The notes: a model not told the origin generated them from the letters alone. A stretch of 64,000 nt of DNA from Moniliella sp. 'wahieum' (GCA_003971905.1 RSEE01000009.1:434001-498000), one strand, 5' to 3'; positions 1 to 64,000 are shown, counted from the stretch's first letter. Program-made: numbers and translations.

Positions 1-3000
1 CCCGGCGGCCAAGGCCACCACCGCTGAGACTGCTGCGGAGGAGACTGAGGTAACCGAGCCCATTGCCGAGGTGGCTGAGCCTACTAAGGAAGAAACCGAT
101 ATTTTGGAACCCGTCGTCAAGGAGACCCAGATCACTAAGCCTACTACGGAGGAGGCTACGGTTGACCCGCTGTCGAAGAGGCCAAGGTATCCGAGTCTGC
201 CGTTGAGAAGGCTGCAGTTACTGAGCCTACCCTCGAAGATGCCAAGTTGGCCGAGCCTACCACGGAGGAGCCCGAAGTTTGTCAATCCCATCCTTACCGA
301 GACCAAGGTGGCCGAACCGCCATCGAAGACACCAAGGTTGCTGAACCTGCCACTAAGCAAACTCCGGCTGTCGACCCCAGCGTCGAGGAAGCTAAGTCTT
401 CTGAGCCTGCAGCCGTGGGGCCCGTTTCCCCTCCGAGCCCACTGTTCAGAGGCTAAACCTGCAGAGGCCGCATCCGAGGAGCCTGCGCTTGCGCAACCTG
501 CTTTAGAAGATGCCAAACCTGCTGAAGCGGCCGTCACGGTGGTCCCCCCTGCCGCCCCTGCTGTGGAGGCGGCTGAGGGTACCAAACCCACCGTGGAGGA
601 AACTAAGGCTTCCGAGGCCGTCGCCAAGGAGCCCACTCCCGTCGAGCCGACTGGGTCCATTGCCGAGAAATCCACGGCTATCAAGCCCACAGGGACAGAG
701 GCCGAGGTTGTTACGCCTGTTGTTGAGGAGGCGGCCGCAGCTACGCCTATCGTGCAACAGACGGCTGAACATGCTGAGCCCACCATCGAAGAGTCCAAAG
801 CCACTGAGCCTTCTGGCGAGGATGTCGAGGCTGCAGAGCCTGTTATGGAGGATGCCAAGGTTGCCGCTGCCGAGCCTGTCGTAGGGGGGGCCACTGTTGC
901 CGAGCCCACAATGGAGGATACCAAATCTGCCGAGCCTACGGTGGAGGAGACCAAAGCTGCCGATCCCGCGGTGGAGGAGATCAAAGCTGCCGAGCCCACA
1001 GTGGAGGAAACCGAAGCTGCCGAACCCACGGTGGAGGAGACGAAGGTTGACAACCCTCCCCTCGAGGAAACCAAGGAGATCAAGGAGACCGAGCCCGTTA
1101 TCCAGGAACCCATCGCTGCCCAGCCCGCTGTCCCGGAGCTTGCCAATTCTGCCGCCGAGGAGGCTAAGCCTTCCGAACTCCCTACTGAAGTGCTTATGCC
1201 CATGCAGGCCGCTCCGGCGGAGCCCTTGCCTAGCGAACCGGTAGCGCAGGAGACTCAGATGTCTGAGCCTGCCACCGTGGACCCTGCGCCCGTCGAGCCC
1301 CTTGTTGAGGAGTCTAAGTTTTCTGACCCGTCGAGCCTGTTGCTAAGGAGAAGAAGGCGGTCAAGCAAGACATCTCGGAGGACAAGCCGGCCGAATCTAT
1401 CGCCCGGAATGCAGTGCCTGCTGAACCTGCGACGGTGGAGGACACCCCCACCGAGCCGGTCGCGGAGGAAGCCAAGGTTGCAGAGCCAATCGTTGATGAG
1501 GTGAAACAGACAGAGTCTGCAGCCGTGGAGCCCACGTCCGTCGGGGCCACGCCTGCCGAGCCAACTGCTGACCCCATCAATGTCCAGGAGGTCGGTGAGG
1601 AGAATAAGGTTGTCGAGCCTGCCGCCAAGGTGGTTACCCCGGTCGACCTCGCAGTCGAGAAGGCTAAAACTGCTGATCCCACCGCCGAGGCGGCCACGCC
1701 TGAGGAGATCGCTGTAGCAGAGGCCACTGTCACTGAACCTACCATTGAGGCCATCGCTCCCAAGCCCACAGACGACGAAGAGGCCCGGATTGCCGAACCT
1801 GCTACGGAGGAGACTAAAGTTGTTGACCCAGCGATCGAGGAGACTAAGGTGGCTGAGCCTACCATCGAGGAGGCCCAGGCTGTTAAGCCAAATGTCGAGG
1901 AGATCGAGGTGGCCCCACCTCCTACGAAGAAGACCGAGGTTGAAAAGCCCACGATCGATCAAGCGACGGTGGCTGGGCCCGCTGTGGAGCACGCCAATCT
2001 TGCCGAGTCCTTCGCCCAAGAGGCCAAGGTTGCCGAACCCATCGCTGAGGATGCGAAGTCTTCTGATCCTATTGCCGTGGACTCCATTATCCCCGCGCCC
2101 ACCGTTCAAGAGGAGAAAGTCGACGAGCCCACTGTTGATGAGATTAACCCTTCCAAGCCTACCGCGGAGGACTCCACGCCCATCGAACCTAGCAAGTCCG
2201 CCACCAAGGTACCCACGCCTGTGGAACCCGCTCCAGCCGAGGCGCAGGTTGAGCATGTGGACGAGGCTACCACTGCCAAGCCTGCTGCGGTGGTGACCGA
2301 GGTTGCCGTGCCCACCCTCGAGAACCTGAAGCCCACTGAGCCTTCTGTCAAAGGCGTAGAGAATGCTGCACCTGTTGCGGAAGAGGCAGAGGTTTCCGAG
2401 CCCTCTGTGGAGGAGACCGAGGTTGTCAAACCCGGCGTCGAGGAGATCCAGGATGCCAAGCCTGCTGCTGAGGAGACTACGGTTGTCCCGAGCGCTGAGG
2501 AGAGCAAGATGACCAAGGCTGCTGCCATCGAGGAGACTGAGGCGCTCGAACCAGCCGTCGAGGAGGCCAAGGTTACCGTGCCTGCTACGGAGGAGACGGA
2601 GGTTGTCAAGCCCGCAGCTAAGGAAAACAAGGTGTACGAGCCTTCCGTCGTCAAGGCCAAGGTGGCTGAGCCTACCGTCGAAGAGGCCAAGGTGGCCGAG
2701 CCCATTGTTGAGGAGGCCAAGGTTGCCGTGCCCGCCACTGAGGTGGCCACGGGGGTCGACCCCAGTCGAGGAGGCTCATGCTTCCGAGCCTGCAACTGTA
2801 GAGCCCATTGCCCCCGAGTCCACGGTTCAGGAGGTCAAACCTGCCGAAACCGCCACCGAAGAATCTAGTGTTGAGGTGCCCACGCCGGCCGAGACCTCTA
2901 CCGAGAAGGCCGCGTCTGTTGAGCCTGCCGCTCAAGAGGCCGCGCATGTCGAGTCTACCACGAAGCGGGCCAGCGCTCCTGATCCTTCTATTGAGGATGA

Positions 3001-3870
3001 CCAAGCTGCCGAGCCTGCTCTGGAGGAGCCCAAGCCTGCCGATACCCCGTGGAGGAAGCTACGCCTTCTCATCCTGTACCCCTCGAGTCTACTGAGGATG
3101 TGAAGGGTGTTGAGCCCAGCGTTCAGGAGGCTAAGCCTGCCGACCCCCCCGTCGAGGCACCCGCACCTATTGAGCCTTTCGCGACGAAAGCCGCGTCTTC
3201 CGTGTTGGTTGAGAAGGCTGAGGCTGGCGAGCCCACTGCCGAAGCGCCCAAGGCTGTCGAACCTGCCTTCAAAGAAGCCAATGCTTCCGAACCAACAAGT
3301 GTGCAACCTACGCCCGTCGCGCCAGTAGCTGAAGAGGTCAAGACTCCTCAGCCCACCCCTGCCGAGGCCAAGATTGACGAGCCCGCTGTTGAAGAGTCCA
3401 ACATTACCGAGCCTGCGGCCACCGACTGCTGTTGAGGAGGCGAAGGATGCTGAGCCTCCTGTGGAAAAGGTCAAACCTGTCGACGGTCCTGTTGCCGAGA
3501 AGCCCACCCTCGCCGAGCCGGAGTCGAGAAGGCCACGCCAGCCAATCCCACCATTGAGGAAAGCAAGGTTGCTCCTCCCCCGGTCGAGCCTGTCGAGCCT
3601 GTGGTCGAGGAGGCCCAGGTTGTCCAGCACGATGCAGATGAGGAGACTGAAGGTGACAAGTCCCCCCCTCGATCAGACCAAGGTGGCACCGTCTACTGAC
3701 GATGCGCTCGCGCCGGTCGAGCCCATTAAGGTCGAACCCTAAGGTTCCCGGTCCCTCATGGATGCCATCGAGGCTACCACGGCGCTGCCACGCCGTCCAA
3801 CACCACTGCTGCGTCTCATACCCTCTCTGGGACATCATAACGCTTATTCCCCTCGTCCCCCAGATCTAAT
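1..3870 (+). CDS. Very large acidic low-complexity tandem-repeat protein (~10-aa unit EPTVEEAKVA-like); partial, 5' end outside the window; broken by several indels
   Basis: Consecutive overlapping ORFs 71-1504, 1414-2868, 2603-3103, 3049-3435 and 3374-3742 each carry the same EPxVEExKxA unit and hand over between frames. The 3' end is uncertain (3742-3870). Confidence 0.8.
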
Positions 3871-4428
3871 GCCCCACCATGATGAATGAGCACTTACTTC
3901 GCTTTCCCTTCTTCCCCCCCCCTTCGGATGCCTTTATTTTTTTATATCTTTCTGCCTTTATGATTGGGCAAGACTGTTGACCCGGCTGCACCACTTGAGT
4001 TCCTGTGTGCTTGTAATAAGGTAGTAAATATAGGACGGCATGTGTGAATAGGATAGTATGTGGAATGGAAGGACTAGTTTGATGGAATGGAAGGGTGGAT
4101 GGTAGAAATTGTGTTAACCCCCGTGGCATTATGCGAGACCGGGGAAAGAGGTGGAGGGGGGGTGAGGCCAACGACATTGAAGAGGAAAACGGGGAGATAC
4201 GACAGACGAGAAAAGGGTAGGTGCTGGGGTCTTAGAAGCCCCCCAAGACGCCCTCTCCGTCGTCCCCCCACGCTATGAGGGAGGCTGGGGCCGCAGTACG
4301 GCGTTTGGGTCGTTTGGTGCGCTTTGGCACTGAGGGTACTGAGGGGAGGGAGAGAGTGGGAGATGAAGGGGGATGAGGGGGGGTGATTGGACGGGATAGA
4401 TACGCAAGGGGGGTGCGAGAGCGGTGGG

Positions 4429-5567
4429 TCACTCGATCCAGCTATTAGGGGAGGAGGGAGATGGTGTGGCTCGGTAGCGCTCGGGCTGGTGAAAAGGAAG
4501 TATCACAAGAGCGACAGGAGGAGTGGCAGGTACTGTTGGGTGTGCTGGAGGAGTTAGAGGAGATGGAGGAGATGGTGAAGATACAGATTCAGTGGAGAGA
4601 GGAGCCAGGGTGACGATGCTGTGTAGCTCCTCATCCCTTTCCAAGGTAGGGGGGGGAGGAAGCAAGAGGAGGTAAAGTAGCTACCGAACAGGCTCGATTG
4701 GGCCGAGGGCGAGGAAACTGGGGTAAGATTGTCTCCTTCCATGGGAGGTGACTTGGATCCTTCCAGTGTAGGCGTAGAGAGGGTTCCCACCGAGCGGATG
4801 ACAGAGAGGTGCAATCTGGTGGGCATCTCGTCACTCGGCAGAGAAAAGCCTCAGGGTCCCAACTGTGGCCCCCCTGTGGGAAAGAGATAGGGCGGAGACG
4901 TGTGGAGGTGTCAAAGCCAATCACCTGTCCTGCTTGGAGGCGCGTGGACCAAGATGCACCAAAGTAGTCTGAATGAGCGCTGGCCTTCGCAACTCGAATG
5001 ACCAGAGGACAATGGAATCTATCAACATTTTCCATATCCTCCTCGTCACCGCGGAGAGAGCGGCACCTACGCATGCTGAGGTCGAGCGACGAGCCACGCC
5101 CCTGAGTATTGGAGGGGAGTACGATCGTATGCGTCAGAGGAATGGGTGAATACTTGCGTGGTCGAGCCTGAGTGGAAACTGACGCCGCGGGGACGCTGGC
5201 GCACTACTGCGTTTGATTGTTGGGGTAGTAATGAAAATGGTGGGACGAGTGGGTAGCCCACTTGGGCCGTGTGACTAAGAACGATGTCGCTAGCTTGTCC
5301 CGGAACGCCGTCCTTCTTGAGGCAGGAGACCGGGGCTGGAAGGGTACGGTGCTGCGGAACGCATGGCGCGAGTGGCAAGGCCTCAGAGGCAAGCTACCCT
5401 ATGGGTTTCGTCGGCGGAGGCAACCTCAGGCTCAGCATCTAGCTCTGCCCGATTAGCCTCGGACGCTGCGTTTTCTTGGAAGCGTGGACCAAAGAAGAGG
5501 GGATAAGGAGAGGGATCAGAGCCTGGGTGGGCGATGTCTGCGGACGGGATTCTGCGTTACTATTCAT
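4429..5567 (-). CDS. Hypothetical protein with RVxF-like PP1-docking motif followed by THSxxxYDR (Bni4/Afr1/Phactr-like motif)
   Basis: Chained minus-strand ORFs (5439-5876, 5067-5378, 4631-5074, 4554-4826, 4429-4665). Motif RPRGVSFHSGSTTQVFTHSSDAYDRTP at ~5113-5195. Start MNSNAES is a guess. Confidence 0.55.
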
Positions 5568-6459
5568 GCAGCAGCCATTGGGCGGGGGCGGGGGCAACAG
5601 CAGTGGTGCACAGGGAGGGGAGGGGAGGGAGGGAAGACGTACGGTTGGACATGCTGGTATATGATGGATGCAGTGGGAGCGTCGAAAGACAACGGGGGTG
5701 GGGGTGGCAAGTGGAAAAAGAGGATCCGGGACGGCACCAACGGCAATACTAAAGCCTGTGGGCCTGAGAGTCTGGGTAGCGTGGGAAGAAAATGGGGACG
5801 GATGGGAACCGCGGGGAGGGTGGTGCAGAGGATTGGCTGAATTGGCTTTGATGTGTGACGCTAGTAAGAGGGCCAAACGGGGTTTTCTGTACAGTCTCTC
5901 GGTGGATAACAGGAAACACTTACTGTTGGTGGGAGATGGGGACGAGGAGAGAATAAGCCGGGGCAGGAAAGGAAAGGGAAAAGGACAGAAGAGAAGATCA
6001 AGAAGCGAGAGGTGTGGTTACAGAATCAGTTGGAGAGGCAGTCATGCACCCGTGGTGGTTAGCGACATGGATGGGCTCGACAGATACGATGACGACGGCA
6101 GGAAATGTGTCCAGGTGGGCTGCGTGTGCACCCATACTGTGCGATCGGCTGTTGCTGCAGTTGCTGATACGGAATGTAGTCTTCTCGCTTTTTGCTCCGA
6201 GCGTGGCTGGACGGGCTGGGGGCCGTCGGGAGGACAGTAGTGGCTAGTAGCCCGCACACGCACTGGCCCGCCTGCCCTCCACGCTGCCAAGCTGCCCCCC
6301 GCGTGCTGTGATGGGAGTTCCCCTGTCCCCATGTCAAGCCATGCGAATGCAAGCCATCTTCCACCCCACACTGCCCAGCACCAGCACCCATATCTTCGCT
6401 TATCGATCTCATCTCGATTATCTCTGACACCTGAAGTTGCTGAGCGCTGGCTGTGAAGG

Positions 6460-6990
6460 TTGAGCCGCGGAGCGCTGAAGCGTGAAGCTTGATATTTGAG
6501 GCTTGGAGGCTGAAGCTTAAAGAGCTTGTAGCTTGAAGAAGAGGGGCGTATATCCAACTGAATCGCATCACCTCCCCGCCCAGCAGTGCTTCGCTCCTGT
6601 CTCCCCGCTTCATCCCGCTCCGCTGTTGTTGCCCCGTTCCCGCCCCGCACTGGGGCACTGGAGCGACGGTTGGTCCACCCACGAGCCTCGATAGTCCATA
6701 GTCGGAAGAGCAAAAACCATTAGCTCTTCCACAAAAACCTCTGTGATATGCGTGACGGCATGCTAGAATGCGAGAGAAAATAGGAGGCCATCACCCTCAG
6801 CCTGAGGCCTCAGCGCGCCCCAGCCTAACCCCGCGGTCACCAACCGGCCCCGCGACCGGCCGAAGCTGGCCGGAGGCCTGAGAATGATTTACCGGGAAAG
6901 TAACGCAAAGGGTGAGCCGTAACGCGTAACGCCTACCGCGAACCGGTAACCGGTAACGAAGCGTAACCTCATGCGTCACGTGACGTGATA
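6460..6990. repeat. TNA+palindromic 4-mer 7-bp arrays (AGCT, GCGC, GGCC, CGCG, CCGG units)
   Basis: e.g. ~6913-6956 TGA gccg TAA cgcg TAA cgcc TAC cgcg AA ccgg TAA ccgg TAA; ~6797-6813 tcagcc TGA ggcc TCA. Confidence 0.7.
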
Positions 6991-8791
6991 CTGGCGCAAC
7001 ATGCAATAGGGTGGCCCTTGTCACCAGGCGTCGCCCAGGCGCTCAGGCATGCGGGACACATGGAACACGTCATGGAGGTGTTGTAGGCAGTCGGGAAGGA
7101 GGACCTGGTACGCGGCGCGGCCCACGGCGCGGACAATAGGAAAGGGTCGAGGTAGCGATAGTCGAGGCCGTCAGAAGGTCGCTGGCTAAGCACATAACCG
7201 TCCCGGCAGACCAAGACAGGCTGGCTCAGGACTTGGCTCAGGCGCTGGACCTCTGGATCTATATAGGCGACATCCATGACACGGAGCTGCATCGATGCAA
7301 GTGCAGTAGCTGTTAAACCTTAACTACGCATGACCTGTAGCATGTGAAGCTTGAAGACAAAATAAGGGGCGATCAAATGAGAATAAAATTTTCCTCGCAG
7401 AACTACGACCACGCCCAGCCCTGGTTGGGCATGGATCAACTCATACCACAAGTCCGACGCGGGGAGCGGGGCTTCCCATCTCTGCGCCCTTACCGGCGGG
7501 ATAGGGTCATCAGAGCGGGCCACCTCCCCCAAATAGGAGAGGCAACAAAAAGTCCGCTGGCCCACGCCGTTCCTCTTCCACGATCGTAACAGCCATAGGA
7601 CCATTAAGGAGCAGGTGCCCCGATCCAAAGCTTGACATGATGGTGGGGTAACTTTCGTATCCGCCGTCTTGCACTGCTCCCAATCCTGTCCGCGGCCCGT
7701 TTGAGCAACCCTTGCGGGCATGTAAGTAGAAACCAGAAATGCATAGAGAGAGAATAAAAGTGTCCAACAAACCCAAAGTCACCAAACGCCACGTCTCGGC
7801 GCCCAAGGGCAGGCCAAGCACTGGGCGAACGGCCGGCTTAAATTGGGTTGCCCAAGTCCAGGTTGCCTGCAAGCAAGTCCAGACCGGGTGGGCTTGCTCT
7901 TGGTCCTGGCTAATGCGCAGCAAGGCGCAAGCCTTCAGCCCAGGCCCCCTTGGTGTGGAGCTGGACAGCGTGCAGAACACGCCCGGGCCAAGACCGTGGT
8001 GGAAAAGAGCTAAGCTGGTTTGCGAAGGACCAGGCCGAAGAAAGAAATGCGAGTGATGTGGAGGCCAGATTGGGCGCATCCGTTTGCACCGATCTGCGGT
8101 GATTGGGAAGGGTGAACAGTGATTCCGCTGTGGTGCATTCCGGCTATGGCTGGCCTTGTGCCCCTGGCCTAAGTAAGTGTAGGGGGGGAGTGTGTCGGTC
8201 AGCACCGGCCAGCCGGCGCCTGGAGCTCCAAGCTGAGGCTGGAGAGTTGAGGCATTGCTCAGCCTGAGGCTCAGGCTTGGCGCGTGACGCCGAAGCGGAA
8301 GCTCGAGGTGAGAAGCTATGAAGCGTGGATACCACGCGTGCATGAGCGCTGGAGCGGAGCCAGGCTGAGTTGATGGATGATTGGGATCGATGACCACGGA
8401 TTCTGATTAGTGATTCCATTGTCTGGCGTTGCATCATCGGTACGCGGCACTGGCGCTGTGCTGGGCGCTGTGCTGGGCGGGGCGCGGGGTGGAGCGCAGC
8501 GACAGTGCGCTGGCCAGCCACGCGGCAGCGCGGGGGCAGCGTGCCGGCGCATGTGCCAGCTGCAGCGGCCGCGGCCTCCTATGGCGTCTGCTGGTATATA
8601 GCCCCCCCCCCCGCGCCGGCCCAGCCAACCCCCTCTCGCGCTCCCCCCTTGAAACGTTCACACCTGCTTGCCTGGCTAGTTTACCCCACCCTCCAACCCG
8701 CATCCACATCCGCCCTCAGTACTCAGTCTGAGTCCTCGCCCACACTCTCTCTCCTCCCTCCTCTCTCCCCCTCTCTCCCTCTCCCGGTACC

Positions 8792-9340
8792 ATGTCAGCG
8801 TCGGACGACGAGGCCTTTGCTGCTGCCGGCGCAGGGAGGACGAGCTGTCGTTGCCCAAGGCCACGGTGCAGAAGATCATCCAAGGTACGTATTGTTCTTC
8901 CCTCCTGGGCCCGCCTTTTGCCATGCATATGCTCTACTGTCCCAAGCACTAACCCACGTCTGCTTCCCGCGTTTGTGCGTTGCGGTACTCGATCCAGGAT
9001 ATCTCCCGCCCGAGCTGTCTTACGCACGCGACACCGCGATCTGTTGATCGAGTGTTGCGTTGAGTTTATTCACCTCCTCTCGAGCGAGTCGAACGAGATC
9101 TGCGAGCGCGAGTCCCGTAAAACCATTTCCCCAGATCATGTTCTCCAAGCCCTGAATGATCTGGGTTTGATCAGTTCACCCCTGCGTCCAAGAGGCACTA
9201 CAGAGTCACCAGCGATGGCCAAAAAGCGTGATTCCAAGTCTCGCAAAATGAAAGACACAGGCATGTCACCCGAGGAATGCTGCAGCACCAAGATGCTCTT
9301 TGCCCAATCCAAAGCACGGTACGATGCAACCACCAACTGA
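8792..9340 (+). CDS. NCB2: Negative cofactor 2 beta subunit (Dr1/NC2-beta, histone fold); intron 8885-8997
   Basis: EDELSLPKATVQKIIQ...RDLLIECCVEFIHLLSSESNEICERESRKTISPDHVLQALNDLG. GTACGT donor, CTAAC branch and CAG acceptor. TATATA at 8595-8600. Confidence 0.92.
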   Translation: MSASDDEAFAAAGAGRTSCRCPRPRCRRSSKVRIVLPSWARLLPCICSTVPSTNPRLLPAFVRCGTRSRISPARAVLRTRHRDLLIECCVEFIHLLSSESNEICERESRKTISPDHVLQALNDLGLISSPLRPRGTTESPAMAKKRDSKSRKMKDTGMSPEECCSTKMLFAQSKARYDATTN

Positions 9341-10294
9341 TCGATCCAATCATCTCATTCTCACATCTCCTCAACATCGTTACCCAACCTCGCTCCTTCG
9401 TGCTTGTAACTTGGTTCCTCTTCGGCTCTGTATCAATATTATGAAGGCCAAGCCACAGGCGCCTTACTCGCGGCTGCGGTCGCCACATGTACCGGGCATC
9501 ATACATCATCAGGTCGCCGTGTCGGGTTCCTCAATCACTCGTTCCTTCGTGGGGGACCCTTGTTCACAAAGGCCTCGGGCACTGCCGTCGTGCACGTGCG
9601 TCATGCTTGATGGCGAACCGCTGGTCCTCTTGACGTTTACGCGCGCGCGCGTCAACGTCGTTAAACGTTCGCGTTCACCCTCTGTTGAATATATCGACTG
9701 GCATAAATATTCCACTTCTCGACCAGGTACACCCTGGTACGCCTGCATTTTTCCATGTACTTAGTACTTATCCGGTGGAGTGTTTTGTTCTGTGGTTGTG
9801 GGGACGGACGATGGGACGGGTGAAACCGGTAGCCGGTAAAGGTGAACGAACGTAAGGCTGCGCATCGGCTTAATATTGGGATTGCGGGAAAAAAGGGAAT
9901 GCAGATCTAGCAAGCGCCGGATGCCAGTAAATGCAGCCTCCCGCCCCAAAGCGAAACATCGTGTACAGGGTCGGTCATTCTGGTCATTGACCACCTCAAC
10001 TGCATCGACGCATCTTCAGCGCATCAGCCCGTCCAATTCGTTTTGCTGGTTGGGCAACTAGTATCGCTCTCAATCTAAAACCACGCCAAGCACTTCTGTA
10101 AGTATACCCACACATCCGACGCTGGTCTGAGCCTCACAGGCCTCAGGGGCTTCAGATGTACGTCAAGGAACAACAGCAGATAATTTAGGAGTGCCAGCTG
10201 CGCCGCACTGCTCTCCCCACTGCGGCGCACCCCAGGGCACAGGCCACTGTCCGCACTTGCGTTGCCAATGCTTCTGGGATAGGGAGGGAGGGAA

Positions 10295-10301
10295 TATATA
10301 A
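10295..10301 (+). promoter_or_regulatory. Candidate TATA box of the carbonic anhydrase gene
   Basis: TATATAA about 95-100 bp upstream of ATG 10396. Confidence 0.4.
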
Positions 10302-10395
10302 CTGGCATCGCCCGCCCCACCCGTCCTACCCCCAACCGCCATTCTTGGACGTTGGTCTTTCGTAACTTCACCCGGCCCTATCCGACCCATCCGCC

Positions 10396-11318
10396 ATGCG
10401 CCTTCCCTCCTCCTCATCTCTGTTGCAACGCTAGCTCTAGCCCAAGCCCGCCCAAGCCACTGGAGCTGTGGCGCGCAGCACCCCCCGCATCAGCCGTTAG
10501 GGAGCAAGTTGCTGAAGCGCAACACGCACTGGGCTCAGCGGCTCGATCCAGCTTTGATCAAAAGCAACGAAGCTGGGCAGACGCCCAAGGTGTTCCTCGT
10601 TGGCTGTGGCGACAGCCGTGTCGATCCGGCCCTGATGACGCAGAGTGTGCCAGGTGAAATCTTTGTGGCGCGCAACGTGGCCAACCAGGTGCAAGGTAGC
10701 GACAATACCACCATTTCTGCACTGGGTATGCGGTGCAGGATGTAGGTGTGACGGATGGTACGTCAATTGCAATCGCCCTTCTATTGCCGGGGACCGAGCC
10801 ACAAGGAATGGGGCAACAGGAGACTGACGCACAGATGACTCGATGACTTTGATGACTGTCGATGATGATGAACAACAGTTGTAGTGTTGGGCCACACGAC
10901 TGTGGTGGCGTGGCAACTGCACTCACGTATGCCAACAAGACGGGGTGGAGTCCCTCCACTGCGTTGGATTATTACCTCTCTCCTCTCGTTTCGCTTACCA
11001 AGGGTGTCATCTCCCGCCATCCTACTGACGACACCGCCGAATTATCCAACATCGTGATGAAGGCCAACGTCAAGCAGCAGATTAACAACCTCATCCAGAC
11101 CGACATCATTCAGGGGAATTGGAACTCTACTCCGTCGCCTTTGACGGGTAAGGTGATGGACAAGGTTACCATCCACGGGTACGTCTGCTACTTCTTATAG
11201 ACCTGTGGGACGGGGGGATGAGGGCAACTGACCAATACCTTTTTCGTGCTAACAGGTGGTACTAAACATCTCCACTGGTCTCATCCACGATATGAAGGTG
11301 TCCAAAACGGCACCTTAG
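10396..11318 (+). CDS. Beta-class carbonic anhydrase, possibly secreted; two introns (~10757-10878, ~11179-11255)
   Basis: Zinc-ligand motifs GCGDSRV and GH(T)xCGG, plus PGEIFVARNVANQV. N-terminus MRLP/LLISVATLALAQA|RP after correcting one indel. Confidence 0.9.
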
Positions 11319-11925
11319 TTCGTTTCCTTTTGCAGTGTCACGCTGGTGTAGTAGCGCCGGTAGCTCAAGCCCGGGTCTGTCCGGTTCATTCTTCCAATAT
11401 TCCGTTGTTTGGAGGGCAAGAATATTCTCGAGCCTCTGCTGCGGCTCATGTGCAAGCAATACACACCACCAACTGCCTGCTCTCTGTTTTTCTACACCTT
11501 TTCTTCCTGCCTCTGTGCAAAAATAGAAAGCGAGGTGCAACAACTGCATTCTTGTTTGAACTGAATCCCAAGCTTGACACAAAACCGCGCCATCCATTAA
11601 TCATCGTGGACGCTACACTATCCCTGTCTGCTCTGTTCCCTATTACCCTCTCTCTTTTCCCGGTCGACAATGACTTTGTTTTGGCCCCAATAAACGGTTG
11701 CTACACTGGAAACCGAGACCACACGACGAAATATAGGTGGACTCTGCATTTAGTGACTGACTTCTCTCTTGTTTAACAGGATCCGACAGGCCGATACTTT
11801 GACGATATCTTCACTTGTACTATGCTCGCTATGGAACAGAATGTACACGTGAAGGTAACAGACATGATATACTGCTAGTATAGTGAAACAACAAAGGGAA
11901 GGGTGGGTAGCATAGTAGTACCGAA

Positions 11926-14900
11926 TTAGGAGAGCTTGGGCTTTTTGCTCGGAAGAGCGGTTGCTTCCGCCTCTTCGGCCGATTCGTCTGCTTCAGCCTC
12001 CGCCTCAGCGTCGGCCCCAGCCTCCTCTTTCCCCTGGTACCTTTACGGGTTGCTGCGCCATCGACATACCCTGGCCCCCTTGAGGAAAATAGGGATCAGC
12101 TTGTGGCATCGCCTTGTGATCTCCTGTACTGTGCGCGACTTCATCCAAAAGTCAAAGCGGAGGAGAGGAGTGATGCGGATCTCTTGGTGAATCCTTTCAA
12201 ACACCTCGGCATCTTGCAGTCCATGCTCGGCCAATTGAAGGAGAAGCCACCTGTCTTGATCGGGCGCGTACCTCTGCCCTTGTTGGATCCATAGGTCAAC
12301 TTGATCTGCCGCAGCGGATCGCTGTACTGCTTCATCTTTGCTCGAAGCAGACGTTCGTCTTCAATTGCCTTGAGCACTTTCGCCTCGCCCTCCTTGATGC
12401 GCCCAGCGATTTTATCCCAGTCTGGTACTCGTCTGGGCCGCGAGACCAAAACTCCTCGCTGTAGCGACGAACCTCCTCCTCCGTCCGCTTATGACGATGG
12501 CCCGACGAGAGTTCCTCGGCGATGGTCGCATGCGCCGCCGTACCGTACTTCTCACTCGCCCGAACAAAGTTCCAAAAGTCACTCTTTGCCAAGTAACGAA
12601 CCCTTGAGTGGCCAACTGCTCCTTTTCCCGCAACTCTTCCTCGTCAGTTCTTCGGCCGAGTCGATGAACGCCTGCTTGCGCATTCGTTCCGCCTCCACCT
12701 CCTCGGCCGTCTGGCCCTCGGCGGCCTCCTGACGTGGTACACGGAACCCCAAGCTGCGCTGAAACGCAGCAACCTCCCTCTTCTGAAGTTCGAGGAGGCG
12801 CTTGGGGAAGAACTGGAAGAAGAGGTCTGAACTTGTTTCGGTGGCTTGGGCACCTTAACCGTGGCAGCCTTCGGTTGGTACTTGGGTCGCCAGCACCATA
12901 GTACTCGGTGTAGTTGGTGCGCCTCTCCCGCTTGGTGGGTTCCATCCACAACTTGTTGAGTGCTTCCTCATCCGCCTCGTCCTCGGCTGTCTGAGTGGTC
13001 CAGTCGGGCCGTTCGCCATTCTGGATCGAGTTGAGCACATCAATGCCCACGTCTTGGTAGCGTGCTTGAAGCGCCGCCGTGCGCTTCTCGCCATCGGCAA
13101 TAATGTTGTCAATGTTCTCGTCAATCAACATGCCTCCTTCGCCACTGATGATCTTGTCTGCTCCATGTTTGATCGCATCCACCAGATCCTCCTTGTTCTG
13201 CTGTGCCTTCTGCTTCTCTTGATGCCGACCCTGCTGGATGACGAGCTGGTCCAGACGCAACTTCTGCGTCGCTCGCTCCAGCACACGCTCTTCGACCGTG
13301 TGCTCAGTGACAAAGCGGAAAACATACACTTGCTTGGTCTGGCCAATGCGGTGGGCACGGTCCATAGCCTGCAAGTCCGCTTGTGGGTTCCAGTCCGAGT
13401 CATACAGCACCACCACATCGGCCGTGGTGAGGTTGATGCCCAGGCCGCCAGCACGGGTGGTGAGAAGGAAGATGAATTTGTTGCTGTCGGTGCGTTGAAC
13501 TCATCAATCGCTGCCACCCGCTCCTCGTGCGCGGTACTGCCATCGATGCGGGAGTACTCGTACTCACGACGCAGTAATCCGACAGAAGTCAAGCATCCTG
13601 CCCATTTGGGAAAAGATGAGAACCCTAGACCCTTTTTCCTTCATTCGAGCCAACAGTTTGTCCAGGATTACCATCTTGCCCGCATTGTCGATCAAATGTT
13701 GCTCGTCTTCCATCCCCTCGGGCTCGGCACCTTCAAAGAGGTAGGGGTGATTGCAGCACTTGCGCAGCTGCATCACAATGTTTTGCAGGCGCGACTTGCC
13801 TTCTTTGCGGGCATTGAGACCCCGTCACGGCATCCACATCCTTTTCAACAACGCCTTGTACCACGTCCGCTGCATCTCGGTCAGGCCAATAAACAAGTTG
13901 ATCTCCTTCTTGGGCAACAGACTTTTCTCCACGTCGGCCTTGACACGGCGAAGGAGAAAAGGACGCAAAACCTTGTGGAGTTGCTTGACGATCGCATCTT
14001 GCTCTTCGGCCTTGGCCTCTGCCCCTCCCTCTCCTTCCTTTTCCGCCGTCTTGCCCGCGAACCAATTTTCGAAATCGGAAGCATCGCTGAAACATCAGGG
14101 AGAAGGAAGTTAAGCAGCGCCCAAAGTTCCATCAAGTTGTTCTGCAGCGGTGTGCCAGTAATGAGCAGGCGGCCGTGCGAATCAAATGCACGCACAATCT
14201 GGGACAGCATGCTGTTGGCATTCTTGATCCGATGTGCCTCGTCAATCACAATGTACTCCCACGACAGGCGCAGGAGCGAACCCTTCTCCTTAAGGCACAT
14301 CTCATACGTCGTAATCAGGACATCAAACTTTTCGGCCAGTACCCGCTCCCGCAAAATCTGCCGTCGCTCTTCCTTGTCCCCTTGGAGAACGACAGTTTGG
14401 AAACCGGGAACCCACTTGTCAAACTCGCGTCGCCAGTTGTTCAGCGTTGACTTGGGAACGACCACGAGATGGAAGCCTGGTTTGTTGCACACGTACTTGA
14501 GGTAACCGAGAAAGGAGATCGTTTGCACGTCTTGCCCAACCCCATCTCGTCAGCGAGAATGCCATTGATGCCGTGGTGGTAGAGCGAGCTGCACAATGCT
14601 TCATGGTTAGCAGGTCGTCTCTCAAGAGGAAAAAAAAGCAACTGAACAGGGACTCACATCATCCAATTCAACCCGTCAATCTGTACGCGCGCTTGACCTC
14701 CTTTCACATACCCAGGCGACTGCTCAAAAACGAACGCGTCATCTTCGTCCTGCTCGAACAACCCTTCGTCGTCATCCACGCCACTCCGACGACGTCCGCC
14801 GCGGGCCGACTTGGTGCGCCACCACCGCGGGTTGACGCGACATTTTCAAGCAAAGCGGCAAAGCAGGATCCTTGGACTTTTTCATGTCGATAAAGTGCTG

Positions 14901-15322
14901 GAACAGTTCCGTTGCCCGAGCAGGTAGCGAAACCGTTTGACCGAGTCGGCGAGACGAGCCTTGCGCTGCTGCATCCGCTTCGCGTCGCGGGGGGGAGAAT
15001 GAGGGGCCCAGCCTCGGTGTCGGCACCGGAATTGGAAGCGGAATCCGAGTCGTCCGGCGACGCTTCGCGTTCGCGGGGGGAAGGGGGGACTGGATCCCCG
15101 AGGCAGATGCAGACGCGGTCTCTGACGCGGATGCGCGTGTGGATGGGCCGGAGGCGGAGGCGGGGGCCGAGGGTTGTTGGCGGTGTGGAGGAATGCGGGC
15201 GGAGGTGCGGGTGGCACGCACGGGTCGGGAGGAGACGGGGGGGGTGTCGGGTGGGTCGGGCTCCGTGGTGGGGCGGTAGGTGTGGGAGGCGGAGCGTGTG
15301 CGGGGGGGTTGCGTCGCGTCAT
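11926..15322 (-). CDS. ISW2: ISWI-family chromatin-remodelling ATPase (SNF2 helicase + HAND-SANT-SLIDE)
   Basis: [75 protein letters not shown]-like IEEGEAK and [18 protein letters not shown]. Intron at ~14590-14655. Many indels. ISW1 vs ISW2 orthology cannot be resolved here. Confidence 0.93.
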
Positions 15323-15889
15323 GGCGGGGGGCGGAGGAGCGAGGGTGGTGGTGGTGGTGGTGGTGGCAAGAACAAACGGGGCGGGCTGGGGCGGCTGGGC
15401 AGCTGGTTAGGGTCTGCCACGGCAGATCGGCCGCGGGGGAGGACAGGACCGGCTGCATCCATGCATCCCGGCCAGAGCCGCAGGCGCCCAGGAGAAAAGA
15501 AAAGAAAGCACAGCGGCCGACCCGCAGGTCTTAGATCCCGCCTCCAAACACGAGCAGCCCTTCCGCCTGCCGCCTCCGCCTGCGGCTGCGCACTGCCCCG
15601 TGCCTGTGCTGCCTGGCACCTCTCCCGCCTGCCAGCCTCAAGCTTCCCTTGGCGCCTGGGATCCGCAGAGCTCCCGGCCCGCTCCTCCAACCCGCCGCCG
15701 CCCCTCCCTGTCGCCTCTGCCGGCCCCCTCCTGTCGCCTCTGCCCCGGCCCCTCTGGCCGCGTCCCCAGACGCCGTCGGGCGGCGTACGAACAAGCTGGC
15801 GCGTACAGAGAGCAAGGGTCAATGCACTGCGCCGCTGCCCCAGACGAGACCCAGATCCACTGCGCTGGCACTAGGCACGCCGGCTGGCT

Positions 15890-16160
15890 GCTGAGCGCTC
15901 AGCCTGAGCCTGAGCCACGCGTACGCGTGAACGCGTGCACGCGTGAACATTGAACGTTCAAGTTGAACCGAGCTAAACCTTACCCCCGCCTGCGCCAGCA
16001 CACTGCCCCTGTGCTGCTCTTCGGGGTGGGTTGTGGCTATAGTAGGTGCTGCGTTCAAGGTTCAAGCGTCAAGCTTACGCCCTTCCAACCCGCGCTGGTC
16101 GGTATTCTACACTGCCTCCCATATTCAGGCTGTGCTGAGCTGAGCCGCTGAGCGAAGGTG
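15890..16160. repeat. TNA+palindromic 4-mer arrays upstream of ISWI
   Basis: TGA gcgc TCA gcc TGA gcc TGA; cgcg TGA acat TGA acgt TCA agt TGA. Confidence 0.65.
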
Positions 16161-16432
16161 TGTCGCTCAACGTTCGTTACAGTCAGCGTCCCCCGTCTGC
16201 CCCCCCCTCTCTGGCCAGCACTCCCCTGTATTGGCATCCACACTCGTATACGCGCCATACTCACATCACAACTATCCACTCGCCTGTCATATGATCTCAC
16301 CCTTGCCCAGCCCAGCCAGTGCATCCCCTCTTTAACGCGACCTCACGTCGTCCCGCTGCGATCCAATCAACCACACACCCCTACACGTTTCTGTGCATGC
16401 ACACGGCGGTACATCGTCCAGCCCGCTCCTGC

Positions 16433-18301
16433 TCATTCATAGCAACTCCACCACCTCTCCATCACGCAACCGAACCAGCCGGTCGGCCGAGGCAACCCAC
16501 TCTGCCTCGTAATGCGAGACGAGGACAACAGCCGTTCGTTGGCGGCACAGCGCATCTTGCGTCTTTGCCTCCTCTGACGTTCCAACCGCAACGGGTCTGC
16601 CCCCGGCCCAAGCCGCATGGCATGCACATACGCCCGTACCCGTGCCACCTGGCGTGCGTCCATGCCTTGAAACGGTTCGTCTAGCATCAACAGTTCCGGC
16701 TGGCGCACCACCGCACGCAGGAACAGCACCACCGCCTGGCTGCCCGGCGTAAGTGCAGAAAAGTCAGCGTGAGCCACGTGAGAGACGGAGGCGGGCACAT
16801 CGCCAGTTCGTGGGAGTAGGACATCGTAAAACAAGCTCAATAGCTCCTCGATGCGTTCCCTCTGTTGCTCCGTCAAGCTTCGCGCCGCGAAAATCCCCCA
16901 CCATCCTGACCCGATCGCCTGTTCGACCGTCATCCCGCCCCGGGCCACAGCACGGCGCGGGAAGGCATTGAACAGTTCGGGACTAAAGTGCCCCACGCGC
17001 GTACGCAAACGGACCGTAGCATTCTCCGCGTCGGCCCGCGCTTTGCCAAACAGCGTAAGGCGCTCGGCGGGCAAAGCATAGGATTGCGGGTGGTCCCCCA
17101 ACAAGAGCGCCAGCAACGTCGTCTTCCCACTGCCATTGTCCCCCACCAGGATGGTGTGACTTCCTGGCTCAAGGCTAAAGGAGACGTTGGTCAAGACTTG
17201 TTTCGTGGGATAGGATATGGTCACTTGATCCAGCCGCACCACGGGATCTGTTTGCTCGGTCGTGCGCACCGACGCACGCGCCTTGACCAGTACCCGCCCT
17301 TTTCCGCTCCGGGGGCGGAGGAAGGACCAAGGTCTTTTTCCTTGGGGCCCACATGAACAATTTGCCCATCGTCCCCGATCCGGATGAGGTGGGTGATAAA
17401 CTCGGGGATCGAATCCTGGGGCGGAGGACAAGGAAGATCCGCGGGTCGCGGTTCTGATGAAGATGTTGAAGCAATTCGGACACCTGGGAACGGGTGGGCG
17501 GATCCAACCCCGTGAACGGTTCTTCCAAAATGACCACTTTGCCGCCCTTGAGCAATGCGGCCAGGATCCGAGCTCGCCGGGTCTGGCCATTGGACAGAGC
17601 GATCAACGGTCGCTCTAGCAGTTCCTTGCCAAGGAACAACAATGCCCCATTTCGCGTACTTTTTCATCTGCCGCAACCGCTTGCTCAATCGCCGCCTGCT
17701 TGGCCGCCTCCGAGGGCCACTTGAACATGCCCTGCTATCCTCCGGGGAGAGAGCGGGTCGGGCCGAAGCAGGGAATGCGCGACATTGCCCACAGCCACCC
17801 CCAACTCTTTCATCAACGACTCGTACAACGTCAACTTATCCTCGTCGCGAATCGCACCGTAGCGCACCGAGTAATCCACAAACCCTTGGGCCGCGCCGCT
17901 GAGGCGGGTTTGAAAACGTGCAGAGCTGCACCGCCTGCGTCGCTTCCTGGCCCGTACCACGCAAAAAGGGTGGGTTACTTTCACTCCAACCGGCCTGCTT
18001 GTCCGCCCCAAAAGGAGGCGGGTGAGTGCGGAGCGAATCTCCCTGCGCCTTCGGTCGCAGGACCGACCAGGGCCCACGCTTCCTTCTTCCCCTTATCCTG
18101 AACCTCAACAGGTGGATCGAATGCCAATTGGCCCGTGGGGTACGAAGCGAGCTCTCGGGCTGTCCTTCGAGTCGGAACAGCGCCGGGCTCCAAGGGGAAA
18201 GAGGGTGCTCAGCAGGCGAATTGAGGCCTGGGCCGGAACCCGGGTATTGCCAGCGCGGCACGCACATTCGACGTGAAAAACGGACGAGATATGGCTCTCA
18301 T
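16433..18301 (-). CDS. Soluble two-NBD ABC ATPase of the ModF / yeast YDR061W type
   Basis: LSNGQTRRARI signature, ILEEPFTGLD, Walker A VGDNGSGKTTLL, LGDHPQSY, GHFSPEL and LDEPFQGMD. No transmembrane segments seen. Confidence 0.85.
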
Positions 18302-18750
18302 TTTGTTCGTTTGGGAGGGGGGAGGGAGCTAGCCGGAGAGGCGGGTGGTGGTCGAGATGCCGGCAAAAGCCTGTTGACGGCGTCCTTGATCAGCGACAGC
18401 GACGCCTTAGTAACTGGCCTCCCCTTTTGTCTCGCAACCTGGCCAGCAGCTTATTAGTGTGCCGCCCGGCCTTTTGTCCGCCGCGGGGAAAGTCCAAAGT
18501 AGCTCCGCCTACCAACCATCTCCGAGCTCTGTGATGAACATTGCAAGTATCGTCTACTCCGAGCCCACATTTCACGTTTCACTTTTGCAATGTCCGTCGA
18601 CCACGTGGAGGGCCAAGCGCGAAGCCACCTCAGTTCACTTTACCGCAGCTGAGCCCCAGCTTGCGGGCTTCTTTACGCCAAGCTCACACCCTCTTCTCCC
18701 CCGTCGAGCCGTTGAGGTTGAGCGTGTTGCGCATTGCCCATCTGTTCACC

Positions 18751-20094
18751 ATGTCCAGCTCGACGGTTTGGCCGCTCTTGTTGCTCCTTGCTGCGATCCC
18801 CTTAGGACTGTTCTATGCACAGCGGCGCGCCACCGCGCCCGCGCTCAGCAAGTCCCAGAAGAAGAAAGAGGCGTCTAGCGGCCAAGCGGGCCAGCGTTGC
18901 GCCACCCTCGATCCCCGACAAGCCAGAAGCTGGCTGGGAAGAAGAACTGCCCAAACCAAAGGGAAAGAAGAACAAGCACAAGAAAAAGTCGACTGCCGCT
19001 GGGCCAATAGCAGGAACGTTGGATCCAGATACGTCTTCAACTCCTGCGTGGCGCCTGGTGCCTTCCCTACTGCCCTTGCGCCTTCCTCTTCACCCCCCCC
19101 TGCCCCTGTCCCGCACCCCACCTCCCTCGCGACGGAAGGGGTGGCAGACCTCACGGTCGGGAAAGACGAAGCGCTCCAAAAAGACACCCCTCAAGCCTAG
19201 CGAGACCAAAAAGGAAGAGGCACCTGTTCCTTCGCATGCACCTGCACCTGCACCTGCCACGCCCCTTGCTCCACCCTCTGTTCCCGCAGTCCAAGAGGAG
19301 CCATTGATTGGGGCGGAGATACTCAACCGAGCTGGACAGCGGACGCGGCCTGGGACAAACGTCGAGACGCAGGAGCCCACTTCCGGGCGTGATTCGGAGG
19401 AAGAGGAGGAAGACAGCGACGTGGAGGAGGAACAAGACGAAGTTCAGTTTCTGTCAGCGCGGGCGGGCGAAGCCAAACGCGGGGCCGGACGGACGACGGG
19501 GCGGGGCAAAAAGACCAAGCCAGCGGCGCAGCTGCATCCCTCAGAATTTTCGCGCCGCCGCCGGTGGCGGTGCGTCCAGCAGCAGCCCCAGCCGAGTGGG
19601 AAAGTGTACCTACGCGCGGAACGCGCGCCAGTGCCCCTCTGGCAGCTCGAGCAACTCTGGGTCGGCGCCTCGGTTTTCCAGCCGCAACGCATTTGCCATG
19701 TTGCCCGAGGAAGGCGAGGCTGCCCAAGGGTCCCCGCGCGGTCCGGCCCGGGTGATCAAGATTGGCTCTGCTTCGCATTCGCCGACCCAGAGCGTGCAGC
19801 GGGCCAGGGCCCTCCCCCCTCTGAGCCGACCAAGAAGCAGAGACAGAATGCGGCCAAGCGGGAAGCGGCCAAGCTGGCCCGGGAGGAGGCAGAGAAGGAC
19901 GGGTAGCGGCATTGGCGGCGCATCGAAGGGCTCGGGCGGCGCCAGTACCCCCCAAGAAAACGGGGTTTGCATCCGCAGCCAATAAGCCGCTGGATCAAGC
20001 CACCTTGCTCCGTCTTGCTCAGGGTTCGAGGAGGCAGCCATCCAATGGCCAGCGCGCTCAGGTCGATTCGCGGGGGAACTTGATCTGGGAGTAG
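18751..20094 (+). CDS. Hypothetical protein with N-terminal membrane anchor and Lys/Arg-rich disordered body
   Basis: MSSSTVWPLLLLLAAIPLGLFYAQRR, EPTKKQRQNAAKREAAKLAREEAEK, ending RGNLIWE*. Frames joined across indels. Confidence 0.7.
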
Positions 20095-20372
20095 GTCGAA
20101 TGGCAATGAATCGTATCCGTTTTCACTTCAACCTTGTTGATTGATTGAATTGGATAGATAAGCGCTAAGCGTCCCTAGAGCAAGGCTGCAGGGCATGACC
20201 TTTGTGGCTGGGGCTCCTCACCTAGAAAAGGTTGAAGCAACCCGAATATTGATTCAAACACTCAGTTATTGAGAACGCAAGAAAGAGAGGAGGAAGAAAT
20301 GGTGAAGAGAAACGAAGAGGGCCAAAGAAAGCCAAGATGTTTGCACAGGCGTCACATGGCTGCGTGGCGCAA

Positions 20373-21445
20373 TGATTAATCAAGCTTCAAGCTTCAAGCC
20401 TTGAAGCTTGTTGCTTTACTTGGAAAGGGCTTGTTTTTTATCGCATGGTACGTGGTGCCCCCTGGCGCCCCGCACCGCAACTCCTGTCCTCGATTATCGT
20501 CGTCGCAAGGAAGGGACCGAAATGTGAAAGCGGCGTGAGGGGATCAACCATCCGTCCACTCACTGTGGTGGCCCAGTGGAAGAAGAATAGCATGATTGAG
20601 CCTCAGTCTGAGGCCTCAGAGCCTCAGGGTCATTAAGGTCATTGCCCAATCTCTCCTCCCGCAAAATGAGTGAAGGAACTTAATGCACTTAATGGCTGGT
20701 AACCGGCAAAGCAATAATATGGCCTAAGGCCCAAGGCCTAGTGAAATGCCATATAGCTTAAACAGGCCTAAAAAGCGACAACGCGGTCCGCACAATCATG
20801 TAACCCACAGGCCAGAGAGCTAGGGAAGGCTAGGGGCTGTCGTGGCGCCACACTGGTGGAGTGGCGCTGGTAGCGCAAGCCCGGATCCTTGCGGTATACC
20901 TTCCAGGATTCCTGGAGGGCAGGATGCAGGAATGCTCCTAGCCTCTCTGTAATAGTTCCTGCGCTGAGGGGCAATGCAATCCACCCCCAACTGCCTGCTC
21001 TCTGGCCTTCTACAACGATGGAATGGTTGAAGCGGTGGACTAATGGGGTGGGGCAAGTGGACGAGCGACGCTGGCCAGCAATGATCAGATTCAGATCTCA
21101 GAGGTTTGGAGGCAGATGCCCCCCCCGCCGGTTGCCTACTGCAGTTGCTGCGGTGTTGCACGAACTCCGCAGGACGATCGGCAGCACGAGGACACAGGCG
21201 CCGTGTGGTGGTTGAAGTAGCTGCCCCCCGCCACATTGTGACCCGAGGAAGGATCGGCATTCGGTTTGCCCTTGCAGCCCCAACGCGCACGCGTGCCTGG
21301 CGTTGCAGCTGTCCCATGTATCATCGACCACCGGCATCGACCATCGACCATCGACATCCGTCCCGTGCATCATCGGCATCATGTATCATGCATCCTAGCA
21401 TCATGCATCACTGCATCGTGCCGTGCACTGCCGTAACCGCGTAAC
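20373..21445. repeat. TNA+palindromic 4-mer arrays upstream of the SEL1 gene
   Basis: 20373 TGA ttaa TCA agct TCA agct TCA; ~20608 TGA ggcc TCA; ~21379 TCA tgta TCA tgca TCC tagca TCA tgca TCA. Confidence 0.7.
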
Positions 21446-22158
21446 CCTGCCGTGCATGCAGCCTGCGCCAAGGGGAAGACAAGCACGGGACGGCAGCAGC
21501 AGGGCGTTGGCTGGGAAAGCCGATCGATTGGCACTCTCCGCCGTGGGAGGGGCAGCATGGGGCCAGTGTCGATGGGAAGTGTGACAATGCGGCGCGCGAT
21601 CTGTGATGGTGGGTGAATACGTTGAATGGTGAATCGCTTTAAGCACTGCTCGGGCCCGGCGCAGGACGGGTGCTGGGCGTGTCGATGGAAGAAGATGCAC
21701 GTTCGATGCACGGGGGCCACTGGCAGCCACCGGGGCCAACCGCGGGCGCAGCCGCCTGCAGCAGGTGGCCAGAGCAGTGCTCGCCAGTCGGATGTGCGGG
21801 GGCATGGCGCCAGAGTGTGCCTGCCTCGGCTGCTGCGGCAGCTGCGGCTGGTGGGGAGAACTCCCCCCCTGGTGTTTATCGTTTACTATTGGGCGTTGGC
21901 ACCAGGCGTTGCGCCCTTAGGCCTTAGGCCTGACGCTCAGGCCGTTAGCACAGGCTCAGATCCTCCTCGGCACCGCATGGCGGCCTGCAAACACCGATCA
22001 TCAGCATTCTTCATTCATCCAAGACGCTGCGTTGTCCATTCCGTGGGAAGCCACCGCGCCACCTTCTATTTTGCAGCAGCCAGCGCGTCTTCCCTCCAGC
22101 TGCCTCTCTCTTCTCCCCATCCCCACCACACTCTTTTGTCCTGCGCCCCCCCACCACC

Positions 22159-23786
22159 ATGGCCGCCCCCGCCGTTGCCTCTGCCATGCCTATGGCCAAC
22201 TCCCCCCCATCGCCCGTCCGCAGCCCCGGCCCAATAGCTTCTATGTCCAACCGTCGCCTGGCCCAACTTCCATGCCCCAACCCCCCGTGTCGCCCCACCG
22301 GTCACCTGCCAGCACCGCTACCCCGTCTCTTTCCGGCGCGAGGGACCAGGAGCCTAGCCCAACCTCCCCCTCGCCCCCCAAGCAGCAGCGCGGCCGTGCC
22401 CCGCGCCCCGCATTGACCATCCCAGTCCGTGGCGCTACGCTCTCCCCTCCGTCTGCTCCCGTCTTGTCTCCTCCCTCTCCCAAGTACGGTCGAGGACGAG
22501 CAGCACGGTCGGCAGTCTACCCTCAACGCCTTCTCTCCCCGTCTCGCCAGCCTAATGTTCCATCAAAGTAGTCTGCTTCTCCAGCCGGGCGACCAGGCCG
22601 CGCGCTTGAGCCACGACAAGACGTTGGCGCTTTACCGTCAAAACGCAGCCAAAGTGCAAGATCCCAATCTGATGTACGAGCTGGCGGTCCTCATGGTTGA
22701 GACTGCGGCCACCTGCGAACCGAGTGAGCAGCCAGAGGTGCTCAAAGAGGCAATGGCGCTGTTGCGCAGATCTCGGACCGCGGTCATGCGGAAGCGCAGT
22801 ATTTCCTTGCCGATTGTTATGTCCGCGGCCTGGGCAATGGCAAGGCGCAGTACGACAAGGCATATCCCCTTTATGTGTTGGCCTCCAAACATGGCCATGC
22901 TCATGCGGCCTATTGTGCTGCTCAACTTACCGAAAAGGGGCAGGCGTGATGCAAAGCAACCACAAAGCCCTCCGGCTCTTTCGCAAGGCCGCCGCCGAGG
23001 GCCACCCTGGCGCCATGTTCCGCCTCGGCACTGCCGAACTCAATGGCGACCTGGGGCTCAGCAAGAACGCCAAAGGTGGCGTCAAGTGGATCAAGTTGGC
23101 GGCCGATCTGGCTACAGAGGAGTACCCCGAGGCGGTGCACGAACTGGCTATGCTTCACCAACGCGGGATTGACAATGTGGTGTTTTGGATCATGGATACG
23201 CATGCCAACTCCTGACCCGGGCCGCGCAATTGGGCTACGCACCAAGCGCGTACAAGATGGGTTTGAACTACGAGTACGGCCGGATGGGGTGCACGCCCGA
23301 ACCCGGCTTGTCGATTCATATGTACAACATTGCCGCGCAAAAGGATCACGCGGAAGCATGCTTTGCCCTGTGGGGGTGGTACCTCGTGGGAGTCCCTGGT
23401 ATTCTGCCCCAGTCCGATACAGAGGCTTACCTCTGGGCCAAGAAGGCGGCAGAGCAGGGGCTGACCAAGGCCGAGTATGCCGTAGGCTACTTTTCCGAGA
23501 CTGGGGTCGGGGTGCAGAAGGATGCGGCGCATGCAAAAGCATGGTACGCGCGCGCGTTGCAGCATGGTGACAAACGGGCTAGTAGCCGGCTGCACAATCT
23601 TGGCCACGTTGCCGCCGCCCCGCTCTCTCCTCCCGCCTCTCATGCCGTTCACACCGCTTCCCAAGGGGGAACAACGTACACTGTCCTACTGCGCCGCCGC
23701 CCCGCGCTTCGTCTCCTCTTCCCCGCTTGGCAGCTCGCGCGCGCTCCCACAGCCCCGTGGGAAAGCTGAATTGGTTCCGATCTTGA
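22159..23786 (+). CDS. SEL1-repeat protein, chitin synthase activator Chs4/Skt5/Ack1 family
   Basis: LALYRQNAAKVQDPNLMYELA, FRKAAAEGHPGAMFRLG, AAQLGYAPSAYKMGLNYEYG, WYLVGVPGILPQSDTEAYLWAKKAAEQGLTKAEYAVGYFSETGVG. Confidence 0.88.
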
Positions 23787-24778
23787 AGTTTGACCAACAC
23801 ACGTTTCCTTGCTTCTCTACCCCCCACACTCATTTGTGCTCTGCTGCGCTTTGTCTCGCTGCCTTCAGGTTTCTCCCGCTGGGAGGTTTTTAGTCTCCGT
23901 GTTGCCTCCTCCCTTAACTTGGATCCCAGATCTATAGGATCTCATCTCTGTATTGTCGATTTCGGACCCACTCGCCCCTCCCTCCCTCCCTCTGCATTCA
24001 CTTCGCACCCTTTTTTATGGCCATGTCACCTTCCTCATCTTCATCATATGCCTGACCCACCATGTTATAGCGCCTACCCAGTGAAGATGGAAGTTCACCT
24101 GTAGAAAATGTTCCACCCTACATCTGCGGGTCCCCCGTTCCCCCATTGGCATACCCCATTTCTCTGTCACTTACCTTCTGTTGCGATTTGCTAGTTTTGT
24201 TTTCGCTCTCGTCGAGCTCGGGGAGGAACCTCGATGGAGGATTGTTTTTCGAACATGTCGATCCGGTTCTCAGGCACTGCTTTTGTGCGGTACATTCGTT
24301 TGTCCATATATACTCGGTATGTCCTAGTAGTAGTGGTACACCACGTTCCAAATCCACCATTTATTCTTTGTTTGGACGAAAAGAGACAGGGACAGGATTC
24401 AATGGAAGGACCAGCGAGTCCCTCCCCCCATTCTATAGTTGGTTCCATCTGCACCGAATGACGCCTGGGCAGACAGATATTCTCGCACCAATATACCGCC
24501 CATAAGCGTTTCTCCCACCAGGATATCTTCAGTAGAAAAACAGGTAAACCACATCCGGATCCGTAGCAGCTCTGCCCACATTTCGACATGAAGCCGGACA
24601 ACGAGGGGAACGAATCCAAGATGGAGTTAACTCGGGGGTGCCGATCCGGATAGGCTGGGCGAGACGGAACTGCAGTTTCTGATATGAAGGATTTTTCCTC
24701 TGCGAGAGAAGCAGCGCCATACTGTGATGTATGATACCTCGTCATGATATTGACCAGATCAACACTGTGGTCTTGCTC

Positions 24779-25685
24779 TTAGGCCCTAGTGTCCGGGATG
24801 CGGAACCGCTCCATAAGGCTATTGATGACCGTTCCGACGCGCCGCTCAATGTCCGTTAATTCTGTGATGCGGTCCATCAGGGCATGCTCGCGACGCACGG
24901 CCTGATCGGAAAACGTTTCCAATTGTACACGTATTAACCTATCGTTCTGTTGGAGGCGGCGTGGAATTCACTCCTGAGGATGGTTAGGGAGTTCCGACAT
25001 TCATCACGCAGACTTTGAATCTCTTGCACCCAGGCTTCCCGCTCACGTTGATCCATGGAATTCCGCACACCGCCAGTGGCACGGGCGTGGCCTTGTGCGT
25101 TGCCTGCGTTATCTTGATCAACATCTTTTGGATCAGTTGCCTGTGCGCCTTCATCGTTATCTGCCGCTGTTTCAGGGACCGTCTGGATGCGGGCGGGGGG
25201 CCGAGGCCGGATGGCGGGGGCTCGTCCACGTCCGACTCGTCCATTTGGGCTGCCTGACGACCTCGCTTTTTCTTGGTGGTGTGGGTGTGGGCTGCACCGG
25301 CGATATTGCTGCGTCGGCGAGAGGTGCTCGTTCTCTGTTGGACGCATTCTGCGTGGGAGACCCAGGGGGCGATCCAGAGGGGGGCCCAAGGGGCAATTCA
25401 GGGGAGGCCACGTCTGACATATTCAATGTCAGACGGGTCAGCAGAGATGGTTATCCGCGCTCGCCGGTTAGAACCGGCTGAGGTCGTGCTGGCGTGCTGG
25501 CGCGCAGATTCCTCGGACCATGCCCGCTGCAGTGTGAAGTATTCCAGCGTGCCTATCGCACGCGACCCACTGTGCCCCGTTGTACACTGGTGACGTCGGA
25601 TGTCCCTGTGTCGAAAAGCCGAGTACTGTGGGTATCGACCACATCCGGTGCACATCCAATAGGGGGTGGGATTCTCGCGAGGCAT
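24779..25685 (-). CDS. Orphan protein: N-terminal C2H2-like zinc finger, disordered linker, C-terminal coiled coil
   Basis: MPRENPTPYWMCTGC-x16-HQCTTGH, then an acidic/Pro linker, then EREAWVQEIQSLRDECRNSLTILRSEF...REHALMDRITELTDIERRVGTVINSLMERF. Frames joined across several indels. Confidence 0.5.
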
Positions 25686-26790
25686 TTTTGCAGTCGATAT
25701 AGCTGAAGCTGGAGTTGGAGGAGCAGGGCTCCAGCACCTCAGTGTCGATACATTGCCAGATTTTATGTGCGACTCGATTTTTCCCTGCACCAATAGCGCC
25801 CCAATACTCCTACTTCATCAGTTAACGCCCCTGGCTTGCCCAATCCAGCCAGCTGCAAAAAAGACTTGCCTAGTGAGTAGTAATATGTGGTAGCTATAGC
25901 AAACCAAGGAGGGCGAGCATAGGAGGCCCACATTGTCGGATACGCCGCCCGTGGACACGTTGACGACATTTCTGATGACCATGAGAGCCCGCAGGTATAA
26001 CACTGCTCGGACGTTGTTGAAGGTACAAAATACTTGGTACATTTATGACTTCTTTTTGAATCCATATCATTGAAAGAGCTTAAGGCTGGGACAGGGGAAT
26101 GTAATGCGCCGTGTGGTCCGGTCCTACGCGCCTGGACGGTCAGCAGAGATCGTTCTCTCGTGCGACGCGGGCACCACCAAACCCCCATCCCATCCGTTCT
26201 TTGCCAAGTGAGCACGTACGCGCACACCGGGCAGCAGCGAGCGGCCTGCTTGTAAGGCAAGGGGTGGCGATGGTTGGGGAGTGCAAAAGGGCGGTCGGGG
26301 AGGGGTGAGCACTGAGTATTGGCTGCAGCGTAGATCCGATCTCTGCCAAGGCCGAGGTTGTTGGCCGTAGAATTTCAGTCTGGGTTAGAAGGCGGGGAAA
26401 AGCTCAACTAGTGCCAGTAATCAGACCCTGTTTTTCAATTTTACCCAGCAATGTCACGTGTCAGCGGTCACCTAGGGTGATTCGTCAGTCTTCAGGCATG
26501 TCCTGTCCGGTGATACCGAAGGAGCACGGGGGCAGTGCGCAACGGCTTTGCGCGGTGTGAGGCTTGCAGCTGGAAGAGCGGCGCCGTGGGAGGGTTCTAG
26601 GCACGCGGGCGACGCAAGGAGCTGGCGCTGCAAGTGGCATTATGCATTGCGGGCAATCCGACGGCACTGCGACCACGTGTGACCTCCACCCCCACCACCC
26701 CCCCCCCCCCCCCCCAACCCCGCCGCCGCTGCCGCCGCCACCGCCACTGCCTTCACCGCATCGTCAACCCCTCTTGGAGCCACACCCGCT

Positions 26791-28238
26791 ATGTCCTCGT
26801 CGAGCAGCGTCGTCGGTGTCCACTACAAGGTCGGCCGCAAGATCGGCGAGGGCTCGTTTGGCGTGATTTTCGAGGGCACCAACCTGCTCAACAGTCAGAC
26901 TGTCGCAATCAAGTTCGAGCCGCGCAAGAGCGATGCGCCGCAGCTGCGGGACGAGTATCGGTCGTATAAGATCCTAAGTGGATGTTTTGGCATTCCCCAG
27001 GTCTACTATTTTGGCCAAGAGGGTCTGCACAACATTCTCATCATTGATCTCCTGGGTCCATCGTTGGAGGACTTGTTCGACATGTGTGGCCGCCGGTTCA
27101 CAATCAAGACTGTGGTCATGACTGCCAAGCAGATGATTACTCGGATCCAGACTGTGCACGAAAAGAATCTCATTTACCGTGACATCAAGCCTGACAACTT
27201 CCTCATTGGTCGGCCCCACACCAAGGGGGCTAACGTGGTCCATCTCGTTGACTTTGGCATGGCGAAGCTGTACCGCGACCCGAAGACCAAACAGCACATT
27301 CCTTATCGCGAACGCAAATCTCTCTCTGGCACGGCGCGATACATGTCGATCAACACTCATTTGGGTCGGGAGCAGTCGCGCAGGGACGACCTCGAGTCGC
27401 TCGGACACGTGTTCATGTACTTTCTCCGCGGCTCATTGCCCTGGCAGGGTCTCAAGGCCGCAACCAACAAACAAAATACGAAAAGATTGGGGAAAGAAGC
27501 AAACGACGCCCATTGCCGAGCTGGCACAAGGGTTCCCTGGTACGTTCACCCTTACTTTGATTCCCAAGTTTATGTGGGTAGTATGATTTAACCTCCCTCT
27601 GACTGGTTTGCCTGACAGAGGAGTTTGGTATCTATCTCAACTATGTTCGTAAGCTCGGGTTTGAAGAGACGCCCGATTACGACTTTTTGCGGGAACTGTT
27701 TACCAAGGTGCTCAAGTCCATGGGCGAGGTGGAGGATGGAGTGTACGACTGGAATTTGCTCAATGGGGGCAAGGGATGGGAGGTGAGCGTAATGAACCAC
27801 CGCGAACGCGAACGGCAACGGCGGGAGGAAGAGCGAGAACGGCGGCACAGGGAAGCAGCCGCTCCATTGGCTGCCGGCCCCCGGCTGGGCCTTCCCACCC
27901 ACCCCAATCTCCGCAGGACCCAAGCAAACCTCTCTCGCCGCGGCGGAACGAACGGTCGCGTACTCCTCCGGCCACATTGGCTTTGAATGGACCGATACCT
28001 CCTTCGGGAGGGAACTTGACCCCGCGCGAATCTGCGCCTGCAGGTGGCCGTGCCCCCGAGGTGGAAGAGAGGCGGCTGTTACGGCCATCAATCCCACCAC
28101 GGAGAGGCACGCCAACGCCACACTTCGTCCCCGCCACAACGGTACCACAAACCAGCTGAGCAACAGGAAGCGCCAGCTCCAAAGAAGGGCAATCCGCTCC
28201 TGAAAATATTCACGTGTGGGTGTGCAGGGTCAGCGTGA
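26791..28238 (+). CDS. Casein kinase I (Yck1/2 / Cki-type, C-terminal Cys motif); intron 27540-27618
   Basis: [74 protein letters not shown]-terminal [11 protein letters not shown]. Confidence 0.96.
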
Positions 28239-29472
28239 GGACCGAGGCCTGTGCTGTGCGACCGGTGTACCCTTTCCTTCGCGTGCAGATGGCCAGTTCG
28301 CTATTGTCCTGCCTTGACCCTTGATCTGACCAACACATGTTCCGACCTATTTTTCGTTTACTCTCGTTGCCCTGATGCTGCCCAGAAGACAAGAAGCGTG
28401 CTAGTCACTGTTGTTCGCGTTCTGGTGATGTATATGTTTGTTATTATTCTTTGGATGTTGATGATCCTTTCCCTCGCTTGAATTGGCTCCCGGACCTGAA
28501 GCTTGAAGCTAGAATTCCGACTTGAAGCCGAACTATAGGCAACAAAGACCTTGGACAATCACGATCTGCTGGTTCGGTGGTTTCCTAGTTGGACTGTGGC
28601 CTGGCCTTCAATGCAGTGTAACATCGGAGTCTATAGTCGGCTCAAGCTGAGAATGATGTGCCTCCCCGCGCCAGACGAAGGTGAAGTAGTTGGGTATTGA
28701 AGTTGTCGAGCGTGGTGTGGAGAGGTGAGTGTGATAAGGCGCCCTAAGGTTTGAAACAGAGAGTGCATATATAGCAGGGTGCTCCCCGTATTGCATTAAC
28801 CCCCTCTGTTAAGCCCATCTTCTCTCCAACTCCAACCACGATCCCAAATCATCCCTCTCTATGCCACTCTACGTAACCCTACGACAGAAGTGGAAGGCAA
28901 GACAGACTCCGCTCCGTCTGACCCATCAATCTCGTCAGCTTAGTATGTTTGGGTAGACCTTTCCAGGTTGATCCAGCCTCAAAGCAACGTTATCACCACG
29001 AGAAAGCCCACTCCACGATGCCAGCTCCACAGTCTATGGTGCATTCGCCTCTTTCGCGCGAACGAGGATGAGGGCAATGACAATGACACAATCTTCTCCT
29101 CTTCCATCTAACCCCGCCCATCCCGGCCCCGCCGCTCTCGATCCATCGTTTTCATCCCAGTCACTCACACACGGACTTGACTACTATACCCGGCAGAATT
29201 CCCTGGCAACAGCAGCACAAACGTTTTTTGGATTCATCAATTCTCAGACGAAAAGAGGACGGGGGGCGGTGGGTGCCGCCCGATACTGAAAACATGTATA
29301 TTTGACGGGAGGAACGAAAGAAATAAGAAAAATCATGTTGGACTGCCGACGGACCAAGATGGCCAGACCACATGGAGTCCGTCTCTCAACCACCCCACTC
29401 TCTCAGGGTGCGTTGTCCAAAAGAGAAGAGGTCATTTTGGAGGATGCACTGGGGAAATCACAGCACTTCCTG

Positions 29473-31118
29473 TTACGCAGAGGGTGTTTGGGTAGCGTTG
29501 GTAAAGCACTTGTCCCATTCGCCCGGGCCATTGGCCCATTCCAAGTTACGCAACGCGACGCCCAAGGGGCAGAGCCCTTTGTGCATCAACTCCTCGTCGT
29601 ACCCCTTGTGGCCAGCCTGGACCGGGCACCATTCTTTGCGGACCGGGTGAACAGCTTCGTTGACGCGTACCCGCAGGTATTCGCCCTTGCTGCCGCAAGA
29701 CACTTTCTCCCAAGCATGTTTGGTTTGGTACGGCACGATCTTAGAGGCAGCCACGGGGCCCCGGTACTTCTTCTCAGCATGGGGGTAAACGGCAGCAAGT
29801 CGGTGGCGAACAGACCAAACGTCTGGGCCAAGGGCACAATGTTGGAATCGTGGGTAAAGTCAGCGTAGATCGTGTGGCCCGTGTAGGGGGTGAGGGTGGT
29901 GGTGTTGAGGGTGGTGATGGGAGTGGTGACGGGCGCAGAGCCGTTGAGGCGGGCATACAGTTCGCGCATGTAGCCCTGGTACGCGGCGCGGTAGAAACGG
30001 GTTGCCAGAGCCGTCCGGGTAGTAAAAGCCGAGCGTGTAATAGTAATCCAAGATGCGCCATTCGTGCGGTTCAAACGCACCGCAGACGGGGGAAACGGTC
30101 AAGTCCAACTTACCGTCGGTCACGTTGGCAGAGCCCAAGGTGGTGAAGGAGCAGTAGGACATGATGGAGTTCACCTCGTCAGCAGAGAAACTGAGCTTAG
30201 CCGGGTGAAGGCGCTTGGCCAGTCGCTTGCCCACAACCGCTTGAAGCGTGTTGTTGCCATACGTGTCGGTGGCGACAGTGGTGAAGTTGTCGTACGCCGG
30301 GCAGGTGGACGGGTCGAGGGTGTTGTTCGCCCCTGGCTGCTCGCTCAACGCCAGATCCAACTCGGGCAGGTTGGTGAGGTAACGGACTGCGTTGGTCGTG
30401 TCCATGTTGCCAGCGGGCCACTCCTCGTTGGCAAACGCTTGCTGCCACCAGCGTCCCGTGTAAAGCACACGGTCGCTCGGCACTTCGGACTGGTTGCCGT
30501 AATTGCCCGAGGCACGGACATAGGGCTTCTTGTCGGCCAATGACGGTAGACGGTAGACGGTCAAAGAGACCCGAGTAGTAGCCCCTGTTTTCCTCGTTTG
30601 TCAGTCTCGTTTGACCACGGAACAAGTGAGGGGGTAAAAACGTACTGCAATGCACCGTACGGCACCAAGTCACCGAACCCGGCCGGAGCAGGGAGGTTAC
30701 GGAGGAAGCCGAGCAACGGATCGGCCAACTCATGGTCTGGAATGTCCTTGAGCGCCTCGGCCAGGCGAGCAGCGACCTTGGTCATGCTTTTCAACGCACT
30801 TGGGGTAGGGTACCGTGCACCGTGGCGCTGCACCGTGTTGACGAGAGTGACGGTGCATCCTTCGGGAGGGTAGATGTGCTCGTCGGCGGCGCGCTTGGTA
30901 ACGAGGTCGCGTGCGTGGCGACGGATGTAGGGCGCGAGGAGGTGCGGGTCGACCCAGCGGGCGCTGTAGGAGCCAAGATGGTGGAAGGGGTAGGTCAGGC
31001 CCACGTCCTGGTCCAGCGGGCCGTAGCCGTCAAGCCAGTCGTTGTGGTCGAAGGCGGCGTGGACGGTGCCGGTGGCGGCAAGCGTAGCGAGCGTGGCGAG
31101 CAGGACGGTGGGACGCAT
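29473..31118 (-). CDS. Secreted histidine acid phosphatase / 3-phytase
   Basis: Signal peptide MRPTVLLATLATLAATGTVHA, catalytic RHGARYP and YADFTHD, YLRVRVNEAV...C. Intron at ~30584-30644. Confidence 0.92.
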
Positions 31119-32679
31119 GGCGGAGGGGGAGACGAGGGTCTGCTGGGGAGGCGGATGTCGATCGGTCGATCAGGCTGGCTTTAAAGCTGCCAGTAACGCA
31201 GCTCGCACGAAGAGCGGAGCAGAGGCGCTGGTTAGCGGACTGAGCACGGAAGCGAGCAGAGGCGCTGGATCGCCTGCTTTGCTGACTGGAATATTGATCC
31301 GTACGTACGGCAGGCATGCTGCAAGCAGTGTGGTGTGCGCTCGTGGCACCGTCCCAGCGTTGCCGTCCAGCCGCCCGGGCCCGGGCGGGACGGGGGCAGT
31401 GGCGCACCAGTCACATCCTCGCAGCGTCCAGGTGACCGATGACTTGACTCGTCCAGTGACTGTCTGTGGGGTGTGGGTCGGTGGGCACCAACATGGTCGA
31501 TCAGCCGAATAATACGACGGCCAGCGCACGTACCCAATCGCAAGCATATGCCCCAGGCCGTCGTAGCTGCGGCGCCAACCATGGCCACCGTGACTGGGGC
31601 CCGGCCACCGCCGTGCTTCCAACAGCGTGCCGCCGGGCCAAGAAGACAGCGCACGAGCGCCAAAACTTGCTTGTCGTCCCCTGACCACCTGAACACCACT
31701 GCCTGGCCGTCCCTGCCTCTTCTGGTCCATAGGGATCCGCGCGCGTCCACCCCCCCTCTTCCCGGAGCAGCTTGGGCTGCCGGCTAGGCACGGCCCCGAC
31801 CGCACCCCTTCGCTCCACGCAGATGCACCTAACACGTGTGAATGTAGAAACGGTCCGTGCGACTGAGGCTGCATATCAGATGGATCTGATGGACATGGAA
31901 ATATTCGGGCCTCTCTGTGGTGGATGCAAAATCAGAGTTCAGTTTCCCCGCTACACTATATATGCCAGAGTACCGCCGACCGGGTGCATCACCCCCCCAT
32001 TATAACCCTGGCCCCCCATATAACGGCACGCCAGCGCATGCGGCGTCGTCGGATCGACACCTTCAGGCGGGCAGGTGCCTTTGCATGTGACTACTCTTCT
32101 CAGCACTACACTGGCAAAATGAGGATAAGGATCCGGATGTGCGTGTGTAAAGGGTAAAAGAAGTTCGTGGTCCGCTACTGCGGCAGGGGACGACGAGGGT
32201 GCAATCTGCCCACAAAACATAGCTAGCGAGTCGTGACTAGCTCGTATGTATTACTAGCAGGCGGTATGCGAAGTTCCTGTACAACTAGGAACGTGTGCTA
32301 CTACGACCGAATATTGGGCGCAGGTACGGCAGTCCGAATGAGCGCGTGCCGATTATTCCAAGTGACGAACATGCATCACATGCTGGGTGCGGCAGGCGGT
32401 AAGCCGGTACGCGCGGTACAGCAAAAGGGCAGGCACGGAAAACAGGTACTACCGTAAAAAGCTTCTTTCTACTCCGCAGCCTTGCGCAGTCCAAGATCCC
32501 TCCCACAAGTCGTCCCGCAACCGCGCAACTGGCGTAACGTCGATTACACGCATGGGTAACTCCGACAACTCAAAAAGTAACCGGTCGAGAACCGCGGGCC
32601 GCAACCCCCGTTCTCCTAATAGTAGAAACACCTGAAGGCACCGGACCGGCTGGTTCCTGGCTCCCACGTTGCCCACATT

Positions 32680-32750
32680 GGACGTTGAATACGTTGAATG
32701 TACTTCAAGCTGCAAGCTTCAAGGCTGAAGCTAGCTTCACGCGTAAGACC
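32680..32750. repeat. TNA+palindromic 4-mer array (ACGT/AGCT/CGCG), degenerate
   Basis: acgt TGA at acgt TGA ... TCA agct GCA agct TCA aggc TGA agct agct TCA cgcg TAA. Confidence 0.55.
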
Positions 32751-33447
32751 TCTCCGCGGTATACGCGGTACGAAACACCTTCACCAGTCCTTTAGCCATT
32801 TCATTAGCACTAGACTAACAGTGTTGGCATCATGCCCTGGGATATATGGGACATGGGACGGTCAAATCAATCCTGAGCGTTTTAGCCATTTGCCGTTACC
32901 GGAGGGTAGAAGAGTCATGGTTCATGGTTATAATGATTACCGAAGTGGAGGCACGATCACGCTGGAAGCATCTACTACAAAAGCCAGGGTCGTAGGATGA
33001 AAAAGGCAAATGAAGCTTGAAGGGGGGAGGTATAGGATGACGAAAAAGGGGACAGGGTGGGGCTGGCGGGGCTGGATGGGGGATGGGGGGGAAGGGAAAA
33101 TCAAGGGCCCCGTCAGTACGCAAGACGTTGCACTTGGTTGGGACGGGGAAAAAGCGCGACGAAACAGAAAAAAATAGAGAAAAAAGAAGGTTCGCCGATT
33201 CGGCGCTCGTCAAGGGTCGGACATGCATGCAGCGGAGAAGCACGTGCTGCTCAGCTTCCCATAGTGGAGCGGGGGCGGAGCAAGGTCGAAGAGTGAACCT
33301 CCGCAGAGGAAAGAGGGTTTGAAGCGGCGCAAGGCACTCAAGGGAGAGAGGAAAGGAATGTGGGTACCGGTGGCAGTGGCAGTGAGACAAGGGTGGGTGG
33401 GCAGGAGGGTCGTGCAAAGAAAGAGAAAAACAAAGAGGGAGAAAGGA

Positions 33448-36109
33448 TCATCGCATCATCGAACATCGAGCATCCGCATCATTGCTGCACGCTCCGACAA
33501 GCCGTTTCGAATTGAGATGCCAGGGAAGACGAAGGGCATGCTTGTGCGGATCGTGGGAGAGCATCGGGTCGTCGAGCAAAAGGAACTTGACGCGTTCAAT
33601 CAACCCCTCCCCGCCCTCGAGGGGGAGGAACCCGCGATCAAAGCCATAGATCAGTGCCTCAAATGAGCGCAAATCTTCCGGCGACAGTTCCTTGGCCAAG
33701 CACCGGTACATTGACCTGTGGGCCAATAAGTCTTCCTCGGACACCCCAGGTACTGGCTCCGACGCTACCGCATTGGACACAGGAGTCGCCGGAACCGACG
33801 CAGCAGAGCCGTACGCCGAGCTGGGAGCGCTGGGGCTCGAGCTGGCGCTGAGCGGGGCCGAGAAAGGATCGTGCAACAAGACCTCCACTTCTTCCTCATC
33901 AAGATGTCGGTTCCGTACGTGCCGTTCCTGTGGGACAGGGTCATGCACCGGGCTCGTCGGGACACTCTCGTGCGACAGGGCCGACGGTGCAAACAAGTCG
34001 CCTGCGTTGGTGGGGATCGAGTCGTGGACACTGCAACTGGAGGCGGCACTGGAGGGACGAGTGAAAGTACGTTTGCGCGTACTGCGTCCCGATCCATTGG
34101 ACATGTGAGAGCGCACAGAGTGCAAACTGCTCCGTGGTCGCACCTGTGCCGGGACATTCTCTTTGCCCGTTCTCGTACTGGTACTCGTACTCGATTCGGC
34201 TAGGCTAGGAGAAAAGCCTGGCCCAGGGGGGCACGCTGGAGCTGAGTTCTGCTTGACATGACGGGTTAGATGAAGAGGCGCAGGTGAATTCTTCGCGTGC
34301 GAGGTTGCATGGGATCCAGGCGGGGAGAAAGAAATTGGGGTTGAAGACGACGGATCTTGGGCATTGTGCTGGGAATGGTACTGTTCCAAGATCTGCGACA
34401 GATCCGAAGTCGTGGAGGGCAAACCAGGCCCAGAAACGGGCATAAGGGTAGGTTCCGACACTGGCATCGCGCTCGCCATATCCCCTCCAGGGGTCGAAGT
34501 GTAAGGGGGTTCTTCCAAGGGTAACGATCCTCTGGTGAGGTGGGAAGCGACGTTGAGATCTGGTGGAAATTCCGTTCACGAAGGCGGAAGATCTATATGC
34601 TCCAGAGGCGGTGAGAGGGGCGCAGACTCCCTGGGAAGGTGATCCTCCAGCAACCCAAGCCGGGGGCACAGCCTCACCTTCCATGGCAGGCTGGGTCTCG
34701 GTCTCCTGCTCTGGCAAGTAGGAGACGTCTGTATTAGGGCCAGAGAGAATCCGGACCCAGCGAGAGACGGGCGGTACTGAAACGAAAGTAGAGGACATCG
34801 TCGGTCCACCTTCTCTCGGCTATCTGAAGAGACGGGGAGCGGGAGGGCCCACCCAAGGCATCGGCCATTGGCGCATGTCTTCATCTTGGGCCAGCACATC
34901 GGCCATTGTGTTGGCCCGATGGTGAGAACGGTAGATCCGTCGCGAACGAGGTTGAAGGGGTTGAGGGGGTGATGCAGAGGAGGTGGAATAAGTGCCCGCA
35001 GGGCGATGAGAGGAGGCTACCACGACCCGATGTGCGGCGAGGAGCGTCAACCCGAAGGGCGGGAGAAGATGGCAAAGGAGGTGTGGTGGACTCCAGCAGG
35101 GTGTCTAGCGCAGGAACAGGAGGTTTGGCAATAGCCGGAATTGGAGCCGGAGCCGGTGGGGCGGTAGCACGAGGCGTGGCGCAAGGCCGCGGCCAAAGGC
35201 GGTAGCTTCGCTTATGGCGCTGTCTCCACTCGGCCTTCTGTGATTTTCGGAGGAAGGTAATGTGCGTTGGTAGTGCTGAGCTGGATGCCAGCCAGAAGAT
35301 CGGCGAGCTGATTAGGGACCTGCTGAAGCGTTTGCTCCAACGCCATCTATATGAGACCCGAACAATTGGTCAGGAACTCCGCAACAAGACAAAAAAGTTG
35401 GCACATACCTGTTGGGCCGCGCGGGCCATGGAGGCCCACATGTCGGCATTGGCCTTTGCAGCTGCCAAGTTGGCGTTGGACTCCTGCAGTTCTCCATTGA
35501 GGAGGGCGATGGTGGTGGCAGCCTGGGCGCAAGTAGTTTGGAGAAACATGTTCTTGCTTGAGGTGTCGAGCTGGGCGCGAAGCACGCGTACCTCATCGGG
35601 CGGGGGGGGCGGGGGGGGCGGGGGTACTGGGTATGCGGGGGGCAGCAAATGCCAGGGGTGTTGTGGGACACTTGTTTTGCTACTGAGCGCGCTCTGGGTA
35701 CTATGAGAGCTGTTGCCACTGTGGCTGGGCGGAAGCGCTTCGGAGGCGCTGGTGCTGGTGTGAGAGGCAGGGGAGCGGGAAAGCAAGCTGGACTGGGTGC
35801 TGAGCGAGACCGAGGATTGTCGGCTGCTTGGTTTTGTGGCCCGACCGGGTGGTGGGGACGTGATGGGCGTGGCAGGGATTGAGGAGCATGAGCGGATGGG
35901 GGCGGGGGGGATGGTGGAGGCGCCGGGGCGGGGAGGGGGTGGGGGCGGAGAGGGAGCGAAACGGAGCGTGTGTCGGGACGGGCGGGTGGTTTGCGGGAGG
36001 CGCGCAGACGGCGCCAGGCATCGGCGCCGAGGGAGGAGGGTACGCGGCGGGGGATGGAGGCAGGGAAGGAGGCGGGGCTGTCGCGCCGGGTGAGGCGCGG
36101 GGAGAGCAT
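33448..36109 (-). CDS. Hypothetical Pro/Ser-rich protein with central coiled coil and helical C-terminal domain
   Basis: Chained ORFs 35312-36109, 35370-36218, 34820-35050, 34205-34798 and 33448-34518. EVRVLRAQLDTSSKNMF...ALLNGELQESNANLAAAKANADMW; C-terminal ELSPEDLRSFEALIYGFDRG. Confidence 0.6.
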
Positions 36110-36434
36110 GGAAGGGGGGGGGGGGGCGGCGGCAAGAAGGAGCGTGGAGGCGAGGAGAGGCGAGGAGAGAGACGATCACGGCAGGGCCAAGCAGCGCAGA
36201 GCATGCAAACCCACGCACAGCAGAGGCAGCCTGGGGGCGACCGGCTGGGCGTGGAAGGGCGGGGGAGACAGCCGACCAGCCGTCGATAATCTTTTTGCTG
36301 GCCCCCTAAACCTAAATAGGACGGGGATATCGACAGATGCATCCGCAGCCGCCTGCCAGGCACTGAATAATACGCACACGCGCTGCCTCAGCCCTGATTC
36401 CCTGCCGCAGCGGCGGTGTCCGCATGGCGCCAGA

Positions 36435-37170
36435 CGCGTGACGCGTGACGTGGGAGGGGGTGGTCGTACTGACGTCACATATCACGCGTCAACCGTCACG
36501 GTACGCGTAAGCCAACACCCACCCACCCACTCCGGTCGCTTCCACAAAGCGCCCCGCTGCTGCCCCGTAGCACTTGATTTGGGGCCACCAATCACGAATC
36601 ACCGGTCCCCCAGGCCCCAGTCATGCATCGCCATGCAGCATCCACATCCCGGTATCACCCATTGTGCACAAGCATCATGCATCACACGCCAACCAAGCGC
36701 AGGCAGTGCGGGCAACATGCGCCCCACTGCAGTCCACCGCCCACGGGCGCCACACCAGGCCACATCCGCCCACCGGCTCAAATGTGTGATTCAGCGCTCA
36801 GTGGCTCAGCCGTGAGGCGTGAGGCTCACGCTCGCGCTTTAAAATGTATCCCATCTCCAATTCATGGCTAGGCGCTAAGCGTTACTAACACGCACTAATA
36901 AACGTTGGTACGTTAAAAGTTAACGTCTAAACGTCCAAACCCTGTACTCCGTGGTACTCAGTCTGCTCTATCTGAGTACTCACAGTCTGAGTACTCACAG
37001 TCTGAGTACTCAGTCTGAGCGCTTAGGCTTAGGCGCTCAGGCTGAGCGCTTAGGGCTTGGGTGTAAGTACTAAGTAAGGACCAACAATTTCCGCCCTCTT
37101 CAGCTCGCCTCGCACCACGCGTCCCATCATGCATCATGCATCATGTCACATGGCACATGCCCCGGGCCAC
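36435..37170. repeat. TNA+palindromic 4-mer arrays, including a 15-bp tandem TCTGAGTACTCACAG (2 full copies + 1 partial)
   Basis: ~36438 TGA cgcg TGA; 36973-37050 TGA gtac TCA repeats and TGA gcgc TTA; 37127 TCA tgca TCA tgca TCA. Confidence 0.75.
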
Positions 37171-39140
37171 AGGCCACATGGGTGACTTGTCGTCTCCGAT
37201 ATCGTCCATCTCACCGGTCACCGGCAGGGCATGGCACGGCCGAGGCCCCGCTGGCCCCTCCACTGCCGCCCGCCCAGCCACCGCCCACCCCGCTGGAGCG
37301 TCCGCTTCGCTTACTTACGTAACACCATCCCCACCACCTCCTCCAGGTACGCGTGACCCGGTGGCCGCCTAACCATAAAGAAATTGCAGCCTGCCCGCCC
37401 GCGCACGGCTCAGTTTCGGGTTTCTTTGGTGGGCGTTTCACCACCTCAAGTACGAGCCCGAGGAGCGACCGACCGCGGAGGGCAATTGCAAATGCAGCGC
37501 CTGTACGCAAGACCATGTTCAACATTCAGGTACCCTCTCCATTCTTCCTTGTGTTTCGCCCTGGTAGTTGTGCGGTTGCTCAGCGCGCTCAGCGCTGCTC
37601 AGGCCCTGGTTTGCTCTCGCGCTGGACCCAGCGTCCAACGTCCAACCCCTAAACAGTCAGCACACACAGCTCACGCGTCACGCTTCACGGCCTCATGCAT
37701 CATGCACATGCCATACCCACAACCATCACGTGATGGTGGCCAACACATCCCCAGGTGGCAGCTTGTTGCCATCCGCCCTATATAGCACAGCCGACTGCGA
37801 GTCACGTGATTCGGCCCATTTTCCCCTCCTCCCTAGCCTCAGTTTCTCTGGACGATTCCGTCGCGGAAGCTTCTTCAAGCTTCATCAATTTATCCCAAGA
37901 CAATGTTTTCACACCCAGTGGGAGTAGAATCTAGGAAGGTCTCAGCGTACAACTAGCATCGCCTAGCGCTCGCCTGGGTACGCGGGTGGTAGCCTGTGGT
38001 GATCAGCGAGCCCGCCGTTTTTTTGGCGTCCAGGAGGAACCAGTGATTACTACACCAACCCCGAACTTATATGATGCCCCCCGTCTATACAGCCTTCTAT
38101 GGGCCCCGCCCCCACCTCCACCCACCGCCACAGAAACCGAACCACACCGGAGCCCAAACAACTCTTGGCAAGTTCCTTACTCGGTACATCCGGTACGCAG
38201 TAAGCATCTGCAGTCTGACCTAAGATCTGAGACTCAGATCTGCGCACTCGTTCCTCACGCCACCCACCACCTCCACCACCGCCGCCACCACCCATCCACC
38301 CACCGAACAAACTATTCCCCGAAACAGCAAGGGGAGAAAAGTGTGTCGCCCGAGCCTGTGGTTCCCTTCGGTGATTAATGTCTTTCTATGTTCCTTTCTG
38401 GAAGGCAGGAATATTCTCTAGCCTCTCCGTTGCTCTTGCGCTGATGCCCTGCAATGCAAACCCAGTATCTGGAAGCTGGAAGTGTTGAGCCACCGGGTGG
38501 CTCGTGCTTTGGCCAATGTCCCTTCAGTTCCTCCTCAGGCCTAGGAGTTCCGTTGTTTTTCTCTCCTGTTTTCCTTGTTCCGCAGCTTAGCCCCTGGTGG
38601 CGACTCGCTGTTTGATGTTCCTCAGTAGGCGTTGCTGGTTGGCTTAGACCATCACCACCCCATCAGTGCGATTGCATCACCCTCGAGGACCATCCGGACT
38701 CCAGGTCTCATCAGGAAGCCTGTTCCTCAAGCTTCAACTTACTAGTTACTATTGTTGCGAAAGCGATTAGATCATTCGTACATCAGTATCAATATAGGCC
38801 ATGAGGTACATGAGGAGGGGATATTTAAGGGCCCACCGACACCTCATTGCAAGGAGCGCGGAGCGCTGATTTTTCCACTCCGTTCCCTTCCGGCCTCTCG
38901 CTCGTTCTATTCTATCGCCTGGCCCTCCCCTGCGCCTTGCACCTTCAGAAAATATACGTGAAACAACAGCAGCGTAGAAAGGTTGGATGCATGCATGATT
39001 GGAGTTTCTTTTGTGAACTGAAAGTACTATTCTTAGTAGACTTGACGTACTACAAGCGCTAACATATATGCACTGTCCCGTTTTGCCCTGGAAAAACTGG
39101 ACGCTGGACGCTGGAGCTCCACCCAAACCGGATCCGCCTT

Positions 39141-39182
39141 TATTCACCCCATTCACCCTATTCACCCTATTCACCCTATTCG
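39141..39182. repeat. 9-bp minisatellite (ATTCACCCT) about 4 copies
   Basis: tattcaccccattcaccctattcaccctattcaccctattc. Confidence 0.8.
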
Positions 39183-41003
39183 CCCCCCCCCCCCCCTCTT
39201 CCCTCTCTTCCATCCTTTCACACCCCCTTTCACCGGCCATGCATCGGGCCATATGTCATTAAGACATTTATCATGGCAAATCTCTTGGTCACTCAAGTCT
39301 GTACGAAAGCTCACCGAAAGAGTTGCGAGATGGGAGGGAAAAGTCAAGGGCGCACGGAGATTAGTCGCCCTCTGAGATCCGAACCCGACACCGGATCACT
39401 CCGATCACCATAGTCACGGATCACTGACTTCACTTCCAGTACCTCAAATACTTTACCTCCAAAAACTCCACCATTCACTACTATCACTATTCAGTACGCA
39501 CGTCAGTGACCACCACCCTCTGCCCACACACAAAAGATAATCGATAAGTGAATTAAGGTTCAGCGTGACCCTTTGATTCCATCCAACACCCACACCACTC
39601 GCTGTTGCTGACGCTGAGATGGAAAAGTGGAGCAAAACAAGAAGAGTTATGCAGTTATGCAGCTTATGGGCGCTGAACGCTGCGGAGTTTTGTCGAGCAA
39701 TTTGCCCTTCGCGTTCCTATCGCGAATATAGGTGCTTGTGCCTTAACGGGTTTGCCATAGCAGCGTGGCGCAACCTTGATCCGTTTGCTCGTTGGATGAT
39801 CCTTGCATTTGCTGGAGCAGCAGTGTTCCAGCTTCACCCCCCCTGACAAGGTTGTTGAGCCTCTGGTCGCGTCCAAAAAGTTAGCCATGTGTTGCAACAC
39901 AATAAAAAACACAGGGATCGGGAAGATGGACGCATATGGCCATCAAGGTAAACCGCACAGCATGGGCAACTCTTCCGCGATGCAGGGACTAGGGTACCGT
40001 CAGGTGACTGAACAGCAGCTGCTACGGGGACCACTGGACCTGGCGTGAGAGGGCAATATGTAGGTAGTACCGCGCACTGGCGGCACCATCGGCATTGTCT
40101 GCACTCATTGATGGGCTCCGAGCAATTATCGCACGTACTATGCTCCCTCTGAAACGTATCAGACTAGGGCTCATTTCTTGGCCAAAGTGGGCCATACAAA
40201 ATATTACCTCTCCTAGGTTACGGGGGGGGGGGGGGGGTAAGAAGGGGAATGAATTTGCGGTCAAAGGGGGCGCTTTTGCCACTATAAAGCGGGGGCACAG
40301 CACGACCAAACAGTAGGAACAGTAAACACAGTAGGAATAGTAGAGGATCGGCAGGGGGAGACAGTACTACCAAACACCAGAAGAGGGGGGGAGAGAACAT
40401 GACGGGAAACATGCCAATGGACTTATAAACGGCAAAGGAAAAGGTGAGGAAAAGGGGGGCAGTATACGGTGAGAGCATGTGAGCCTGTGAGCCTGCGCGC
40501 ATGCCTGGGAGCGCGAGAGCGTGGAAATCCCGAATGAAGCGGGCCCCGCTGGAGAGGATATAGGACCGGAGGGGAAGGTGCGAAAAGACCGAGACGGATG
40601 CGGGACGGAAAAAGGAGAAGAAAACAAGGGAAACGAAGGGGAAAGGGAGGAGGGCACGTGCCAACCATGCGGAACGAGCCGTTCGAAACGAAGCCCATCG
40701 AATGGGGGCAGAGTGACAGAGGGACAGAGAGGAACGGGGAAGATAGGGGAAACGGGGGAAACGTAGATGGTGGGAGGGTGAAACGAGGTCAAGCAAAGGA
40801 AAGAGGGCAAGAGGGCAAGAGACCCAGAAAACGCATCAGACGTGCCTCGCGCGAAAAGACAACGGGTCCAATGCCGACAACCAACAACCGACAACGGTAT
40901 CGAGGTATAACCAACACAAAACAAGAAAAGGGGAAGCGAGACACCCACAAAACAAGAACCAGAAACGAAGTTTGCATACGCATTACGCCGCGCATGTATC
41001 CCT

Positions 41004-43770
41004 TCACAGGCCCGTCATGTCTCCCTTCAAGGAAGGACTGGCCTGCGCGTGGGATGAGGGATGCGAACCATCGGGAGACGTGCCGGAGGACCAAGCAGGT
41101 GGGACAGCAGACGAGGCGGCTACGCTCGGGGATGCAGTCGGGGAAGAGATGGAGGGAACAGTGGGAGGGGCGAACGTCAAGGCGAGCAAGCAGGCCCGAG
41201 AGCTGGTTCGCATCTTCAGTGAATGCGTACTACTCATCAAGGGCGAATCAAGGAAGTACCCGCGCTTCGCGTCGGATGGGGGGCTCGTCAAAGATGCCGA
41301 GGCACGATGGCCCGGCGCGTCCGAGCGAATAAAGGGTGCTTCTGCACGTCCATGGACAAGGCGGGCATAGTGTTCCAGCTGCATCGCGCGCAGTGCCGAA
41401 GCACTGGGTGCAGGGTACCGCACTCAAGCGTTGATCGTCACGACCAAAGTCTCTGTGGTCGCGATAGTCCTCGGCAGGACGAGGGTAACTGTGAATCGAT
41501 GCGACGCTCGTGGCGCGGTCACGGGCCCAACGTTGCTCCCGCTCCCGCTCCCATTCATGGCTGTCGTACTCTTTCCCAGGAAGCGAGGTAAGATCAACCT
41601 CAAAATCCAATGTGGGCGAGAAAGAGTGGGTGGAAAGGGAATGCGAAAGGGACGAGTGATGCGACAATTGCGATAAACTGGGTGCCAAGGAAACCCCGAT
41701 GCTGTCGATGTATGCGAGCGCGGGGGGTCCTTGTAGCCAAAGGAAGCGAGACTAGTTGGGCCCAGCATACGTTCGCGCGGCGGCATCCGCCGTCGTCCAT
41801 GTATGCGTCCCGCAGGTACTCTGGCAGTGCACCGAGGTGGACGAGTTGAGCCCATCGGGCCCATTCAGAGGCGGGTTGGGTATCTGGTGGGGCGGGCTGC
41901 TGCCGCGCCCCTCCGCAGCAGACCCCAAGCCCATCAAGCGTGGGACAAGGGTAGGGTTCCGCAGGATTTGCTCGCGAAGGGTGGGATCGCTTAAGGCCTC
42001 ACGCAGTGCTTGTTCCTGCTGTGTCGACAAACCAGACAGGCTCGCCGAGGGTGGCTCCGGGCCCGAGCTGCGAGGAGGGGAAGGGCTGGGCACACGGGCG
42101 TACCAACCATCGCTGTCGTGTGATATGTGCGTGGGCCAAGGTGCGTGGTCTCGCTCCAGGGGGACAACTTGGCTCACCTGATTAGCCTGAGCCTGGAGCT
42201 GTTCATGCTGTGCGATCTGGTTGAGAGAGAGAGGGGTGGCTAAGCCTGGCAGGCCAGGCATCGGCATCTGTGCTTCGCCTCCCCCTTGCGCCTGGGTCTG
42301 GGCGAGGGCCAAGCGATGGTGCAAAAGACGAGTCTGGGTCTGGGCATGCAACTGAGCTGCCTTGACCGCGGCCGCACCCGCCGCTGCCTTGTCCGATTGG
42401 GACCGGCCCCAGGACAGGCGGATATAGGATCCCTGGAGAGGGAAACCAGCCATACGATCGATGGCCTGCTGAGCATCTTTCTTGCGCGCGAAAGCAACAA
42501 AGCCACACCCTTGCCTCGCGGAATCTTGACATAGACAATCTCACCGAATGGAGAGAAGAGTGTATGCAACGTCTCTTCGCTCACGGCGGCGCTCAAACCG
42601 CCGACAAAAACAGTGGCGTTGTTGGGGTCAAGTGCGCTTGCGGTATCGGCATGGGAAACCAAACGTTCAAGGGTTGGATGCTCTTGTTCCACCCGTCCAA
42701 AACGGAAGCAAGAGAAGACTGTGCTGCCATGGTCGGCGGTGAAACCGTACCCGATCCGGCCAATTCATTGGGAAGAAGACGAGGATCCTGTCCGTAGGCG
42801 TCGGACTGCGGGGGAGGGTAGGGAGTAGGCAGCGGGGTGAAAGGGATGTGATGATGCTTCTTAGGAGTGGCAGGGGATACGCGAAGGGGACGTGCGGCGG
42901 TAGAGCCGTCGAGGGTTGGATGTAGACGCCTTGCATTTCAATGAGCGCGCGTTGGGCGTCACGTTGGTCGTAAAAACGGACAAAGCCGAAGCCACGCGAT
43001 TGTTGCGTCAAAGGGTCGGTCATGATCTGGGGATGGTCAGTTCTGCACACTGGAGTTTTTTCATGAAAGAAGGGTGTTGGTAGTGGTGGGGACATACCTT
43101 GGCGCCCTTGGTAGATGAAACGGGGCGGGGCCGCAGCGAGCGTGGCCATCAAGGCGGTGCTGCTGGGCAGTAAGGGCAAGAGGGTGGCGCGGAGGCCAAG
43201 GCGGCGGGTGGATGAACTGAGCAACAAGGTCTTCTTCACGGAGCGTAGGCGCCAAGTCGCCAACAAAGATGCTGTACTCATTATCGTAAGGATAGCGGGA
43301 TTCAGGAGGGGGAAGGACAGCGGCGGCAGCAGTTGCAGCCGACACAGCTGCCGAGGCCTGCGGGGTGAGGGAGCGGGCGGATGAATGCTGAGCGGGTGAG
43401 CGAAATGGGCGAAGGAGGTGGAGGAGGGGTTCGTGGAGGACATGGCAGTAGCAAAGTGGGGGCTGGCGAGGCCGAGGTTGGTAGCGCTGCTCGCAGTACT
43501 GAGGGGGAGTGGGGCACACGTGGCAGTGGGTGTTGCCTCTGTCACACTCACGCTGGCGCAGAGCTCGCAGCGAGGCGAGTGAGCAAGGGGGTAGGGGCGT
43601 GGGCGTGGGTGAGGGCGGAGGCAGCGGGCAGTGGGCATTGCTCATGTTCATGCGTGCAGTCGTGGCAAAAACGAGGCAGCGGAGGGGGAGAGGGGGGAGG
43701 AGGAGGAGGTGGTGGTGGTTGTGGTGGGGATGCGGTGGCCCAAAGGGGAAGCGCAGATCGCCGCTGACAT
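41004..43770 (-). CDS. Ngr1/Nam8/Csx1-family RRM RNA-binding protein; intron 43027-43097
   Basis: EYSIFVGDLAP, IMTDPLTQQSRGFGFVRFYDQRDAQRALIEMQG, DPNNATVFVGGLS...FSPFGEIVYVKIP, MAGFPLQGSYIRLSWGRS. Both ends uncertain. Confidence 0.85.
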
Positions 43771-43943
43771 GGACAGCGAAGCGAGCGCAGGCCAGCCACC
43801 CGTGCGCGTCACTGGCCATTTGCCCCTCGCCACACACAGCGCCCTGGCCTGACGCTTGCCCTGCCACCGCACATAGACACTGGCGCACTGCTGGGGGGGG
43901 GGCGCCCTTTGGGGCGCTTGCCGCCATCCTCCGGTACCGAGTA

Positions 43944-44465
43944 TCAGCGCTCAGGCGCCCAGGTTCATTGAACAGCTTAAGCCTAAGCGCTGTTGTATGT
44001 GACAGACATGCGACCGGGTTACGGATGATCGGTGACCGCTGATCTTGTCCAGTAGTGATAGAGTGACTAGTACTAGTGTGTGTTGGTGACGCGGTGACGT
44101 GTGTCGTGTCCTATGATCGAATAATCGATGATCGATGATCGGCAATCGGTGATCCTGTGACCTCGTCCCGCATCAGTGACCTGCACCTAATGCCAAGCAG
44201 AGCGCTACTGACATGGCTGACATGCGTGAGCGCTGACATGTGACATGTGATGCATGTGACAAGGCAATACTTCAGCTGCGGCAGCGCGGCAACGCAGTCG
44301 CACGCCGAACCACTGCCCCCGTACCCCCTCTCTCCTAAGAAAAAAAGGGGCCCTAGGGTTGGCTCCACCTGTCCAGGGGCGAAGGAAGGTGTGGCAAACG
44401 TACCAAACAAGCCAGGTTGGCGATCATCGATCATCGATCACCGATCGCCGACATCGATCGATCAC
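43944..44465. repeat. TNA+palindromic 4-mer arrays (TCGA, CATG, GCGC, CTAG)
   Basis: 44122 TAA tcga TGA tcga TGA tcgg CAA tcgg TGA; 44227 TGA gcgc TGA catg TGA catg TGA tgca; 44424 TCA tcga TCA tcga TCA. Confidence 0.8.
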
Positions 44466-45149
44466 TGGCTGCTCCGAGCACAGCAAGCGCCTGGCTCCGA
44501 CTGTGCATCCAAACAAGCCACACATGCTGCCCAGCGCTGCCCAGCACCGGCACCTCCTGCACCCCGCCACGCACCGCTGCCTTGGGCTGCCTGCCGTCAG
44601 CGCGTCACCATGGTACGTAATCAGCTGTTTCCAACTGCTTGCTACCTGCCCTAGAACGCATCCCACGTCAAGTGTGGTGGCAAGCAATATAACCAGTGCT
44701 TATCGGTACGTCTGAACAAGCCTGCGCGTGTATAGTACGGCGGATAGCGCCTACGATACATACATGCAGCCATCTACGGGACCAGGGAGCATACCCAAGC
44801 CAGCTGCTTCAAGGATGGATGCCGTACGACCCTTCTAAACCAAAGAGAGGATGGCATGCATCGCTAAAACTGCGGCACAAATCAGGTAGGATGGTTGCGA
44901 GGATCCTGCTGGCAGGCCAAAGTCCAACGAACGTCGAATAGGCACCTAGCAAAACCGGGTAGCGACAGCATGGGAGGGGCGAAAACATGGGACACAGGCT
45001 GGAGGAGGGAATGAGGGTTGAAAAAAGCATGTGGGGGGAAGATGAAGAATCGTTGCCAGAGATGTGGCGCCCGTGACATGGGTACGGGGAGAGAGGGAAT
45101 GCCGAAAAAAAGGAGGACAAGACGGTGGGAATGCTGAATGCGGAAGGCG

Positions 45150-48100
45150 GGTTGGCTAGCGAGCGTGTGGGAGTGGGCGTTCTCCCTGCAAACGGGTCGA
45201 GCCGCGCGATCAAATCGGGGTCGAGCGCCCACTGCGCTGCGCGCGACTGGATAGGCGACACGGTGGGTCGCAGCCTAAGGGTCAGAGCTGTTGGGCCTGT
45301 CTTGGCAGGCCAGGAAGGAAGTGGGACGCAAGTTGGTCCTCTCGACAATCGGCACAGTTTCCCACTCGTCCAGATCTAGCCGGTCCATCCGCCGCTCGAC
45401 ATGTGTCAAGGACGGGTCGAGCAGCTGTCCGGGCAAGGGGACCGCGTCCGCAGGTTCGCGTGCCTGTGCTTGGGTGTAGTCCAATGAACCCCACGCTGGT
45501 CCGTCTTCTCCCCGATCCAGGTGTGGCTCGGCCCGCGGCGGGTAAATAATCCTCCCTGCTCGAGACTCATACTCAGTCGGACAAGGCTTCCATAGATACA
45601 GTTAGACGACGAAAGCCATTGAGCGAGCGGGATTGCGGGTCGGACGGATGGAGAGTTTCCATTACGAGTTCCATCGTGCTCGGGTCGGCCATTTCGGGCG
45701 TACGCGCCTGGGAGGGCGGGAGGGCCTGCATGCCCTGCGAAGACGGAATGGGCATGTGTCCCACTCCGAGCGTCACGGCCGCCTGGGTTGCCGCACGAGC
45801 ATATGCGTCTTCAGCTCGCTCCCCATCTTGGGGCAGCATTACGTTAACCGCATGGCATGCAGCTGCTGCTTCGACGTACAGATGTTGTGAACTGGTAGAC
45901 GGCGGGCGCAGCCCCGCCGGCTCGGTGGGGTGGAGCATTCGCCGCCAAATGAGGTAAAGAACCGAGAGGTAATCTCTCAGGGCGTGCACCCCACGGCCAG
46001 AATAGACACAGAACGTGGAGCGCTGATGCTCATTGAACTCGGGGGGGGAGCACGGCACATACGCTGCAATTCCTTTTTGCGGAACGCCGGCACGCCTGTA
46101 AGCGACAAGTGAGTGAGCTTGTTGAGCTTGAGCACGGCATAATACACCCCTGGGACAGTAAGGCGCTCGCAATACGACAAGTGAATCCGTTCTAGTGAAG
46201 TGTGTCGTTCGACAAGCGAGATGAGCGAAGCGTCAGTCAGTCCTTGCACCTTAACAAGTCCAATCCGACGTAGCTTGGGTAGACTCAAGCCAATCTCCCG
46301 AATCGCAGCATCTGTCAGGCCAGGACAATAGGCCAAGTCGATGTATCGCAATCGAGTGCAACTGCGCACCAGGAATTTGACACCCCGGTCCGTGACCCTA
46401 AGAGTAAGAGTAAGAGTCATGCATAGTCAGCATCGTAGGACAACGGGCAACTCGGTGGCGACACAGAAACGTACTTTTCACACCGGCCCAATGGAGGTAG
46501 TGAAGGTTTTTGCCCAACGAGAAATGGCGTAGATGGCATCGTCGGTCAGGAGCGAACATTTCGACAGGACCAGATTCCGCAATTTGGGAGAGTGGTTAAC
46601 AATCCCCTCAATGGCAGAGTCTGTGATCTGGTTGCAGTTGCCCAAGTCGAGGATCCGGAGCTGCTCAAAGATACGTGGTGGCCTGGGAGGGAGCACCATG
46701 TGAGCAGGTGGTGGGAGGCGCACTGCCATCTGAGTCGAAACCTCGGGCGCGGCTGGAGCGGGAGAGTGTGAAGCTGGCAGAGATGATAGTGGCGAGTTGT
46801 ACATATCCTCTTCGTGTGTCACGTCATCCACATCAAGGAGTGCCACCTGGGACATATCACCTATCCCGGCTTGGGCAGCGTCATCTTCCCGTTCATTATC
46901 GAGGATGATGCCGTTGGGAAGAATGTTAGTGCGGCGCATGAGGCCAGCGTTGTGGGCCGGAAAGCCAAAAGAAGTGAGTTGCACACAGCCTGTGAGCTTG
47001 AGCTCGCGAAGGATGTGAGTGTGTCGCCAGACGGCCGCCACCCCCTCGTCTGAGACTTCGATACACCCCGTAAGATCAATCTCCAAAAGGTGGCGACAGT
47101 GTCGCGCGAGGGCAACAACAGCACGATTATCGACCAATGTACAGTTGCCAAGTTTAACGCGACGGAGAAGGGAACAATTTAGAGCAAGGGAAACGACACC
47201 GTTGCTTGAAATATCTCGGTACAGTTGGTGAGGTTGATGCCCTGGAGGTGGGGACAAGCCTTGGCGATCGCCTCGAGCGTTTCGTCCTTCAGCTCAGCCA
47301 CGTCCGTCAGGTCGATGGCGACCATGGAAGTGCAACGAGGAAGCACATCGCGCAAGACATCGTCGGACAGGTGTTTGGCCCCTGCCAAGGTCAGCCTTTC
47401 CAATTGGCTGCAATGTGCGAGTGCGCGCAACACCTCGGCCCGAGGACCCACTAGGTCCTTGCTAATCAGACAGCAATTGATCCTTCGCACGTATTCGTGG
47501 TAGGGGAACATGGTACCAGGTTGTCCAGACTCCCCATCTTTCTCTGCGAGAGAAGCGACGGAAGCAAAGGCAGAGGTTAGTGATGAGGTGGAGGAGGACG
47601 AAATGAAGTCCAACGATGGTGGTGGCGGAAGTAGGGTGTTGGCATCAGAAATTGCAGGTTCCGCGACTGCTGGTTCTATAGACACAGACAAACCGTCGGT
47701 CGTATCCGCCATACTGTCCGACACAGGATTTTCGGCGGCAGGTACGCCGCCAGTGGAGTGATCCGAGAGTTGAAGGATCGCGAGGGATGACTGGAAAGAC
47801 GGGGACAAAGCCTGCCCGGTGGAGCGAGCCAAGGTCGCAATCATACGGTCAAACACATGTGGAGAGTGAAATGTGTGTTTGTGCCAGAGAAGCTCGAGCC
47901 CAGCATAGCACCATCGATGGTTGACGACCAAGCACTCTGTCAGGTCGGCTGGACCGTTGGCCTGGACACGTCGGAGAACCTGAAGCAAGATCTCGTGAGG
48001 GAGTGTGGCGAAGGTTGTCTTGGGTGCAGTTTCATTCTCCGACGGAAGCGAACAGGGGGTTCTTAAGCTGATGCTCATCTCCCTCTTCGCTCTCGTCGGC

Positions 48101-48621
48101 AGATATCTGGTCCTCGTCATCGCGCCAAGAAGCAGACGTGGATTGGGCAGAGGCAAAAGCGGAAGAGGCTGAAGGAGGAGGCGAGGTTGAACGGGAACGG
48201 GACAGAGAAGACGAGCGGGACAGAGTGCCAATGACAGAGAGACCCTGGTTCCGAGGTCGCGACTGACGAGGGCGAGGTGTGCCGATCGAGCTGGAACCAC
48301 TGGGACCCCAGTCGGCCGATAGGGGAGTTGCGGATGAGCTCGGCAGCGACAACAGGGCGGGAAAGGTACTGGTATCTACGATCCTCTGAGGCTCGGTGGA
48401 GGAGGTGGCATGGGCCAGGGCCCTGGACGCGAGGAAGGAGAGGGGACGAGGGTGTCTCTGCGCGTGAGGAGCGGGGTACGCAAGGCATCCGGGTCTTGAG
48501 CATCGGGCGAATCGAAAGCGGTGGTGGCAAGGTCGTGGGGGCGGGCAGGCCGTGAGAGAGATGCCGAAAGGGGAGGCGTTCGCAGTGGGTGGAAGGGCGA
48601 GCGGAGCGGCGGGGCGTCCAT
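45150..48621 (-). CDS. GRR1: F-box/leucine-rich-repeat SCF subunit Grr1
   Basis: F-box LPHEILLQVLRR, MFPYHEYVRRIN, LRRs (LERLTLAGAK, LRYIDLAYC, LPKLRRIGLVKV, LERIHLSYCERLT), CSPPEFNEHQRSTFCVYSGRGVHALRDYL. Intron at ~46398-46474. 3' end uncertain. Confidence 0.9.
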
Positions 48622-49027
48622 GGCGAGAGGATGGGGGAGGTGGAGTCCGGGGGTGGCGAGAGGGGCAGAGCAGGTCGGGCGGCGGAGAGCAGCGGCGACT
48701 GCGTAACAATGCATCGTACCTGCGTCACTGACGCGTGATGGGCATGCATGCATGACGGCGTCTGCCGGGCCTTGCCCAGGCAGCGCCGCCCCACCAGGCC
48801 GCCGCCACCACCAGTGCCACCCAGCAGGCACACTGCTCCTGCGCCGGGCCCCGCCCACCCACCGCCCCAGTCACCGGCCCCTGGTCACTGGTCACGTGCC
48901 ATGGTATCATATATCAACCCCCTGACGGAGTAGATGCGTGGGGCTGCGTTGGTGCCTGCTCGCACTGGGTAGCTGCCACCGCAGCGGCAAACCTGCTGAC
49001 CCATCGCAGATCCCACATCCACACATC

Positions 49028-49063
49028 ACATTTCACATTTCACATTTCACATTTCACATTTCA
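49028..49063. repeat. 7-bp tandem (TCA catt)n, a one-mismatch variant of TCA catg
   Basis: tcacatttcacatttcacatttcacatttcacatttcac. Confidence 0.8.
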
Positions 49064-49539
49064 CCCTCCGGTCCCTTGTTGTCTACCTATCTCCACCCCC
49101 CACGCGCAACAATACCAACACCACATGCCACACACCACAACAACACATCACAAGTTTTAGGTTGCTGAATGAACGTTCAAGTTGAACTCGCTCCCCCCAC
49201 CAGCGTTGGCCGTGCCTAATGCGCTGCGGCCGCCAGGGGCAACTTGGCTACACCAAGTGAAGCATGCTTGAACGTTGAACACAAAAATGAAAAAAAAGCG
49301 ATTGCAGTTTTTCAAATCTCTCTCATCTCAAACGCTCGTTACAGCGTTTCCTTGTTTGTTCTTCCTTCACCACCCCCACCTCTTCGCTCCGCTCGTTGTA
49401 GTTCAGATCTCAGACCGCGCCGTCTGTCTGCCGTAGTACGTCGCCACAGGCCTAAGGTCCAGTACGCCACACTAGATGATGAGAGGCGACGCGATTCTGT
49501 ACCAGGAGTTAGTCATCTCGGTGGAATCACTGCCCGCGC

Positions 49540-49730
49540 TCTACGTTCAACTCAGTACTCAGCTCAGCCTGAGCGCTCAGGGCCTAAGCGGATACTCGCT
49601 ATTTGAGTACTCCCACTGCACTCACTCAGGTCAGTACGGTCAATCGTACTCAGTGTCGTCAGTTACTCAGTAACTCAGCTATTCGTCAGCGCCTCAGCAC
49701 TCTTCAGCCTCTCAGCCAGGCTGAGCCTGC
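49540..49730. repeat. TNA+palindromic 4-mer arrays (GTAC, GCGC, GGCC), degenerate
   Basis: TCA gtac TCA gc TCA gcc TGA gcgc TCA g ggcc TAA. Confidence 0.65.
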
Positions 49731-50117
49731 TGACTGGAACCTGCCCACCGCGCACTTCGGGCGGAGGCTCGGCTGTATACTGATGGAAACAGCTGGTGAT
49801 ATTCCTTGGTTGTCAAAACCCCTGTATGCCTGAATTTGGAGCACTAAACATTTGGTGGGCAAGCATCAGGGTTTAGACCTTCGGTCTTCTATCTCGGCAC
49901 TTATCAACGGAATACTCCGTAGCATCGATTATAGGTTGGAAGACAATCGATATGATATCGATATGATGTTCAACGTGCCAACGGGGAGCAGCCTGCCCAT
50001 GTGCAAGCCGGATATAAGAAAGAGAAAGAAGAACAATGCAACGCAAGGCTACAAGAAACCCTTGAGCCTGAAATTTGAATGGACCCAAAGGATGGACGTG
50101 AGAGAAAGAATGGGACA

Positions 50118-52352
50118 CTAGGCCACCGACACGGTGGGCGTAATCACCCTCCTACGCGTGTAGACCGTACCCGCTTCGACGTCATCGTCCAAGTCAACGT
50201 TCTTACCATCGTTGCGCTCCCCCCGGCAGCCAAAGTCTGGGCAAAGATGGAGCGTTCGCGCACATGCTCGCCCTTCCACCACAGAATGTAAATGGGGAAG
50301 ATGATGAGGATCGAAGCAAAGGCAAGCAAGGTAGTCGCCCACTCGTAACCCATCTTTTCGTACATCGGCACAGAGAACATGGCAGAAATCCCAGCGAGGA
50401 AATCACGCGCAAGGGCATTGCCACCGCAAGCACTCGCACTGTCGTTTGTGTCAGTAACCCTTTTTCATGAAAGCAGAAAAGAGATAGAAGCGTACCTGTA
50501 AGGGCCATAGGCAGCAATCATGTAGTCGACAGTAGCAAAGTAGATGGAGTAGTTGGCCATCGAGATGAGCGCACTAAAAATCAACGGTGCAATCCAGTGT
50601 GACTTAGGGGGCCCCAGCGAGGTCCAGGCAAAACCAAACAGGACAAGGTCTCCCACGGACAAAGGAAAAGAGTAAGTAAGTCAATCGAGCTTCGGGTGTG
50701 AGCGAATGGCGATCGAGTTTCCTCTGCTTGAGCTCCCATCTAAAACGAGGAAGATAGAGTGCCCACGCAAGAAGGTAGCCAACGATGACTGAGAGGAAGG
50801 CGAGACCGACTTCGACGGTGGTGAACTTCCACTGGCCAAAGACAAGCTCGAAACTTTCTTGGAAAATGAAGATGAGCATGTCGCTAAACCCAGAAAGCAG
50901 AGAGCAGAATAGCACAATTGGCTCCCGCACAAACATCTCGAAAGGACGGATCCAATGGGTAGCCATAGACTTGAGGTTGATGCTTCCCTTGGCCTCGGCA
51001 GGGCCCCAGATGTTGGTCTCGCCCGCGCGGCGACGGCGACGCGCTTCACGGTCAAGGAGGATGGTTGAACGTGTCTCCGGCACAATAAAGAAGTGCAGGA
51101 GTTGCGTAAGGCCGTTGAAACACAGTTGACTCCAGAAGTTCCAAATCAACGGCACACCAGGGATGCCAAGGAACCCACCAATGAAGGCACCTCCCGACAC
51201 ACCGAAACATGAAAGGAGCACCATAAACGCCAGTGCATACTGCTGCTCGTCCGGTTCAAACAGGTCGGCCACAACAGCGAGAGTAACACCACCATTAGCC
51301 GTGAAGAGGCCGCAGAAAAAGCGCGACACGACAATCGAGCCGAAGTTAGGTGCCAAGGCGGCCAAGATGGTAAAGCCTGATCGCCGGCCACGTGTGTCAG
51401 CTCACCGTATACAAAAAAATGGAGACGAGAACTGGTACGCACAGTTGACGAGGGTCAAAGACAATTGCAAGATTGGCTTCCTCCCGAATTCCTCAGACCA
51501 CGGGCCCACAATTCACACCCGAAACTGTAAGCAACCAGGTAAATCATTTGCCCCACGCGGGCCGCCTGTGCGCTCACATGGAACTTTTCCACAATCCCGG
51601 ACAGCATTGGAGTAGCACGATGTGTTGTAGTTCATCGACACTTGAATCAGGGCGGTAAAGACAAGGGTCATCCACTTCTTCCAAGTGGGGAAGGAATAAC
51701 CCGTGGCAAGGTATCCAGCACGCTCTGTCAGCACGATCTTTCCCTCTTCATTGGGCCGCAGCTGTGCCTCGCCCTCAATTGCCTTTTCAGTATTGGACTT
51801 GAGCAGGTCATTCTTGTGCTCAATTCGCTTGATTTCGTGTGGGTAATAAGTCCGCAGTCGTTCACCGATGCCGGGATGACGGATCTTGACCCGCCCATCG
51901 GGGTACTGGAAGGCGGTTAGACCAGGGTCTTCCGTGTTTTCCTGCGGCGCCTGTGGCTCCTCGTTGGCCTTCTCGTCCCGGCTGGCGACCGAGGTCTGAG
52001 AGCCATCCTCGTTGGATGCGGGCGCAGGTGTGCTGACGTCTTGCGTCGAAGCTGGCATGGACGGTGTGGGAACCCGCCCCATGTCCATTGCTTCAGGAGG
52101 CGGGGCACCCCGACTACTCATGTCACCGGGACGGAGCAGGGCATGGATGGCAGCGGCAGGAATGCTACGAGTGCGGCTCTTGGTCCGCGAGTGCGCCGTG
52201 TCGAGCTCAGGGCCCGCGTCGTCCGAGACGGCTGTCTCGTCAGCCGTGGAGCCCGGCTGAGCATTGGTCAATGCCGCACGCGCTTCAGCTGCGGCACTCT
52301 GGGAAGGCGTCGACGCCTCACCAACAGTGTGGTGTGGCTCGGTGCTTGTCAT
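50118..52352 (-). CDS. MFS drug:H+ antiporter (DHA1 family) with long disordered N-terminus
   Basis: GYSFPTWKKWMTL, ALAPNFGSIVVSRFFCG, LAVVADLFEPDEQ, VPETRSTILLDREARRRR, RPFEMFVREPIVLFCSLLSGFSD, PEARL, DYMIAAYGPY, PMYEKMGYEWATTLLA. Confidence 0.92.
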
Positions 52353-52569
52353 GATTGTGGCTGGTAAGTTGGGTAGGTGGATGGGTGGTGATGGTGGTGA
52401 TGAGATAGGGGATCCACCAACGCCTCAGCGCTGAAGGAAGGAAGGAGAACAAGAGAGTGCAAATCTGCATACACAAGGAGTGTGACCACGGGAGGGGGAG
52501 TGTGGTCCTATAACGTGTGACGTGAACCGACCCGCCTGCATTTACAACAGAAGCAGGCTCGTGCGAAAA

Positions 52570-53915
52570 AGTTCGATCGATTGATCGATCGCATTGAACC
52601 GTCACGCGTCCGATACGTCACGCGTCACACACCCTGCATAGCACGAGGGCACTGTTGACCCCCCCGTGCCTCCCCCCTTTGCATGTTACAACAGAGGTGA
52701 TGGATATGGATACACCGGACACCCTGGCAGCTCCGACTGTGTTTCAAGCTCAGGTCACACTAGTCACTGGTTCGCTGGTCACAAGGTCACGCGTCGCCTC
52801 TCACGCGTCGCGCGTCACGTGTCACTAACCACCAGGTAGTCTGACCTAGGGCTGCCTAGTGCCTAGAGCCCGAGCCGAAGCAGTGCCACACACGTCACAT
52901 GTCATGCATGTCATGCATCATGTATCATGCATCATGGCCTCCGATCTGGAGGATCCGATGGTGACGTCGTCATCTTCGCGGGTGGTGTATGAGTTGGACG
53001 ATCGAGAGCTGAAAGGCCGGCGGCTTTCGACGCTGGCTTGAAGCGTGACGCGTGACCAGAGCCTGACCGGACCCAGCCCAGCATCTATGGCTTGCATGGT
53101 ACACCCAGCCGAGCCGAAAGCGCAACAGCTGTACATTGTGGTCCTTTCGACCCAGGTGCTGGGAACGGCCAGTACAAGTTGGAATCCTACATGACGTGAC
53201 CGTCAGCTCCAGTCGCCATCCCCATCCCTTCAATCAGCTATGGGCGCTGCATACTACGCAGGGAGAACAAAAACACCAATTCCCTGAGTGTGGTTGGGCG
53301 ACCGAGTTTTCGGCTAAGCCCCAAGACCCAAGATCTAAGAAGAGGTGAACCTGTGCGCCTCAGCGCCTTGCTTTTCGGTGGCAAGTCTGCCAATCCTTAG
53401 GCTGCGGTGCTGAGCTGCCTGAGCGCGCTGAGCTGAGGAAACAGCTCACGCCTTCAAGCATCGAAGCTCGAAGGTGACCGGTGACTAGCGGTCGTCACCG
53501 GTACATACTTAAATCGATCACCCTAGGCTGAGGGCCTCAGGCCTCCAGCTTCAGGAGCTTCAAGCTTCACGAATCGTGCATGTCGCCACTCTTGGTTTAA
53601 TTGGGCCGAAGAGCGAGGCATCGCACGCGGAAAGTCGAAGCCACTGCCAGTGTATGGGCCCGCGCAAATGGCAAGGAGGGAAATGGAGTGCCCTTTAGGG
53701 GCAGTAGTGGGTTAGCCCTGGCAGTGTCTCTGTTCTCTTTTGGCCTTCAGGCCTCCTCAGGCCTCAGGCCGGACTGTAAGATCTGCCGCCACTGTTTCGC
53801 TCGAACGCAGCTCCAATCCCGCATTCTCCACTAAGTACTAAGGCCCAAGGCCCAACCAAGGCCTAACCCCTAACCCCCCCCACCCTCCTGATCTAAGATC
53901 TGAGCACTCTCAGCC
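52570..53915. repeat. Several TNA+palindromic 4-mer arrays upstream of the MFS gene
   Basis: ~52618 TCA cgcg TCA; 52895 TCA catg TCA tgca tg TCA tgca TCA tgta TCA tgca TCA; ~53475 TGA ccgg TGA ctag; 53757 TCA ggcc TCA ggcc; 53832 TAA gtac TAA ggcc CAA ggcc. Confidence 0.75.
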
Positions 53916-54573
53916 ATCAGGAGGCTCATACGCCATACGCCACAAAAGGCAGTGTGGTGGTTTGGGCGGTGGCTGTGCCTGTCACCAGCAACCATCCGAC
54001 CATGGCTATATCAATCTGTGGTGCAACGTGCACATCAGTTCCAACGAGGTCAGGAGTGGGAGGGACATGGCACTGTGGCCTGCTTCTCTGAGCGTGTTGA
54101 CCTGCCGGTCACACTAGGCAAAGGCAAAAGGCCTTATATATTAATTATTAGAGAAAGGGCCTATAACGAAAATCCGGCATAAGGGTTAGATTACCCGTCT
54201 CTTCGCGGAAAAGCCACACACAGTCAACAGCCACAACGTTGATCTCGACTACCCTAAAAATGCAGCTCAGAGTGGGACGCACTACGGCAGGCAGACGGTG
54301 CGGTAGGAATGAGCCAGCGGTGTCTACTGACACGTGCGGCTTACAATCGGGGAACAAGGTGGAGGCGCCACGGATAGGACCGCGCGCAGGCTAAAGCTCA
54401 AACAAACATCTAACTAACAGGGCAGTGCCCCTCACAAAAGCCACGGTGCAACATCAGCTTCTGCGAGAAGATCTCTGAGTATGTTTGCTGCAAAAACACG
54501 CCCAGCATGCCCAACAGGGTCATGCCTAGCATCAGGCAACGATATTAGATGCAACAGTACTACTACTCGGTCT

Positions 54574-55090
54574 TTCAGCTTCAAGCTTCAAGCTTCAATG
54601 GTTAAACGCTTTGTTATACGTTAAAACGCGCGTAACGACGTTGCATATAACGGTTAACGCGTAACGGTTAACTGGTAACCGGTAACCGGTAAGGCCTAAG
54701 GCCGGTAACTGGTAATCGATAATTCTTAGTCCCTGGGAGTCATCACAATTATGCTGATCCTTAGTCAAGCTTCAGCATACGGGGCTCATCTACGAGCGAT
54801 GAGCTTGGTGAGCCTCACCGCTGAGAGAGCCTGATATAGGCATTTTAGTAGCGTTTCTTTTGACCCAACTAAGCTTATACTCTGTGTCAAACATGTAAAA
54901 CTTGTAGAGGGTGTAAAGGGTCATCGATCAAACTTGAAGCTATGTTGTTCAACGCGTTCAACTGAACGTTGAACGTTCAACGTACGTTCATCAACGTCAA
55001 CGCTCAACGCGTTCAACGGTTCAACGTCAACGTTCAACGTTCAACGTTCAACGGTTCAACGCTCAGCCCGCTCAGTGCTGAGCTCAGCCG
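54574..55090. repeat. Long TNA+4-mer arrays (AGCT, CGCG, CCGG, GGCC, TCGA; then ACGT)
   Basis: 54648 TAA cggt TAA cgcg TAA cggt TAA ctgg TAA ccgg TAA ccgg TAA ggcc TAA; 55027 TCA acgt TCA acgt TCA acgt TCA. Confidence 0.88.
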
Positions 55091-55578
55091 CACCGCTCCA
55101 AAGCAGTTACTACCATGGTGCATGTGATGCACGCATGACGTGCATGACGATCCGGAGGGGCGGGCGGGTTGGTCGCTGTGTGGAAGATCCGAGGAGAGCC
55201 CGAAGAGAGTGATCAATGATTAATTCGAGCTCATTTTCGCTCATGGTCAATTCTTATAGGCACACACTGGTGACCCTCTCAGCTGTTTCCTTCCTGGCAA
55301 CATGCCCCTTCTGCCTCCTTGAGTACTTCTTGCCCTGCTAGCCTTCCCAGTAGGGCTGACTCCTGCAAGACTATTACTGATGAAGTATTTGCGTTCGGCA
55401 TGAAATCGGAGGAGAGCGCGGTCCCCAGAGGCAGGAGCTCTATTTGCCCGCATTTTCCGCCGCGGCGTCGTTGGTGTTTCACATGTGGCGCCAGCGACTC
55501 TCTCGGGGATGATCGATGGTCGATGATCAGTGTCTTAGATCCCCCGCTGATCTAGTTATGCAAGTGATGTTCGCGCGC

Positions 55579-55920
55579 TCATTAATCATTCACATGCATG
55601 AGTTAGCCGGTGATCGCTGATCGATGACATCGATGACATGTGACATGTGACATGTGGCATGGACATGCATGACAGTCACGCTAGTGACGAGTGACTAGTG
55701 ACTAGTGACTAGTAACGAGTGACTAGTGACTAGTGACTAGTCATACTGGCGTGACATTTAGTGACTCGCTTTTTGAAGCTCGCTGTACTTTAACTTAAAG
55801 CTTCCATGTCATGCATCATGCGTTGCTAGCTTCGCTCTTAGTATGTCGCGCCGGTTCGCATTACCGAGCAAATATTGAAGACAGGAGATGTTACGGATTA
55901 CGCGTTACGCGTTACCAGTA
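55579..55920. repeat. Long TNA+4-mer arrays (TTAA, TCGA, CATG, CTAG, CGCG)
   Basis: 55634 TGA catg TGA catg TGA catg; 55685 TGA cgag TGA ctag TGA ctag TGA ctag TAA cgag TGA ctag TGA ctag TGA ctag TCA; 55891 TTA cgga TTA cgcg TTA cgcg TTA. Confidence 0.88.
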
Positions 55921-56709
55921 CCAACAGTCCTGTTTGTGGTCTGCCAGCGCGACCATACACACCTATGACACGCAGATCGTCGCCAACAGGTCGGTTGAAC
56001 AACCGCTACGCGTATGCGTTTTGCGTTACTTTTCGTCCGCGTCTCTATTACAGGTTGTTTCCATCCCCACCAAGCTCCAGAAACAGGTTCAGCGCTCTAG
56101 GCTCTCAAGTGCTCATCGAGCTCATCGGGAAGCACATATGTCGCATGCATCATCCTCTGTTAGAGGGTAGTGCTAGTGTTCCCCTGCGCGGTCCTCAAGT
56201 CGATGAACAGTGTGACGCTCGCCAGGACCCGGGGCTCCCCAAGGTCCTGATCTGATTGATACGCGACAAGTGCTTCTATATATAGCAGGTGGAACAGCAC
56301 ATTGTAAAAGGCAAATGGTCTTTTCTCCTCGACTCCTTCCCGCGACCAGCAGGGGTGAGAATGTGCCCCTCCTCCAGCTTGGAGAGCATCGCGGCTGTCT
56401 CGGGAGACAGCTGTACGTATACTGTAATGAGTATTTTCTCCTCGCTCTTGTATGCCGTGCTGAAAGACATCATACTCACCTCGCCTGTGGTAAACGTACA
56501 GCACGTCTCGTCGTCAACACTACACGCGTGCCAGGGATGGTGGCGCCTTCGGAGGCAGGTAAAGCGCTTGCGCTGATTCACGGGTGAAGAAAGTTTAACG
56601 CGTTTGAATTGCCCTCGAGGTCCGCGCGTCGGGGGAGGCAGACATGGTTGCGACCGAGTCGCACTCAAAGGCTGAAGTCAGCAGTCAGCACCACGACATG
56701 GACGCGACG

Positions 56710-56895
56710 CGACGCTTCGGCGGGACCCGAATGAGTCGGATATACAAGTAAGCACCTCCGGCACCCGGTGAAGAGTGTTGTACCAACCCTGCTGTTAATA
56801 ACCAACAGTTCATCCCGTTCAAAGGTGCTTCTTTGGGCGAAAATCGACCAAAATTTGGTCGTCCCGTTCGTTTGCCCCTGTAAGGGCGGATGAAA
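56710..56895 (+). ncRNA. Candidate structured RNA element, family unknown
   Basis: C(UUCG)G hairpin at ~56713-56722, stem AAGCACCT(56750-57)/AGGTGCTT(56823-30), hairpin at 56845-56861, and an 11-bp hairpin at 56867-56894 with three G-U pairs on the + strand. Confidence 0.25.
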
Positions 56896-57621
56896 AAGTA
56901 CTGATTGCTGTGAGCAGTGGGTGGTGACGGCGGTCCTCCCCTACCTAGCCGAGCGCGCCCAGCCGGACGGAAGAGTTCTGCCGGCGCAAGTTACGCGTCC
57001 CTAATTGTGCTCCATATCTCCCTCCTCTGTCTCCTGTCTCCTCTTCCCTTCAGGCGTTTTTGCTTGAAGACTTGTGGCTCAACGCTTAACTGGCACGCAT
57101 TGTCTGAAGGCTGCTTTGCAGCTGATCTTATAGGATGGCCGAGTGCTCTGGCACTGGGGGGGCAGCATATCCTGGTAGAGGTAAGCTGGTAGGGGCAATA
57201 TATAGCGAGAGAGTCTGGCTACTTGCAGTCAGCGCTGAGGCTGACTCGACGCTTTGAAAGTTTAAGCTTGAGGTGACGTTGGGCGCTTGGACCGTGGGAG
57301 GAACGAAGTTGGAAAAAACCGCTTCCGGTAATTGCCGGCGTGGCTCGTGCTCCCCTGCGCTTCCTACCGCCTGTCCCGCTGGCTCCTGGCGGCTCATGAC
57401 CCCACTCGCATCGTTGTAGCGCCTAGAGACAGTCGCTGGACTGCGGCGGCCTCACGACCTTGGGCCTGAGCCTCAGGCGAGGCCCCTCCCCTCGGGAGGT
57501 GCGGCTCAGGCGCTCAAATTCAGGAGCCTGTGCCGCAGTGCCCTATTAGCCTTTGAAAGCCAGGCCAGTCATATTGGCTGCCCACACTTTCCCCCCCGCT
57601 GCCACCATCCACCTTTTCCTT

Positions 57622-59078
57622 ATGAGCCTCTCGCCGTCATACGAACAATGGGCTTCGCCTCTGGCGGGCCGCTATGCGTCCAAGGAGATGTCCAATCTCT
57701 TCTCCAACGCAACCCGTTTCGGCACCTGGCGCCAACTCTGGCTCGCTCTCGCTGAATCCGAGAAAGCCCTCGGTCTTGACATTCCTGACGAGGCCATTTC
57801 CCAGATGAAGGCCCACCTGACACTGGACGATGAGCAGATGGCGCTTGCTGCCCTGGAGGAGAAAAACGCCGCCATGACGTTATGGCGCATGTGCACACTT
57901 TTGGCCATGTTGCCCGGCCGCTGCGCCTTACATTCACCTGGGTGCGACCAGCTGCTATGTGACGGACAACGCAGACCTCATCTTTTTACGCAAGGGCTTC
58001 GACTTGCTTCTCCCCAAGCTTGCTACAGTTATTTCCCGTCTGTCGGCTTTTGCTGAAGAGTACAAGGCGTTGCCCACGCTCGGTTTCACCCACATGCAGC
58101 CCGCCCAGCTGACTACAGTGGGCAAGCGCGCGACGCTTTGGATTCAGGAGTTGCTGTGGGACCTTCGCAATTTTGAACGGGCCCGCAATGATATTGGCTT
58201 CCGCGGTGTGAAGGGCACGACAGGTACTCAGGCCTCGTTCCTTGCCCTCTTTGAGGGTGACCACGATAAGGTCGAAGAGTTGGATGAGATGGTGACCGCC
58301 AAGTTTGGCTTCCCCTACGCCATGCCCGTCACGGGGCAGACGTACAGCCGCAAGGTGGACTTTGACGCGCTGGCGGCCTTGGCTAGCTTCAGCGCTTCCT
58401 CTCTCAAATTGGCGACCGACATTCGTCTGCTGTGCCACCTCAAGGAGCTGGAGGAGCCTTTTGAGAAGGATCAGATTGGAAGCAGTGCCATGGCGTACAA
58501 GCGGAACCCCATGCGTAGCGAACGCGTCTGCGCCCTCTCGCGCTGGCTTGGCAATGTTCTTAACAACACCCGCGAGACGGCTGGTGGTCAATGGATGGAG
58601 CGCACGTTGGACGATAGCGCCAACCGGCGCCTGTCCATTCCCGAGGCCTTCTTGACGGCTGACGTGGTTCTCACCACGCTCCAGAACATTTCGGAAGGCC
58701 TGGTAGTTTACCCGGCAGTGATCAAGAAGCACATTGAGGCTGAGCTGCCGTTCATGGCAACAGAGAATGTGATTATGGCCATGGTCAGGACGGCGGCGGA
58801 GACCGGCAGGAGTGCCATGAGCACATTCGGGTGCTCTCTCACCAAGCTGCCGCGGTGGTGAAACAGAGGGTGGTGACAATGACCTCATTGAGCGCATCAA
58901 AAAGGACCCTTACTTTGCCCCCATCGTGCCCCGTCTTCCTCAATTGCTTGACCCCAGCACGTTTACTGGCCGCGCTGAGCAGCAGGTGGAGCGCTTTGTG
59001 GCCAAGTGGGTGACACCCGCGCTTAAGCCCTACCTAGACGCGATCAACAAGTCGGTAAAGGCTGAGCTGTCGGTCTAA
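57622..59078 (+). CDS. ADE13: Adenylosuccinate lyase
   Basis: [43 protein letters not shown], fumarase-superfamily signature [29 protein letters not shown]. Confidence 0.97.
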
Positions 59079-60984
59079 ATTGCACAAGATACAGCTTCGT
59101 ACTCTTGCAGCATTCTGAATTTACCATGTTCTGCTGATGGCGCCGTGGTGGGGAAAGCATAAATGGTGCGGGTAGATTGAAAACCTACTAGGGCTAGCGT
59201 TGGATGTTATGTGTGGTGGTAAGTGGAAGTGGAAGTGTACCAAGAATAGGATCATCTGCATGATCTGATAGAGGCAGCTAGTAAGAAGTAGGGCTTTTTG
59301 CATTCCATGACTTGGGTAGCTCTCCATCACTAGTAGGCCTCTCACCTCTGCATTGGGATGTTCTGCTCTTATCGGCGGTCACCGCCCTCATCCAACGGCG
59401 CTTGAAGCGCGTGACAGTTAGCCTACTTCTTTCCATCATGATTCAAGTTCCGTTTGGTTTTCTTTCTTCAGGCGAGAGTTGAGAGGTATGGCCACGTAAA
59501 TTAACACAAACGAAAGCTGCAAGGAAACATGATATTGACACGATACTTAACCATACTAAACTTGAACTTTTTTACTGCGAGTCTGAAGCAGCACAAAAGG
59601 CTCATGTCAGTAATCATCACCAAGGGCCGACTCATTGAAAAGGTCAGAGACGAATACACGGTCTCTCATAGCGGTCCTACCCGCTCTGTGTTGGATTGTT
59701 CACAGTAAAAGGTAATTTGCTCATCTTGAGAAGTGATTGGAAGGTAGAACTCACTAGCTAGTTAACATAGAACGCAAACTGTCCAAGATTGAGCGTTTTG
59801 GTGGTGAGGTGGTGGGAGACAAAAGTGGAACGGAAAAAAATGCAGGCTAAATAACGAACAATCAGATCTCAGATCACATTCCATTTCCGCTCAGAGCGGA
59901 ATTGGTCACACTTGTGGAGCTGTTTTGGATCAAGATGGGATGATACCGATATTGTTCACTCCCTCAATCCTCCATAGCCGTTTGTGCTCACGCTCACCGC
60001 ACATCGTTGGCCCAGGAGACCATCCCGTTCCAACCCTATGTGACACCTTACTGGTTACGCTTTGGCTGTTTTCCTCGTCGTGCTGGCCTTATTGATCAGC
60101 AACAGCATCATGTTTTCATCATGAGCTACCTTTTGGCTCTCGTTTGTCGCCTCCATTGAAATGATTGTGTTGAAGACACTACGCATGACTCTCAACGATC
60201 AGAAAGTGACCACCGTACATGAGGATACGACCGCTCCGCGGCCTTGACTCGGTTGGGCTTGGGAGCGAGCCCTGCTAATACTGGACAAAGCATCGGCCCA
60301 TAGATCGGATTGGATTCGCAGAGCCAAAAAAGCCTTCTTGGGAGCAGGAAAACTGAGAAGGGGAAGCTCTGTTGGTCCACCGGCCAATGCTCGCCTCTTC
60401 CGGGACTTGGAAGAGAGAAGGGCTCGGGCGGCCGGCTTGCCAAAGTTCTTCCGGACTACTGTACGGGTCCACGGAGTTCGGAAGAGGATGGGCACGCTCC
60501 GCTGGCTCGCCAGTGTTCGTTCGTATAGCACACTCGTAAAACAGCACCGCATTTCTATATCAAAAAAGGGACAAAAAGGAGTCGATGGATGGATCACGTA
60601 CTGCTTTTGATCATCATTGCTGTCCAAGGTTTCCATAGAGACAAGGAAAAGGCATGCAGGTAGATCGTATTACACTCGCAGCGAAGTTGAAGAAGATACG
60701 GCTATGTATAGGCCACTTTGATGTGGGAGGGAGGGACGTTGATACTCTTGAGCCCCTCAACCTGCGGAGCGAGCCTGCCGACAAATGAGGTCAGCGTGAG
60801 GTGCGTATCTGTGGGTTCTCAAGAGGAGGGGAGAGGTGGAGGTGAGGAGCGGCGAAAACGAGGCAAAGGTAAGATGGGCAGCAACCCCTAATCGGAGTGG
60901 CTTGTGTGGAGCAGCGGGCATGAGGAAGAGCGCATAGGGGCAGTGTTGTGTCGGGCAAGGTGGGTGGATGAAAGAACTCGAGGT

Positions 60985-61032
60985 TAAACGTTAAATGTTC
61001 AAGTTGAACGTGTTGAACGTTAAACGTTAAAT
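60985..61032. repeat. TNA+ACGT array about 180-220 bp upstream of CCT4
   Basis: TAA acgt TAA atgt TCA agt TGA acgtgt TGA acgt TAA acgt TAA. Confidence 0.8.
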
Positions 61033-61207
61033 GTGAAATTCCGCCGCCAGTGGAGCAGACGCTCTTGCGGCTTCAGTGGTGGTCGAAGTCGAGCGAAGAC
61101 GGGCGGCGAAGACGGTGGGGTGGGGCGCTCACGTGTCGCGCATATGTGTCGATCTGGTTTATCCAGCCCTTCTTTTACGATACCTCCACCGTACTCCCTC
61201 TACACCC

Positions 61208-62929
61208 ATGGCTACTGTGGCACCCATGCCTGCCAGCACCTCTGGCGCTGCTGGAGGGCCCGGAAACAAGGCTTTCAAGAACGCCGACAACCCGATGAGG
61301 TGCGCCGCTCCAACCTGGCCGCTGCCAAGGCTGTGAGCGATGCGGTGCGCACCTCCCTTGGCCCCAAGGGCATGGATAAAATGATCCAGACTGCGCAAGG
61401 CGAGGTGGTGATTACCAACGACGGTGCCACCATCCTCAAGCACATGGCTGTCATGCACCCGGCCGCTCGCATGCTTGTGGAACTCTCCCAGGCTCAGGAC
61501 ATCGAGACTGGCGATGGCACCACTTCGGTAGTGGTTGTGGCCGGGGCGCTGCTGGGTGCAGCTGAGAAGATGCTGGCCAAGGGGATCCACCCTACAATCA
61601 TTGCCGAGTCCTTTGTCAAGGCGTCGAGTAAGGCGGTCGAGTACCTGACCGAGATCAGCACCCCTATTGACTTGAGCGACAGGGAGGCGCTCCTCCGAGC
61701 TGCACACCAGTCTCAACTCCAAAATTGTGTCACAGTACTCTTCCACGCTTGCTCCGATTGCGGTCAATGCTGTGCTCCGTCTGCTGCACAACAAGTCCCC
61801 TACCGCTCCGGGGCCTGTGTCGGCACTGCCCATCACCTCCACGGGAGCAGCGCAAGAAAGCGCACGAGGCACGGTCGAGCCGGCGGGGACGGCGACAAGC
61901 GATGAGCCGTCGGTAGACCTGCGTGACATCCGGTTAGTCAAGAAGGTCGGAGGTACGATTGAGGACACAGAGATGATGGATGGCATGGTGCTGGAGCAGA
62001 CCGCGGTGGCCAACTCGGGTGGGCCAACGCGCATGGAGAAGGCCAAGATCGGTGTGTGCCAGTTCCAACTCTCCAGCCCCAAGCCCGATATGGATAACCA
62101 GATTGTGGTGAATGACTATCGCCAGATGGACAAGATCCTGAAGGAGGAGCGACAGTATCTTCTGCTGAACATGTGCAAGAAGATTAAGAAGGCGGGGTGC
62201 AATGTCTTGCTGCTCCAGAAGTCCATTTTGCGCGATGCTGTCAACGACCTAGCGCTTCATTTCCTTGCCAAGCTTAAGATCCTTGTCATCAAGGACATCG
62301 AGCGTGATGAGATGGAATTGTTTGCAAGACCCTCCACACGACCCCAATCGCCGATATTGACGCTTTCACTGAGGACAAGCTGGCATACGCCGACCTAGTT
62401 GAGGAGGTGCAAACTGGCGGGTGCCCGTGTGGTCAAGGTTTCTGGCATCAAGGACATGGGCAATACTGTGAGCGTCTTGTGCACGGGCCAACAGCCTGGT
62501 GCTTGAGGAGAGCGAGCGGTCGCTGCACGATCGCTGTGTGTGGTGCGCTCGCTTGTGAAGAAGCGCGCCTTAATCGCTGGTGGCGGCGCACCTGAAGTGC
62601 ATGTTTCGCGTCGGCTGGCTCAGTACGCACAACAACTGCAGGGCATGGAGTCATTCTGCTTCCAGGCATTCGCCGACGCTTTGGAGATCATCCCCACGAC
62701 GCTGGCCGAAAATGCCGGGCTCAACCCAATCGCCATTGTGACAGAGCTGCGTAACCGGCATGCTCAGGGGGAGACGACCGCCGGCATTAACGTGCGTAAG
62801 GGAACGATCACCAACATTCTCGAGGAAAATGTATTGCAGCCCCTGTTGGTCAACACGTCGGCCATTGAGTTGGCCACTGAGACGGTGTCACTCCTACTCC
62901 GGATCGATGACTACCATTTGGCCAGGTGA
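61208..62929 (+). CDS. CCT4: T-complex protein 1 subunit delta (CCT/TRiC)
   Basis: [89 protein letters not shown]. Confidence 0.96.
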
Positions 62930-63141
62930 AGAATTATTGCATTGATTGATCCGTCTAGCTTATCCTGCAGGCGTGCCCTTGTCCATCTACATAGCCCTAC
63001 AGGTTCAGATTATCTGTGGTACAGCATGCATGCATAGAAAGCCCGCTACGGGAGCAGACAAAAAGGCAGACCAATGCCATCGGCTGGCCCATCCGTTCGC
63101 GGCGAGCAAGCCAGCTCGTTTTGGGGGCGCAAGCAAGACGC

Positions 63142-63921
63142 TCAGACGCTGGCCAGGGGTGGGCTCAACGAACTCAGCACTCTTGACCTTGGCACCGAGG
63201 TCCTCAGCGCCCACAACGTTGGCTGCACCGCCGTGGAGCTCAACAAGGCGCGAAACGTCAAACTTGGGCTCTTGATGATCTTGACCTTGTGCACGAACAC
63301 ATCCTTCAGAGGGTAGATGCCACGGGTCGACTTCTCAATCTCGCGACCAATGACCTCCGGAATGAGCTTCTGGACCAGCTCCTTGATGTCGCAGGTCTCA
63401 ATCTCGCGCTTGATGATCTGGAACATCTTTTGCCGGATGGCGCGCACCTGGGCCGACTGGGCGTAGGTCGTCTTGGACACGCTGTTGGAGCGGCGCTTGG
63501 TGAAGGCAATGACAAACAGACGAACAACGTAACCATCCGTCAGCTTCACGTCCTGGTGCGCCTCAATCGTGGTCTGCCACTTGCGAACGAGCGAGCGGAT
63601 CTTGTCCGTCGTGAAGTTCATCGAGTGGAAGTTGGTCAGGCACGAGCGGCCCTGAACCTCGTCGACACGCAGCGAGAACTTGCGGAAGGATTGCTCCTCG
63701 TCCTTGTTCAGGTCAGCGAGCGAGGCCTCGACAATGCGGCCCTTGAGCGAGTCATTGGCGTTCACCAGACCCTGGGATTTGTTCACGATAGTCTTGCCAA
63801 CAGTGCGGTTGTCGAAGAAAGTAGGCGCCCGGATGTCGTGCCACACCTTGCGCGACATGGGGTCGACCGTCTTCTTCTTCATGCCCTTCTTGCCGAGCTT
63901 CTTGTTCTTGCCGATCGCCAT
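63142..63921 (-). CDS. RPS1: 40S ribosomal protein eS1 (S3a)
   Basis: MAIGKNKKL...[20 protein letters not shown]...[29 protein letters not shown]. The true C-terminus is probably [12 protein letters not shown]...EFVEPTPLASV after correcting C-run deletions. Confidence 0.96.
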
Positions 63922-64000
63922 CTTGAAAGACTGTCCGGGAACACTGCGCGAGGGGAGGTTAGCACTATTCCGTCTCGTTGGATGGGGCCGTCAGCGGGAG

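Follow-up and report, generated by a model that had tools for sequence, protein, structure and literature searches.

Short tandem repeats are usually seen as the passive outcome of polymerase slippage on whatever unit exists. Does this view hold for the short intergenic tracts in a 64-kb stretch of DNA from a basidiomycete fungus (the window, meaning the whole stretch analysed)? A first-pass annotation had proposed that tracts of unlike sequence obey one rule, namely a T-N-A triplet (T.A) followed by a self-complementary 4-mer (pal4), repeated every 7 bp.

A single rule behind the repeats

One rule does cover the tracts. The 10-mer consisting of T.A, a palindromic 4-mer, and T.A occurs 104 times in the window at 66 separate loci (matches spaced >30 bp), about one per kb, compared with 7.8 matches and at most 13 loci expected from 100 dinucleotide shuffles of the whole window. 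Shuffling inside 300-bp blocks gives a similar expectation of 7.9 (sd 2.8, maximum 16 in 200 shuffles). The original estimate of more than a dozen tracts was real in substance but too low in number, and every unit it named is present, at 15892, 20373, 20380, 36973, 37127, 38221, 44122-44129, 44227, 44234, 53757, 54581, 54676, 55027, 55634, 55692, 55898, and 60985. Among the 240 occurrences of T.A-N4-T.A in the window, N4 is palindromic in 104 (43%), compared with 6% of all window 4-mers, whereas the 136 nonpalindromic cases are barely above the approximately 116-125 expected; on dinucleotide shuffles, the palindromic class alone is strongly enriched, as had been anticipated. The T.A autocorrelation likewise peaks where predicted, at lags 7 (2.18x), 14 (1.66x), and 21 (1.66x). 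The window contains 51 perfect runs of period 7 with a length of 14 nt or more; 28 of them, each 14-27 nt long, are quasi-palindromic, and every one of these 28 has a T.A centre.

Fifteen of the 16 palindromic 4-mers are used, rather than the 13 first counted; ATAT is indeed missing, but AATT (50069) and TATA (48907 and 54134), thought to be absent as well, are found. Each palindrome resembles a dinucleotide drawn at random and joined to its own reverse complement, usage approximates base composition, and GGCC is present at 6 of the 66 loci. The pattern lies far above chance, and no known repeat-forming process accounts for it fully.

Specificity of the flanking triplets

When all 32 strand-collapsed triplets are compared in the arrangement X3-pal4-X3, TCA/TGA reaches 59 versus 2.0 expected and TAA/TTA 19 versus 0.33, an enrichment of 30-58x, while the remaining 30 classes stay near chance, the runner-up being CCC/GGG with 9 versus 3.9. 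Other self-complementary centres combined with pal4 are not enriched (A.T, 6 vs 8.3; C.G, 18 vs 26; G.C, 33 vs 26). That only T.A triplets are enriched points to a sequence-specific step. Spacer length matters too: a palindromic 2-nt spacer between T.A triplets gives no enrichment (28 vs 28.9), compared with 13x for 4 nt, 2.8x for 6 nt (5 vs 1.8), and 10x for 8 nt (5 vs 0.52), and palindromic spacers of 12 nt also occur. The two flanking triplets carry an identical N in 78 of the 104 matches and in 33 of the 45 isolated loci, as target duplication would give, whereas complementary N is found in only 14 of the 104; TGA-pal4-TCA is seen 12 times and TCA-pal4-TGA twice.

Architecture of blocks and arrays

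The loci had been described as arrays; arrays do exist (Table 1), but many loci are a single T.A-pal4-T.A block of 10-14 nt. Among the 33 isolated loci with the same N, only 9 are complete two-unit duplications and 24 span 10-13 nt, under two units; 5 end exactly at the 10-mer, and most reach 12-14 nt, usually by a one-sided extension. Bases flanking the isolated blocks are complementary at chance level, with fractions of 0.24 at the first position out and 0.18 at the second. In-phase neighbours with different palindromes are found at 20373 (TTAA to AGCT), 44227-44241 (GCGC to CATG to TGCA), and 54683 (CCGG to GGCC), and such mixed junctions number about 4 versus an estimated expectation of roughly 0.5. 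In 54648..54722, eight TAA triplets stand in phase with the 4-mers CGGT, CGCG, CGGT, CTGG, CCGG, CCGG, GGCC, and GGCC, after which a 2-nt shift is followed by CTGG and TCGA. Given that unlike palindromes adjoin in phase and that most isolated loci fall short of two full units, plain slippage alone appears insufficient, in agreement with the first-pass annotation.

Larger structures include inverted pairs of one unit separated by 19-270 nt, a 28-bp higher-order repeat, and two 37-nt copies distinguished by flips of N, with ACGCGT and ACGTACGT as the palindromic spacers in this last region (54947..55065). Long arrays fold (z -4.5 to -6.3) into hairpins whose 6-bp stems contain N.N mismatches, and the two dyads are the favoured positions of array edges. 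Perfect blocks exceed expectation by about 97 and one-error blocks by about 99, equal excesses that suggest youth or turnover.

Table 1. Blocks and arrays of T.A triplets with palindromic 4-mers in the window
Position	Feature	Gene context
6483..6520	TGA-AGCT units, two blocks	
6918..6957	TAA-CGCG, then TAA-CCGG units	
15892..15960	10-bp palindromes TGA-GCGC-TCA and TGA-ACGT-TCA, ACGCGT repeats in between	Upstream of ISWI-like gene
20373..20409	TGA-TTAA, in phase TCA-AGCT x3, then inverted copy (fold-back)	
21915..21933	TTA-GGCC x2, then TGA	
36433..36497	TGA-CGCG array and inverted TCA-CGCG block 19 nt off	
36971..37073	In order: TGA-GTAC-TCA 10-bp palindromes (15-bp period), CTNAG-type TGA-GCGC-TTA units, TAA-GTAC-TAA	
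37125..37224	TCA-TGCA x3 and TCA-CCGG x2	
37671..37706	TCA- CGCG, CGCT, CGGC units, then TCA-TGCA x2	
44113..44141	TAA/TGA-TCGA array, left arm of inverted pair	
44227..44261	TGA-GCGC, TGA-CATG x2, TGA-TGCA, in phase	
44421..44459	TCA-TCGA array, right arm; 95% complementary to 44124-44145	
48729..49579	Seven separate blocks (CGCG, TATA, ACGT x2, GATC, GTAC, GCGC)	Upstream of F-box/LRR gene
52425..55950	3.5-kb stretch, without long open frames up to 55798	Upstream of MFS gene
52895..52936	TCA-CATG, then TCA-TGCA units	
54577..54598	TCA-AGCT x3	
54648..54722	Eleven TAA triplets	
54947..55065	TGA/TCA-ACGT arrays, N flips between two 37-nt copies	
55618..55656	TGA-TCGA, then TGA-CATG x3	
55686..55745	TGA-CTAG x3, twice = 28-bp higher-order repeat	
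55898..55915	TTA-CGCG x2.5	
60985..61032	TAA-ACGT and TGA-ACGT units	Directly upstream of TCP-1 gene

Location and lineage

Around 13 oriented genes, 20 loci lie at most 800 bp upstream and 6 at most 800 bp downstream. Gene bodies are avoided, with 1 of the 104 matches, at a 5' edge, falling within 21 kb of gene spans, and the matches sit in bins of low codon periodicity. About 27 of the 66 loci, counted from the locus list, fall in the 3.5-kb stretch upstream of the MFS gene. No loci are found in the upstream regions of the ABC, kinase, and histidine phosphatase genes, and the orientation of N relative to the adjoining gene follows nothing consistent.

The rule is lineage-specific. Environmental contigs carrying (TCAAGCT)3, 634 kb in total, have 160 other loci versus 160.1 expected; those under 1.5 kb have 19 versus 10.7 expected, and short environmental contigs from other projects (L067 and L097) contain the same mixed blocks.

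Possible break and repair at TNA sites

Our best reading, for which we would claim possibility rather than probability, is that the blocks stem from a lineage-specific mutational process at TNA breaks in upstream open chromatin and are not binding sites under selection. The elementary structure would be a perfect short palindrome, mostly 4 bp and sometimes 6, 8, or 12, held between two direct copies of T-N-A. A 3-base staggered break at TNA would be filled in, duplicating the triplet as DDE transposases of the PIF/Harbinger type (PIF/Harbinger-ISL2EU-Spy superfamily, PHIS) do, and the two ends would be joined via a short inverted-repeat junction. Each event would add 3 + 4 = 7 bp and turn one TNA target into two, so that repeated events could build in-phase arrays in which the palindromes may differ. 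From two units on, ordinary slippage, multi-unit unequal exchange, and strand switching would copy, invert, and spread units locally, the process being active in open chromatin upstream of genes. Observed are the rule and its specificity, the directly repeated TNA, the mixed arrays in phase, the inverted copies, the position on the promoter side, and the restriction to a lineage; we infer the break and its stagger, the enzyme behind it, and the making of the palindromic junction.

A narrower version, which we hold to be rather doubtful, has a TNA-specific nuclease, present in this fungus as well as in a few environmental relatives, repeatedly cut the open DNA of promoters, with repair writing 7-bp units of TNA plus a random palindrome; the candidate enzyme may be a domesticated Harbinger-type transposase without a transposon. 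Under events of 3 + 4 bp alone, periodicity should not go past the 10-mer, yet only 5 of the 33 isolated loci stop there. Two further points stand against break and repair: very many events would be required to reach one locus per kb, and the reading comes without a defined chemistry by which fill-in at TNA would leave a 4-mer that is palindromic but otherwise arbitrary.

PHIS relatives insert near genes, a point of agreement with the blocks; Harbinger-type excision is mostly precise, which speaks against the reading. Among the three origins put forward in the first-pass annotation, the footprint of a transposase that duplicates a 3-bp target site (target-site duplication, TSD) comes closest, though only in part. 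According to a published account (PMC4482050), NuwaII elements, a PHIS group with members in two basidiomycetes, duplicate TNA with any N; the TSD is TNA between C and G in NuwaII and TWA in Harbinger, and PHIS ends begin mostly with G or A, those of NuwaII with GG. The blocks share the 3-bp direct duplication, and a deleted element or footprint would leave a short inverted-repeat remnant between TNA copies, much as seen here. They differ in that the window holds no inverted-repeat element with TNA flanks, no dispersed repeat in its 64 kb, no transposase family at E<=1e-4 among 221 open frames with a length of 110 aa or more, and no excess of C before or G after TNA in the block flanks. Nor do the palindromes match the PHIS end bases, beginning with A/G in 43 locus-types and with C/T in 35. 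Because transposon-end footprints should be few in type, with one or two end sequences, the 15 palindromes count against them; the multi-unit arrays and the periodicity past the 10-mer are further differences. Hairpin-type P-nucleotides, the proposed source of the palindromes, fit poorly, as copying from the TNA flank would give T-N' and not an arbitrary palindrome.

A scar comparable in form is known from the Tc1/mariner group, in which the canonical footprint of Sleeping Beauty is TA-C(A/T)G-TA. There, too, a duplicated target encloses a few bases from each inverted end, and the scar is short and dyad-symmetric with one ambiguous central base, but the target is TA, the scar sequence is fixed, and each event leaves one scar without arrays.

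Possible alternatives: replication, selection, and other cutters

Conceivable, though we doubt it, is a special microsatellite class arising from replication errors alone, without a site-specific break, in which heptamers self-complementary but for one base pair slipped or folded back and so arise and expand faster. Direct tandem copies with the same N, the folding of long arrays, array edges that favour the two dyads, inverted copies of the same unit nearby, the 28-bp higher-order repeat, and the use of palindromes roughly by base composition all agree with this, as do the flips of N in the 37-nt copies, which look as if a dyad-symmetric segment had been inverted. However, it explains neither T.A, given that the equally self-complementary A.T, C.G, and G.C are not enriched, nor a period of 7 over 5 or 9, nor the upstream bias. 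Two- and three-unit blocks, the majority, have almost no folding energy (among three short arrays folded, z is -0.5 to -0.8 in two and -3.3 in the third), few isolated loci hold two full units, unrelated in-phase palindromes need at least two coordinated changes, and the rule is not seen in contigs of other organisms that carry the same array.

In vitro, a polymerase acting with a nicking or restriction enzyme yields palindromic tandem repeats with the cutter site in each unit, as TNA is in every unit here. These products and hairpin-forming or quasi-palindromic microsatellites are, like the present units, tandem and self-complementary, and the long arrays here also fold; in contrast, each of those systems has one unit sequence, whereas the pattern in the window combines 15 palindromes with a fixed T.A and a 7-bp step, exists in vivo, and is confined to one side of genes.

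It is improbable that the blocks are selected promoter elements, whether sites for a factor contacting T.A triplets 7 bp apart or repeats that open promoters or tune expression. The upstream bias and nearly empty gene bodies would suit selection, as would perfect blocks as frequent as one-error blocks and the preponderance of TGA-pal4-TCA over TCA-pal4-TGA. Tandem repeats in yeast promoters tune expression and are also short, unstable, and concentrated upstream of genes, but they are mostly AT-rich simple units without a symmetry rule. Proteins read bases, not self-complementarity, and the 15 central palindromes occur about as composition predicts; moreover, the upstream regions of the ABC, kinase, and histidine phosphatase genes are without loci, and N has no consistent orientation toward the neighbouring gene. 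The dimeric factor suggested earlier does not fit, since it would not require any palindrome as a centre and a homodimer site would show fixed inverted half-site bases, which are lacking, and complementary N, which is far rarer than identical N.

Very unlikely, too, is the remaining earlier candidate, by which promoter hot spots bear scars left by topoisomerase II or Spo11 as dyad-symmetric cutters. The T.A / 4 nt / T.A layout has the symmetry of cuts staggered by 4 bp, and one and the same triplet lies 5' of both scissile bonds; in addition, the blocks are promoter-side, and direct repeats of identical palindromic 4-mers are mildly enriched (37 vs 16.3). Nonpalindromic 4-mers in direct repeat are, however, as enriched (480 vs 268), fill-in would produce 4-bp or 2-bp duplications rather than a 7-bp step with duplicated TNA, and these enzymes need no palindromic 4 nt of any sequence. 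An assembly or base-calling artefact is extremely unlikely, given that the blocks are diverse, lie in unique sequence, avoid coding DNA, follow gene orientation, and recur as mixed blocks in the short environmental contigs of other projects.

Significance

Full-text literature searches turned up no published description of the rule. One strict grammar, in which T.A is fixed, the 4-mer may be any palindrome, and the step is 7 bp, extends over about one locus per kb, mostly on the upstream side of genes. If the units are pure replication products, their absolute need for T.A points to a new structural or enzymatic rule of slippage. If break-and-repair writing is true, it would amount to a new mechanism by which mutation shapes promoters and would offer a natural system for studying the origin of palindromic junctions at breaks; and if a TNA-specific nuclease is responsible, the blocks would form a new, enzyme-written class of microsatellites, and with it a readable record of the break history of promoters.

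A T-N-A and palindrome rule in fungal DNA

More than a dozen repeat tracts had been read in the first-pass annotation as variants of one rule, a T-N-A triplet followed by a palindromic 4-mer (pal4) with a step of 7 bp, and the proposed unit is present at every example that it listed. Counted as the 10-mer T.A-pal4-T.A, in which T.A is T, any base and A, the pattern has 104 matches in the window, grouped in 66 loci (>30 bp apart), compared with 7.8 matches and at most 13 loci in dinucleotide shuffles of the whole window; shuffles confined to 300-bp blocks gave 7.9 matches (highest 16, n = 200). Palindromes make up 43% of the 240 T.A-N4-T.A sequences against a background of 6%, and the autocorrelation of T.A peaks at lags 7, 14, and 21, both as anticipated. 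The nearly complete use of the 4-mer alphabet was likewise borne out, although the count of 13 of 16 was too low: 15 of the 16 palindromes occur and only ATAT is missing, with usage close to that expected from base composition and the AT-only ones rare. Perfect period-7 runs of 14 nt or more number 51; in the 28 of them that are quasi-palindromic, T.A always occupies the odd dyad.

The rule is highly specific. When X3-pal4-X3 was counted over all triplets, only TCA/TGA (59 vs 2.0 expected) and TAA/TTA (19 vs 0.33) were enriched, the remaining 30 triplet classes lying at about 1-3 times expectation; A.T, C.G, and G.C centres, which are as self-complementary as T.A, show no enrichment. Palindromic spacers of 2 nt between T.A triplets are not enriched, those of 6 and 8 nt occur five times each (expected 1.8 and 0.52), and one of 12 nt was found. 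A general palindrome excess was ruled out, since the enrichment is limited to A-pal4-T hexamers and T.A-centred 7-mers, whose excess drops to 1.34x and 1.15x once period-7 runs are masked. Given the T.A-specific enrichment together with the spacer and palindrome controls, the most general form of the rule is a short perfect palindrome, usually of 4 bp, between direct T-N-A copies. The middle base N of the two flanking triplets is the same in 78 of the 104 matches, complementary in 14, and otherwise different in 12. Repeats of the motif CTNAG (CTGAG, CTTAG, CTCAG) with periods of 6, 9-10, and 13, located at 37015-37054, 15891-15916, 37577-37602, and 53409-53437, have an x-T-N-A-x' core in common with the heptamer rule, but not its 7-bp step.

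Position relative to genes

The window is nuclear fungal DNA with a G+C content of about 58%, carrying genes for TCP-1, ribosomal protein eS1, an ISWI-type SNF2 ATPase, a protein kinase, an F-box/LRR protein, an MFS transporter, and others. The closest homologues of eS1 are all from Basidiomycota (top match 73% identity), the named matches at 69-72% identity being from Ustilaginomycotina (Pseudozyma flocculosa, Malassezia, Microstroma, and Jaminaea). Coding DNA was judged by codon periodicity in 300-bp bins and by Pfam-supported frames; a long-open-frame map was set aside as too crude a coding proxy for GC-rich DNA, and a codon-usage gene finder as too weak for gene models. At positions 1-3650, the plus-strand frames include a very long open frame built from dozens of 30-nt (10-residue) repeats, which have diverged from a consensus near AEPTVEETKA and abound in E, P, T, A, K, and V. 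Its sole Pfam match, a weak one, is extensin-like, and it probably encodes a large repetitive acidic protein.

The matches sit in bins of low codon periodicity (0.09 vs 0.15), and only 1 of 104 lies inside the gene spans (21 kb, introns included). Around 13 genes whose strand was set by Pfam matches, 20 loci (28 matches) lie within 800 bp upstream and six within 800 bp downstream, two of the latter being also upstream of the next gene. The biggest cluster (52.4-55.9 kb) is upstream of the MFS gene, in a stretch that contains no long open frame as far as 55798, and loci are absent upstream of some genes (ABC, kinase, and histidine phosphatase). The idea that T.A serves as a stop codon (TGA or TAA, which a 7-nt period places in each of the three frames) was dropped, as the orientation of N is inconsistent with the neighbouring genes. 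Two other kinds of non-coding sequence are free of TNA-palindrome blocks: a G-rich, strongly strand-asymmetric region at 4000-6000, where the GC skew over 2 kb is 0.35, and extended runs of C or G at 26689-26715, 35598-35624, and 40222-40237 (an interrupted C27, G16, and GGGCGGGGG x3).

Anatomy of blocks and arrays

Units with unrelated palindromes may follow one another in phase, and one unit may recur in inverted orientation (see the table). About 0.5 junctions of the former kind are estimated to arise by chance; the arms of the latter are 19-270 nt apart.

In-phase mixed arrays and inverted pairs in the window
Feature	Position	Units
In-phase mixed array	20373	TGA-TTAA, then TCA-AGCT
In-phase mixed array	44227	TGA-GCGC, TGA-CATG x2, TGA-TGCA
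In-phase mixed array	54676	TAA-CCGG x2, TAA-GGCC x2
Inverted pair	44124/44417	same unit in both arms
Inverted pair	54963/55030	same unit in both arms
Inverted pair	36433/36475	same unit in both arms
Inverted pair	52785/53036	same unit in both arms

At 33 isolated loci with the same N on both sides, the period-7 run measures 10 nt (5 loci), 11 nt (3), 12 nt (8), 13 nt (9), 14 nt (6), or longer (2), extending beyond the 10-mer mostly on one side, so that most are neither a bare 3 + 4 + 3 arrangement nor a full 7-mer duplication. Duplication of a 7-mer centred on N was itself ruled out for most of these loci, since only 3 of 33 extend by 2 nt or more on each side. The excess of blocks with exactly one violated constraint (about 99) nearly equals that of perfect blocks (about 97), which means that the blocks are young, turn over fast, or are under constraint.

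Flips of N distinguish two 37-nt copies, and one array forms a 28-bp higher-order repeat. Long arrays fold into hairpins (z of -4.5 to -6.3), while three short arrays fold barely (-0.5 and -0.8) or moderately (-3.3). The perfect (TCACATT)5.6 at 49026-49064 shares the 7-nt period and the TCA triplet, but CATT, its 4-mer, is non-palindromic and the strand does not fold; it is a single change away from TCA-CATG or TCA-AATT. Over 240 bp at 44020-44262, almost all T.A triplets are TGA on the plus strand (GTGAC, GATGATC, CTGACATG), and they switch to TCA at 44417-44460, once a unique core of 150 bp has been passed; N shows local strand polarity also at 36482-37875, where every T.A triplet is TCA. 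At 53840-53877, (AAGGCCC)2.3 adjoins (CCTAACC)2.3, the latter being telomere-like TTAGGGG on the opposite strand, in two copies only.

Comparison with metagenomic arrays

Scanning metagenome contigs for three TCAAGCT copies yielded 121 loci, and the long contigs carrying this seed were used solely as a negative control. Seed-bearing contigs that reach 1.5 kb or more add up to 634 kb and contain 160 other T.A-pal4-T.A loci against 160.1 expected. This result calibrates the enrichment test, and it shows that arrays of this kind do not in general follow the rule, which is restricted by lineage. In the metagenome flanks, in-phase units with a different palindrome occur at chance level, with T.A in 5 of 83 units. 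Seed-bearing contigs shorter than 1.5 kb contain 19 loci against 10.7 expected, and two loci, L067 and L097, are window-like, with CGCG, GGCC, AATT, and GATC blocks next to the seed; relatives sharing the process are thus likely to exist, represented in assemblies produced independently of that of the window. One 3740-bp bacterial contig, with putative sulfate-assimilation genes, has two oppositely oriented copies of a TCAAGCT-type array, one on each side of a small gene that lies between two genes of an operon; it is unrelated to the fungal rule.

Possible origins

Ranked first, as a tentative reading, is a TNA-specific break-and-repair process. A 3-base staggered cut at TNA would duplicate the triplet, inverted-end remnants of an element would leave a short inverted repeat between the copies, and every event would lengthen the site by 7 bp and double the number of TNA targets there. 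The duplicated TNA resembles the mark left by the 3-base staggered cut of DDE transposases of the PIF/Harbinger-ISL2EU-Spy (PHIS) superfamily, and the short inverted repeat resembles what elements with inverted ends would leave behind. PIF/Harbinger elements duplicate TWA, whereas NuwaII, a PHIS group with two basidiomycetes among its hosts, has the target C|TNA|G with any N (PMC4482050). Unlike NuwaII targets, the blocks lack the C...G flank, and their palindromes are too diverse to be transposon end bases. Within the 64-kb window, no transposase or dispersed repeat was found, and a search for inverted-end elements between identical TNA triplets gave just three chance-level candidates, with arms of 9-10 nt. 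Precise excision and gene-proximal insertion are known for mPing, palindromic extended targets for PIF and Tn10, and a footprint for Sleeping Beauty. The break-and-repair proposal is also at odds with the periodicity that reaches past the 10-mer and with the very high block density; a transposon-free nuclease, such as a domesticated transposase, combined with palindrome-forming repair would avoid some of these problems. The P-nucleotide hairpins invoked in the first-pass annotation fail on logic, as a TNA flank would yield T-N' rather than an arbitrary palindrome.

Part of the pattern is explained by pure slippage or hairpin expansion, which accounts for the tandem growth of arrays, for their inversion, and for all palindromes being in use, but leaves the strict T.A requirement, period 7, short blocks, mixed arrays, and promoter bias unexplained; the synthesis of palindromic repeats in vitro is known. 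Selection for a protein site, suggested earlier in the form of a dimeric factor, is unlikely: what a protein reads is the bases and not their self-complementarity, the central palindrome takes 15 different forms, and N is repeated rather than inverted. Scars of Top2 or Spo11, another early candidate, would be 4-bp or 2-bp duplications, and directly repeated palindromic 4-mers are enriched no more than other 4-mers.

As precedents, mitochondrial palindromic repeats in Fusarium and tandem repeats in Daphnia were judged not relevant. No description of the rule was found in full-text searches on palindromic, heptanucleotide, and self-complementary repeats, on tandem repeats (those of Ustilaginomycotina included), and on transposon footprints, among them Harbinger footprints and TNA, a coverage that leaves out most subscription journals, so that absence is unproven. 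The finding fits alongside promoter microsatellites or transposase scars, and there is a real chance that it represents a new kind of enzyme-written repeat class.
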